Of a stretch of DNA of 64,000 nucleotides, positions 1-64,000 are shown one piece after another. A program made the translations under genes and the position numbers. Positions within the stretch are counted from its first letter, which is position 1. The number at the start of each line of letters is the position of its first letter. The stretch is from Carcharhinus longimanus (Eukaryota). Below the pieces are notes generated by a model. The model saw nothing but the letters and a program-made list of their open reading frames with translations. It had not been told where the DNA came from and did not search any database. Location of the stretch: assembly GCA_030264375.1 (NCBI GenBank), contig JASCQW010000105.1, positions 28,977,187-29,041,186 of the forward strand. Direction: 5' to 3'.

Positions 1-819
1 TTATTCAAGGCCTCAGCCATTTCCCCATCCCCTACCACTAAGTCCCCCCTCTCATCCTCTAAGGGTCCAACGTTCATTGATAAGCATTAACCCAGTGCAG
101 AAGCTGTCCTCTCGAACTCATTTCCAAATGCCATGCACCTTATCTCTGTCTGCTTTCAAAAACATTAAAGGATTTTCTTAAAAACAGTTGCACCGTTGGT
201 CAGCATCACTATTTCTCCATCACACCCGTGGCACTTTTTGCTGCATCCTCCTTAACACAAAACACCTTCAGACATCGTCCTGCACACCAAAAGCATTATT
301 CAAATATAGTGGATCATGTCATCCTTTTGTCATTACTGGGGAGAACATGAACGACGGAACAGATTTTCACCCAATTCCTCATTCCTTTTGATCAACGCTA
401 TTCACATCAGACGTTCCAACTCCTTGCACATCAGGTTCATTAACAGGCAAAGCAATGCCTTAAATGATTACATGAGAGCCTGCAATCAATTGTGAATTTA
501 TCCCCAATCCTTAAGGAATTATTCATATAAGAAATCAAAGGAGAACATGGAAGATATCTAGAGAATTAGAAATGGGAATGCATAAGAACTTGTTGAATTT
601 GAGCATGAACAAGTATTGTTAGGCAAGTTATTCCTGCATCTGGGGCAAGAGGGCCCACATGAACTATTTCAGATCTGGCAGATTTTGACACATATTAACT
701 TGGACACAGAAGCTGAATGCAAACTGGTAAAGTAGAGGAGAGAAAACTAGGAAAGATAATTTATTTTGAGGAGGCTACTCAGGAACTTGAAACAAGTTGC
801 ACAAATATTCTTAAATTAA

Positions 820-1010
820 AACACAAAATGCTGGAAAAACTCAGCAGGTTTGACAGCATCTGTGGAGAGAAAACAGAGTTAACATAGACTCTGAATGACT
901 CTTTGAAATGTTAACTCTATTTCTCTCTCCACAGATGCTGCCAGACTTGCTATCACAGCATTTTCTGTTTTGATTTCAGTTTTCCAGCATCTGTGGTATT
1001 CTGCTTTTAT
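820..1010. mobile_element. Fold-back (palindromic) interspersed element, probably Penelope-like derived
   Basis: ~60-bp inverted arms (AAATGCTGG...CAGCATCTGTGGAGAG...GTTAACAT / ATGTTAAC...CTCTCCACAGATGCTG...CAGCATTT); related copies elsewhere in the window. Confidence 0.7.
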
Positions 1011-1614
1011 TTTAGTGTACAATATACATAAATAGGAAGATTTTAAGCATGGCAAATAAGAAAGAATACTGGTATAGTGCAAGAAAACAGAATGCACAGT
1101 AAGTTACTGTATACCTACCAGTGGTAAAAGAGGAAAGACAATGGGCAGGCTGAGGGGACTGACTGGAAGGAATAGTGAAGAAATGAAAGTTGGATTCCAT
1201 TTAAATAGCTAAACACAAAGTTGAAAGTTCTGGATGATTTGGTATTAAATGTGCCCAGTCTTTGAAAATTAGGAATCAATAAAACAAGTGGGATGATGAA
1301 TCCCATTGGCAGGACCTTGTTGATGGCAAATTCCTTGTAGTGCATTCACTGGCAGCCGATGATGGGATCAGGAACACTACTGAACCAGACAATGGAATGT
1401 AGAATCAAATTAGTAAATGGCAAAGATGTCAGGAACTCTGCCAAACAAAAGAGTGCTCACAATATGGAGATGATTACGTGTCAGGTCATGAAGACAAAAG
1501 CTCTGCATCACTTAAACAACTGGAGGCCATGATGCAAACTGTGGAAGGAAAAGTGTAGAGTTTTTAGATGAATAAACTGAGATGGCCAAATGACCTATCT
1601 TATCTATTCTATAT

Positions 1615-2480
1615 ATCATTTGATTTACTATTGCCACATGTAATGAAAAGTATTGTTTCTTGCGCATTATACAATGCATACCATTCATAGGGAAGGAAAG
1701 GAGAGGGTACAGAATGTAGTGTTTCAGTCATAGCTAGGATGTAGAGGAAAATCAACCGAATGCAAGGTAGGTCCATTCAAAAGTCTGATGGCAGCAGGGA
1801 AGAAGCAGTTCTTGAATTGGTTAATACGTAACTTCAGACTGTTGTACCTTTTTCCAGATGGAAGCCGGAAGAGAGAATGTCCAGGGTGTGTGGGGTCCTT
1901 AATCATGCTGGTTGCTTTGCCAGGGCAGCAGGAAGTGTAGACAGAGTCAAGGGATGGGAAGTTGGTTTGCTTGATGGACTGGGCTACATTCATGACCTAC
2001 TGTATTTTTTTGTGGTCTTGGGCATAACAGGCGCAATACCAAGATGAGATATAACCAGAAAGAATGCTTTCTATGGTGCATCTGTGAAAGTTGGTGAAAG
2101 TCGTAACAGACACGCCAAATTTCCTTGGCCTCCTGAGGAAGTGGAGGTGTTGGTGGGCTTTCTTAACTATAGCATCAGTATGGAGAGACCAAGACAAGCT
2201 GGTGGTAATCTGGATGCCTAGAAACTTAAGCTCCCGACCATTTCCACTTCATCCCCATTGATATAAACAGCAGCATATCCTCCGTTACGTTTCCTGAAGT
2301 TGATGACCATCTTCTTCGTTTTGTTGACATTGAGGGAGAGATTATTGCCATTGCACCAGTTTCTCTATCTTTTTCCTGTATTCTGTCTCATCATTGCTTA
2401 CAATCCAACCCACGGCAGTGGTGTCGTCAGCAAATTTGAAAATCGAGTTGAGGGGGAATTTGACCACTAAGCCATAGGTG
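1615..2480 (-). mobile_element. Rex1/Babar-type LINE 3' fragment
   Basis: Decayed ORF2 C-terminus SWSLHTDAIVKKAHQHLHFLRR..KFG..TNFHRCTIESILSG and DPTHPGHSLFRLPSGKRY..NCFFPAAIRLLN; close second copy at 40757-41445. Confidence 0.8.
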
Positions 2481-3498
2481 TATGCAAACAGCACTAAGAT
2501 TTAAGACTTTTCTTCGTAAGCAAAACAAATATATAACACGCCTCATTGATGGCCTCCTGTGCTCGATTGGCCATTTGTGTCCATGCAAGCTGCTTGAAAG
2601 GATTATCCACTTAACACACCACTTTGTTCTTTTCTCATAGCTGTGCAAATTTCTCCTTCGTAAATTTATTACAACTCCCTTTTGAAAATTACTACTAAAT
2701 CTGCTTCCATCATTTCTCAGGAGAAGTAAATCAGTAAAAAAATCTCCAAATTTTTTGTCAAATAAATCGGTGTTCTCTGGTTACCAAGCTATTTTGCCAA
2801 TCAGGTAACTAATGGGAACTATTTGAAACAAAACCATTCAATTTTGAATATCTGTACGAACGTTCTTTGCTCTAAAGCAAACCATCACATTTCATCTAGT
2901 CTCCCATACGACTGAAGCCCCCTATCCTGGTTAATCCCATCTGCACCTTTTCCAAGACCGTGACTTCCTTTCTAAAGTGTGGCGGCCAGGATTGGCCAGT
3001 GTTCTAGCTGAGTCGTAACCACTGATTGATAAGTATCAATCTTAACTTCCTAGCTTTTGTACTCTGCCATCCGTTTCATAAACAGAGGCACGATGTCAAA
3101 TAATTTTATTTTGGGGGAAGATTACCTACTTGGAAATAAAGAAGATTATTGAACTGATGTTTTCAAGTTGATGCAAGCAACTTGTTCCATTAAGAAATGA
3201 TGTCCAAAAATAGTATAAGTTAAAATACTAAAAAGGCAGGTCAGATAGGACGTTTTCCCCCACTCGAGCAATACAGCAGTGCAATAACAAGGAAGCCAAT
3301 GAAGCAGACAGTATAAAACAGGTTAAAGGGACAACTGGAGAGAAAATTGATTCAGGGACAAGGTGAGAAGGAAGCTGGAGCTGATCCATGAGAAAGGATC
3401 AGGCTTCACTCAATTGATGTTTCTCCTATTTTGAACGTTGTTGCTGCGTAATCTCCATTCTTCAATAAACTGCACTTGGTCCACAGAATTACACTCAC

Positions 3499-3678
3499 CT
3501 GTATGAGCAAAGGCAGGTAGAGGCTGCACCATAGGAGGTGCCCCATTGGCTAGTGGAGGAACTCCTGCCGTAGGAACAGAAGACACTAATGGCGGTGACA
3601 TGCCCACCACTGGCATTGGTGCCATTGACAAAGGTGCTACTGCTCCCATGGAGGACATTGCTGAAACATTACCAATAC
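3499..3678 (-). CDS. ITSN1: ITSN1 exon 6 (180 nt), Pro-rich EH1-EH2 linker
   Basis: Acceptor ttctccccattaAG|GT ATT GGT; translation (G)[59 protein letters not shown]; donor ACAG|gtgagt; phase 1/1. Confidence 0.93.
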
Positions 3679-3850
3679 CTTAATGGGGAGAAAAAAAAAC
3701 TGTTGTTAAAATATTGTATAATACAGCTTAAAAAAAATCACATTGTGTTCACAAAAATGAAGTTAGGAATTTGCAGGAAGTTGGTATCTAAAGTTGTGAT
3801 AATTGGAATAAAAACTGAAAAGTTATTTTGTAAAACAACATGATACTAAC

Positions 3851-4008
3851 CAAATCCTGCTGTTGAAATGGCTACTGGTAATTGTTTCATGATGGGAGGC
3901 AATGCAGAGGGAAGCTGATGACCCTGCAGTTTTAACTTAATCAGTTTCATGGCTATAGAAAACTCCATCTGATCCATCTTTCCATCATTATTCAAGTCAG
4001 CTAGAGCC
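3851..4008 (-). CDS. ITSN1: ITSN1 exon 5 (158 nt), EH1 EF-hand and C-terminal helix
   Basis: Acceptor ttctttttaaAG|G GCT CTA; translation (W)[52 protein letters not shown]; donor TTTG|gttagt. Confidence 0.96.
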
Positions 4009-4049
4009 CTTTAAAAAGAAACAGAACATTAAAAACTAGTTTTACAGTC

Positions 4050-4235
4050 ATTGCAAATGTGGAAGACACAGCAAGTCTGACAGCATCTGGTGAGAGATAA
4101 ACAGAAGTTGATGTGATGAAAAGTCACAGGCTTAAAATGTTAACTGTTTCGCTCTCCTCAAATACTACCAGACCAAGTATTCCCAGCATTTTGTGTTTGT
4201 AATAAGACTACAGGCATTTGCAGTATTTTTGTTTC
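4050..4235. mobile_element. Degenerate copy of the fold-back element
   Basis: GACAGCATCTGGTGAGAG...AATGTTAACTGTTTCGCTCTCC...CCAGCATTTT, matching 820-1010. Confidence 0.6.
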
Positions 4236-5239
4236 TCGTTAGCAATTTTACTACTCATTTATATAGTTTATAGTTTCAATTACAATCCAAATATTTCCAC
4301 AAGCTTGCAAAAGATCCTGAATATAGCTTTTGTACAGGTGTTTCATACAGGAGCTGGAAAATTTGATGTAAACATTTTTAGTTATTACCCTTGATCTTCA
4401 ACTATAATGAATTATAAACCTGAGTTACACAAAACATCCATTATCTACAACACTTTAACTTTAGGCGTCTATGTGCTGGATGAATGATACATCAAGGGCA
4501 TAAAAAAAGAACAAAAACGCTTTGTCAAGAATTAAAATAATTTTATATTGAAGTATTAGTAAGTAATTTAGAACCAAGTAAAATATATTGAGAGACCAAG
4601 CCCTTTGATATCTTTGGCTTATAGTTTAGCTCCCTACATTAACATTTGTGCTCATGAGTTTTCCTAAACTTTTCTAACAAGAACAAAAAAAAAGTCACTT
4701 TCCATAGCTTTGGCTTAACACCTTAATTTTTCTGCAATCTCCAGTTACAAATAGGAAAAAAAGTCATCCTCGTGAGGAAGTAACTTTAGCACATAGCCTA
4801 TTAACAGGTTTCACGCCATACATCTCAAGTGATTCTCCTGTCATGTTTTTAGAAGCACCACTCTGCTCATATCTTCAGCAGCTGACTAGATTAGGTAGAC
4901 AAATCAACAACCATATAGCAAAAGTGGCAAATTATATTAATATTAGAGATAATATGCAGAGTCTTGATCCTCTTACTGCTTATGAAAAGGAAAACTTAAT
5001 ACCTATTTAATACCTGTATGTCAATCCTTTACAACCACGTGGTTTAAGATGGCATTAATTTCTAAGGGCTGTGGAACATTCATTTTTCTTATTGCCCAAA
5101 TGCCAAATATACAATTGAGAAATATTTTCAACCATCACAGGTTTCTCATCACCATTGACTCATGAATTAACTATGAACAATCCACACATGCACCATTCAG
5201 GGAAATACTCAAAGGACAATTTAAAATGCAAGAACTTAC

Positions 5240-5303
5240 CATATTTGCGCAAGTATAGGTGGAGGCAATCCAGACTGAAGGAAGAAATTTCGAGCCTGAT
5301 CAC
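5240..5303 (-). CDS. ITSN1: ITSN1 exon 4 (64 nt), EH1
   Basis: Acceptor aattcAG|GT GAT CAG; translation (G)[20 protein letters not shown](W); donor ATATG|gtaagt. Confidence 0.96.
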
Positions 5304-8300
5304 CTGAATTTACAAAAGTAAAATGATTCTTATAGGTACACCAAATATAAACAACGCATTCCACAAACAAAACGATTGCTACCAATTATAAAAATAAAAA
5401 CCCGACAAAAGGTTAGAATCTGCTCAATATGTTGATTCTTGACCTTAATTGTACTTCACATTACAACTAATGTTCTGAATAAGTGGATTTGCCAACATAA
5501 ATTGCTCATGTTGGTGTGCATTACTCATTGAAAAACCACTGTGTGAAAAACATGCTAATATGTTGGGTAAGATGAACAGAGGTGGGCAAAGGCTCATGTG
5601 GAGCATGAGCAGCAGCAGGGACCCACTTATATGATGTAAATACCATGTAATACACTTGCATATAAATTGAACAAGCAGTTTTAAAAGTATTTCTAAAGAC
5701 ACTACATGCTGTATTACAAAATGCTGCCATTTTAACATAGGCACTATTCTTAATCAAAGTTATTCAAACATGAATAAGTGGTCACAGAGGACTGGGACAC
5801 TATAGAGGAAAAGGCCAATGGGAAGAATCATTCCTGCACTCGTCCTAAAACATTAACAGCCACGCGAATACAATGAGATGTCTGTTAAAGGTTATCTCAG
5901 GTTTTACTTGCAATGTAATGACAGAGTTAAATACACACAATGTTATTAGTGTGTTAATTGTTTGGAACTTGTAAGAGGAAAAAACATCCCATGATCACAC
6001 AAAACTTCCATAAGTTGCTAGGCAACTTATACTGTCCCAAGATTAGTCTTATTAAAAAAATGACAATTTGCCTTTAATCAGCTGAACAGCAGCAGAGACC
6101 TCAGAGTAACTCATTTATTGTGTTGCCAGAAATGCTTGTGTTGACTACAAAGGAAACGTAACTAATTAATATTGTTGAAATTAACCAGAGCTGATATTGT
6201 TAATGGGTACAAGTACAATTTTAAGAAACTTAAGCAATGCCAGTATAAACATATTGGCCAAGGACTTCTTCAGCAGAAGTTAGTTTTAAAAAGTAGTTTA
6301 ATTTCCTATGGTCTTGCACTTGGGAAGAGTAGCTAAACAGAGCAAAACTGGAGGTGTTTTGTTTTAATTTGAGTCACAGCAAGCAGGGCTTTTTTAAAAA
6401 AAGTACGTGCGTTTTTACAAAATTAAGTGGATCTATAGGGAGCCTCCAGGCTGCATAAAACTGTTTTTTAAGATGGGAAAGAGTGAAGATCTAAACAGAA
6501 CTACTGTAAAGAAGGTTTCTAATTAATTAGATATGAGCAAAAGGAAATTGGGAACTGGGAAAGGATGCATAGAACTATAATCGGCACTGAAGATGNNNNN
6601 NNNNNNNNNNNNNNNNNNNNNNNNNNNNNNNNNNNNNNNNNNNNNNNNNNNNNNNNNNNNNNNNNNNNNNNNNNNNNNNNNNNNNNNNNNNNNNNNNNNN
6701 NNNNNNNNNNNNNNNNNNNNNNNNNNNNNNNNNNNNNGTCAGGATTCTACTTTGCTTCAATGAATGGAAATTTTTCCATCTAAAAATGCCCAATGCGGCA
6801 CTTTTTGTAAAAAAAAAATCAACTGATAACCTAAGCTGTAATTTCCATGAGATAAAGAACAGTTTAGGAAACCACAAAGTGTGATGGAAGTGAGAAATCT
6901 GTGGCAGGAGTGGCAAAAAAATTATGCCGGGCAAATATTTATATAAAAAATCCCATTTTAAAACATTTACACAGGAAATTCCATTCTAAATGTTGATAGT
7001 GGTTTTGAAGGTTATTACAATAAAGATTTTGGACAGGAAAAGCATGCCAATCAAAAGTCTTCAAAATAATACGTACTGGATAAAAGTGTGGTCTGACTGA
7101 TACTACATCAACAAACCTCACCACTAGATCAATTACCATAGCAGCAATGGAAAATTAAGCATGAAAATTAAACTAGGCATGTTGTTTACAACTAAAGATT
7201 GCAACTAAAAAGAATTTTTCTACAATAACGGTCACAAGGAGCTTTTTTTCCCCTCTATTCAACGTTGGCATCCCAGAGAAAGGTCAAGAAAACCATAATC
7301 GCACAGCACTTCTGCATCAAAAAAAGCCTCCTCAGTTTTTGAACCACCTTGCAACACTTGAGCTTAAAGTGCAGTGCTTATAACCTTGAGAGTTTGCTTT
7401 TATTTGTTAAGCCTGCATCAACTCCCATGTGACATTTTAGTGGTCACCAGCACAGACAGAGTTTCATGCAAGCTGGATGGAAAGCCAGAGTTTGATGAAA
7501 GGAAGCCATTGACAAACTTCTGCAAAATTACAATGGTTGTTATTTAAGTGAAAAGTCAGTCAGCCTTTGAGTTAGGTTTGTTTTGTCAATTTTGAAAAGG
7601 AGCCAAAATCTGGCGTGGAGAGGTAATTAATTACAACTAAAGCAAAATTCTGCTGAAACTGGAAATCTCATTATTAATCAGGTTTGGTCTTTAAAAAAAC
7701 TAAAAATATTGACAAAGTAACAACTTAATTTTCCATGGATAGTGTTGAATAACAACACTTACATACGATTCTCAGTGTATCCATTTTTCAAGCAACTCAA
7801 ACTTTTTCTTAAAAGAAATCTTGAGAAACCCATTGGTTATTGACATGGCTGAAGATTATTAAAGCATGTGACCAGTATTTTGGGCAATTTCCCCGCAGTA
7901 AATTAAAATGCTTGTGAAAAAAGCTAAGACAAAGTGTGTGTTCATGGATCAACCACAGTCCTCAAGTACAATGTTTCCCTTTGCCACCATTCTTAAAAGG
8001 AGATTAAAGATTCTAACAAAAACTATATACTGACTAGCTGCTTATTCAATGCCCACTACTCCCCCACTGCCTCACCCCGCAACAATACTGTATAACCTCC
8101 TCTCAATTTTTCATTCAAAGGCATTTCACACCAACTGTGTTTCTGATTAGTCACCTACACATCACCACCAACTTCCACCCACTTTTCCCATTGCTCCCTG
8201 TTGGATTCCCTTCAACTGATTTGAATCTCAAATGGCATCTATCCTGGTCAAAGTCACCATATATGATCCTGTTTCCCTCTTGAATTTCTCCGGATTTCAA

Positions 8301-8564
8301 CAGAGTTTACCGATCCATTTACCTTTTCCTGTGCTTCCCCCTGGTGATACACCTCCATGGCTCTGCCTCATGATGGTTCAATTTCAACATGTTACAGTGT
8401 AGGTAACAAATTCCCTGCTTTGGCTTCCTGGCCCACCCCAAGTTAAGTTTAAGCATGCCATGAGATTTCATACTTAGCCCCTTCACATTGTTTTCTAGAC
8501 ATGCTGCATCAGCAGTGGGATATCTTTTGTATGTTTGCTAGTATAACTCAGCTTTACCTCTGCC

Positions 8565-8695
8565 ATGTGACTCCAGACCCACAGCAATGTAGTTGACTCT
8601 TAAATGTCCTTTGTAAATCGAGGTCAGTTAGGGATAGCTAATAAATGCTGGTCTAGCCAGCGACCTTCGCATCCTGTAAATGAATTTTTAAAAAA
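8565..8695 (+). mobile_element. DeuSINE (SacSINE1-like) 3' part
   Basis: GTGACTCCAGACCCACAGCAATGTAGTTGACTCTTAA...AATAAATGCTGGTCTAGCCAG; the same motif recurs at ~40410-40720, 50500-50790 and 59420-59575. Confidence 0.6.
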
Positions 8696-9049
8696 TTACT
8701 CCAAATTCTGTGTGTTCTGCTGTGCTGTGCAGTCTGACTACCAATAAGCGATAAGCTGACTGATGCCGCAAAACCTCTTCCAGTTTGTTAGCAAGGCCAA
8801 ATTTAATTTTGGGACAGAATCAGCTTTCTATCTTAAGTCATGCTATCATCCTTTCCCAGCTTGTCTGTGTCATGTTGAAGCCAAGGGTAACTGACTTTAG
8901 CTAGTGACCTCAAAGTTGAGCTTCAAATTATACACACACATTCTCAAGCTACAATTGTTATCTCTCAGGTTCATCCACCTCTTCCCTTAAGCTCATCAAC
9001 ACCTACACTAAAAAAAAATTAATGACTTCAGGCAAGCTTCTCAAATGCT

Positions 9050-9450
9050 CTCTCTGATGGCCTCCCAAAATCAAAGATTCAAAATCTTCAACACTAGCAT
9101 CACTTTGCTGAATCAAGTCGTTCCCATTTATCACATGATCTCACTGCTAACTATTCCTCAGCACACTCATTTTAAAATCCTCGCACTCATTTTGAAACCC
9201 TTCTATGGCATCTCCCCTCACAAACTCTGCAACCATTTCCTCCAACCTTGCAATCCAATTGGCATAATCCACTATTCTTGTTGTAGTCTTTGCCCCAATC
9301 TCTCTGTCATTATGGCAAAAGGGTGAACCATTGTGCCACAATGCTCAAAACTCCTTTCCCAAAACATTCTACCTCATTTCATCTCGTACCTTTTCACGTA
9401 GCTTGCTCCAAGTTCAACTCCTCAAACTTGAGCATTAATCATTTTCCTAA
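9050..9450 (+). mobile_element. L2-like LINE 3' fragment (decayed L2 likely extends back to ~8200)
   Basis: TTTAAAATCCTCGCACTCATTTTGAAACCCTTCTATGGC (HFKILALILKPFYG), a typical L2 ORF2 end motif. Confidence 0.55.
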
Positions 9451-9584
9451 ATACCTAACTGATGCCCAATTTCTCATTCTCAACAGGAAATTTCCCAACG
9501 ACAAAGGAGGAACATAATCAAAAAGTGTAACATTTATTGAAGAATTCAGTTGGGAGCACAAGAGCAGATTTGTTTTGTTCTCAC

Positions 9585-9677
9585 CAGTAATCAGTCCACC
9601 AATTGGTTTGATACTAAGGAACTGCTGGTCATGCTTGGCTCTTTCTTCCACTGTAATGGCACAGATATCCAGGCCCC
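9585..9677 (-). CDS. ITSN1: ITSN1 exon 3 (93 nt), start of EH1
   Basis: Acceptor ttcttgaaacAG|GG GGC CTG; translation (G)[30 protein letters not shown](G); donor ACTG|gtgaga. Confidence 0.96.
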
Positions 9678-10229
9678 CTGTTTCAAGAAAACAACCCATC
9701 AGTTCATCAATGGATAATTTTTCCCACTGGGTTCAATTACGAAAGTAGTAAAGCTCTTTAAATAGCTTGCCCACGGGAAAACAAATGGTCCTTTAAAACT
9801 GCACAAAAATGCAACCATACAATGGATGAGTTCCAGCATGACATTATTACAATGATCAGCATGCCTTAAAACTTATTGTTCCCTCATCTTTCCCCTTTGC
9901 TTTTGCAAGGTAAACTTTGTACCTGCCCTCATCCAAGGCCCCTGGTATAGCTGTACAATATGCATAAAACCAGCTATCCACAGAGAAACCCGTCACTTGT
10001 GGGAGTGAATGAAGATTTCACTCTATTGAAGTTGAATTTAAATATCATGGTTGTGAGCATTAAAGTTTTTTAAAATTTATGAATATTGTGACTTCAGGAC
10101 TTCTTGTTCAAACAAGATTTCCAACTTTGAACTATGAGGGAAATACTTATTTCACATTTTACTACAATAAACTCAAAGGAGCACTTCTCTTCTGAGATTT
10201 GCATTCCCCTGTAGTTACATTAGTTTCTC

Positions 10230-10640
10230 ACTATCCAAATTGGCTCCTGGCCATGACAAATCTTGATTTTAAAATTCTTCATCTTTGCTTTCAAGTTCCT
10301 TCCTGGCCTTGCCTTTTTCCATCTTTGCAATCACCTCCAGCCCCAGAACTTTGTGACTTACCTGCACTGCTCAAATTCTGGCCTCTTTGAATGTCCCAGA
10401 TTTTATTTGCTCAGCCACAGATGGCTGTGCCTTCAATTGCCCAGGTCCCAATTCCTTCCCTATATCCCTCCATAGCCTTTTAAGACAGTCCTAGAAACCA
10501 ACCTCTTTGGTCGAGCTTTGGGTCATTAAACCTAATATCTGTATGTGAATCAGTGTCATTCTTGATACAACGTTCCTGTGAACTGCCTTGAGAGGCTTTA
10601 TTATGTTAAAAAGACACCATATAAATAAGATGCTGTTGTG
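10230..10640 (+). mobile_element. L2-like LINE 3' end
   Basis: DFKILHL/IFAFK motif plus 3' tail GTGAACTGCCTTGAGAGG...ATATAAATAAGATGCTGTTG. Confidence 0.65.
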
Positions 10641-11401
10641 ATAAAATGTTGTTAGGGCTTGGGTTAATTAGCTTCAACAAGACAAAGGCCCATAACTTCT
10701 TGTTCTCCTGTGATGCATTTAGGGGTACCCAAATGATGTGCTGGGGAGATCCCGCTAGGAAGTTCCCACACGAGGGTTTACCTGCAAGTGTCAACTTCCT
10801 CTGGACAATTGTACTGGGCTGGTAACCACCCAACAGAAGCAATTTAAATTGCTAGCTTCAGATAGTCCTGCCAGTTTTACTCTGATAGTTACTTTGAAAC
10901 AGTTAGAAAGCAAAAATACTTCCAGAGTAGCTATTTAAATACCCAGACCAAGCCCTGCGCATACACAACTCCGACTCCTCGAAGAACCCCCTAACACCAC
11001 TCCCAACCAAGCATACAAACTCCACCCAACCCAATGCCGAAACCCCCCCCAACTCATGATTCTGCCCCCCTCTCGCTCCAGCTAGTGCCGTAAAAAGGGA
11101 GCATTCCTTTCTTCCCAGTGTTCCCGCTGCTTAACTGCTCCCATCTCACCCAATCTGAGATAGGAAGAACAACTTCTTCCTGAAGGAAGAAAAATCTGAA
11201 TACACTGGCCACATGTATCTATTTTCAGAGTAAGATGAACAAGCCCTAAATGCAGGCCAGGCACTACCCTCCCTGACCGACAGCTGGTGCAATGAGAACC
11301 ATCACATCAAATGTTCTTGAAAAGGAGAAATCAGGGATGGAAACATTGAAAGGCTCAAAGCAACAATCAAAGTAACATTTAATATTCTGCAAAGTACTTA
11401 C

Positions 11402-11429
11402 CTCCAAAAGCAGTTGGAAACTGAGCCAT
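11402..11429 (-). CDS. ITSN1: ITSN1 exon 2 coding part (start codon, MAQFPTAFG)
   Basis: GGAAGC ATG GCT CAG TTT CCA ACT GCT TTT GGA G|gtaagt; strong Kozak context (A at -3, G at +4); 28 coding nt, phase 1 matches exon 3. Confidence 0.95.
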
Positions 11430-11461
11430 GCTTCCTTTAGTTTTAACTAGTCAGCAGATGC
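11430..11461 (-). other. ITSN1: ITSN1 exon 2 5' UTR (32 nt)
   Basis: Branch-point-like tactaat then ctgttccAG|GCATCTG; gives a 60-nt exon 2 with 32 nt of UTR, the same geometry I recall for human. Confidence 0.85.
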
Positions 11462-11799
11462 CTGGAACAGATTAGTAATTATTAGCTGATTGAGCAGATA
11501 CTGGAGCTTACTATATGTTATGCAACAGACATCATATAAACTGTAATTCCACTTCTGATAAACGTGGAATACAAAATTATACAATGAGTCACTATTTGCA
11601 CATTAACTATGGCATTGCACTATAAATTCCAAGTGAAAATAAAGTACAGATTCAAAACTGAAAATGATGGGAGCAGGCAGGGCAGCATTCACGAAGAGGG
11701 AAGAGTTAATCTGTCAGATCAATAAATTATCAATATTTCTGATCCAACGTAAGAAAGCAATGGGGGGGGGGGGGGGTGGTGGGGAGCGTAGTAGTAGAG

Positions 11800-12020
11800 A
11801 ACCCTTCTAATCCTCTGACACTAAGGGGCAATTTAGCACGGTCAATCCATCTAACCTGCACATCTTTTGAGTGTGGGAGGAAACTGGAGCACCCGGAGGA
11901 AACCCACGCAGACACAGGGAGAACGCACAACCTCCACACAGTCACCTGAGGCCGGAATCAAACCCGGGTCCCTGGCATGGTGAGGCAGCAGTGGTAACCA
12001 CTGTACCACCATGCCATCCT
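11800..12020 (-). mobile_element. HE1-like tRNA-derived SINE, inserted within a fold-back element (~11650-12080)
   Basis: Minus strand GGCATGGTGGTACAGTGGTTACCACTGCTGCC...GGTTTGATTCC (A/B boxes) and GTGTCTGCGTGGGTTTCCTCCGGGTGCTCCAGTTTCCTCCCAC core. Confidence 0.85.
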
Positions 12021-12309
12021 GAGCCGCTGAAACAAACACTTCATTTCAGGTTCTGAGTATCTGCAGTATTTTGCTTTTGTATTAGTGAGGGGCAGGTCAG
12101 TGGGAGGGGCAGGTGCAATGGTTTAGATCTTTACTTTCAGTGATAGAAAGATAAGGAAAGGGTAAAGATGGTTGAAAAACTGCTCTAGCAAGCAGAGAAA
12201 GAGAGATTAGGATTGCAGAGCTTTCTGTAAATATATAGAGGGTAAACAAAGTGTCCAGAAGTAGTTAATTTTTGCAAAGGTACAGAGAGGGATATACTAT
12301 CAACTGACA

Positions 12310-12545
12310 CACAGGTGGCACAGTTAGTACTGCTGCCTCTCAGCGCCATGGACCTGGGTTCGATTCCTGGTTTGGGTCACATGTCCGTGTGGGTTTCCTC
12401 TAGGTGCTCCAGTTTCCTCCCACAGTCCAAAAGGTGGGTTCAGTTGATCGGCCATGCTAAATTAACACTGATTTCCCGGGGGGGGGTGTTGGTGTTGTTG
12501 TCAGTGCATGCTTGATGGGCCTCCTTCTGCGCTATAGGCATTTTA
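12310..12545 (+). mobile_element. HE1-like SINE
   Basis: GGTGGCACAGTTAGTACTGCTGCC...GGTTCGATTCC...GGGTTTCCTCTAGGTGCTCCAGTTTCCTCCCACAGTCC. Confidence 0.8.
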
Positions 12546-12639
12546 TGAACTCTCCACCACCTTCGAGGACATTTAAGGACGAACAATAAATGTGGCCATG
12601 CCAGCAATGACCGTATCACATGTAGGAATTGTGGAAAAT

Positions 12640-13700
12640 GGCAGATAGCTGGAACATGCTCCTTGCATCAAAAGAATCGATGCTCGCTCAGAAATTAAAG
12701 TTGATTTTCCAGGAAGTAAGGGTATTTCATAACAATAGAAATGACTGATAAGGAAGTAATGGACAGATTGATAACACTGAAGGAGGATAAGGCTGTAAGA
12801 CCGGATGATCTATACAAAAAAAAGTACCAAAGGAAATAGCGTAGGAATTAGTCAACCTGACAGAGACTTCTGATAAAATGTCAGAATTAGAAGTNNNNNN
12901 NNNNNNNNNNNNNNNNNNNNNNNNNNNNNNNNNNNNNNNNNNNNNNNNNNNNNNTGAAGTCACAAATGCAATTCTTCTCGGTTTATGGAGATGTGGCATA
13001 AAGACAGGAGAGCTCACACTGAACAAACCTGTTATAATTCATTCACACAGTACTGAAGCTTATGGATAAAGTAATCTTAAACATCATTTACCTGGATGAC
13101 AGCACATTTTAGATACAACACTTCTATTGTTTGATTGGTCTTTAAAACACAGAAGTGCAAAGAATAGGTGGGCAGCACATGACTAGTGGATATGTCAGTG
13201 TGTGAACTTTAACTGTTCCCTTTGTCTATTAAATGGGCAAGAAGACAAAATTTGCTGGGAAGAGCTCACGAGACGCAAATAAACTGACAGGTTGGGTTTA
13301 GAAATAGCAAGTGCCATACCGAATGGGACATGAGGAGGCAAGAGATGAAGGACTGGAAGTGCAAACCAAGTGATTTATTGTACAGGATACGACACAGGAA
13401 AAAAGCATTCATGGGAGTTTAACAGGTTACTGAAACCAGTTAGAGTTCTCAGGAGCAAGAGCAGCAAATAATGCAAAATAGAATCTTGGGGCGTAGGGCA
13501 TAAATCACAGGGTGTGAACCAGGAGTTTAAGAAATATCATTACTTCATTGTTATTTGCCATGTTCTGTTCAGCATGTTATAGGGTGAAAATCATATAATT
13601 AGGAAAGAAGCAAAGGATTACCAAACTGATAAATGGCAAACGGCAGCTTTTCTCATACCAATACTGAAGTCATACATATGGAAAGCATGGAAAAGTGAAG
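12640..13700 (+). mobile_element. Decayed CR1-like LINE fragments
   Basis: Degenerate CR1 ORF2-like stretches (GGAAAATGGCAGAT.., AAGGAAATAGCGTAGG..AGTC, AAATGGGCAAG..); many indels. Confidence 0.45.
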
Positions 13701-14002
13701 TGAGGTGTATGCTGGTTCCACACAACATTGACCATTCCCTCTGTGCAATTGCATGTAAATATTTCTTTTGATATTACCATTTGAAGTGCTATTAAGTTAT
13801 AGAAAATATTTAATCATAAATTATGAAATATTTGTTGTCCATCAAATGTATTCATTCTTAACTCAAGGGTTATAGTGAGTGAGTGAACATGTCCAATTTC
13901 AACGTTGCAGTCCATTGAGATGAAGAAAGTCCACTTAGGTGGCCCATTCTCTTGTCTAGATTGCCCATCTTTGATGTATATATTGGACCTTTATAGTACA
14001 GG

Positions 14003-14637
14003 TGTTAGGAAACCAAAATAGCTTTAAGAGAGTCATATTTGTATGGGTAAACATTAAAAATAAGGTATAGTTTCAGGTAGGTTTAATTTAATGTTTCTAT
14101 GCCTGGAAAGACTGATCGTTATATTCTTGCTGGACAAAAGTTGCTTGTATGTGTGGGGGGGTTGGCTAAGTTCCAACTGTGATAGAGCATCAAGTATAAA
14201 TGTAGTTGCTTAGCGACTAGACGCATGGTAAGAAAAAATAAGTTTTTTTTGTTCTTTAGTTTTAACTGAAAGCTGGAGCTTGACAGACAGCTGAAAAGGG
14301 AGTTTTCCTCTCAACTTTGGTATTGGGAAAGCCATACAAAGGAGTAATGTTTAGAAAGCTGGTGGCAGAAATCTGGCTTAGTTAAGGAAGCAAGAAAAAT
14401 GAAGAGGAGTGTTCAGAGATCTAAATTTAAAGGTACAAGAGGAACCAGGAGCAAGGAAGTAAGGGTATCGTAGTATGACCCATTTCTCCCCCCATGGTTT
14501 AATAAGAGTTTCTTTCTTGTTAATTAGCGATCCTGTGACTCTGTTCCTCCGTGTTTCATCACAAAAGAAGGTAAAAATGATCATCTTTGGGAGCTGGATC
14601 TTCCTGCCCAGTTACAAGACCAACTTGGATCACAACA
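14003..14637. mobile_element. Probable solo LTR
   Basis: Starts TGTTAGGA and ends TCACAACA (TG...CA with imperfect terminal inverted repeat); flanked by CAGG / CTGG, a near 4-bp TSD; no ORF. Confidence 0.5.
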
Positions 14638-16559
14638 CTGGCTGGCTACTAATGCTGACTTTGCCAACGATACCCACATCCCAGGAAATAATAAAAAGAA
14701 TCTTATATTACTGATATCTCAATTGTATAATGCAAAATATTTTATACTTGATAATGCAACCTCCAAACTTACAGTCTTCCACTTTGCACATCACCAGGGG
14801 TTCTAAGTATAATGTCAATGTCTGTGAACACTTAACCAGAAATCCAACAAGTGGGTCTGTAAGATGCAAGTACATCAATATCACTTGAAATGTTTAGGGA
14901 TGCAGTTTTAAATGCTGCAAATACAGAACATTTCCTATCCAGCTGTCTCTTGCTGAAAAATGATTTGAAATAGAAAAGCCCAATGAAATTACCAGTGAGT
15001 TTATAAATTAAAAAAAACTGAAAAAAATCAAGTCAAGCATTTGCATGAAATCGACAATCAGAGAAAAGCCACATTTTTTTTGTGAGCATATCCACAAAAG
15101 TATGCATCTCTAGTTGTAGGATAGTTGAAAGGTGCTTGCTCAGTTTTCAATGCCAGTCCATCAATCAAAAATGGCAGGAGTCATCCAAGAAACACTGTCA
15201 AATGTGTTTCTGGATTCGAAGCCAAGTCTTGTCATCTGACTGAGTTGGAGATTTTTTAAAAAACTGTGTCCTGACAAACAATAACAGCACCTTTAACACA
15301 GAAATCGCTCAAACATACTTACCAGCATAAGAGGGGGAAAAAAGAGCCAACAGAAAGGTTAAAAAAAGGCACAGAAAATTCAAGCAGTCTGTTAAATTAG
15401 ACCTCCAATGAGAATGTAATCAGCATCAATGCAATCACCAGTTACAGATTAGGAGACAGAGACAGATTAGGAACAAACTATTCTGAAACTTTTATTTAGG
15501 CACAGTAAAATTGACTGCAAATGGACAACATCAAGAGCATGTTGACATTTAAGAATCCATTGTACAAGCACTGAAGGAAAGAGACATGGCGAATGCATAG
15601 AATTTCTGTTTCTACTCGTGTGAAATATAATTGTAACGTGGACAGGCTGGGCCTAAAAGCCTGCTTGTGTTATAATTTCTAAACAATTCCACAACATACA
15701 TTACTGGCTGAAGAATATTCCCTTTTTCTCTGCCCCAATGATGCTGTCTCACGACATGAAATCCTTAACCCTCTCTCCCACCTGTTTAAAATGCAACAAT
15801 GCTATTATTCATGAATAATATATTACTACAAGAGTGCTCTTGTTACCGTCATTTTAACCCATCGCTATACTATTCTCCCCATAAACGGCAAGACATGTCT
15901 TAACTATTTAAATAACATGCTGTGCTACAGACAAAAAATATCCTCAGGATTCTCTAGTCACGTTCTGAGCTGTGCTGTTGGGGGAAGTAAACTTATTTCT
16001 CCACATCAAAGTTTGGAGGCAATAAAAGGAGAAAAAGAAACTACAAATGCCTCCGATTTGCGAGCTAAAAATCATCATCAGTAAAGTAACTAAATCAAAT
16101 TAACCATCAAGATGTGCAATGCTTTGAGGGCGAGCAGTTGCTATTTATGTCACTTAAAAACAGCAACAAGCATGAAAAATGCAATTGAGTTCACAGTAAA
16201 AGTTCAAGTACTTTTACTAGATCTCAAAAGTTGAATATATCCATCATGTACATTTTTGCAAGGAAATCTAGATTGAAATTAAGCATGGAAGACATTTGAA
16301 AAACTCAGGTTTTAAGTCAATCACACAATTCAGAATGCATAAAATATTCAAGTGCACAACTCATCTGAATGGAGACCTTTTACTTCACACAGGATCACGA
16401 TTTCATTGCCATGCATTTTAGCAAATCATCAATGGGTTAATTAAGTTTTAATACAAAGTACATGTGAACCCTTTTCATTTCCTGGCAGTCAATTAAACTC
16501 CTAAGATTTGGCGGTTTTTTAAAAAGAGGAATATCCAACTCCACAGGAAGAAAGCACTA

Positions 16560-16790
16560 AATCCCCTAGGCATCACACTCTGGTGTCTGTTCGGGTACAC
16601 CAAAGGAAAATTTAGCATGGCCAATGCACCTAAACAGCATATCTTTCAGACTGTGGGAGGAAACTGGAGCACCTGGAGGAAATCCATGCAGATATGGGGA
16701 GAAGTTCCAGACTCCGTACAGACAGTGACTGAAGCAGGGAATCAAACCCAGGTCCCTGGCACTGAGACATTAGTACTAACCATCGTGCAG
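16560..16790 (-). mobile_element. HE1-like SINE
   Basis: TTTAGCATGGCCAATGCACCTAA...GACTGTGGGAGGAAACTGGAGCACCTGGAGGAAATCC...GGAATCAAACCCAGGTCCCTGGC. Confidence 0.75.
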
Positions 16791-17647
16791 TCTACCACTG
16801 TCAGAGAGGACTGTCTGTGAAGGGACATACCAATGGTGGAGCAGACAAAGTCTGGGACAATTAAGCTCTGGCAGAAGTCAGTGAAACTTGTCTGAGGAAA
16901 GGCACAACGAGTGCACAAGGTGTGTCACAGGCTGAGAGTTATGAAATAATCCAAATTTGTGGGGCAGGGAGGCAGTACTGTCCTGAACAATAAATGGCAA
17001 GGCCCTCTCGATTTGATCTTGTTTGCATGACAATTGGGGCCTTGATTGATGGATTAGAGCATTACAAGATTGTAATATAATCTATGGATGTATCTTATTT
17101 AGCTCAAATCTAGGGATATACTTTGAAATTGGTACCACTATTTGAACAAAAGTGTGGGCTGCTTAATGGAGACCAATTCTTCCTGCAAAGAACACAAAAC
17201 AAGTTAAAAAGAAAATATTTGAGTCATGCCTATGAGTCATTATGAACAGAAGGGTGAACTGAGATTAAGCTCTAATAAAAGGGCATTACAATTCTAAGAA
17301 GGCTTAAAACAGGCAGCACCCCTAAATCTCAGGTTCACTTTATCTTGTGCCTGAAAGTATATTCAAAAATCTGGGCAGGCCCTTTACAATTTTTAGAAAT
17401 ACGTCATGATCTTATTGAATCCCTCTCAGAAGCAATTAATTGTTACAACCATGTGATAGAAGGCATAAGCAAGGAAAAAATAAGAGCCAAATGGCAAGGA
17501 ACAACATGGAAGCATTGTTCTTTTAAAAAAAAGAGTCAGGGCAAATGAAAATAAATAATGGGGGAGGGTAAAGATTGAAGGTCTGAACAAAGAGTTAGAG
17601 CTGACAAGGAGACAGGAGATAGAAGCTAAGGAGTTGAGAGGCAAGAC

Positions 17648-18047
17648 TAGTAGTAAGAAACCTGCAGCCCATGTGCGGTTTGTGCAGCCCACGAGTCATT
17701 TTGTTGACTTACTCACACACAGGGTTCCATATTCTACTGACTTCTGAGCACGTCGTTTTGTGACTGAAGTGAAAAGCAAGCGAGGTGTATGCAGACTGCA
17801 CACAACACTGTCAGAGAGCTCTGCACTGCCCTGTAAAGATTTGTGTTGCTTTTATCCATTTCAAAGTTGACAGCTCTAATAATATATAAATGATTAAACA
17901 TTTTGTGACTGGTTATGAAATACTTGGCACAATATAAATTTGTTTATTATTAATGGGGTCATGGTTTCTCATTTCAATCTTGCAGCCCACCATGATGGAG
18001 AGGAACTACTCTTGCAGCTTGCTCACTAGTCAAGGTTGCCCACCACT
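17648..18047. mobile_element. hAT (Charlie-type) non-autonomous DNA transposon / MITE
   Basis: Right end AGGTTGCCCACCACTG followed by CTAGAC (Charlie-like target site); degenerate left end with repeated TGCAGCCC subterminal motifs at both ends. Confidence 0.55.
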
Positions 18048-19324
18048 GCTAGACAGCTGAAGGTGCCACACCGCATGGGGAGAAAGGATGAGGGAATGTG
18101 GAAGAGAGCAGAGTTGGTGGAACACAAAGCTCCTGTGGAGTTGCACAGTAAATTACAAATGGAACAAAGCTTTGGAGGTATTTCAATACAAGAACAGATA
18201 AAGCAGCGGTTAGTCAGGGGCAGAAGTGGAGATTGCTTCATCTTAGCATCACCTATCAGGATTTTAATGCACAAAGTACTGATTGGAGCCTCAATTTGGT
18301 TATTATAATCGATGGAAATTGCCATTGATATTTTTGTATGTACACCATAAAATTGGATTCTCATTTAATAACATCCAGGAGACAGGCTTTGGAAAGCACG
18401 ATGCAAAAGGGATTTTCTGACTTAAACACAGCTTAGTTAGCTTGGAACAGGTCAGCAATTATGTCATTGCAAAAGATGAGCAGGAAGTGTGCACACTGAT
18501 AATTTTAACTTGTTCTACCATCAGTTTCAATGCACAGCAAATAGAACACTTCTGCTATCGGATGTGCTGTGTCAGAAACATTTCCACCACTGAAGCAAAA
18601 CTACTAAACAGGGCACATACTCAGAGGAAGTTATCCTCTAAAGGCAGACCAGTTTCGTTTATTATTCAAATGTATTATCTTAGTCTCTTTCCAGGAAAAG
18701 AGTATTCTTTAAAATCAGGCTAGGAATGCTGTGGCAATAACTCACCTCCTGACCCCTGATGTATTAATTTTGGTCTTAATCAACATTGCAGCCAAATTGC
18801 ATTTATGCAGGCAACAAGTTTTGAAAAGCAAATTCCAAATTAGGAACTAGATATCTGAAGAATGATTATCACTTGTGCGGATTAGTTCTAGTTAGTACTG
18901 ATGGATGGGTGGGAAGGGAAAGTAGGAGAAAGCAGAGATACTCAGTGAAACTATTATTTATCTTTCAAAACATTTGAAGTACTTAAAAATTTTAAAAAGA
19001 TCTTGGGAGCAAAAAGTAGCTGAACATCTGATCATACATCAGATCCAGTAGGATAATTGAATGCTCACCAGACTTTTTTTTTAATATATCAGTAGTGATA
19101 ATCCAGTAAATTACATTGTAAATTACACCATGTGCCACTTGAGGGGCAGAAATTATTAGCATCAATCTCCCAGAGATTATAAAAGGGACAATCAAAATGT
19201 TGACAAGTCTAAATAAATACAAATATCCAAACAACAAGAAAAATACAAAAGAGGGTACATTACCAGTAAAAGTTAAGTAAAGGAAAGGAAGTGTGTTACC
19301 CAGTTAAACCAAATGATATTGATT

Positions 19325-19830
19325 TTAAAATTCTTTCACGGGACATGGGTGTCACTGACAAGGCCAGCAATTTTATAGCCCATCCTGAATTGCCCTCAAG
19401 AAGGTCGTAATGAGCCGCTGCCTTGACCTGCTGCAGCCCATTTGGTGTAGGTACACCGCCAGTGTTGTTAGGGAGGGAGTTCCAGGATTTTGACCCAGGA
19501 ACAGTGAGGGAATGACAACAGATTTCCAGGTCAGGATGATGTGTGGATTGGAAGAACACTCTTGCAGGTGGTGATGTTTCCATGTACTTGTTGCCTCGTC
19601 CTTCTCAGTTGTAGAGGTTGTGGGTTCGGAAGGTACTCAAGATCCTGGTGAATTGCTGCAATGCACCTTGAAAGCTGGTACACGCTGCTGATCTGCGTAT
19701 CAGTGGTGGATGGGGTACCAATCAAGTGGGCTGCTTTTCCTAGATGGTGTGGAGCTTCTTGAGTGTTGTTGGAGCTGCACTGATCCAGGCAAAGGGAGAG
19801 TATGCCATCCCACTCCTTCCAGTCTGCTGT
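19325..19830 (-). mobile_element. LINE 3' end/UTR of a CR1/L2-group family with DeuSINE-like tail
   Basis: GGGAGGGAGTTCCAGGATTTTGACCCAG..GTCAGGATG..GCAGGTGGTG..TTCTTGAGTGTTGTTGGAGCTGCAC; homologous plus-strand copy at 46340-46980. Confidence 0.6.
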
Positions 19831-19949
19831 GCTTTCATTATCATAGCTTATCAAATTCCATGTCCTGATCTCACCTTTCCTTCACCCCCTCCACTGCCTG
19901 CCGCCACCCCCCCCCAACCATCCTGCATATTCCTTGATTACTTTAGCGC

Positions 19950-20345
19950 CTCGAGCTAGATGTAATTCCTTTTTGAGATCACACAACTACTTTGTGGTAG
20001 TGAATTCCACACATTCACCACCCTTCGAGTGAAGAGATTTCTCTTCACCTCAGTCGTAAAAGGTTTATCCCTCGTTCGCAAACTCTGATCCCTAGTACTG
20101 GACTCCCTTATCATTGAGAATGTTCTTTCTGAATCTATCCTTCCTAACCCTGTTAGAATTTTCTAAGTTTCTATGAAATTCCCTTTCAATCTTCTAAACT
20201 CCAATGGATATAATCCTAAATGACTTTGTCTCTCCTCATATGACAGACCTGCCATCTCAGGAATCAGCCTGGTAAACTTTTGCTGCACTTCCTCTATAGC
20301 AAGAGCATCCTTCCTCGGATAAGGACACCAAACTGCACAGAATAC
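19950..20345 (-). mobile_element. CR1 (HER1-like) LINE ORF2 C-terminal fragment
   Basis: CAVWCPYPRKDALAIEEVQQKFTRLIPEMAGLSYEERQSHLGLYPLEFRRLKGNFIET, a classic CR1 ORF2 end. Confidence 0.88.
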
Positions 20346-21259
20346 TTTGATTTGATTTATTATTTTCACATGTATCAGTGTACAGCATTGTTTGTGTGCT
20401 ACACAGGCAAATATTGTGCAATCAGCTCATCAGCAAACATCCCCACTTCTGACCTCATGATGTTTCACTGATGAAGCAGCTGAACATGGTTGGGCTTAGG
20501 ACACTACAAATAGACTAGATAGCCAGTAGAGTATATTAAAAACCCAGGACCTTGGAGGATTTATCTGCACTTGTGCCTCACTACTTGCAAATGAATCTGC
20601 TTGCCTAAGTGTATGAATCATAGTTGTATTATTGCAGGAAGATTTCAATGGAAATGTCAAACATGTGTTGGCTGAGGCAATTCAAACAATGACAAATGCA
20701 TTGCAGGAAATCCTCATGACTGCAAAAGATGAACAGATAACCACAACTGAAAATGAAAAATCTTCCTTCAAAGTTGGATACATTACACAAATGTTACTAA
20801 AATATTCCAAAGAGCTATTGTACATGGACACACTGGATATCAAAATTTTCATTCAGTGGAGGACAAGAACTGACCAAAGGTTTACACAACGGTACGTTAT
20901 TGTTCATGGCCACTAGAGGGAGCTCAATTTATACCTTGTAGCTGAACAATATTGGTGCAAAAGCCACTGATGCAGCAGACTCCAATATTCCATTACTGCT
21001 AAATAATTGACTAAGCTGTACCTAAACACTGGAGTGCACTAGTTCTGCCTGCAATGTTTCATTTCGTTATCAACTTTCATAGCTTAAATTTAACATTACC
21101 CACTCAGCACAATCCTGGTGCATTCCACTTTATGTGCAAGCACATTGGCCTCTGCTCAACGTATAACAATTTACGTCTTCTGTAGCATCTCAAACATAGT
21201 AAAGCATTCAAAGGCAATTCACTGTAATGACCGTCAAATAAAAATGTGATACAACCACA

Positions 21260-21515
21260 TACTGCTGCCTCTCAGCACCAGGGACGAGGGTTTGATTCCT
21301 GGCTTGGGTCACTATCTGTATGGGGTTTGCATGTTCTCCCTGTGTCTGTATGGGTTTCCTCTGGGTGCTCCAGTTTCCTCCCAGGGTCTGAAAGTCATGC
21401 TGGTTAGGTGCATTGACCTGAACAGGCGTTGGACTGTGGCAACTAGGGGAATTTCACAGTAACTTCATTGCAGCACTAATGTAAGCCTTACTTGTGACTA
21501 ATAAACAAGCTTTAA
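21260..21515 (+). mobile_element. HE1-related SINE with a different 3' tail
   Basis: ACTGCTGCCTCTCAGCACCAGGGAC..GGTTTGATTCC..GGGTTTCCTCTGGGTGCTCC core, tail GTAAGCCTTACTTGTGACTAATAAA. Confidence 0.75.
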
Positions 21516-21680
21516 ACATAGAAACATAGAACATTACAGCACAGTAGAGGCCCTTCGGCACTCAACGTTGTGCCGAGCTATGTCCAATTCCAAGATCAAG
21601 CCATCCCCTCCCTATAATTCTGGAGTGCTCCACGTGCCTATTCAATAACCGCTTGAAAGTTCCTAAAGCGTCTGACTTGA
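21516..21680 (-). mobile_element. CR1 3' terminus
   Basis: ACATAGAAACATAGAACATTACAGCACAGTAGAGGCCCTTCGGC is the reverse complement of the CR1 tail with (TTCTATG)n repeats. Confidence 0.7.
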
Positions 21681-21699
21681 CTTTAACTTTAACTTTTAA

Positions 21700-22430
21700 C
21701 ATTAAGGAGATACTAGGAGGTGAAGTAGTTCTGAGTATGTTAAAAGGAGAAGAGATTAAGAGTCAGAGTGGTTTTTTTCAAATAAGCATTTATGTAGTCC
21801 TTATAATGAAATATAAATTGCCAGGACATTTCACAGAATTAAGACAAAATTTAACATCAAGAAATATACGGAGATATTAGAAGACTAAAAGCTTCGTCAA
21901 AAATAGTTGTTGTTATGAAGCATCTTCTTATAGAAGAGGAAAGCAAGGCACAGAGGATTAGGGAGGAAATCGTAGAGATTGAGGTCCAAGCAGCTCAAGA
22001 TGCAGTTACCAATGGTGGTGCAAATAAGAATGAAAACGCTCATGAGGCGAGAATTAAAAGAATGCAGATATCGGAGAGTTTGAGCTTGGAGGAGGTTACA
22101 GTGGTAGGGAGGAACAAGGCCGTGGAGGGTTTTGAAAACAAGGATTAGATTATTAAAAATCACTAGGTTGCTTCACCAGACAGCACAGAGATTCTGGGTG
22201 AACAGGAGCTGAGACACCAGCAGCAGAATTTTGGATGGCTTCAGGTTGACTGAGGGTATATTGTGTGGGACTGGTTAGCCGTCGAGATAACAACAGATTA
22301 GCTGAGTGTTTCAGCAAATGAGTTAAGACCCAAGTAGAGTGGTGATGCTGGATGGGGAAATAGGCAATGAAGTGGATATGTGGTTGGAAACTCATCTTGT
22401 GATTAACTATGACACCAAGGCCATACTTGA
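21700..22430 (-). mobile_element. L2-like LINE 3' fragment
   Basis: IFNNLILVFKTLHGLVPPYHCNLLQ and IQNSAA motifs of the L2 ORF2 end. Confidence 0.7.
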
Positions 22431-22469
22431 CTATCCAAAGCAATCCTGGATGGTCTCCCATGTTCCACC

Positions 22470-22930
22470 TTAGATGAGATCATCTAAGACTTTGCTGCCC
22501 ATGTCCTGACCAAGTCCCATCAGTCTCTGTTCATTGACCTATGTTGGCTCCAGGTCAAGCAACGTCTTAAATTTAAAATTTTCATCCTTATTTTGAAATT
22601 CCTCCAAGGCTTCACTTCTCATCTCCAATTTCTTTTGGACCCACGTGCTTTAGAGTTTCTGCATTCCGATTTTAGCCTCTTGAACATCTCCAATTTTAAA
22701 TAACTGCATCACCGGTGGTCATGGCACGAGCTGCCCAAACTCTAACCTCTGAAATTCCATCCTTAAATTTTTCTGCCTCCTTTCAGGTAATTTCTTAAAA
22801 CTTACCTCTTATACAAGCTTTTGATCAACTGCCCTACTATACCTCTCAACTAGCTTGCGTCAAATTTTGTTTGCAAACGTTGTGAAGTGCCTTGGGATGT
22901 CTTACTATGTTACAGACTCTACCTAATTAC
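22470..22930 (+). mobile_element. L2-like LINE 3' end
   Basis: TTTAAAATTTTCATCCTTATTTTGAAATTCCTCCAAGGC and tail GTGAAGTGCCTTGGGATGTCTTACTATGTT. Confidence 0.7.
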
Positions 22931-24979
22931 AACTTTAGCTTCAAAATTGAGTCTGCAGTTAACATGCCTCAGATGGGAGAGTGATGGGGAACTATAATGG
23001 GCCTCAATGTTCCAGAAAAGAGACAGGTAAGGAAGGAAACATGGTTTCCTGTTTACAATTGCCAGTGAGTTCCATTGGCAATGTGCACGTGTGGACAGTG
23101 AGATGCTCCTACGTTAGAAAAATACTTGTGGTGTACCCTTAGGGTGAGATAAAAATGAGCAAGAAGCCCACAGCTTGAAAGCTGATATGCAGAAACAACT
23201 GGCAAGAGTTAAAAAAATTGGCATTTGATTAACCAAAAAGGAAAATGCCACTAAATTTGCAAATAGTTTCTTCCCCTTCCCCCTCAATTACAATCAAGTT
23301 CGAGCTTAGCCTCTTGTTGGAAGGCAATATTTATGGGCAGAAAAACATGCTGATCTCTATCAAGGTGATCAGATCAGATCAGATGTTTCCTCAGGAGGCA
23401 AATATGAAACACACAACTATTCAATTGAGTTAATCAAANNNNNNNNNNNNNNNNNNNNNNNNNNNNNNNNNAATAATCTGAGAAATTGCTAAAACATAAA
23501 CTGCACATTGGTAAAGCAGTTGAATTAAGATACATGCAAAAAATAAAACATAGCAGATGCTGGAAATAGTACTGTGCAAGTTTGACCATGATTAAATCTC
23601 AATGTATTCAGTTTATTGCGTCTGCACAGCGTCTGTCAGGTAAATTGACCTTCAGGTTTAACCATAGCTACAAACGGATCTCAATGACAGAGCTGAGCTC
23701 AAACAAACCACAATCATTTCATTCTTACCAGCATTTGGCAAAAATCATGCTCGGGGCTTTTACAATTGCCTCGACATTTTCAAGATCCCAAGCAAACAAA
23801 ATAAAACTGTAAATTAATCTGATCAATGGAAACAGATGCTGGCCTGCAGGCCAATCCAAATGGTGAACACAAGCTGTTCTATCTTGGATTACTGAAAGTG
23901 ATACGAATTTGCAATTTTACCACAGGATATTTGGTTTAATACCACAGAATGTTGAAATTTCAATATTCAATTTCATGGAATTTCAATCACATCATCAATA
24001 TCTCAGACTCAACAGACTGGAGTCCAACGCATTTACAAACTGAGTAACAGTTAGAAACAGTCAAACACTAAAAAGGGGAAAGAAAAACGGAATTTAGATT
24101 TCACCAATGTTTGAATCCAAGTACTTGACCAACAACAAAGTCTGAATCGCAATCTCAGTTAGCTTTTATACAGCTGCCCATTAGCCTGTTGTAGACTGGT
24201 TCAATTTGGCTATCAGATCCTTTCTTGACAACTCAAGCACATTTCCTGCTGGGTTAGACAAAAAAGCAGGAAAGCAGACCTCTGTGGCGAAATCTACAGC
24301 TGAACAGTCTGCTTAAACAGCAGTACTTATTAATAGCAATGTGAGATAGAAAAGAAACTTCAAAAAGCGACGCTGTATGATTTTCCAAAACTAAGTAACA
24401 AGTATTTTGAGACAGTATTACAATCAGCTGTGAGCTCTGGCATTGGAATGTTGTTTTTGGATCTGCACAATCATCCCTTGGAGACTAGCATGAACTGGTT
24501 AAAGGATTCACAGACTTATTAGCTCCAAAGTGAATGTCCTTTTGAGACTGCAACCAGTCGCTCACTCAGTTAGTCCATCACGATCCCAGGTCTTAATAGT
24601 TCCCACAACCTATGCAATGGAGGGGGGTCCACCCACACCACGCAAGTATCCTGCAGGCTGCTAATATCAGAGCAGGAAGCACCCATCTCCACTTAGCATG
24701 ACTAACAGCAGTAGGGTCAAAAGGCCTTCAGCATCCTCTTGGCTGCAGGAACGCCCTCACTTTAAACCAAAGGCTTACTCCAAGACATAATAAAAAAACA
24801 AATTAACTTTAGCGTAACCCAACAGAAACTACAGATCGACAATGTAATTATTGCTCAATATCATTTTATTGGTACCAAAATCAACAACATTCCATGTATC
24901 ATCTCATGTTTTCAGCAAGTTTATCCAGTAAGATTTGAGGTTTAATCCTATGTCTGTGTAGGTTCATGCCTTTCTCCTC

Positions 24980-25900
24980 CTTTGTACATTTCACTCCATC
25001 TCCCAAATCTCACTTGTGCATTATGACTCTTCATCCACCTAACCCCCAGCCTCATGCCAACTTCTTACCAAGCAAATTTCCTTCATCCCTCCCTCAGCCT
25101 CATCCTTGGTGAGTTCACCTCCACCTCAATTCTCTGATTCCACTCCTCAGATTTAGCCTCTCTCCTGTTCATGCTGTATTTAACTGTTCCCCATTCATAT
25201 CCTCAGCCACCCTGCTGATCTCGTCGTCTCCCGTGGCCTCGCTTCCTCATCACTGAAGTAAGCACTGCATGATCTCCCTTACCATCTGCGTCCCTTCATT
25301 TTCTTTAAATCCAACTATCCTTGTCCTTGATTCATGAAAAAAAACCTTACCCCCCCCCCCCCAGCTCACTCATCAGTATTCCTTTGACTTTCAATCTATC
25401 CATCACAAAACTATAGCCACAAACCACCTACTGAACCAAAACTCTGCCTCTGTCTTGATCTCCCTTCTTCCCAGTGCGTCACTCAGCAATCCTACCCCTA
25501 CTTATCCACATTAGATCCCTATTTGTGTTCCAAGTGCATTCATATTTCTTCCTGTTTCAGCATCCTTATTCATTCCCTCAAGTCAAAGGGTGCCAACCTC
25601 AAGAGTCCAATCAATCGGATGTGGTCTGACTATATGAAGCACCACTTGTGCTTCTTCATCTCAGCCAGAATTACAAGGATCATCCTTTAAGGCAAGGAAA
25701 AATTCCCCAAACTCCCTTCCCCTATCTCCTTGAACCCTTCTTCCCCCACTAACACTTCAACCAAAAGTCAACAGTTCCATGATTCCTCAGTGGCCAGAAA
25801 TCGAGGCCACTTGGTCACCTGCCTCCATTATTTCCTCTTGCCCTAGTCTCCCAGTCAAGAAAGAAGCCCTTTTCATTCTTCTCATCTATTCCTGCCTTGT
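24980..25900 (+). mobile_element. Decayed L2-like endonuclease/linker region
   Basis: C-rich; CTCCTCATCCTTGGTGAGTTCACCTCCACCTCAA resembles the LLILGDFN.HL endonuclease motif, followed by a GH.LDL-like segment. Confidence 0.45.
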
Positions 25901-26229
25901 CTAAATTCTCCAAATTTCAATTGTAACAAAACAAAATAAAAATTCTTCCTCAACCGCTGAGTTTTTAGACAATATGTTCACAAATGGATAAACTCACTTA
26001 TCAGCAAACATTACATCTCGGAACAACATCCAGGTTTCTCCATTCATACATCTTTTCAAATTTCATTGCCACTGGAGACAGTTAAAAAGTGAATCACTGA
26101 AGCCACTAATTGGGTGCAGCAAACATATTTGTTCTCAACATGCTATNNNNNNNNNNNNNNAACACGTTCAGTCTCGATTGTCTCTGCAGCAAAATTGTGA
26201 CCTCAGGAAGCCCCAATATGTTTATACTA

Positions 26230-26680
26230 AATACTGCAAAAAGAAAAATTTGCATTTACATAGCACTTCATGATTTCAAGGAATCACAAAGCACTTCACA
26301 TCAATTTAATCGCAGTCACTTTAACATATGGAAATACTGCAGCTAATTCGCTTATGGCAATCTCCTATATACAGCAATGAACTCTACATGACCAGACAAT
26401 CTTTAAGTGAATGCTGGCTCTGGGATAAATATTGGGCAGGCCACTAGAACAAAGAATTCATCTACTCTTTTTGGAGTAGAATTGGACTTTCCATGTCCAA
26501 AGGATTCTGTTTAATAATTCCTGTAAAGGGCTACACCTCTAAAAATGGACAACCGCCTCAGTAATAAACTGAAGTCAGAGCCTGGATTATGGGTTCAATT
26601 GTCTGAAGTGGGCTTGAGCCTATGATCTTCTGCCTTGACGGTGAGAGAGTAACAACTAACTTAAGGTTGACACTTCAGGA
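26230..26680 (-). mobile_element. Old SINE with L2-like tail
   Basis: TTGCATTTACATAGCAC..CAAAGCACTTCACA...GGGATAAATATTGGGCAGG...GGGCTTGAGCCTATGATCTTCTG; similar copy at 62050-62470. Confidence 0.55.
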
Positions 26681-26949
26681 AATATTAACTACTGGCAACT
26701 GCATGGATNNNNNNNNNNNNNNNNNNNNNNNNNNNNNNNNNNNNNNNNNNNNNNNNNNNNNNNNNNNNNNNNNNNNNNNNNNNNNNNNNNNNNNNNNNNN
26801 NNNNNNNNNNNNNNNNNNNNNNNNNNNNNNNNNNNNNNNNNNNNNNNNNNNNNTCAATTCATTTATATCTTGTATCACCAAACCACTTGTGATGAAGAGC
26901 ATGCTAGAATATGACCAGCAGTAAACTCAGTTATACATAATTTTTATAA

Positions 26950-28270
26950 ACTCATTCACAGACTGTTGCTTGAAAGGAGCTGAGGATAACTCTGTAGCCT
27001 CGATTTGAAGGCTGGGCACATCAAATTCAAAAAGGCATACTGTATCTGGTCTGGGGTCAGATTTAGGCCTTGATTCCTAATTGGTGCATTGTCTAAATCT
27101 CTGTCTCCGTTGAGAAAGGCTGAAAATGGCCAGACGTGGTTGGACCTCCTGTTGCGGCCTAGGTCTCTCTCAACCAGAGCTTCTGGACAATGATACAATG
27201 GAAATGCAGAGGCTTCAGTGAAGCTACAGATGTATTCTTGAAGTTGCTTGACAATTCTGCCAGGGCTTTGGGCTTTTCAAGGTGAATGGATAGTAATGTT
27301 ATCCCACATTTATCATTAATCCTGCACTTTTGACTTACTCCCCTTTTGACTTTAATCCTGATTTTGTGATGTTGTCTTTTATCCTGATGTCACTCTATTA
27401 TCCAGTTTTTCTTTAAAAACCAGGGATATCTAGTTAATTACATTAGAATTCATCCACCAGTTTGCTCTGGCAGTGGAACAAGGGATATCTTAGTTGAAGA
27501 TGTGTTGCCATTTACGTTCAATCTTGATCTGTGTGTGACATCGGGGAGCTGGGTTGAGTTAAGAAGTTTAGGTTTTCCTGGATGGGGAAGGGAGGAGGGA
27601 AGGAGGAGAGAGAGTATTCTGTTGTTTATGGGGCCTGTGTGAGAACTGAAATACTGGGGCACTGCATTATCTGAGTTTCTCCTATGCAGTTATGTGGCTT
27701 TCTTGAAATCCTGCATGCGAGGTGTACACTGTCAAATCATGTCTTATGTCTATGCTTTTATCCTGCTGTTCCTCTCATTCACTAAAGCTTGCTTTCATCA
27801 TCTGGGTCAGTAGGGCTGAATATAGGCTGAAATTGGTTTTATTTAATCCCACTGGGTTTCCCTCATCTTGAAGGGAACAGGGAGCTGTATCCTACTGTTC
27901 CCCTCTTTCTGCTGTTTCCTTTTTGGAGTGCTATTTTTGGCTCCAATTGGTTATGGACGCCATATGGGTACTCTTATGCTACGTAGTTTGATCCTTGTTA
28001 TCATGTGGGTGAGGGTGTGAACCATATGCCCACGGCTTTATCCCATTACCCTGATATCCCCCACTCTATGTAATATCCTTTTATTATTCATACAAAGGGA
28101 CACATCTATTACAACTGATATTCCAATCCAATTGTAATGATATTGGCCAGTCTGTGTATGTATGTATGTGTGGAAAAGTGATTATGCTGTACTGTATCAA
28201 TCCTTGAGGGTTTGTTGTGTCACTTGCAAAAATGGGGGGAAATTTTCAATAAGAACATTTTCAGAAAAGA
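26950..28270 (+). mobile_element. Possible L1/Tx1-like LINE 3' region (decayed)
   Basis: T-rich decayed coding-like sequence ending in AAATTTTCAATAAGAACATTTTCAGAAAAG (polyA-signal/A-tail-like). Confidence 0.35.
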
Positions 28271-30169
28271 ACGATTTGACATGGCTAGACCAGTTCAATT
28301 TCTAGTCATTGGTGGGTAACCTCCACAATGTTGATAGTGGGAGATTTGATCATGTTAATGCTACTACATTTTAAACGGAGGTGGTTTATTTGNNNNNNNN
28401 NNNNNNNNNNNNNNNNNNNNNNNNNNNNNNNNNNNNNNNNNNNNNNNNNNNNNNNNNNNNNNNNNNNNNNNNNNNNNNNNNNNNNNNNNNNNNNNNNNNN
28501 NNNNNNNNNNNNNNNNNNNNNNNNNNNNNNNNNNNNNNNNNNNNNNNNNNNNNNNNNNNNNNNNNNNNNNNNNNNNNNNNNNNNNNNNNNNNNNNNNNNN
28601 NNNNNNNNNNNNNNNNNNNNNNNNNNNNNNNNNNNNNNNNNNNNNNNNNNNNNNNNNNNNNNNNNNNNNNNNNNNNNNNNNNNNNNNNNNNNNNNNNNNN
28701 NNNNNNNNNNNNNNNNNNNNNNNNNNNNNNNNNNNNNNNNNNNNNNNNNNNNNNNNNNNNNNNNNNNNNNNNNNNNNNNNNNNNNNNNNNNNNNNNNNNN
28801 NNNNNNNNNNNNNNNNNNNNNNNNNNNNNNNNNNNNNNNNNNNNNNNNNNNNNNNNNNNNNNNNNNNNNNNNNNNNNNNNNNNNNNNNNNNNNNNNNNNN
28901 NNNNNNNNNNNNNNNNNNNNNNNNNNNNNNNNNNNNNNNNNNNNNNNNNNNNNNNNNNNNNNNNNNNNNNNNNNNNNNNNNNNNNNNNNNNNNNNNNNNN
29001 NNNNNNNNNNNNNNNNNNNNNNNNNNNNNNNNNNNNNNNNNNNNNNNNNNNNNNNNNNNNNNNNNNNNNNNNNNNNNNNNNNNNNNNNNNNNNNNNNNNN
29101 NNNNNNNNNNNNNNNNNNNNNNNNNNNNNNNNNNNNNNNNNNNNNNNNNNNNNNNNNNNNNNNNNNNNNNNNNNNNNNNNNNNNNNNNNNNNNNNNNNNN
29201 NNNNNNNNNNNNNNNNNNNNNNNNNNNNNNNNNNNNNNNNNNNNNNNNNNNNNNNNNNNNNNNNNNNNNNNNNNNNNNNNNNNNNNNNNNNNNNNNNNNN
29301 NNNNNNNNNNNNNNNNNNNNNNNNNNNNNNNNNNNNNNNNNNNNNNNNNNATCATGTTAATGCTACTACATTTTAAACGGAGGTGGTTTATTTGTTGGAG
29401 ATGGTCATTGCCTGGCATTTGTGCAGTATGAGTGTATGCACAACATCACTTAACAATTATCAATGTCACTTAAAAACTGACCTATGTATAATGTTAGGCT
29501 TTCACAGTAATAAAAAGCTGCATTAATGAATTTGTCATCTGAATGAAATCTTCCATGGAATTTACAACAAAGCACTACAAAGTATAGGTTGCTGTTGTGC
29601 TCCAAAAGTCTCCTACAATTCCATGTCCCTTTTAGCACATATTTCCATTCATGTCTCTCTCATGTTTATCTAGTTTAAGGCATCCAAGCTAGTTACACTA
29701 CTTCATTTATAACTGCAGTATTGCCTCCAGCAACAATACTATAACATTAATTAGCATATATAGCCCAAAGGGATATGTCACTAATTTCCCCATCATACTC
29801 AACAATTCACACATGGTTTGATACCCTAAGTGTCAAAATTACACAAGCAGATTCCCAGTGTGACTGCCTTGAGCATTATCAGCCTACGGCAAAATCTCTC
29901 ATCCAGACCACTTTAACAAAATAGTTAAATAAAATAGCATTCCAACACAGATAACTTGGCTAACAAACTGGATGAAAAGAAATTTTAGTTAATCCAGTTG
30001 CCACAGAAGTTCGGTGAGTAGCTGGACCACACTGATTCGAAAGGCAGAGAGTCTGCAGTAGGTCTGCCACCAGTCTTAGAAAATCCACAAAATTATACAA
30101 GCCTGAACTTCTGGGAGTACTAACAGTCCTAGGCCAAAAAATCTCAACCTGCACATGAGGGATACAAAA

Positions 30170-30520
30170 TATAGCACCATTCATGTTATGAGACGTGCCA
30201 AGGCATTTCACAGGAGTTTTGTAGTGCAACAACTGACACCAAAAAAACACAAAAGGAGATATTAGGACAGATCAAAAAAAGACTTGGTTGAAAAGGTAGG
30301 TTTTAAGGTGCATCTTAAAAGGAGATAAAGTCTATAAAAGAACTTTGGAGGCACAACTGCCAATGGTGGAGCAAGAGCACTATGGGGCTGTTGTAGATTA
30401 CAAGCAGAGAGGCAAGACCAGAAAGGGATGTGAATACAATGCGAACTTTAAAGTCAAGGCATTGTTTAAGGAGTCAATATAGGTCAGCAAGTACAGGGGC
30501 AGGGAAAGAGAAAGAGGAGA
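30170..30520 (-). mobile_element. L2-like 3' end
   Basis: CCAAGGCATTTCACAGG...AAGGAGATATTAGGACAG...AAGGTAGGTTTTAAGG, as in the other L2 copies. Confidence 0.55.
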
Positions 30521-31950
30521 ACATGCCAGATCACAGCAACCCCACAATTGTGACCATCCTAAAGGCAAGTGACAAATCTTACTACAGTATCTACAGAGGA
30601 ATTTCTCTGATGGCAACCAAACAGAAGGCCATCACAAGAGTCCAACTTAATCACCTTCCCTCCAAGGCCAAAGAACTCCTCCCAGATATCCAATGCAGAT
30701 TCTGCTCACTAAAGGCACGCAACAGACATTATCTTGACCACACCACAACTACAAAAGAAATGCAGCAAAAAGCACCAGCCGTTATATACGCCATTCTTTG
30801 GCCTCACTAAGACATTTGACATTGCCAACCCTGAGGGATTTTGGAACTTCCTGCTGTTTCTGCTGCTTCCAAAAAGTCCTCCATCTGCTCCATGATGACA
30901 TACAAGCAGTGATCCTTATCAACAATCTATCACAGACCCAGATCCAATTCTCATTGAAACTGGCATCAACAAGATTGTTTTAATCGCTTTTCTCAACTTT
31001 CCTTGCTGAAGTGCTCCATCTTACCTTCAGCAAGCTCCCTGCTGGAGAAGAACTAAACTATAAAACAAACAGGAACCTGCTCAACCTCCGACGCCTGTAG
31101 GCCAGATCCAAGGTCATCCCATCCTTAGTCACTGAACTGCAGCACGCAAACGGTGCTTGCTTCAGCACACACTTGGAGGCTGAGCTCCAAGCCATCATCA
31201 ATACATTCATGGAAGTGTACAACAGCACTGACCTCATACTAAACATCTGTAAGATCCTCTACCACCTGCCACGCCACACAGTACTGTTCCCTCTGGTTAT
31301 TAAAATCCACGATTAGCCTTTGGGACAACTTGAACGACTTTCCACACCTTGGGAACCTGTCAACAGGGCAGATAACGAGGTTCAACATCTCCTTCAGTGT
31401 GGCAGTGCAATCTTAGTCACCTGAGGAAGACAGCTTGAAGACCAAGACCTCAGAACAATGGTCTACAGACTAGTAATGATACCTAAACTCCTACATGGGT
31501 CAAAGATATGGGTTATATACACTAAGTACCACTAGTCCTGCCTCAGCAAAATCTACAAACCCATTGGCAGGATAGGCACCTCAACGTCAGTATTTCCATT
31601 CAGACAAACATTACCAGTATTGAAGCATTAACCATGCTCGATTGGCTCCACTGGGTGGGCCACATCGTCTGCACGCCTGAGGCAAGGCTGCCAAAACAAA
31701 CATTCTATTTGGAGCTTTGTTGTGGCAATTAAGCCCCAAGAGGGCAGAGGAAATGCTTCAAGGACACCCGCAAAGCCTTCTTGAAAAAGTGCAACATTCC
31801 CACTAACACCTACGAATCCACGGCCCAAGTCTGCCCAAGATGGAGGAAATGCATCCAAGAAGGAGCTGAACATCCTCGAGTTTTATCACCAAGAGCAAGC
31901 TGAAGCTAAACATCAACAGCACAAAGAGCATGTGACAACACACGACAAGG
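30520..31950 (+). mobile_element. RTE (BovB-like) LINE, decayed
   Basis: LHWVGHIVCTPEARLPKQTFYLEL...GQRKCFKDTRKAFLKKCNIP...WRKCIQEG; upstream LFNLRRL and ELQ(Y)ADD-like RT remnants. Confidence 0.85.
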
Positions 31951-33599
31951 CAGGTATCACAGACCCTGTATAACTAAGAGAAAATGGATGAACAGGATTT
32001 GGTGCAAGCAGGCAAGTACATAGTCAGAATTTTGGAAGGAAAGTGCAACTTCCTTTCCTCACTCATTTAGACTGAAAGCCTAGTTAAAAAGGTTGAGAAA
32101 AACCATTTGGGCCATCTTAGTTCATCAACCTAGAACGATCTTGCCATTTTTTTGTATAAAAGAGTCCACGCTCTTATGAAAGTTCACCAAAGAACCAACT
32201 TCCTTCAAAAGGCCCTGCAGCCTAGTGAGAAATCTCTGCTTACAAAGCTTTCACTTCAACTAACACCATCAATTAATCTAACAAACTACGGGGCTGCTAC
32301 TATAAACAGGCTGTGAAAATCATAAATTGCAATTGTATTTTTTTCCCATCCAAATGTTTAATCTTTATGAAAGGTGATCATGTGTCTGAGTTGAGTGAGA
32401 GATGCTGCATTTTTTAAACTGTTAAGAACCAGGCTAGAAACTCCAATGAATTTTGTGAAGATAACCTAGACCCTAAGTCTTTGCATTTGAATTTGGCATG
32501 GCTGAGTAGAAGACCTTTCACTCCAGGTACAAGTCAAGTGACCCACTAGGAAGCTTTAATCAAAAAGTTTAGTTAAGGACACAGTTAAAATATAATAAAA
32601 AGATTGAGCATAACTTTTACCAATTACAAGAATCAAACATGACACAGTATAAACCTTAACAGCTAGCTATCTATGTTGTTCCAAGTCAAATACCATTCCA
32701 TAAACATGCACCGTTTCTAGACTTGGCACAAAAAGCAAGTGTGCTCCCACGTTGCTTGAACTTCAGCTTTTTAACATGTGCTATGAATTGATCCTTTGGA
32801 TGTTGGAATAAATCTTTAAGGCTTCCCAGTCGTGGAACTTTCCAAAATCCTCAGGTGAGGGAAAGTTAGTGATGCTGCCTGCTTCCACCAGCTTCTAACA
32901 ACTAAACTGAAACTAAGACTCCAGGGGTAAAGCACTGTTGTTTTCCTCCACTTCAAACTACCAATGAAAAGTGAAACTAAAAGCTGGACCTGTAAAACAT
33001 ACCTGTCTCCAGTCACATGACAAGCTATCAAGCTCCGCTTAGAAATTCCGAGGGATCATTAAAAACCACAGGACCCTGCATTAGTCCACATTAAAATCAA
33101 CTTGACATCAATTATACTGTTTCAATAACTATTAGAGGATACCAGTTACAATCATGGAGCCAATACAATCTTCCAAAGGAACATGATTAAAATACATTTC
33201 TTAAAGGCACAGAATGTCACAAAATTTCAGGGCAAGTATGGGATAGTAAATGGAATCTCTAGTTTTAAATTCACAAAACTTGCTACTGGAATTATTTAAA
33301 TTGGGACAATTATTCTGAGGGTAAGAAAGTACACACATCTCACATAAGAAAAACACAAATTTTGTTTGTGACAAATGGGCTTTGTTGATCGTTGTTCCAC
33401 ATAGAGTATGTTAAGCATTGGGTGCATTAAGACTATGCAGACCCTTCCACTTTAGTAGAGTTGGAATGCTGCCAGAAGATAGTTTCAAAGTAGGTTAGTA
33501 AACTGTTCTCTTTCCCAATCACAGCCACCTCTAGCATTAGCTTCTCTAACTGCCTCTATCTTTATTGAGAGTCTAGCCCCACCCACCCCCTCATTTATC

Positions 33600-34190
33600 A
33601 TGCTGGCCCCCTGCAGGGAGGGTCATGTGCCATATCTATACCAATAACACAATTCTACTTGTTCTCCCCTTCTCTGAATCCTTCCAATGCCTGTATTTTG
33701 AGAGATTACTTGTCCAAAATCCAGCCCTGGCTAAGTTGCAATTTCCTTCAATTTAAGGATAGTTTTGACATCTGCCACAAACTCCTTCCCAGCAATTTTA
33801 TTGCCACCTCCCCCAGTCACCATCTCAGGTTGAATCAGTTCACCACTGTTGGATCCAAATCAACTCAGTGTTGAGCTCCATCACAAAGAGCACCTTCAGA
33901 ACACTGTCCTCCTCTGACCTTCTGTTACCAAAATATACACATCCGTGTCTTTCTTCCTCACCTGCAGACTCACTTAACTGTTGACAATGACTAAAGGCAT
34001 AATCTCTGCTTTCCTTAAGACGCAAATCACTCCATCTGTCTCTCCTCCTTTAAAATCATAATTTAAAAAGCATTTCTTGACTAAGCTTGCATTATGTATC
34101 CTCTTCACTAGCTCCATGCCCATTTTTGGATAATGTTTTAGCAAAATGCTTTGGGATGCATTTTCTATATCACAGACTCTACATAAGTCT
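33600..34190 (+). mobile_element. L2-like LINE fragment
   Basis: DYLSKIQPWLSCNFLQF motif and L2-like tail (TGCTTTGGGATGCATTTTCTA). Confidence 0.6.
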
Positions 34191-36760
34191 TGATTCATGC
34201 TGTTGTCACATTTATGGTAAAGGAGATATGAAACATGGATTTTCCTAATATGATTACTGTGACTGGAATTTAATTTGTTGCAATAATAAAGTAACAAATT
34301 TATTTTTTCAAAATGCAAATCTAATATTTATACCATTATAATCTATCATGCTGTCCTGCACTAGCAAACTAGCAAAAGGAAATGTGAATCAAGATTTAAA
34401 GCATCTTCATCAAACATCAGTGTTAGCAATATTTTGACGATGCAGTAATGCAGTTGTGTGTGCAGGGTTCATTTTGTGGGTGTGGGGACAACCATGATTC
34501 TAATATGCATTGTTATATTTTTGTTTAGGAGCAATGAATTATAACAGGTTGCAAAATGTATTTTTCCCCACCCAAAACAGGTGCTTTGTAAATGGTATAC
34601 GCAACAGAAAAAGAACAGAAATCGATCCAATACATTGTTGGAAGTTTTATAAACCAAACCTGCATGTGCTTTTCACCAATTTAGAATAATTTGATTAGCA
34701 GATCTACTGGTCTGGCGTTTCTGCTAGATGTATAAGCTGAAAGCTAGCCCCAGAGACTCAACCGCCCTGCTGATAAAAAAAATTATGCCTAAGCATCTTC
34801 AGAAACTTATTGGAATATATCCATACATACAATGGACAGATATCATCTGAAACAAGGAAAACTTATGCCATACATTCTCTTTCTTTAAATATGAAAAATG
34901 TAAGCTTCAATTCACTTCACTGTCATTTATGTGCATTCGGAATCTGAAACCAGGTGAGTTTTTCAATATTTAATGGAACTGCTATTTCTGCTACAAAAAT
35001 ACATTTAAAGCAACACAAAGTACATAGCAGGCCTCTTGAGAATAAAGCTTTATAAACATTCAAAAAATTGCCCTATAACCGAAGTAGAATTGCTTTACTA
35101 TGCACCTGAAACCTGGCTGCAATATGAAAAATCCATTCAACAAGCCTAACGTGAGGACACTCACATATGAGTCATGAAAGCATAGCCATTTTTACAGGGG
35201 TAGGAACTCATTCTAGTAGTGAACTTTACAGATGGCTGTGAATGATATAGGAAACAACAAAGTATTTGTAGTTCTGCATTTAAGTTCCACAAACAAAGCA
35301 GATAATGCACCCAGGTTGTGGGTGTCTCTGGTCATATGGCTGAGAAAACTACAAATGATTATTTAGTAACATACTTTAACTGGATGCTCTTAAACATGCA
35401 TTGAGTGACTTTTTATGGACATTGCAATATTACACATTTCATAATTTGCAAGAATTGATATTACGTTCCACCACAAAGCACAGAGCTCGCATTTAGTTCT
35501 TTAGAGATTTATGCTATCAATGCCTCAGTTTAACATTTCACTACACTGAGTCATCTGCTGAGGTTACATTTCAAATCACTGGATTGAGGCTCGAATCCAA
35601 GACTTGATTACACACGAGCAAGGACTGACACTACAAAATGTGGACTTGTGCCCATTAATCCCACCAAGTTGCCAGTTTCAGTCATGGTGGGCAGCATTNN
35701 NNNNNNNNCCCATGCCCGCTAGTTTACTGAAGTAAATTTCCTATTCTTGGATAGATAATGTACTGTATAGAAAAATTAAGACAAAAGGAACAAACTTGGA
35801 ACATCAATACATAAAAAGAATCAAATTGGAGACTGGAAAAGATCTATACCTTTCGTTACTTCCATTAAGTACATGCTAAATTAATTATATAAAGAGAAAA
35901 TTATGAAGTATCAGAAAATTCCTTGCCATCAGTTTTTGCTTTGATTCCGAAGGCTCTTGACTCCTTCTCAAGCATAAAGCTTCACAGTCCTTTCATTTCA
36001 ATTTGCAATTATTCACGTGTTGAATCTTCAGAGTTCTGGCAGTCTATTAAGCCATGTGGGGATTGTCATAGTTCTTCCCAAATGTATCCTTAGTTGACTA
36101 ACAGTTGTAACGGGGAGTATTGATACCAATTATGAGCAAGACCTCGCGTGAATTTTCCATTCCCAACCACAGAACACCTATTTTCCTATCCTGAGATAAA
36201 TAATTGACTTAAAGCCAAGGATCAAACCAAAGATATTGGTGGTCCAAACGGCTGTTACTTGAGAGATAAGCACTCAGTTACAATAGTAACCCAACCACAA
36301 ATTGCAACACATCAAAGCTGATAGCATCACTTGGTCATTAGCGCACCAAAACAGAAACATTTAAGTATTTTTACACTTCTTAATATATGACACAAACACA
36401 TTATAGGATCAACTATTAAAATATGTTTAACCATTAAATCTTGTCAAGTACACCATCTTAGCTTTTCAAAACCATCGATAAAATACCATGTAAAATCAAT
36501 TTATCACTGAAAGAGTAATGCACTTCAAGTAGATATGGTGCATTACTACAATTCCAATGAAAGTTAACTTGTACTGGAATGGAAGTTTATAGACACTAAC
36601 TTTCCATTTCCCCTGCCATCACCGTGTGAGGTTCATTTCCCGAACCTTTGCATCGTGGTGGTGCCGGCGGTGATGAGCTGGTGTCATATGTCTGCATGCT
36701 CATATGGTGGCAAATGCAACTGATGCGCTGAAATTACTCAATGTGTTGTTTACTCAATGT

Positions 36761-36910
36761 GTCAGGTGAGTGGACCCACTCACCTGGCGAAGGGGCAGGG
36801 CCCTGAAAGCTAGTGGCGTTTGCTACCAAATAAACCTGTTGGACTTTAACTTGGTGTTGTCAGACTTCTTACTGTGTTTTCTCCAGTCCAACACTGGCAT
36901 CTCCACACCT
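36761..36910 (+). mobile_element. Penelope-like pLTR fragment with hammerhead-like core
   Basis: Reverse-complement homolog of 46545-46680; 11-bp hairpin CAGGTGAGTGG/CCACTCACCTG, then CTGGCGA-helix-GAAA-GC-TA. Confidence 0.7.
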
Positions 36911-38349
36911 TGCTCATCAATGCCACAGAAGTTTCCCCGGATTACCACTGACTCATTGACTTTGAGTGATCTAAGCACCAACAGTTAATAGCATCAACAC
37001 AACATAAAAGCAACTTGCCCAGTTCTAAACCCAACCTCAATTACTGCAGTGTAGCAATAAAGGATTTATTTTACCAGATGTGGAACTGAGGTTTGTTGTC
37101 AAAAATTTAGGGAGGAAATAAACACACTAGAAGTGTTTCCAAGTCAAATAAGCAGCTTTATTAAATAAAACAATCCTCATGGTGCAGAGGAATTCTATAT
37201 CTTGTGCTAGCACCTTTCATATATCTTGCATGACACTGAACAAAATCCAGCTCAGGCCTTACAGAATCAAATTAATTTCAAGTTTCAAGACTCAGAAACC
37301 TAGCCATGATATGGCATTATAAACTTGCTCAGGAATCTTATGTTCTTCTCTCTCCCACCCCTCTCAAAACACATGGAGATTATGAGCAGAGTTCAAAATC
37401 ACAGGTGACTTTGAAAGCTCTTGACTGAACACTGAACAATGCATCCCATTTCAAGAGATGGGGCTCTTTGTGCCACTGATGCAAAAGAAATATTGTTGCA
37501 CCTGCCCAGAAGGTGGAGTGATGATGTGTTACATTAATCCAAAAGAACAGGGAGGCCATGTGTAGTTTGAAGTAGCACAAGGGATTGAAAGATGGCTACT
37601 TCGGAGAACTGCATCTCTCTTAAGCAGACTGTCCCTTGTTTCCACATTATGGATATGTTTCTAAGTTATGAATTAATTTCTAAGGAAAATAGCTAACAAA
37701 ACAATTAGATATTGAATGCAGAATGTTGAATAAACCAAGTAATTTATCAAAAAATTAAGATGCGAGATGATTTATTGAGGGTGTCACAGCATCTCTAGAA
37801 ATAAACGTTGTCTCTGACATTTATCCAAAAGCATTTCTGATGGTATAGCAACATTAATCACAGGATATAATTAAAGTAATATATTGCAACCCAGTATCAA
37901 CTAGCTAGGCACATACATTTACACATTTGGCACTAACCTTCAGCACCAGTCAATACTTGTTTAATTACATACATTTCTTATAACATACATGTTTATTATA
38001 CAAAAAAAGAGTTTTGAGGAGCAATTTTGTGTCTCCCTTTCCTGTTTCTATACCCTCTTAAAGTGATCTGTTCTCCCACAAAGAAGCCACAATTTCTGCT
38101 TGACAATAAATCTACTCATACAACAACCTTACAAAAGGTAACCCAATCGTAATAGCCTATACTTACAAAGTAAACTTTCTCCATGCTGCTTCTCAGTATG
38201 ACAAGTAGGCTTTTCAAAGATGTGCACATATCGCTGAAAAGTTTGCATCCTGCATCTACAAATCATCTTACAAATTTCAGCTGCATGGATGATGACAATA
38301 TGATTCTCCACAATATTTTCTGTTGAATTCATTAAAGTCCAAAAGGTAT

Positions 38350-38470
38350 GTAGATGAGATGATCAGCCATGACAAATGTGCAAGATTATAGGTGGAGAGG
38401 GGAGCTTGGGTGGGAAGGTGCAGACTCAGTGGGCCAAATGGCCTCTTTCTGCACTGTAGGGATTCTATGG
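38350..38470 (+). mobile_element. CR1/HE1 3' tail
   Basis: GATCAGCCATGA...GTGCAGACTCAGTGGGCCAAATGGCCTCTTTCTGCACTGTAGGGATTCTATG. Confidence 0.65.
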
Positions 38471-40409
38471 TTCTAATATTTTCGTTCACTATGTACATTT
38501 TTCGATTAGAAACAAAGTGTAATGTTTGGGCTACGTGTGAATATCTTCGGGTACATCATACTCTCAGTTCCTGTCAACAAACTACTCTAAGAAACAAAAC
38601 TGCCCATTGATGTCGAAGATCTTTCTAGGATGTTGCTCTCTTATGCTGCAGTTGTTTACCTCTAGACTATCTAATGAAACAGTTGTGGCTACACAAAATG
38701 CTGGACTATTGGATATCGTAGTTGTTGGGTTGTAGGCAGGTAGAGGTTCTGGCTGTTGACGAATCAGATGATGAGGCAGCTGGATAAGTGGCACGTGTAG
38801 ACACTGAGGCAGTGGGACCAAGTTACTGTCGTCAATGTGCAGGCGAGTGCAGCAGATGATGAAGAGGAATGAGAATGATCTTTCTTGGCTTCCAAGTTGG
38901 TCAATTTAAACTATCATACGTTAAAGTCTGAGGGCATCTCCTGCTTCTCATCCACCTCCTCCCACCTTAGTGAAATGATTGCCCCTTTCTTTAGGAGATT
39001 GGCCTTGATTCCTATTTGAAGGATTGGCTTTCATTTTTCTGCCTTGCGAATAAACAGTAAGAGCAGACAACACTATTCCTTTGCACCAGTTGTGTTTCGT
39101 CAGGTATCCTGTGAAGATCAGCTTCAATTTATCCTAGTTACTTGCAGATGGGGTTTCACTCATTCAAAATTTTCAGCCATTACTTTGGTACCTGGTCTGG
39201 GCCCAAGTTTCCAATTTCCTCTGCAGATACCACCCCAGATATTCCCTTTCCAATTCAATGCCAAAGGAGTCACCATTTATCTTTTGAGTAGATTTTCCAT
39301 CTGATACTTGGAATTTGGTTGATTACTGAGCTGGAGTTTTTTGTTTTAGCAACCGATTGCTGTCAATAGTAAACAGTCACACAGAAATAGCATATTTTTA
39401 TGCAGAACTTTAACACGTCCCTAGACATATTCTGGCTTTATTTCAGAAAGTGGCATTAACTTATTCTTTTGCAAGATTATCTGATGAATTTGAACCTGCC
39501 AGCATGACTCTCACCTGCCACTTCTCCCAAAATGAACATTTTTGATTAGTACCTGATCTCCTGAATGAAGCAGACCAGTTGGAGTCATATCATACTGCTT
39601 TTTGCCTCCTGCAAATGATTTAGCTGCATTGCAAGATACTACCTCATACGCCCGCTGATTCATTCTCTCCACTTGTGTGCATATTTGCTATGGCACCATG
39701 TGGCACACCCATCCTCTGTATTGTGAAACCCAAAAGCCATGTCCATGGTGAACTACCAAAAGGAGATAAAATGTAGTGTAGCCAGGAGCAGGCTGCCAGA
39801 TGCAGTTGTATGCATGCACATCCTTATTGACCTGGTTCTTTATCACTGCTTGTTGTAAGTAGAGTGTGGAAACATCCTAGACAGCATCCTGCTAAAGCAT
39901 GCTACATGACCATTACCCTCCGGGTGGTATTTTACTGTACAAGTGGAGATGGTTGAATGGTTGATTCTCAAATTCTCATCCCTGATCATGGTGTATTTTC
40001 TTGGCGAATCTAAACCTCAGTATTAAAATCAATGAACAACTAGGCAGGTCTTGGGGCAGCGGTAGCACCTACTTCTGGATCAGAAACTCCAAGTTTTTTG
40101 GCCCATGGTAGGATTCATTGGCCATAGGAGGAGTGTTCATGTCAACTCAACAGGCTGATAATCAGCCCAAGAATCCTTCCACTGCCTCCCCAATGTTTTC
40201 CTGAAGAAGAAATTATGAGTAAAGATACAATACTTCGTCAGCTGTTATCTTGGCTGATTTAGTGGCTGTTTAATCTTTGATTCTTAAGTACCAACATGCA
40301 CTCTCATCTCCCTGTACTTTTTTCCAGTTGGGGGATGTCAAAAGAGACAAGTTCAAAGCACTTTGTGGTGAAGACTGGTTTGAGGGGTGCTTTAGAAAGG
40401 GTATTGAGT

Positions 40410-40720
40410 TTCCACCGTTTCTAACCATGGTAGCTGGTAGAATTTAAATTCCATTAATAAAATCTGGAATTGAAACTACTTCCAGTAAATAGTGACCATG
40501 AAACTATCATTGATTGTTATAAAAACCTATCTGGTTCTTAATTGCCCTTGAGAAGAGCATCTTTACCTGGTCTGGCCTTCAAGCAATTCCAGATCCATAG
40601 CCATATGGTTGACTCTTACCCGCCCAATGAAGTGGCCTAGCCAGCCATTCAGCTCAAGATCAATTAGGGATGAAGAAATTCTAGTCTTACTGACAACACC
40701 CACACACAGAAAGAACAAAA
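40410..40720 (+). mobile_element. DeuSINE-like insertion inside the Gypsy element
   Basis: GAATTTAAATTC..AAATCTGGAATTGAAA..GTGACCATGAAACTATCATTGATTGT..TACCTGGTCTGGCCT..TGGTTGACTCTTA. Confidence 0.65.
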
Positions 40721-40756
40721 AAGACAAGTATAAAATAGAGTAGTGTAATTTTCATA

Positions 40757-41445
40757 TGATTTGATTTATTGACACATGTAATGGTACAGTGAAAAGTATT
40801 GTTTCTTGCGCACTATACAGACAAAGCATACCATTCATACAGTACATAAGGGAGAAGGAAGGGAGAGGATGCAAATAGTGGTGTTATAGTCATAGCTAGG
40901 GTGTAGAGAAAAATCAACTTAACGTGAGGTAGATCCATTCAAAAGTGGCAACAGGGAAGAAGCTGTTCTTGAGTCAGTTGGTAACAACCCTCAGACCTTT
41001 GCATCTTTTTCTCCACGAAAGAAGGCAGAAGAGTGTACTTCCGGGCACATGGGGTCCCTGAGTATGCTGGCTGCTTTTCCAAAGCAGCGGGAAGTGCAGA
41101 CAGTCAACGAATGGGAGGGTGGTTTGCATGATAGACTGGGCTTTATTCACAACGCTTTGTAGTTTCTTATGGTCTTGGTCAGAGTTGGAGGCATACCAAC
41201 CTGTGATACACCAGAAAAGATGTTTTCTGTGGTGCATCTGTAAAAGTTGGTGAGAGTCATAGCGGAAATGCCAAATTTCTTTAGCCTCCTGAGGAAGTGG
41301 AGGCATCGATGGGCTTTTTTAACTATAGCATCAGTGTGAAAGGACCAGGAGAGATTGGTGGTGATCTGGACACCTAGAATCTTGAAGTTCTCAACCATTT
41401 CCACTTCATCCCCATTGATTTGGACAGGGGCAGGTCCTCCACTGC
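40757..41445 (-). mobile_element. Rex1/Babar-type LINE 3' fragment nested in the Gypsy element
   Basis: PVQINGDEVEMVENFKILGVQITTNLSWSFHTDAIVKKAHRCLHFLRRLKKFG; (ATTTG)n-like tail. Confidence 0.85.
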
Positions 41446-44400
41446 ACAAACAGCTTTCACTCATTGAAGGTGATGACCATTCTACGCAACCCAGTTCTTA
41501 CATCTTACTTATGGATGAACCTTGTTTTGCTTTAAGTATGGGAGCAATGGTTGGATCTTGTTCTTGGGCACCCCTCATGTCCTTTGGGAGAGAAGCTCCC
41601 CACAAGTGAAGGAGGACTGCTCTTTCATAGTCAAGGACTCAACCAGCAATCAAGGATTGTATTGGTATTGCCCTTTCCATGGCTCAGATGATTGTAGGTC
41701 GAGGCACTTTGGTAGTGGAGTCAAAGTCTACAGGCATTCTGCAAAGAGAATCTGCCACACTGTTCTTACTAGGAAGGTAATTATGTAATCTGCCACCTCA
41801 GCTACCAATTGCTGACTGGTTATGTCCTCTGCTCAGCAAAGTTTAAAGTAAGCAAATTAATGTGTATTCGCTATGGCACCATGTGACACAACCATCCTCT
41901 GCATTGTGAAAACTGAAAGCCGTTAGTAAAGGGAATCTCCAAATTTATCTCTACAGGGTCCAACTTAAAACCCACTCTCAAGATGATCAGGCCAAGCGCT
42001 TGACCTCACATTTGAGCAAAGAATATCTGCTGGGCCTTGTCTTAATTCCTTGCTCCTGAAGGTACCTCAGGACTTGCTTCAGACCTGGTATATGTGCCTC
42101 AGAAGGATTCATTGTAACAGAACATCTAGATATCGAACGTCAATTTCTCCTGTCACCAAAGCTCGACTCAGCGCACCTTCCAAAGTTAAATGTTGCACAA
42201 TTCGTATAACCCTCACAGGGTTATGAAAGCAACTGCTGTTTGGTTTTCTTCTGCAATAAAGCCTTGGTGGTAGACTTTCCATTAGTGCTGCATGACAAGC
42301 CAGGACCTCCCTCAGGATTGCCCAAGGCATCTTGAATCCGAGGTATTGGCTGCCAGTCTGATATGTTTCGCTATTAAATTCCTACTAGTCTGTATTGAGG
42401 CAAAGAGTCCCATCTTGCTTTCCAGTCTCCGTATATGACCAGAGATAAATAGAATCTTGGTGATCCAGCCTTAATTTATTATGTGTTGAAGGTAGACTCT
42501 GACCTCTCCAAGCTATGATGGGGTTTAACATGTACATTTTCTGCACAGACTGATCATCTTTGAGGCGAATCTGCATCTGAAGGTCATTGATGCATACGAG
42601 GTCATTCTGAGCATTTGCAAATGCTTTCTCTCTGAACAGCCTTTTCCTGAACACCACTGTGACAGCCTGATATTAGTCTTCTATTAAGGAATGAAGATCC
42701 ACAGGAAGCACAAAACTCTTAGAGCTATCCCCCTGTACTGGTTTCAGACAGTCAGCATTAGAAATCTTATCTGGTGCTACTGTAAACTGCAAAGCTTCAG
42801 CTGCATCAAGCATTTGTCATTTGGTTCCCTACGTTCACTTCTTCAGAGTCACATCATGATTGGCAGTGTTTGCTGCAGTAAGACTTAGATAGCATGGTCC
42901 AATAAGTTCTTTCAATGACCTCAAGGGCTTGATGACTCTTTCATGGGTCAAGTGTTGCCTGTATATCTACAAGCTGCCTCTTCATAATGAGGACACTGCC
43001 GTATCAGTTCTGAATGCAGCAATCTTAGACATCAGAACGCTCTTGTAATGTTTCCTTTCCCTTGATCTTTCTGTTCCTCCCGAGATTCACTTAGATATAG
43101 TTGCAGCATTAAGCATCTCAAGCAGTATTTTGTCCTTTGTTTCAGGATTTTCTAAATAGGAGCAAAGTTCATTCTTAACTGATTTATTCCATAATCCTGT
43201 CAAGAGAGCGTGCAGAAGCAGGGTCATAATTATGCCCAGATCCTAGCTCTTTGCTGACAAATGTGTGTTTCTGTCTAAGATGAAGCGCTTAAACAAAGGA
43301 GGACTGGGCTGAGTCCCCACTTTCTTGTACTAGTCCAAGAAAGATGACAACACAATTTTGTTGCACTTTTCTCCTCTCAGTGTGACCTCAGCAGGCAAAG
43401 TAGGCTAGGTAGTGCCTTTAAGGTAGTTTCTGAGGGAGGACCCTGGGACTAGGGCACTTTTCTGTGATTTCTTGCTCTTATTGATGCTGCTTTCATTCTG
43501 GTGGATGAAGTTGGCAATTATCAGCCTCTGCCTCTGTCCAGGTTTCCCCGTGTGTCCTGAGACCTTGAAATCCCAAGTGATTTGTAATAAATTTGCCTGG
43601 GCAAGTATGAGTTCGGGAGGAACACATGAAGATTCTTTCTCCACTTCTCCAGATGGTTACTTAAAATCTTCAAGTCCACCCAACAAACCCATCAGCCTCT
43701 TGACAACTAGCAACAATTTTCCCTTAATGCCCCTTCATTCAGTTGCTGCGTGTTTCTCCTTACCAGTACTCTATCTGTCCCACTGTTTTGTCAGCACTGG
43801 GTACCTGGAGGTTCCAGCCTACTTGAATCAATTCTTTCAGCTCTACATGAAGCCAAAATTCTGGTAGATCTCTAAAAAAAAAGAATCAGCCCTTGTGACC
43901 TAGCCACCTGGCTCCCAATGTTCAGCCTGATTTTGAGGTCCCTATGTACTCTTCTACCTGCCCTTTCTCACCCATAGCCTTATCACCTGAAAAACCTACT
44001 TCGACCCTATGTCACTTTGAAGTATTCTCCATAGAAGTCTGCTTTTGTCACTGGACACGTACGGAGGCTCATCCTGCAGGCAGCCAACCCATCTGGGGTA
44101 CAAAAGTTCATTCCACGTCTAAGTTCAAGTCCAAGACCTAAACCAAGATAATTACAATTCTAGTGACATATGTACAGACAATACCTCTCATTGGTACAAA
44201 CTATATTCAGATGTGTTTAAACCAAAATGGTATAAAGTTATAGAAATTCAGATGTTTTCTACAAATTTGCAGCTTGACCAAAGCTTCGCAAATCTGCCAA
44301 TATTTGAGGCAGCAGTTTGATGCTGAACACAATCATAAAAATTAAGAGGAGGAAAACGAGGCAAATTAAATCTCAGCTGCTCAATGACATTCCAAGGATA

Positions 44401-44539
44401 GAGTTTTAATACTTCCACTAAAAGTACTGAAACTTAGAAATATGTTCATGTGTAAAAATGATTTTCACAAAATTATTTAGATTATTTTTTGAAAAGTTCA
44501 TATAGTTAGTTTTGCATTGAGATGACAAAATGCATTTGT

Positions 44540-44660
44540 CTGTAGAATCCCTACAATGCAGAAGGAGGCCATGCAGCCCATCGAGTCTGCACTGACTCAA
44601 AGTCAAACCCAGAATTGAGCCCAGTTCCCTGGCACTGTGAGGCAGCACCTGGCGAACATG
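44540..44660 (-). mobile_element. Internally deleted HE1-like SINE (head plus tail)
   Basis: TAGAATCCCTACAATGCAGAAGGAGGCCAT..GAGTCTGCAC joined to GAATTGAGCCCAGTTCCCTGGCACTGTGAGGCAGCA. Confidence 0.6.
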
Positions 44661-45399
44661 CTGCCCACTAAGCAAGACTGGCAATGCTAAATGTTAGGCA
44701 TATTGTTCTAAAATTAGTGGCATTTCATTTCACAAAATAATGATAAATATGCACTGACGGCGATACATTTTTTAACTATCTTGGTCTCAGTTAGTAAATG
44801 TACTCCATAGTACAAGGACCATGCTGACTCCTGGTCAGTGCTGAGCAAGATGGACTCAGCTAGGGGGCTGCAATTGACGTGAAGATCTTTGGTCAGGTAA
44901 AAAGAAAAACTAGGTTTATCCTGGCAACCCACAGATCTCATCTGGATTTCAGCTCTATCTGTACCCACCAAAGCTCCCCAAAAGAGGACACAGCTCTACA
45001 CTATTTCTCAGTATCAATTCACTAAAAAAAAAACGCACTTGGGAAAAAGAAACCTGAAAACATTCATCACATACTGGCCAATCAAAGCAACTACATTCTG
45101 TTTCAGCTTAGCACCAAAGCATATGTTTGTATTTCATTTAGATCACAGGATTGTGACTCCTACCCACTTTTGTTTTTCCACTGATTGTCGAATAATGAGC
45201 CTGGCATTGAACATTGGTGAATATGCTACACATGGCTTCAACGTACCAGAGTCAAGATGGAAAGAAGCTGAGTTTGTTTGTTTCTGTTCTTCATCCGCCA
45301 ATACCTAGTGGAAGTACATGGGTGCAGACACCAAGATCAGCCCTGCATTAAGCATGAATGCTTGAAAGAAATACGAAGTGCCTGTGGAACCACACTGAG

Positions 45400-46320
45400 T
45401 GAAATCCAGAGGGAACTTGAAGAAAACTGAAGAAATACACAGCACTGGAATAATAAACACTTTGCTGAAGTCAGAGGGAGGTTGATGAGGGTAAAATAGT
45501 TAATGCTGTGACTTCCAAAAGGAGTTTTGAAGTGCCACATATAAGATTGGTTAGCAAAATTAATGGCCACATGATTGAAGAGGCAGGGCGGTGCAACACA
45601 AAATTTGCCTAGCAGCTGAGTGATGAAAGGTTGCCTTTCCAGAATGAAAGGGACCAACATTTCCAGCTATTGCATTAGAAGCAGTGTTCTTTATGATGGA
45701 AATTAATAATCTAAGCTTGGATATATGGGTATAATTTCAAAGTTTGCAGATGACAGTACGCAGTTCACTAAGTAGTAAGGAAGATGGCAAAAGGGTTGAA
45801 GAGGAAATTGAAGGATTGACGAACTGGTAAGCGCACAAAGCAGATTAAGTTTTAACGAGCAAGTGTAGAGGTGGTGCAATTTGGCAGCAGAAAGTGAAAT
45901 GATAATATAATCTAAATGCTACAAATTTAAAGTAGTGTGCAGGCTTTTCGTGAGGGGAGTGTTGGAGGGTGGCTGCACATATCCTGCTGCCTTAACAGGC
46001 TGTGTAAGCTCCGTTAAATGTTAATAAAACACTGAGTGGGCTTCAGAGCTGGAGTATTTTGTCCTGAAATGGATGGTGTACTTGAAGGATGGCAAAGAAA
46101 AGATTTTTACTAGGAGCTGCCGAGGAAGACGAATTACAATTACATGGATAAACTGCAGAAGTTGGGATCGCTCTTAAAGCAAAGAGGGTTCAAAATCATT
46201 AAGAATTTGGGGAGCACACAAAAAAAGGAGAAATTGTTTCTGATGCCAGAATGGTCAGTAACTAAGGGACATAAATTCATGGTAATTGGCAAAAAAAAGG
46301 GAAGCATTTTCATTATAAAC
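45400..46320 (+). mobile_element. Decayed CR1 LINE (RT to C-terminus)
   Basis: ATTTCAAAGTTTGCAGATGAC (ISKFADD) and CR1 C-terminal remnants (SVTKGHKF). Confidence 0.7.
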
Positions 46321-46339
46321 ACAATAAAACAGCCAGCTT

Positions 46340-46980
46340 GACCAGCAATAAACATTCACACCCTCCACCACCAGCACACTGCAGCATTGTGTACCACATG
46401 CGAAATGCATTGCAGCAACTAATCAAGGCCACTTCAACAGCACCTACCAAACTTGCAGCCACCACTACTAGAAAAAGAGTAGCAGACACATGGGAACATA
46501 AGCACCAGCAAGTTTCCCTCATCGTCCTGACTTGGAACTGTATTCATGATGTGGACATGCCAGCGTTGGACTGGGTAAACACAGTAAGAAGTCTCACAAC
46601 ACCAGGTTAAAGTCCAACCAATTTATTTGATAGTAAACTCACAAACTTTCAGGGTTTGCCCCTTTATCAGGTGAATGGAGAATTCTGGCCTCAGATAGAG
46701 TGTACTGTTATATGCTCTGTCTGAGGCCAAAACTCTCCATTCACCTGACGAAGGGGCAAACCCCAAAAGCTTGTGAGTTTACTATCAAATAAATCTGTTG
46801 GAACTGTATTGCCATTCTTTCACTGTTCCTGGGTTAGAACCCTAGAAATAGCACTGTTTATACCTACACCATGTATGTATGCATACTACAGCAGCTCACC
46901 ACAACCTTCAAGGGCAATTAAGAAAGGCAGTAAATGCTACCTTTGCCAGTAATACCCACATTTCATGAAGAATTTTTTTT
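46340..46980 (+). mobile_element. LINE 3' end (same family as 19325-19830) interrupted by a Penelope-like insertion
   Basis: Host sequence CATCGTCCTGACTTGGAACTGTATT|GCCATTCTTTCACTGTTCCTGGG is split by the insertion. Confidence 0.6.
46545..46802. mobile_element. Penelope-like fold-back element (inverted pLTRs) with 13-bp TSD
   Basis: ~90-bp inverted arms (46613-46704 vs 46709-46802); TTGGAACTGTATT on both flanks (46532-46544 and 46798-46810); hammerhead-like core in each arm. Confidence 0.8.
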
Positions 46981-47356
46981 AAAAAGTTACAATCTGGAGA
47001 ATGTCTGAAAGGGTGGTGGAAGCAGATTTAATAGTTACCCACAAAAGGGTAATATTTAGAGCTATGGGTGGATGTTGAGGTGGGGTGGTGTTGGAGATGG
47101 GTAGTTGGAGGGAAGCAGGGAAGCAGGTCTAAGTGGTTACCTCTACCAAAGTGCAATGTTGGATTAAATCATTCCATGATTTTGAATGAACAGAACTGAA
47201 TGAGCTCAGAGGGACTAATCAACAGCATGGAGTAACAACCGACTCATCAATTTTATTGTTCAGGCAATCTTGTTAAAAATTGCTTTAAAAAAAACCAAGA
47301 ATGTCAAACTACACTCACAGTAAGAAATGTATTCTAACACTGAAAAAGGACACAAA

Positions 47357-47780
47357 GGCAGCACAATGGCATTGTGGTTAGCACTGCTGCTTCACAACAC
47401 CAGGGGCCCAGGTTCAATTCCAACCTCAGGTGACTGTGTGGAGTTTGCACATTCTCTGTATGCCTGTGTGGGTTTCCTCTGGGTGCTCCAGTTTCCTCCC
47501 ACAGTGGAAAGGTGTGGAGGCTGGGTTGATCAGCCATGCTAAATTGGCCCTTGAATCGGGGGGACTAGCAGGATAAATATNNNNNNNNNNNNNNNNNNNN
47601 NNNNNNNNNNNNNNNNNNNNNNNNNNNNNNNNNNNNNNNNNNNNNNNNNNNNNNNNNNNNNNNNNNNNNNNNNNNNNNNNGGGGGGGAAAGAAGAGAGGA
47701 GGAGGAGGAGTTGGGATTATTATCAGTGCAGGTTCGATGGGCCAAATGGCTGCCTTCTCTACTGGAGGGATTCTATGAAA
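47357..47780 (+). mobile_element. HE1-like SINE, near full length (gap inside)
   Basis: GGCAGCACAATGGCATTGTGGTTAGCACTGCTGC..GGTTCAATTCC..core..CR1-type tail GGGCCAAATGG...GGATTCTATG. Confidence 0.8.
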
Positions 47781-48399
47781 TTCCATATGGGGTGAATGAA
47801 GAATACAAAAAAACTCTTTAATCCAGAAACAAATTAATTCAGAGAAATTAGAACATAAAAACTCCTCCGCAATACAACTCCTGGCTGCTCATTCAACCAC
47901 TACACATCCTGCCTCCTGGATCTCTATTTAGTTCTCTCTACTTTACTACCTGATGGCTTTATAAGGTCTCCTTAAACTTCTTCCACTATGGCATCGTCAC
48001 CCTCCACCTGCAAATCCTCATGGTTTTCCCTCATGCCTGGCATGTACTGTTTCTTCTTTAACCTATTGTGCTTGGAGACATTTAACCTCAAATTAAAACA
48101 CTGGAGAAATACATGTTGTAATGTGGAAAAATAAATACCACTACACCAGGGAACGGTCTTGAGGTTGGGAGGAAAGCACACTGTTGACAGAAAGCAGAAC
48201 CAGCTTTGCACTACATTTGCTCTGTGCTATACCTGAACTGTGCAAAGGAATATAATGAGGAAAACCTACATTTCCTAATCAGCAACTTGATTAGAAATAA
48301 AAAGAACTGATTTTTTTTTTACAACTTCTCTTTTCTTAAAACGTGATTAAATCAGAAATATTGCAAGTTATTTGCCTGTTCCAACTCCACACTGCAGCT

Positions 48400-49880
48400 T
48401 CTTTCTAATATCTGCAGGTGGAATGCAGAGCTTACATAATTAAATTTGTGACAATGGCTGTAAATGTATTGAGAAGCAAGTGTCAGGGATCATTTAGGTA
48501 ATGGCAATCACAATGTAAGAGATGTGGGTAAAAATTGAGAAGTACATATGAAAGAAAACAATCAAAGTAATAAATTGGGGCGGGAAAGGTTATTTTAAAA
48601 TGGTGAAAATGGAGCTCAGGAAAATAAATTTGAAACACATACAAATAAAAATGAATTAAAACTGCAGTGAATCCAGGAGCATAACATCCCATTAAAAAGC
48701 AATTAGATAATAATCACGCAAGAATTTTTTAAAAAGGGCAAAATGGAAAATAAAAACACATTACAAATACCTACACTACAAAAGAGAGGATGCCAAAAAG
48801 AGAAAATATAAAGATCAGAAAAGTTTAAAAAAGCAACTAAGACATTGAGAAGTTACAAAACTAAATTGTCCCAGAATTTAATAATGAAATATTTGATACA
48901 GAATAAATTAGGAAAGCCACAAAGTAGGAAGATAACTAATCAAATTAGAAAAGATAAGATCCCTTGTCCACAGGAATTCCATCTGTGCATAATCCAAGTT
49001 GAAGAAATGACAGAGGGACAATTGAAAATTGAAAACAAAAAGGGAACAGAGAACAAGATACAGCTAATATGGTTCTTATATTTAAAAACTGAGATAGAAC
49101 AAGTCCAGAGAACTAGAGAGCAATAAACACAATGCCTTTGGTAGGCAAGATAAATGGAATCCTTACTCAAACAAGTAATTGAAAAACATTTAGAAACCAC
49201 ACTAGCATTGAAACTTTCTGAATTCTTTGATGTAATATACTGTCCTCAGGGAGTGCGGCATCAGTTTGCCAAAACCATACCTGAAATTAGGAGGCTGCAC
49301 AAACTAGGGTTCCTTTTCCTGGAACTTAGATAATTAAGAAGTGATCTGATTGTAATTTAAGATATTAGGGGGAACAGAAAGGGTAAATAGAAATGAATTG
49401 TTTTCACTGGCTGGGGAATCAAAGCTTCAGAGGACACAACTATAAAAATCAAAACTAGATCTTTCAGAAGTGAGATTAACGAATACATAGGAAGTATGGT
49501 AAAAGTTTGAAACTGTCTTGCACAAAATTGATCATTGAGAGGTCAACTGTAAATTTTAAATCTGAAGTTAATAGCTTATCCACTTATAGTAAAGAATATG
49601 GGGCAAAAGCATGTCTCTGGACATAGGAAACAGAGCAGCCATAATCTTACTGAATGGTAGCAGAAGCAAGCTAGAGGAGTGAATTAACCTATTCCTGTTC
49701 CTAAGCGAAAATATAATCAAGCGTAGTCAGCATAGGTTTCAAAAGGAAGGTCATGCTTGACCATCTTATTGAATTTCTGAAGCAGCAGATAAGGGTAATC
49801 TGCTAAATCTAATAGATTTGGATTTAAGGGTCCTTTGATAAGGTATTATGTTATAGATTTACAATTAAGGTTAGATCACG
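48400..49880 (+). mobile_element. Decayed CR1 fragments
   Basis: CR1 C-terminus/3' UTR (CTAGGGTT..CTGGAACTTAGA..GGTGATCTGATT-like; CAGCCATAATCTTACTGAATGG..CCTATTCCTGTTCCT) and an RT segment (AGTCAGCAT..GGAAGGTCATGCTTGACC). Confidence 0.6.
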
Positions 49881-50499
49881 TGGACTGGAAGTATTCTCCC
49901 TTTCCTCTTTCATAGTCTCCCTAATACTTTCAACATCCCATCTCAGTGGCTGCTCAGTCTAATTCATCTGCCTTTTCTCAAACCAAATCATATTAAGCTT
50001 GTACTGTTCCTCACGGTCCATTTTCAGCATGACACTCCATAATAAACTTCATTAATCTTGTCTTTAATCAATATTTAGACTTTCCCTTTGCACTCTTAAT
50101 TCTCACTTCGTTGGTGCATCTGCCAACTTAGGGCATTATACTTTTGATTCCCTGAATTGTGTCAGATGATCCAACAGTTTCATGTTGATCAAAATGCTCA
50201 GGTAGTCACATGCATTTATAGAAGTCTTCATAACTTCTGTTACGCCTACACTAATAACCATTCTGGAGCATTGATGCTATTTACTAAAACTGCAGTCAAT
50301 TAAACATGCTTACGAACACAAAACGGTCAACACAACTGACAGCTTCTTTCAGCTGAGGTTATTCCACTTAGTTAGCTCTTCCCTTTCCATTACTTCTGCA
50401 TACATGTTAACATGCAGCATCCTCACTATATTCCTCCTCCGACCACACCTGGATCAGACTGTGTCTTAGCTCATGACGTGCAATTTGTACTATGTTTTT

Positions 50500-50790
50500 C
50501 TTTCATTCTTTCATGGGATGTGGCCATTGTTAGCAAGGCCAGCATTTTTTGCCCATCCCCAATTGCCCCTTGAACAGAATGGCTTGCTAGGCCATTTCAG
50601 GGGCAATTAAGTTAAGTCAACCACACTGCTGAGGATCTGGTGTCACATGTAGGCGAGTTTTTTTCCTACAGATTTTATTAATTGACTTTAAATTCCACCA
50701 GCTGCTACGGCGGGATGTGAACCTATAGTCCCAGGAAATTAGCCTGAGCCTCTGGAATGTTGATGACATTTCTACTAAACTACTGCCTCT
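50500..50790 (-). mobile_element. DeuSINE-like element
   Basis: TTCATTCTTTCATGGGATGTGG..AAGGCCAGCATTT..GCCCATCCCCAATTGCCC..AGTCAACCACA..GGATGTGAACC. Confidence 0.65.
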
Positions 50791-51559
50791 CTTTTAATTC
50801 CAATCCATTCCAATGTTCTTTCCTATCTCCATTAATTTGATCCAATTCATCAGAAAAGATCTTTTTTCAAAAACCCACAAAAGCAAATGAGCATGATCAT
50901 GCCCTATGCTCTTCTTGTACAGCGCACTCATTATCCCTATTGTCTCTCTTCTCCACTTGTTCTCCACTTCCCTGAGATTTGTCNNNNNNNNNNNNNNNNN
51001 NNNNNNNNNNNNNNNNNNNNNNNNNNNNNNNNNNNNNNNNNNNNNNNNNNNNNNNNNNNNNNNNNNNNNNNNNNNNNNNNNNNNNNNNNNNNNNNNNNNN
51101 NNNNNNNNNNNNNNNNNNNNNNNNNNNNNNNNNNNNNNNNNNNNNNNNNNNNNNNNNNNNNNNNNNNNNNNNNNNNNNNNNNNNNNNNNNNNNNNNNNNN
51201 NNNNNNNNNNNNNNNNNNNNNNNNNNNNNNNNNNNNNNNNNNNNNNNNNNNNNNNNNNNNNNNNNNNNNNNNNNNNNNNNNNNNNNNNNNNNNNNNNNNN
51301 NNNNNNNNNNNNNNNNNNNNNNNNNNNNNNNNNNNNNNNNNNNNNNNNNNNNNNNNNNNNNNNNNNNNNNNNNNNNNNNNNNNNNNNNNNNNNNNNNNNN
51401 NNNNNNNNNNNNNNNNNNNNNNNNNNNNNNNNNNNNNNNNNNNNNNNNNNNNNNNNNNNNNNNNNNNNNNNNNNNNNNNNNNNNNNNNNNNNNNNNNNNN
51501 NNNNNNNNNNNNNNNNNNNNNNNNNNNNNNNNNNNNNNNNNNNNNNNNNNTTGTATGTT

Positions 51560-53090
51560 CTTCAGTCCTTGATTTCTCAAATGAAATCAATTTTGTGTCA
51601 GCCTTGTTGCTTTCTGTTGTATATTGCACAGAAAACATTAATGTGGATTTGCAACTGGCAGTGATTACTGAAATAACTATTTGCATCACCTCAACAGAGA
51701 AAGCTGCTGAAGATTACATTCTGGAACTAAAAAACTCACTCATCACTATGGATATGGCACAAACTTAGAAATTAATCTTAGAGATATTTTTGCACGAGAC
51801 CCAGAAGACAATAAATTTGAGGCCAAACTCCTGAGGAAAGGGGTGGGGAGGTCCATCGGATTTTACTAAGATCCAGGTTATAGAAACCAAATTCACAATT
51901 TCGGAGGCAGGAATTTAGATGCTTCCATTGTTATAATAGTAACCAAATATTTAAATATCCCCATTTCCAAAGTGCGGCACTTGAGGGAAAGCCAGTCAGA
52001 GCTAGACAGCATGCAGAAGCAGAGGAAACGGTAATGCTCCAGATCAAGGTTGTGGTAGATCTCAAGCTAGTTCAGCAGCGTGGAGATCCAAGACTGCATG
52101 TACGATATGTGGAAACAGAAGATGATGTTATAGAGCAGGAAGATCAAGAGTTGCAGTCAAGAGTGGAAGAAAAGCAGCATGTGAAAGATGAGACTGGGTC
52201 GAAGACAGAATTCCAGTACCCACAACAGAAATTATTCACAACTTTCTTGCACCATTAAGACAGCTGCAGATGTGTCTCTTACGTCAGAAGGAAAGTACAA
52301 GTCTCCGAGTTAAATTCCCTTAAGTAAAACTGACTAGTCATTCCAATAACAATATTCCACTATTGGTGAAGTTGATGATTATTACTTACGTGGAGAAAAA
52401 CTGCAGCAGGCGACGGTGCAGAGGGACCTCGGGGTCCTTGTGCATGAGTCGNNNNNNNNNNNNNNNNNNNNNNNNNNNNNNNNNNNNNNNNNNNNNNNNN
52501 NNNNNNNNNNNNNNNNNNNNNNNNNNNNNNNNNNNNNNNNNNNNNNNNNNNATCAGCCATGATCTTATTGAATGGCGGGGCAGGCTCAAAGGGCTAGTTG
52601 GCCTACTCCTGCTCCTATTTCTTATGTTGAGTAGAAAACAATGATGCATCCTATTACTTGCTAAGAGTAATAGGCAGAAGGAACAATGTCTCAACAATGG
52701 AAAGGAACTGGTTTAAGAAAATCCTGTTTAGCTGAGCAGATATAGTATGTCTGACATCGACAGTACAAAATGATCTTTGAGAAAGGCAGACAAAATGATA
52801 AAATTAGGCATCACAAGGCCAAAGTCAAGATAAAGGACAATATACAGCTGATATTTTGCAAGGCTAGGCCAGTGGCTCATACAGAGCTGGAAGCAGGAAG
52901 AACTGGATTAGAAAGAACAGGGACAATTAAGATGATGAAAAGTTATGAAGTATGCCTCAGAATGAGAAACAATCCTATCAAAGTCCCTTTCCTTCCGTGG
53001 TCAAACACGAAGAAACTGGGAGTGAATGCTGAGTTATTAGAAGTGGAAGGCAAAAATAACTCCAGCAAGTGGATGAATGCTGAGTCTACG
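51560..53090 (+). mobile_element. Second, heavily deleted Gypsy-type element (gag Zn-knuckle, protease, RT N-terminus, integrase start)
   Basis: RCFHC..CGT.GK..CRS knuckle remnants (~51920-52020); KTAADVSLTSE resembling DTGA.VSLISE (~52255); AKVKIKDNIQLIFCKARPV..LERTGTIK; NPIKVPFLPW. A CR1 tail with a gap is inserted at ~52410-52625. Confidence 0.7.
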
Positions 53091-53099
53091 TCCAACAGT

Positions 53100-53410
53100 A
53101 CAAGCACAGTGCTAAGCACAGCTGCCTCACAGTGCCGGGTTCTATTCCAGTCTTGGGTGACTGTTGTGTGGAGTTTACACATTCTCGCCATGTCTGCATG
53201 GGTTTTCTCCCACAGTCCAAAGGTGTGGTTAAATGGACTGGCCATGCTAAATTGCCCCTATCATCTAATGATGTGTCAATAGGTGGATTAGCCATGGTAA
53301 ATTCAGAGGGTTACGAGGATAGGGCAGAAGGAAGGGATGCCCTTTCGGAGAGTTAGTATAGATTTGATGGGCCAGATAGTCTGTTTCTGCACTAAGGATT
53401 CTACAATTCA
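53100..53410 (+). mobile_element. HE1-like SINE
   Basis: CACAGTGCTAAGCACAGCTGCCTCACAG..GGGTTCTATTCC..TGTGTGGAGTTTACAC..GGCCATGCTAAATTGCCCC..GATTCTA. Confidence 0.75.
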
Positions 53411-55224
53411 ATGGTATTAAAATTATTGAGATTTTGGGAAGTTGGTTTGCAATTCATAGGTTGCCTGCGGTGTGAGTCAGAAATGGTTCACAGTCTACAT
53501 CAAGAGAGTTTGAAATGCTTCAGTAAAAATCAAGTTAAATATACTCTAATACAGCATCAACAGATTGTGAGATCTTTGCAAAAGTATTTGCTAGATGACA
53601 AGCTAGGCAGTAGTTTCCATGTTTCTCTTTAGCACAGGCTAGACAATTTTATGTTCTCTTAAAAGATAACCCCATAGTCTCAAAGAGTCTGCTCACCTAA
53701 TGAATTAGACAGTTCAGTGCTGGTCAGAAGATCAAAGCAGAAGCATGTGACTGGAGTTGTTGTAAAGAGTCTACCCACTGCAATCCACGTGACATAGCTT
53801 CATTGTGCTGTTAGGAAAAGAGTTCAACCCAATAAATAGCAAAGGAAGTCCAAGTGTGGATGGTGTAGGGTTTGGAATGGAATTTGCAGGATGTGGTGTT
53901 GCCATGTACCTGCTACCCTTGTCTTTTTAGGTGTTGAGAGCACAGGTTTGGAAGCTGCTGTTGGTGGAAGTTCAAGTTACTGCAATGCATCTTTTATATT
54001 GCGTACAGTGCTGCCATTGTGCCACCTCTTGCCAAATGATATAATTGTTAAACATATGACTACTAAGCAAAAATTTCTTTTAACTTGCAAGCAAATCTGT
54101 TAGATTTTCAGATGTTGCTAATTGCTGCATTTTCTCCATGAATTTAATTGGTTCTGCAAAAATGTCATGAATGCTGACTATCTTTCCATTCTTTGACTCA
54201 ATGGAGAGCAATCATCATTTCACACTTCATTCCATGAAGAGCTTCATGGCTCAAACAATCAACTTCTATCTCTTCTTCCCTTTTCTATTTCAAGATCAAC
54301 ACCCCACACCACCCCCCCTCCCCAGACACATGCATTCTCGTGTAGTTCTATTGGGTTACTCAATAGCTATCCAGCTCAATTTTTGCTTTAACTCATTTCC
54401 AGTGTTTACATCAATCCTCCTCAACCTCCTACAACAATTCAGTTGTCTCCCCAATTCAACTCTTCAAAGTTGTGGGAGGTAAATTTCTCTCTCCAGTGCT
54501 TGTTTTTTTAAATTTCTGGGATGTTTGTTTCCTCCCTTTCCTTCACTTTTTACCAGCTTTGTCACCTGTTATTTTTTAACCCTTTACCAGATTCAGGATT
54601 TGTCCGACACTTTTCAAATACTTCCTTTAGCTAACACCAACCATTTACGCATTCTTTAATTATTTTGTAATTAGTCACTCAGTCGGAACCTCAACTCAGC
54701 TTGTCTTTCAACTCCTCCAAATTCTACTTTCTCGTATACGTACCATGCTTTATTCAAAATAAAATCTTTGATCACATTCAAATTGTGATCAGAATCAATA
54801 CCTGCACCAGTAAATCTTATTATTTCTGTACCTGTTTCAGGATGTAGCCATAGGACTGATTACATGTAATACTTTTGCGTGAAGTGGAAAAAAATCTGCC
54901 ATAACCCCTTCCCCAATCCCAACCCCACACAGCCAACCAGACAGTTCTACAGACTGGCATAAGAAGCCAAATTTTGGTGAAGTGTCCCAATCCTAGCAGA
55001 GGAAAAATGCAATAAATAGAATTTTATGTTATTTGGATTTTTCATCCGAAGAGTCAGCTGCATGATCAGAAATTTAATACTTCAAACTTATCCAATAGAC
55101 ACTGTGCTACTGTTAGATACAAATCCTACTTTGTATAATTCCTACAGGATCTCAACTAAGGCGCTCAAGGCTGTACAAGAACAAATGATAGTGTATTTAT
55201 TGGAATACATGGGATTAAGAAGAA

Positions 55225-55680
55225 TAGAAAGGCACAGAAACAGGCCATTTAGCCCAATGAGTCCACACTGCTTTTATGCTCCATTTAAACCTCTTCCCAT
55301 CTTTCCTCATTTACATCTACTATCACAACCCTTCTCCTTCAAAGTTTGTCTTGCTTGCCATAAAATGAATTTTATTTGCTTCAATCATTCCCTGTGGTCA
55401 TGAGTCCACATCCTTACCACTCTTGGAGAAAGAAATTTCTTCCAAATTCCCTATTAAATTTCTTGGTGACTATCTTATATTGATAGCCTTATAAACATTT
55501 TTTCTTCTTCCACTCAATCAAAACCTGTCATAATTCTCAATACCTCTGTTTAGTCACCCCTCAGCTTTCTTTTGTCTAATGAAAAAGACCCAATCTGTCA
55601 ATCCTTTCCTTCTTCTGAATTTCCAAACATTTCTGCTATCATCCGTGCAAATTTTTTCTGCACCCTTCCCAATACTTTTA
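55225..55680 (-). mobile_element. CR1-like 3' fragment
   Basis: GGCACAGAAACAGGCCATTTAGCCC..TTCCACA..ACCACTCT..AAATTTCTT..TTTTTCTGCACCCTT pattern. Confidence 0.55.
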
Positions 55681-56754
55681 TATACTGTAAATCCATTCAA
55701 CCACTTCTGACATTACTTCTTTGCACAGGAGCAACCATAATTAAATGGTTTACTCATTGTCACATGTACCTTTAAAAGGAATGCCAAAGTCTCCACAATG
55801 CAAGGTTATGAGAATTGAGAAGTCTCTTAGTGCAGTATTCCTATTCACAAATTTAAGTCGGTTTACTCAATTAAAACATATTGCCAAAAAATTAGCTTCA
55901 ATCATTAGAAACGATTGAGGGTAAACCATCTGACAAATTGCAAAAAGATAGGTATAGCAAACAACTGTAAACCCATTCTACGCTTTAAAACCATATTTTC
56001 TGCCAAGATTTCATTAATATAATTGGAAACTCTGATTATGTTCTCTATGTTACATAACTCTAGTTATGTTCTCATGAAAAGATGAGAAATGCGATCCAGA
56101 CACTCCAAACTAAAGAAATGTGACAGCACCCTATGCTCCCTCAAGTCTTGCAGTTTACTTCTACATTAACAGATTCTCAAAGCCATGTGACATAAGTAGG
56201 TTCCAAGAGGCAAAAGTAGGAAATAAGGGAAAATAAAACATACGGCACCTTATTTCCATCCTGCTTCCAGTTGCATTCATAAAGACAGAAAAATAGGTTT
56301 TCAATCTTTGTGATGCATGGCTATTCCAAAAAGAAAGACAAACCTGTCATTTCACATACCTTTTCACTATTGGCAATGCAATTTCAAATTGCACTTAGTT
56401 GATAAAGACTTTGATGTTGTAAATATTGTGTGAATGTTAAGAAATGAAAGATCTTTATATTTCAAAATCACACAAGGTTCATATTGAACCTTGTAAAATT
56501 TCTAGTACATTTAGAATGTTAATTCAGAATTTTGACTAGCATTCTCTACATACATTTTCCTCAAGATTCTGACAACATGTAATCAACAACTCGAATCTGA
56601 AACCCATCCGTCAAAGTTTAATTTCCATAAGAATGCTTTTGCAACATCAAAACTTATTTTCCAAATTACAGTGAAAGGGTCAATAACAATTAACTCTAAA
56701 TATATATGCAGTTACCATACAAATAATCTAATCACAATATTGAGAACAGTCATC

Positions 56755-56840
56755 CAGACTCAAAACATTAGCTGTGTTCTCTCTCCACAGATACTGTCAG
56801 ACCTGCTGAGATTTTCCAGCATTTTCTGCTTCTGAACACA
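56755..56840 (+). mobile_element. Half copy of the fold-back element
   Basis: AAACATTAGCTGTGTTCTCTCTCCACAGATACTGTCAGACCTGCTGAGATTTTCCAGCATTTTCTG. Confidence 0.65.
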
Positions 56841-58169
56841 ATGCTGACTGCTAACGCAAATCATTGCCATTACCAAATACATTTTGCACATGCTTCCCAG
56901 TTCATTAGCACACAGCCAGCACACTATGGAATAAATCATATTTTAAAGTAGATTTGGCAAATCTCACCAGGTTACACTGTCAGTTGCATCATCATGATTA
57001 ATGACCGTAGTTCTATAGTCTAACCTAACCTCAAGGTGGATACTCATTTTGCTGAAAAAAAATCCATAATTATTTGTTCAACACGATGCTAAATTTCAGA
57101 TTTCACTGAATACAAATAACACCTCTAAATAACCTTTCCCAAATGACAATCAGTTTGAAATGTCAGTGCTCAAAAAATGGTAGGAGTTGCTACACGCCGA
57201 TTATGTTTAATTAACTCCCAGGATCGGTCTGTTTTAGACTGTATTTTTGAAGTATTAGAACCGGGCGCCAAACGCACCACCACTTCAGAAACCAACACAT
57301 TTTTTAATACTATTCTTGCAGCATTCGTTTACTCTTTTGCAATTAACACAAACGAAACAGCAAGCTCGGAATCTTCACAGTTCTGCTTAAATGTTGCTCA
57401 ATACGTTTGATTTCTAAAAAGAAAACTGGAAACAGGGACGTGACTAGATTATTTGGGGTTGCGTGTAGTACTCCTGGCATTTTCACAAAATGAAAACGTC
57501 TAGAAATAATTAACATGTACAATTCGCTCTTCATATTAAGTAACAGCAATCAGAGAGAAAGAAAAGAGGACTTGCCGCTTCCTTGCAATGGTCCAAAAAA
57601 ACACTTGTATCAGATTACACTTAATATTCTCTCCAACAACCCCCTCCCCCGGGCCCAATCCACCCTGCAACAGAGGAGCTGGGAAAAAAAAGGGGAAGGA
57701 AAGCAAATAAACCATCATCCCACCACGTTTTATCCCTGCAACACCCCCATGGTCCAAGAATCACCAGGCAATCAGGAGCAGGAATCACCGCCACAATAAC
57801 ATGCAACAAATAACCTCATAAAGTCCCCTCACCTCCCCTGACTTTACTTTTAATGTACAGCAGAAATCCAAGGGAACTGTGCTGCTTGATAGCAAATAGT
57901 TTAAAAGGCTGAGCACCAAAATGAGTTACCATAGTAGACGGGGGGGCGGGGGGGGGGGGGTGGAGGAGGAGAAGGGAGAAAAGCTTNNNNNNNNNNNNNN
58001 NNNNNNNNNNNNNNNNNNNNNNNNNNNNNNNNNNNNNNNNNNNNNNNNNNNNNNNNNNNNNNNNNNNNNNNNNNNNNNNNNNNNNNGGAGAAGGGAGACA
58101 AGCTTGCAGCAAACAGTGCCTCGAATAACAGGAGACAGTTAATCCCCTGGCTGCAGGCAGAGCCATTGC

Positions 58170-58830
58170 AGGGGCTGGGAAGCCAAGCCGCTTACCTCAT
58201 CTCGGGGAGGGCTAGCGGAGGGAAGAGTCGCTCACTCAGCCCAGGGTTCAGGGCCTCCCCCTCCGTCTACCCCTATCAGCCGAGCTGTCTTGTCGATCCG
58301 CCGGCGAGCGAGTGCAAGGAAAGGAAAGGCAAGGGGCCACCCCCCTCTCTCTGCTCGTTGCCTAGTGTCTGAAGCTAACACACCCTCTCCCTCTCTCTGT
58401 ACGTTAGCCAACGCGCCCAGACAACCAAACCCGACAACGGAAACCCGATCCCCGCCCCCTCCAGCCACCAACTCGCTGATTGACAAGCGGTCTAACCTAT
58501 CAGAATGCACAGTGCCGTCCACCTCGGCTGGAAGATGACCAATCAAAGACGGCTCCCATCTGCCACTAAGCTTGGCTGTATCCCACCCCCGTGCCCCCCA
58601 CCTGCTGGAAACTCGCCGCGCAACCCAACCTGCTGAGAGTTCAGCACGCCGGAAGCCCCACCCACTCCGACTGATTGACAGCAGCGCCGACCATAGAACG
58701 TGCGGATTGTCCCGTCGCTCTGCAGCAATGAGCGAATCGAAAGTGACTGGAGGGGCGGTGCTTCGCTTCCCGACATTGCCATCAAGTTGGGTTGACTCAG
58801 TGACCATGGCGACGCTCAGGCTGCGTTTGG
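58170..58830. promoter_or_regulatory. CpG-island promoter of ITSN1, possibly bidirectional
   Basis: Sharp local rise in GC and CpG. GC boxes (CCCCGCCCC ~58450, GGGGCGG ~58752), CCAAT ~58539, TGATTGACA twice (58477, 58672), AP-1 TGACTCA 58793, X-box-like GTGACCATGGCGAC 58800. Confidence 0.85.
58196..58440 (-). other. ITSN1: ITSN1 non-coding exon 1 (3' end exact, 5' end estimated)
   Basis: Strong donor CCCCGAGATGAG|gtaagc at the edge of the only CpG island in the window; the 3' end resembles the human exon 1 end (...ggagatgag) as recalled. Confidence 0.8.
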
Positions 58831-59419
58831 CTTTAAATTAAGGGGGGCATTTAACTTCACTTCTCATCACCACTCCCATTCTCTCTGTGTTGTGGTAGCG
58901 TATCGTTCCTATCAGATTGAACAATTTACGTTCTAGATTTAAAACAGTTACTTTAGAGATTAAGGAAATTGGATGAAGTAGAGAGTTACCCACGGTAGTA
59001 AGTATGCTGTTTCCCTATTCCTACTCTCTTTTTTCCATGTACAAAGTATTCTGCTCACTTATTTGTTCCAAGTGTTTACTAATTGCCGCAAAGTAACGTT
59101 TTCTATGACATTTTATGTCAGCATGCGATTGCCAATGAAGTAATAATTGATATTCCCACTTTTGCACCATATATTTCTCATGTTTCTTCCCCCTGACCTT
59201 CAGTTTCAAGCTAAATGCGGTGTACAATACACCAGAATGTAAAATTCGTTAGTAAGTCTACACTTCAAGCTTTCTGGATAGAATATCACCATTCCAACAT
59301 CTAAAAACTAGGGAATACTTTACTTTTAGAACTGCCAAGTTTAATTGTTCACTTTGTACAAGTGTTGATGAAAGCAAATAAAGTGTTCGAAGGTGTACCC
59401 CTAATGGTATGCTAATGTC

Positions 59420-59575
59420 CTTTAGGAAAGGAAATCTGCTACCCTTACCTGGTCTGGCCTATATGTGACTCCAAACCCACAGCAACGTGGTTGACTTTGA
59501 ACAAGGACAACTAGAAAAGGGCAATAAATGCTGGCCGGCCAGTGATGCCCATGTCCCATGAATGAATTTTTTTTA
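59420..59575 (+). mobile_element. DeuSINE-like 3' part
   Basis: AGGAAATCTGCTACCCTTACCTGGTCTGGCCTATATGTGACTCCAAACCCACAGCAA..GGGCAATAAATGCTGGCC. Confidence 0.7.
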
Positions 59576-59874
59576 AAGTATGATTTACAAGAGGTTGATG
59601 TTATGTTTAGCCTGGCAAGTCTATACTGAGTTTTGTGTTCACTTTTCATTACCATATTAAAGAAGACATAGAATTATTGGAGGATGTGGAGAGGAGGTGT
59701 ATGAGGCTGATGCATGAATTTAGAGGTCTCAGTTAGGATGAAAGATTCTTTACTCATGTAACTTTCTGAAGACCCAAATGAGCATGAATTTTGACACAGG
59801 CCTTGAAGGCCTTCATGCTGATGGAGAATTTTGATTCAGGAAAATTATTTTGTTAGTTATAGGATTTAAGTACC

Positions 59875-60490
59875 AGGGACGCAGTGGTTAGCGCTGCTGC
59901 CTCTCAGCGCCAGCGACCTGGGTTCGATTCTGGCCTTGGATTACTGCCTATGAGGAGTTTGCACATTTTACTTGTGCCTGTGGGTGCTCCAGTTTCCTTC
60001 CACAGTTGGAAAAACGTATATGTTAGGTGGATTGGCCATGCTGTATTGTCCCTTAGTGTCAGGGGGACTAGGTAGGGTCAATCCATAGGGTTAGAACATA
60101 GAACACTACAGCACAAACAAGCCCTTCGGCCCACAAGTTGCACCAATCACATCAATACCTACCAATCCATAAACCTATCTATNNNNNNNNNNNNNNNNNN
60201 NNNNNNNNNNNNNNNNNNNNNNNNNNNNNNNNNNNNNNNNNNNNNNNNNNNNNNNNNNNNNNNNNNNNNNNNNNNNNNNNNNAGACCCATCCACAACCAC
60301 TCTCTGCCTTCTGCAGGCAAGCCAGTTCTGGATCCACAAGGCCAAAGCCCCTTGGATCCTATGCCCTCTCACCTTCTCAAGAAGTCTTGCATGGGGGACC
60401 TTATCAAACACCACCGATGGAGCCTGGGTGGGATTTTGACTGGTACCAACTCTATGGGTCGAATGGCCTTCTTCTGCATTTTATGATTCT
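59875..60490 (+). mobile_element. HE1-like SINE with a nested antisense CR1 fragment (60093-60415)
   Basis: SINE head GCAGTGGTTAGCGCTGCTGCC..GGTTCGATTC; minus-strand CR1 RT VFDKVPHARLLEKVRGHRIQG..WIQNWLACRRQRVVVDG with tail AGAACATAGAAC; the SINE tail resumes after 60416. Confidence 0.8.
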
Positions 60491-61119
60491 GGGATCAATG
60501 GTCTATGACACAACAGGCCACCAAATGAAAATTGGAACTTGCACAACTTTTGTGAGCTAGATGGACTTGTTGATATAAAATCGATGGAGTTGGCAGAACA
60601 GAAATAAGAAAAAGTTTTTGTTTAGTGCTTTTTACAATCTCAGAATATCCCAAAGCACTTTATCTCGGAAGTATTGTCACTGTTGTATTTAGAAACTTTG
60701 GCAGTCAATTGGTAAACTGTAAAGTTCCATGAGGGACCAGTTTGCTGAGTTGGCTAGATAATGAGGGTGTGGTGCAGAATAATACCAACAGTATGGGTTC
60801 AATCAGTACCAATTCTTGGAACCTGCCTTCCCACCTTGCCTCATAATAACATATTGGCATAAACCATGATGAACAACCCTTGGACAACAAGGGGGCTTCA
60901 TGAGGAGAGAAACCACAAACAAAGATGAGATAATGAGTAGATATTGGCTGAGGGATAAATGTTGGTACTGTTTTAAAGTTATTGTTTTTTTAATAGGATT
61001 ATTAGCCTAATTCTAGTTTCAGCTGGTATTCACACACATCCCAATTGCTGTCCTAGCTAAAATCAGTTCTCTGACGTGAAAACTGCATTCTGCAATATAT
61101 TTCTTCCGATTTTAAATCA

Positions 61120-61255
61120 GGAGCATGGGAACCTTGCAGGAAAGTGGAATTGAAGCCAAGATCAAATCAGCTATGATCTGATTGAATGGCAAAGCAGATG
61201 CAAAGGGGTGGGGGGGTGCATATGGCCTATTCCTGCTGCTTTTCATATGTTCTTA
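61120..61255 (+). mobile_element. CR1 3' UTR
   Basis: GGAAAGTGGAATTGA..ATCAGCTATGATCTGATTGAATGGC..GGCCTATTCCTGCT..TATGTTCTT. Confidence 0.65.
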
Positions 61256-62019
61256 AATTTATGCTCGCTATTTTGAATCTAATGATTCCATTTGTGGACT
61301 GAAAGTCCTATTTGCCCTTTAAATTGCTGTTGTGCTCAATTTAAAAAAAACTATTGTTATTGTAAATGTATATTGACAAAGTGGTCTGTAATTGAGATTA
61401 ATCTGTGCCCAATCCTGTGACTGGACTGCAAATGTACTAGCTCTGTTCTTTATCTTGGCAGCTAACCAGAAAAAATCTGTACTGGAGTTTAGGCTCCACT
61501 GTAAATTGACATTAGGTGATAACCATTTTAAGTATCATCATCACATAAGATTTCAGAATATTATACCCCAGCCTTTAAAATGTGAGACAAAGCTGCGTCC
61601 TGTTCACCTTAATCATACATTTGCTTTAGTTAAAATGGTGACTTATAGTCAGCCATAATACCTTGAACTAGCACATCTGTACCTCCATTCAAGTGGTTAT
61701 TTTTCATAATATATCTCAACATGACTGTAGCTAATTATTCAACTCTGAGTAAAGAATCATATCCAAACACTGTCTTGTTCTCGCCAGTGTCTATAAATTC
61801 TCACTTTACGCAACAAAATACCATGAGTAGCAGCAGTCTTGCTGCGCATCCAATGCAGCTAATATTGTTGGCTGTTATGCTGCATCCAAATATATATTTT
61901 TTCAGAATAATAAATAGTGACAAAAGACATGGAAATAAGTATTTTTAGCTGCCTCCCCATAAAATATTAAAGAATTGTGCAGTAATTCTGTAGAATACTT
62001 AAGAATGGAAAATGCATGA

Positions 62020-62650
62020 AATGCTAAACAGACCAGGTAGCACTGGCAGAAAGACTTGCATCTATGTAGCACCCTTCAAAACCATGGGGTATCTTGAGTG
62101 CTTTGGCAGCCAATGAAGTTCTCTTGCAGTGTAGCCACTGTGGTGATGTTAGAAATGTGGTAGCCATAGTAATCTCAGACAAACAATAATGTGATCATGA
62201 TCTGATAATCCCTTTTTGTGATGTTGATTGGGGAATGAATAGTGATAAAGACACTGGGGATAATTCCTCTGCTGCTCTTTGAAGTAGAGACAGGGCATCA
62301 TTTGCAACGGCCTGAGAGGGTAGATAGATTCATCATCTCATCAAAACAGTGACATTGCCAATAATGCAGTACTCCATCAATACTGAAGTGGAATATTAGT
62401 CTTGATTTCTATCCTCAAGTATTCGGGTGGGTTGTGAACCCCCAGTCTTGGCGAGGGTGCTACCAACAGGGCCATCTATGGCTAACAGTGAAATAATGTT
62501 AACGCTTCAGGTTGATGACCTTTTGGCATTGACCTGACATGTTGACTCTGTTTGCCTCTTCACTGAGTTGGCTGCTGCCTGACGAGCTTGAGTATTTCTA
62601 GCATCTTCTATTTTTCCAGATTTCCAGCATTAGTTGTATTTTGCTTGCCT
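62020..62650. mobile_element. Fold-back element interrupted by an old L2-tailed SINE (62050-62470)
   Basis: Left arm AAATGCTAAACAGACCAGGTAGCA; right part AATGTTAACG..GACCTGACATGTTGACTCTG..GAGTATTTCTAGCATCTT. Confidence 0.5.
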
Positions 62651-63030
62651 GTAGTGTATGATTCTTCTTTGAATTCTGATTGCAAAACACCCACCTGTTG
62701 CTGCAGCATTGTAATTTTTTTATTCCATACCAGTATAACTTACTTAATGAGGTAGCTAATTCCACTGTGATTCCTGCTGCGTTACCAGCATTTTGTGCTG
62801 TAGAGTCCATCCACAAAGAATGAGGTTGACACTGCCCTAACAAATGATTGCTAGAAAAGAAAGCTGAAAATTGGAAGATGATAAAGCTCCTTCTGTAAAG
62901 TAAAAATGGCTTGATTAACATTTGGTTTTCAGTTCTGGGGAAGGATTTGGTGCCCAAAGCTGACTCACCTGTACTTTTCTAGAATATTGTGTATTCTTTT
63001 TGTTTATTGTTTCCATTTACATATCCAGTT

Positions 63031-63113
63031 TTATTTTTATTATTTTTATTATTTTTATTATTTTTATTATTTTTATTATTTTTATTATTTTTATTATTTT
63101 TATTATTTTTATT
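63031..63113 (+). repeat. 9-bp tandem repeat (TTATTTTTA)n, about 9 copies
   Basis: Directly visible perfect array. Confidence 0.9.
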
Positions 63114-63689
63114 GGCATTTCTTGCCTGTGTGTGCTGGAATGAATGAATCCTTATATACTATGTAAGTAACTTAAAAAGTTTCCAAAGTGGTAACATAAT
63201 GTTTAAATTACAATGGATTCCTGAAAATTATGCATCCAGCAGGGACCAGTTGTTTTAAACCTATAAAATAGAACTGGAAGCTTTCCTGGAGAAATCAAAA
63301 CATAATAAAAATCTGAGGGTTACTATCTGAAGTAATTTTTAAAAATAAATAAATGCATTTTCAGACCAGATCCAGCTGTGCCCCTGCCATTACTCCTGTA
63401 AACATTGGAATCAATATGGACGTTGTTGTTATTGTGCTAGAAATCTCCAGGTTACTGGATGAAATTATATTTTTGTAAATCGTTTTTCATCCCCAGTACT
63501 GCACTGTATTAACCTTTTTTTTTTATGCTTGATCTAAAGCTCAACAATATTTGCGCCTCCTCAACAATTTTAAAAATGTTATTTCATGTCCTTCATGCCT
63601 ATATGTGACCATTTATATTGGTGCAGTTTCACTGGTGATATCAGTCCCTGATGCATAATCTGAGGAATGTATGAGAGTACAGTGCGAGT

Positions 63690-63990
63690 TGTAGGTAGTT
63701 TTACCATAGGCTTTGCTGGCTGGTCCTGTTGGCTTCCAGCATTATCATGTCACTCTACAGCACAACAGTAATGAAAAGAATGTAATGGAGGCAGTACAGT
63801 GAAGGTTAATTAAATTGATCCCTGGGGTGAGAGGCTCTCCTGTGGTGGAAGGTTGACCAAACTGCACATTCACATCTGTTTCGAAGAATGTGAGCTGATC
63901 TCATTGAAACCTTTAAAATTCTGAAAGGGCCTGATCAGGTAGATAGTGAGAGACTGTTTAAAGTTAGGATAGATGGATGTTTTGTCGCTC
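63690..63990 (+). mobile_element. CR1 ORF2 C-terminal fragment
   Basis: GGAGGCAGTACAGTGAAGGTT..TTGATCCCTGGG..GAAGAATGTGAGCTGATCTCATTGAAAC..AAAATTCTGAAGGG (EAVQ..RLIPG..DLIETFKIL). Confidence 0.7.
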
Positions 63991-64000
63991 AGAATCAAGG

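Follow-up and report, generated by a model that had tools for sequence, protein, structure and literature searches.

A seven-codon upstream reading frame joined across a 46.7-kb intron as a candidate translational damper of shark ITSN1

The window, by which we mean the whole 64-kb stretch of DNA that was analysed, carries the first six exons of ITSN1 on its minus strand. The gene was identified by a protein match to PDB 2KHN/3FIA (E 5e-23), and exon 6 is 100% identical to ITSN1 of Mustelus asterias and 93% identical to that of Stegostoma, which marks the window as shark DNA. The same match, together with the identity of exon 6 to ITSN1, rules out ITSN2. The main ATG coincides with the protein start in 108 of 120 ITSN1 proteins, and none of these 120 proteins has an N-terminal extension, save for one residue in an incomplete model. 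The region from 58201 to 58850 has a GC content of 0.60 and a CpG o/e of 0.76, versus 0.25 for the window. A search of intron 1 for a second CpG-rich island of the promoter kind found none, and no Rfam family was matched in the window. The features are as follows:

58421 to 58850, no strand assigned: putative promoter region, CpG-rich and TATA-less, with GC boxes at 58452 and 58753 and a CCAAT at 58539
58196 to 58420, minus strand: ITSN1 exon 1, non-coding leader; the 5' extent is a minimum deduced from the loose end of an RNA contig, the 3' end was matched in 3 of 4 runs
58198 to 58200, minus strand: upstream ATG, with G at -3 and A at +4, the sole ATG of the leader
11462 to 58195, minus strand: intron 1, 46,734 nt, GT-AG
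11402 to 11461, minus strand: ITSN1 exon 2, with 32 nt of leader and 28 nt of coding sequence; its joint to exon 3 is present in RNA contigs
11443 to 11461, minus strand: exon-2 half of the uORF (upstream open reading frame), encoding HLLTS and ending with TAA at 11445-11443; its counterpart is L001:9500-9518
11451 to 11453, minus strand: main-frame (ITSN1) stop, 24 nt upstream of the main ATG; TGA here, TAA in L001
11437 to 11439, minus strand: second in-frame stop of the uORF, one codon beyond the first; TAA here, TGA in L001
11427 to 11429, minus strand: main ITSN1 ATG in a strong context (A at -3, G at +4); the protein begins MAQFPTAFG
9585 to 9677, minus strand: ITSN1 exon 3, from RNA contigs and the comparison with L001
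5240 to 5303, minus strand: ITSN1 exon 4, from the comparison with L001
3851 to 4008, minus strand: ITSN1 exon 5, EH1 domain
3499 to 3678, minus strand: ITSN1 exon 6, from the match to shark ITSN1

A preliminary description of this DNA had proposed that splicing of exon 1 to exon 2 builds a uORF, and all of its coordinates check: the ATG lies at 58200-58198, the donor follows 58196, the acceptor precedes 11461, and the intron measures 46,734 nt. The joined frame was likewise confirmed on the minus strand as MRHLLTS*, with its stop at 11445-11443 and a spacer of 13 nt to the main ATG at 11429. The view that exon 1 contains a lone ATG with a purine at -3 was also borne out, since 58200 is the only ATG in the leader and its -3 position is G; the next ATG, at 58559, is outside the 257-nt shark leader. 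The uORF begins at -37, is out of frame with ITSN1, and leaves 13 nt between the end of its stop and the main ATG. A role of the upstream ATG as the start of an N-terminal extension is excluded by this frame and by the main-frame stop at -24. Exon 1 ends with ATG-AG at 58196, which places the ATG at donor positions -5 to -3; the unspliced frame reads only MR* because the donor itself supplies a stop. In 5,000 shuffles of the leader, an ATG was present in 78% and a uORF of up to 10 codons in 36%, and a uORF ending within 20 nt of the coding sequence (CDS) occurred in 3.8%. A uORF as such is thus ordinary by chance, and one that ends this near the CDS is less common.

The exon 1-exon 2 junction was seen in RNA contigs from three of four runs, which derive from organisms A, C and F, close relatives of the shark of the window and not necessarily the same species. 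One contig per run joins exon 3 to exon 2 across a GT-AG intron and then continues beyond exon 2 with letters that match exon 1 at its 3' end, ATG and -3 G among them (30 of 30, 29 of 30 and 13 of 15 letters identical by eye). The longest of these loose ends measures 223 nt, so that exon 1 reaches at least to about 58420 if this end, of which 30 letters were compared, is colinear. Exon 2 has a single upstream partner in all three covering contigs, an assembly product that drops rare splice forms. The exons are outside the coverage of the fourth run, X10, which has no bearing on the junction. An assembly artefact was rejected, as the junction and exons 2 and 3 are present in independent runs. 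Spliced RNA from three shark-like organisms therefore contains the seven-codon frame. A donor-like 9-mer is located at 58383, upstream of the uORF ATG, and its use would remove that ATG.

A pattern search for exon 2 found one locus in metagenome contigs and none in prokaryote genomes or viral contigs; a protein scan returned from the prokaryote genomes only a distant EH-like match (L002, 38%) and nothing from the viral contigs. The metagenome contig, L001, is regarded as bird-type on the basis of a repeat-derived ORF with 23 matches, of which the 5 named ones are all birds. It is the one non-shark DNA sequence in the comparison; it begins 9.5 kb upstream of exon 2, without exon 1, and no conserved non-coding element was found between these 9.5 kb of intron 1 and the window. 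The acceptor, the 60-nt length of exon 2, the uORF stop and the spacer length are all identical in L001 and the shark. The exon-2 half of the uORF carries 4 base changes, all of them silent, which leave the peptide HLLTS unchanged: 0 of 5 residues differ in the uORF frame versus 2 of 5 and 3 of 5 in the other two frames. Background change between the two sequences amounts to 6 of 13 sites in the spacer and 9 of 20 four-fold coding sites. In this single pair, and with tests that were chosen after seeing the data, the probability of an unchanged peptide given 4 changes was 0.003-0.009, or 0.004-0.016 when the main-frame stop was held fixed; the contrast between codon positions alone was not significant (Fisher P 0.077). 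All three stops hold their position in L001 (simulated P 0.06), the second and the main-frame stop by way of stop-to-stop changes.

For mammals, the comparison relies on a mis-framed cat gene model, P0133, the only such reading of exon 2 among 23 protein matches. Its exon 2 has the same length as in the shark and allows stops at both places, and at least 2 of 5 residues differ from the shark uORF peptide. By eye, its 11 exon-2 residues equal the same-frame reading of the human leader as given in the preliminary description. The M-S start of this model fits the upstream ATG but is an annotation artefact. The conserved geometry proposed in the preliminary description thus holds for the exon-2 half, directly in L001 and indirectly in the cat model, and the upstream ATG was seen in DNA of sharks only. 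The divergent peptide proposed there applies to mammals and does not apply to the shark and the bird-type contig.

Two searchable human ribosome-profiling catalogues contain another ITSN1 uORF and not the seven-codon one; a third has no ITSN1 row, and a fourth has almost no ITSN1 footprints. The supplementary files searched of PMC7889888, PMC6742470 and PMC5701008 contained nothing usable on ITSN1. Two genome-editing papers print a guide over the coding start and not the leader sequence, and no ITSN1 leader sequence was present among the morpholino matches listed. The literature searched thus holds no prior report of the seven-codon uORF, although Ribo-uORF, uORFdb, the figshare files of PMC7889888 and bioRxiv supplements may list it.

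From the arrangement of the leader, we consider the seven-codon frame a candidate ancient leaky-scanning uORF that on balance probably damps the output of ITSN1, and uORF-based translational control of this gene is a reasonable inference. The medium context of the upstream ATG (G at -3, A at +4) would cause part of the scanning ribosomes to start there, and the remaining ribosomes would leak past the uORF to the strong main ATG and produce ITSN1. Ribosomes that translate the uORF would mostly be lost before ITSN1, since 13 nt is short for reinitiation; leaky scanning is therefore the likelier route to ITSN1. Read-through of the first stop would be caught by the second before it could run on as a frame overlapping the CDS, and N-terminal extensions would be barred by the main-frame stop. 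Translation of the uORF would count for more than its peptide, which appears to have changed in mammals, and the uORF would be older than the split between sharks and bony vertebrates. Vertebrate uORF starts and ends are reported to be depleted within about 100 nt of CDSs, where repression is strongest (PMC4890304), and the long retention of the ITSN1 uORF therefore suggests selection.

It is also conceivable, though unlikely, that the bases next to the donor and at the start of exon 2 are kept as splice signals or enhancers, with a uORF that is rarely translated and has little effect. This would suit an ATG so close to the donor (-5 to -3) and a conserved stretch that makes up the opening 19 nt of a 60-nt exon after a 46.7-kb intron, and it would agree with the absence of the uORF from the human catalogues searched and with the frequency of short uORFs by chance (36% of shuffles). 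However, the changes are silent in the uORF frame only, and two stops became other stops, which counts against a splice enhancer because such an element does not predict these changes. We consider it improbable that the heptapeptide itself is selected in non-mammals, where it could act in cis on the ribosome or in trans (e.g. through its di-leucine on endocytic adaptors), and that it gave way to a basic peptide in mammals. A peptide of seven residues would engage little of the exit tunnel, the codons for Leu-Thr share bases with the conserved main-frame stop and could be kept in place by it, and the cat differs at no fewer than 2 of 5 residues. The identical peptide of the shark and L001, with silent changes only, favours selection on the peptide but concerns one pair. 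Precedents would be the 5-residue di-leucine peptide of the MTMR3 uORF, reported to bind clathrins, and arginine-rich short uORFs, whose repression was reported to be partly residue-dependent (PMC10032668); nevertheless, fewer than 1% of uORFs seem to code for peptides under selection (PMC7889888).

Even less probable is a switch at the RNA level, in which translation of the uORF triggers nonsense-mediated decay, or the choice among alternative first exons or donors turns the uORF on and off between tissues. Very short uORFs usually escape decay and, although the uORF stop is upstream of all coding-exon junctions, it is only 41 nt from the next one. The donor-like 9-mer upstream of the ATG and the MR* reading of unspliced RNA would permit toggling, but the single upstream partner of exon 2 in the three covering contigs and the lack of a second CpG-island promoter in intron 1 argue against it.

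The damping of ITSN1 by leaky scanning would matter for a gene reported to be dose-sensitive: protein-truncating ITSN1 variants are linked to autism and, by haploinsufficiency, raise the risk of Parkinson's disease about tenfold (PMC12124131), which is what gives the uORF its importance. If it is repressive and has been kept since the split between sharks and bony vertebrates, the uORF would represent a natural dial on ITSN1 dose, a site at which to seek non-coding risk variants (stops lost, start context strengthened) and a testable target for increasing the output of the healthy allele. A bolder and improbable version is that this splice-built uORF has kept intersectin-1 throttled ever since jawed vertebrates arose; that its peptide, with a di-leucine unchanged from sharks to birds and basic in mammals, may feed back onto the ITSN1-scaffolded clathrin machinery; and that, with the uORF start blocked, the intact allele would yield more ITSN1 in haploinsufficient carriers (Parkinson's or autism). 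In general terms, codon-level conservation can be present in a very short uORF split by a huge intron, where length cut-offs and alignments of unspliced sequence overlook it. Short regulatory uORFs are already a well-known class, and the ITSN1 case would add one member to it, a moderate surprise.

Among AUG uORFs of 3-15 codons, 36 of 221 cases are reported to be conserved to non-mammalian vertebrates, for example the MTMR3-uORF (Sandmann et al. 2023, PMC10032668). The ITSN1 uORF resembles these in being very short, AUG-started, non-overlapping and, as regards its stop and spacing, conserved in position, and its shark and bird peptide shares a di-leucine with that of the MTMR3-uORF; the searchable supplements of that paper hold no row for it. 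In contrast to those uORFs, which were called from ribosome footprints, the ITSN1 uORF is known here from sequence and spliced RNA, has its two parts separated by a 46.7-kb intron and terminates just 13 nt short of the CDS. Like conserved peptide uORFs (CPuORFs; Takahashi et al. 2020, PMC7530721), it shows only silent change in its frame between distant vertebrates. CPuORFs are defined by a Ka/Ks below 0.5 in two or more further orders and by repression that depends on the peptide sequence, whereas the count of 0 replacement and 4 silent changes comes from the one pair of shark and L001, and the peptide differs in a mammal.

Delayed reinitiation of the ATF4/GCN4 type combines a permissive upstream uORF with an inhibitory downstream uORF. 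The short ITSN1 uORF near the CDS could take the inhibitory part, and a further translated uORF lies upstream in human ITSN1. The 257-nt shark leader has a single ATG and, therefore, this two-uORF logic cannot apply there, while the human leader may differ. The human uORF, c21riboseqorf12, encodes 18 residues within exon 1 and is classed as primate-young. It is longer than the seven-codon uORF, unspliced, further upstream and has no ATG counterpart in the shark leader; like the seven-codon uORF it is located in the ITSN1 leader, and it shows that the human leader is translated.

The gene on the minus strand is ITSN1 (intersectin-1), as its exon 5 matches human intersectin-1 structures (PDB 2KHN/3FIA; E 5e-23) and its exon 6 shows 100% identity to ITSN1 of Mustelus asterias and 93% to that of Stegostoma, which also marks the window as shark DNA. 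The preliminary description placed on this strand a uORF, MRHLLTS*, that is split by a 46.7-kb intron and ends 13 nt before the main start. Coordinates, frame and gap were all reproduced when exons 1 and 2 were joined across the 46,734 nt of intron 1, and the upstream ATG, said to be the only one in exon 1, is the single ATG of a leader of at least 257 nt.

Elements of the ITSN1 uORF
58200-58198, minus strand: upstream ATG, near the 3' end of exon 1
58197-58196, minus strand: AG after the upstream ATG, preceding the GT donor
11461, minus strand: start of exon 2, directly after the AG acceptor
11443, minus strand: end of the uORF TAA, followed by 13 nt to the main ATG
11429, minus strand: main ITSN1 ATG, opening MAQFPTAFG

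Position -3 is G for the upstream ATG and A for the main one, and position +4 is A and G, respectively. Near-cognate ACG/CTG codons at -103, -88 and -76 share the uORF frame (58302-58216, minus-strand leader) and could extend the uORF N-terminally. Without splicing, the upstream ATG opens MR* (58200-58192), the stop of which belongs to the donor site; scans limited to genomic sequence would therefore register another uORF.

The junction between exons 1 and 2 is real. When contigs from four public runs, presumed to be of RNA, were aligned to positions 9500-11740, one contig per run in three of them (shark-like organisms A, C and F) skipped intron 2 with GT-AG ends and matched exon 2 without mismatch, the exons being outside the coverage of the fourth run. 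Beyond 11461, the letters of all three contigs are those of the exon 1 3' end, including the ATG and its -3 G (by eye, 30/30, 29/30 and 13/15 printed letters agree), in agreement with the 58196-11461 junction for which the preliminary description had asked confirmation in RNA. These contigs, which omit rare splice forms, derive from relatives and not from the organism that best matches the window DNA. Since the longest loose end reaches 223 nt, exon 1 extends to about 58420, if colinear. On the 5' side of the ATG, exon 1 also contains a second donor-like 9-mer at 58383 (7/9 consensus). Splicing from it would remove the uORF start, and was seen in none of the three junction contigs.

Such a uORF in one shark is unremarkable, because of 5,000 dinucleotide-shuffled leaders 78% contained an ATG, 36% a uORF of at most 10 codons, and 3.8% a uORF whose end lies no more than 20 nt from the CDS. 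The case must therefore rest on conservation. When the coding start of exon 2 was sought in metagenome contigs, one locus emerged, L001, which carries ITSN1 exons 2-4 and is called bird-type because every named match of its repeat-derived ORF is avian (23 matches; 5/5 named proteins). L001 has no exon 1, and the comparison covers the exon-2 half only. This half equals the shark in acceptor, length, TAA and 13-nt spacer, and its uORF frame reads HLLTS* in both, all four base changes being silent, whereas 2/5 and 3/5 residues changed in the remaining two frames. Neutral sites had turned over, since 6/13 spacer bases and 9/20 four-fold coding sites differ. A second uORF-frame stop one codon past the first (shark TAA, L001 TGA) and a main-frame stop at -24 (TGA and TAA, respectively), neither of them mentioned in the preliminary description, are also present in both. 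For this one sequence pair, with tests picked after its inspection, the probability that four changes in 15 nt leave the peptide unaltered is 0.003-0.009 (0.004-0.016 with the main-frame stop fixed), 10 random changes leave all three stops intact in 6% of simulations, and the codon-position contrast gives a Fisher P of 0.077.

Among 120 listed ITSN1 proteins, 108 start with MAQF, 11 lack this start and one has an additional residue. One of the 11 is P0133, a Prionailurus iriomotensis gene model (NCBI 'intersectin-1 isoform X3') with a mis-framed N-terminus, apparently due to one additional base at each of two junctions. It begins M-S and then translates the exon-2 leader in the third frame over 11 codons to the main ATG, and the leader length is therefore identical in a mammal. 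The M-S start, a model artefact, fits ATG-AG plus one additional base, which is only suggestive. The residues of P0133 permit, but do not prove, stops at both uORF-frame sites and at -24, and they rule out Thr and Ser at the final two peptide positions. The human leader quoted in the preliminary description gives, by eye, the same 11 residues in that frame, with stops at all three sites, and this agreement makes the quoted sequence credible. To judge from these sequences, the geometry likely reaches mammals and the peptide does not. Thus, the conserved geometry proposed earlier holds for the exon-2 half in L001, with the upstream ATG read in the shark, while the proposed peptide divergence applies toward mammals and not between shark and L001.

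We consider it probable that the uORF is a leaky-scanning damper of ITSN1. Ribosomes initiating at the upstream ATG would terminate 13 nt before the ITSN1 start, a gap presumably too short for efficient reinitiation; the second uORF-frame stop would block read-through into the overlapping frame, and the -24 stop would preclude ITSN1 extensions. In vertebrates, this zone close to the CDS is depleted of both uORF starts and uORF ends, according to PMC4890304. An origin as a by-product of splice signals, which the ATG-AG abutting the donor would suit and the stops kept beyond the acceptor would not, is unlikely. A peptide-dependent uORF, to which the shared HLLTS would point and the mammalian residues would not, is less likely still, and transcript decay or an isoform switch, the three junction contigs all bearing the upstream ATG, seems quite improbable. 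It is similarly a long shot that the mRNA of this endocytic scaffold protein carries a di-leucine peptide conserved between sharks and birds, together with a start codon whose blocking would raise ITSN1.

Published tables bear on translation. The supplements of PMC10032668 and PMC4739776 each list a single uORF for ITSN1, in both cases one 57-nt ORF within human exon 1 (primate-young in PMC10032668), and not the seven-codon uORF. PMC6742470 has no ITSN1 row, and ITSN1 footprints are nearly absent in PMC6528255. A 7-codon ORF spanning a junction is easily overlooked in footprint tables; still, tables that detect the uORF next to it do not list it, which makes strong translation in the cells concerned less likely.

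A splice-built short uORF on ITSN1, deeply conserved in its exon-2 half, is real, and we infer its function. It shares the anatomy of short AUG uORFs and may work alike. The logic of the ATF4/GCN4 leaders is not that of the shark leader. By the CPuORF criteria of PMC7530721, the uORF is at most a candidate member, and membership fails toward mammals. According to PMC10032668, human ORFs of 3-15 codons number 221, of which 36 are conserved outside mammals, and PMC12124131 describes ITSN1 as a dose-sensitive disease gene. A literature search on ITSN1 and uORFs did not bring up this leader, although uORF databases with exhaustive coverage, outside that search, probably list it computationally.

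Immediately past the inferred exon 1 5' end lie a GC box (58452), a CCAAT box (58539) and a CpG island. The promoter at 58420-59005 looks bidirectional: each strand has GC boxes, and there are an ATGGCG element (58806) and a plus-strand donor-like site near 58999. The divergent neighbour in human is CRYZL1; plus-strand translations up to 64000 identified no such gene. A short repeat family of about six copies (11812-12004, 12323-12463, 16597-16782, 21260-21418, 47359-47568 and 59882-60071), resembling a shark tRNA-derived SINE, has one copy that precedes the acceptor of exon 2 by 350 nt. Another contig, filed under a Gemmataceae MAG, contains an EH-domain-like stretch (L002:7237-7368; 38% to ITSN1 exon 5) that is possibly eukaryotic contamination. 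Long shark and ray isoforms (proteins P0025, P0028, P0030 and P0031) have 1754-1759 residues, about 40 more than listed amniote ones (at most ~1720), and the additional sequence is internal because their N-terminus is unchanged. Lastly, at 9660-9662 (exon 3, minus strand) Cys replaces the Trp of other vertebrates at the EH1 start (DIC versus DIW); 6/6 shark and ray proteins among the matches listed carry it, and the window sequence recurs without a difference in two RNA runs, so that the Cys is a trait of cartilaginous fishes and not an error.
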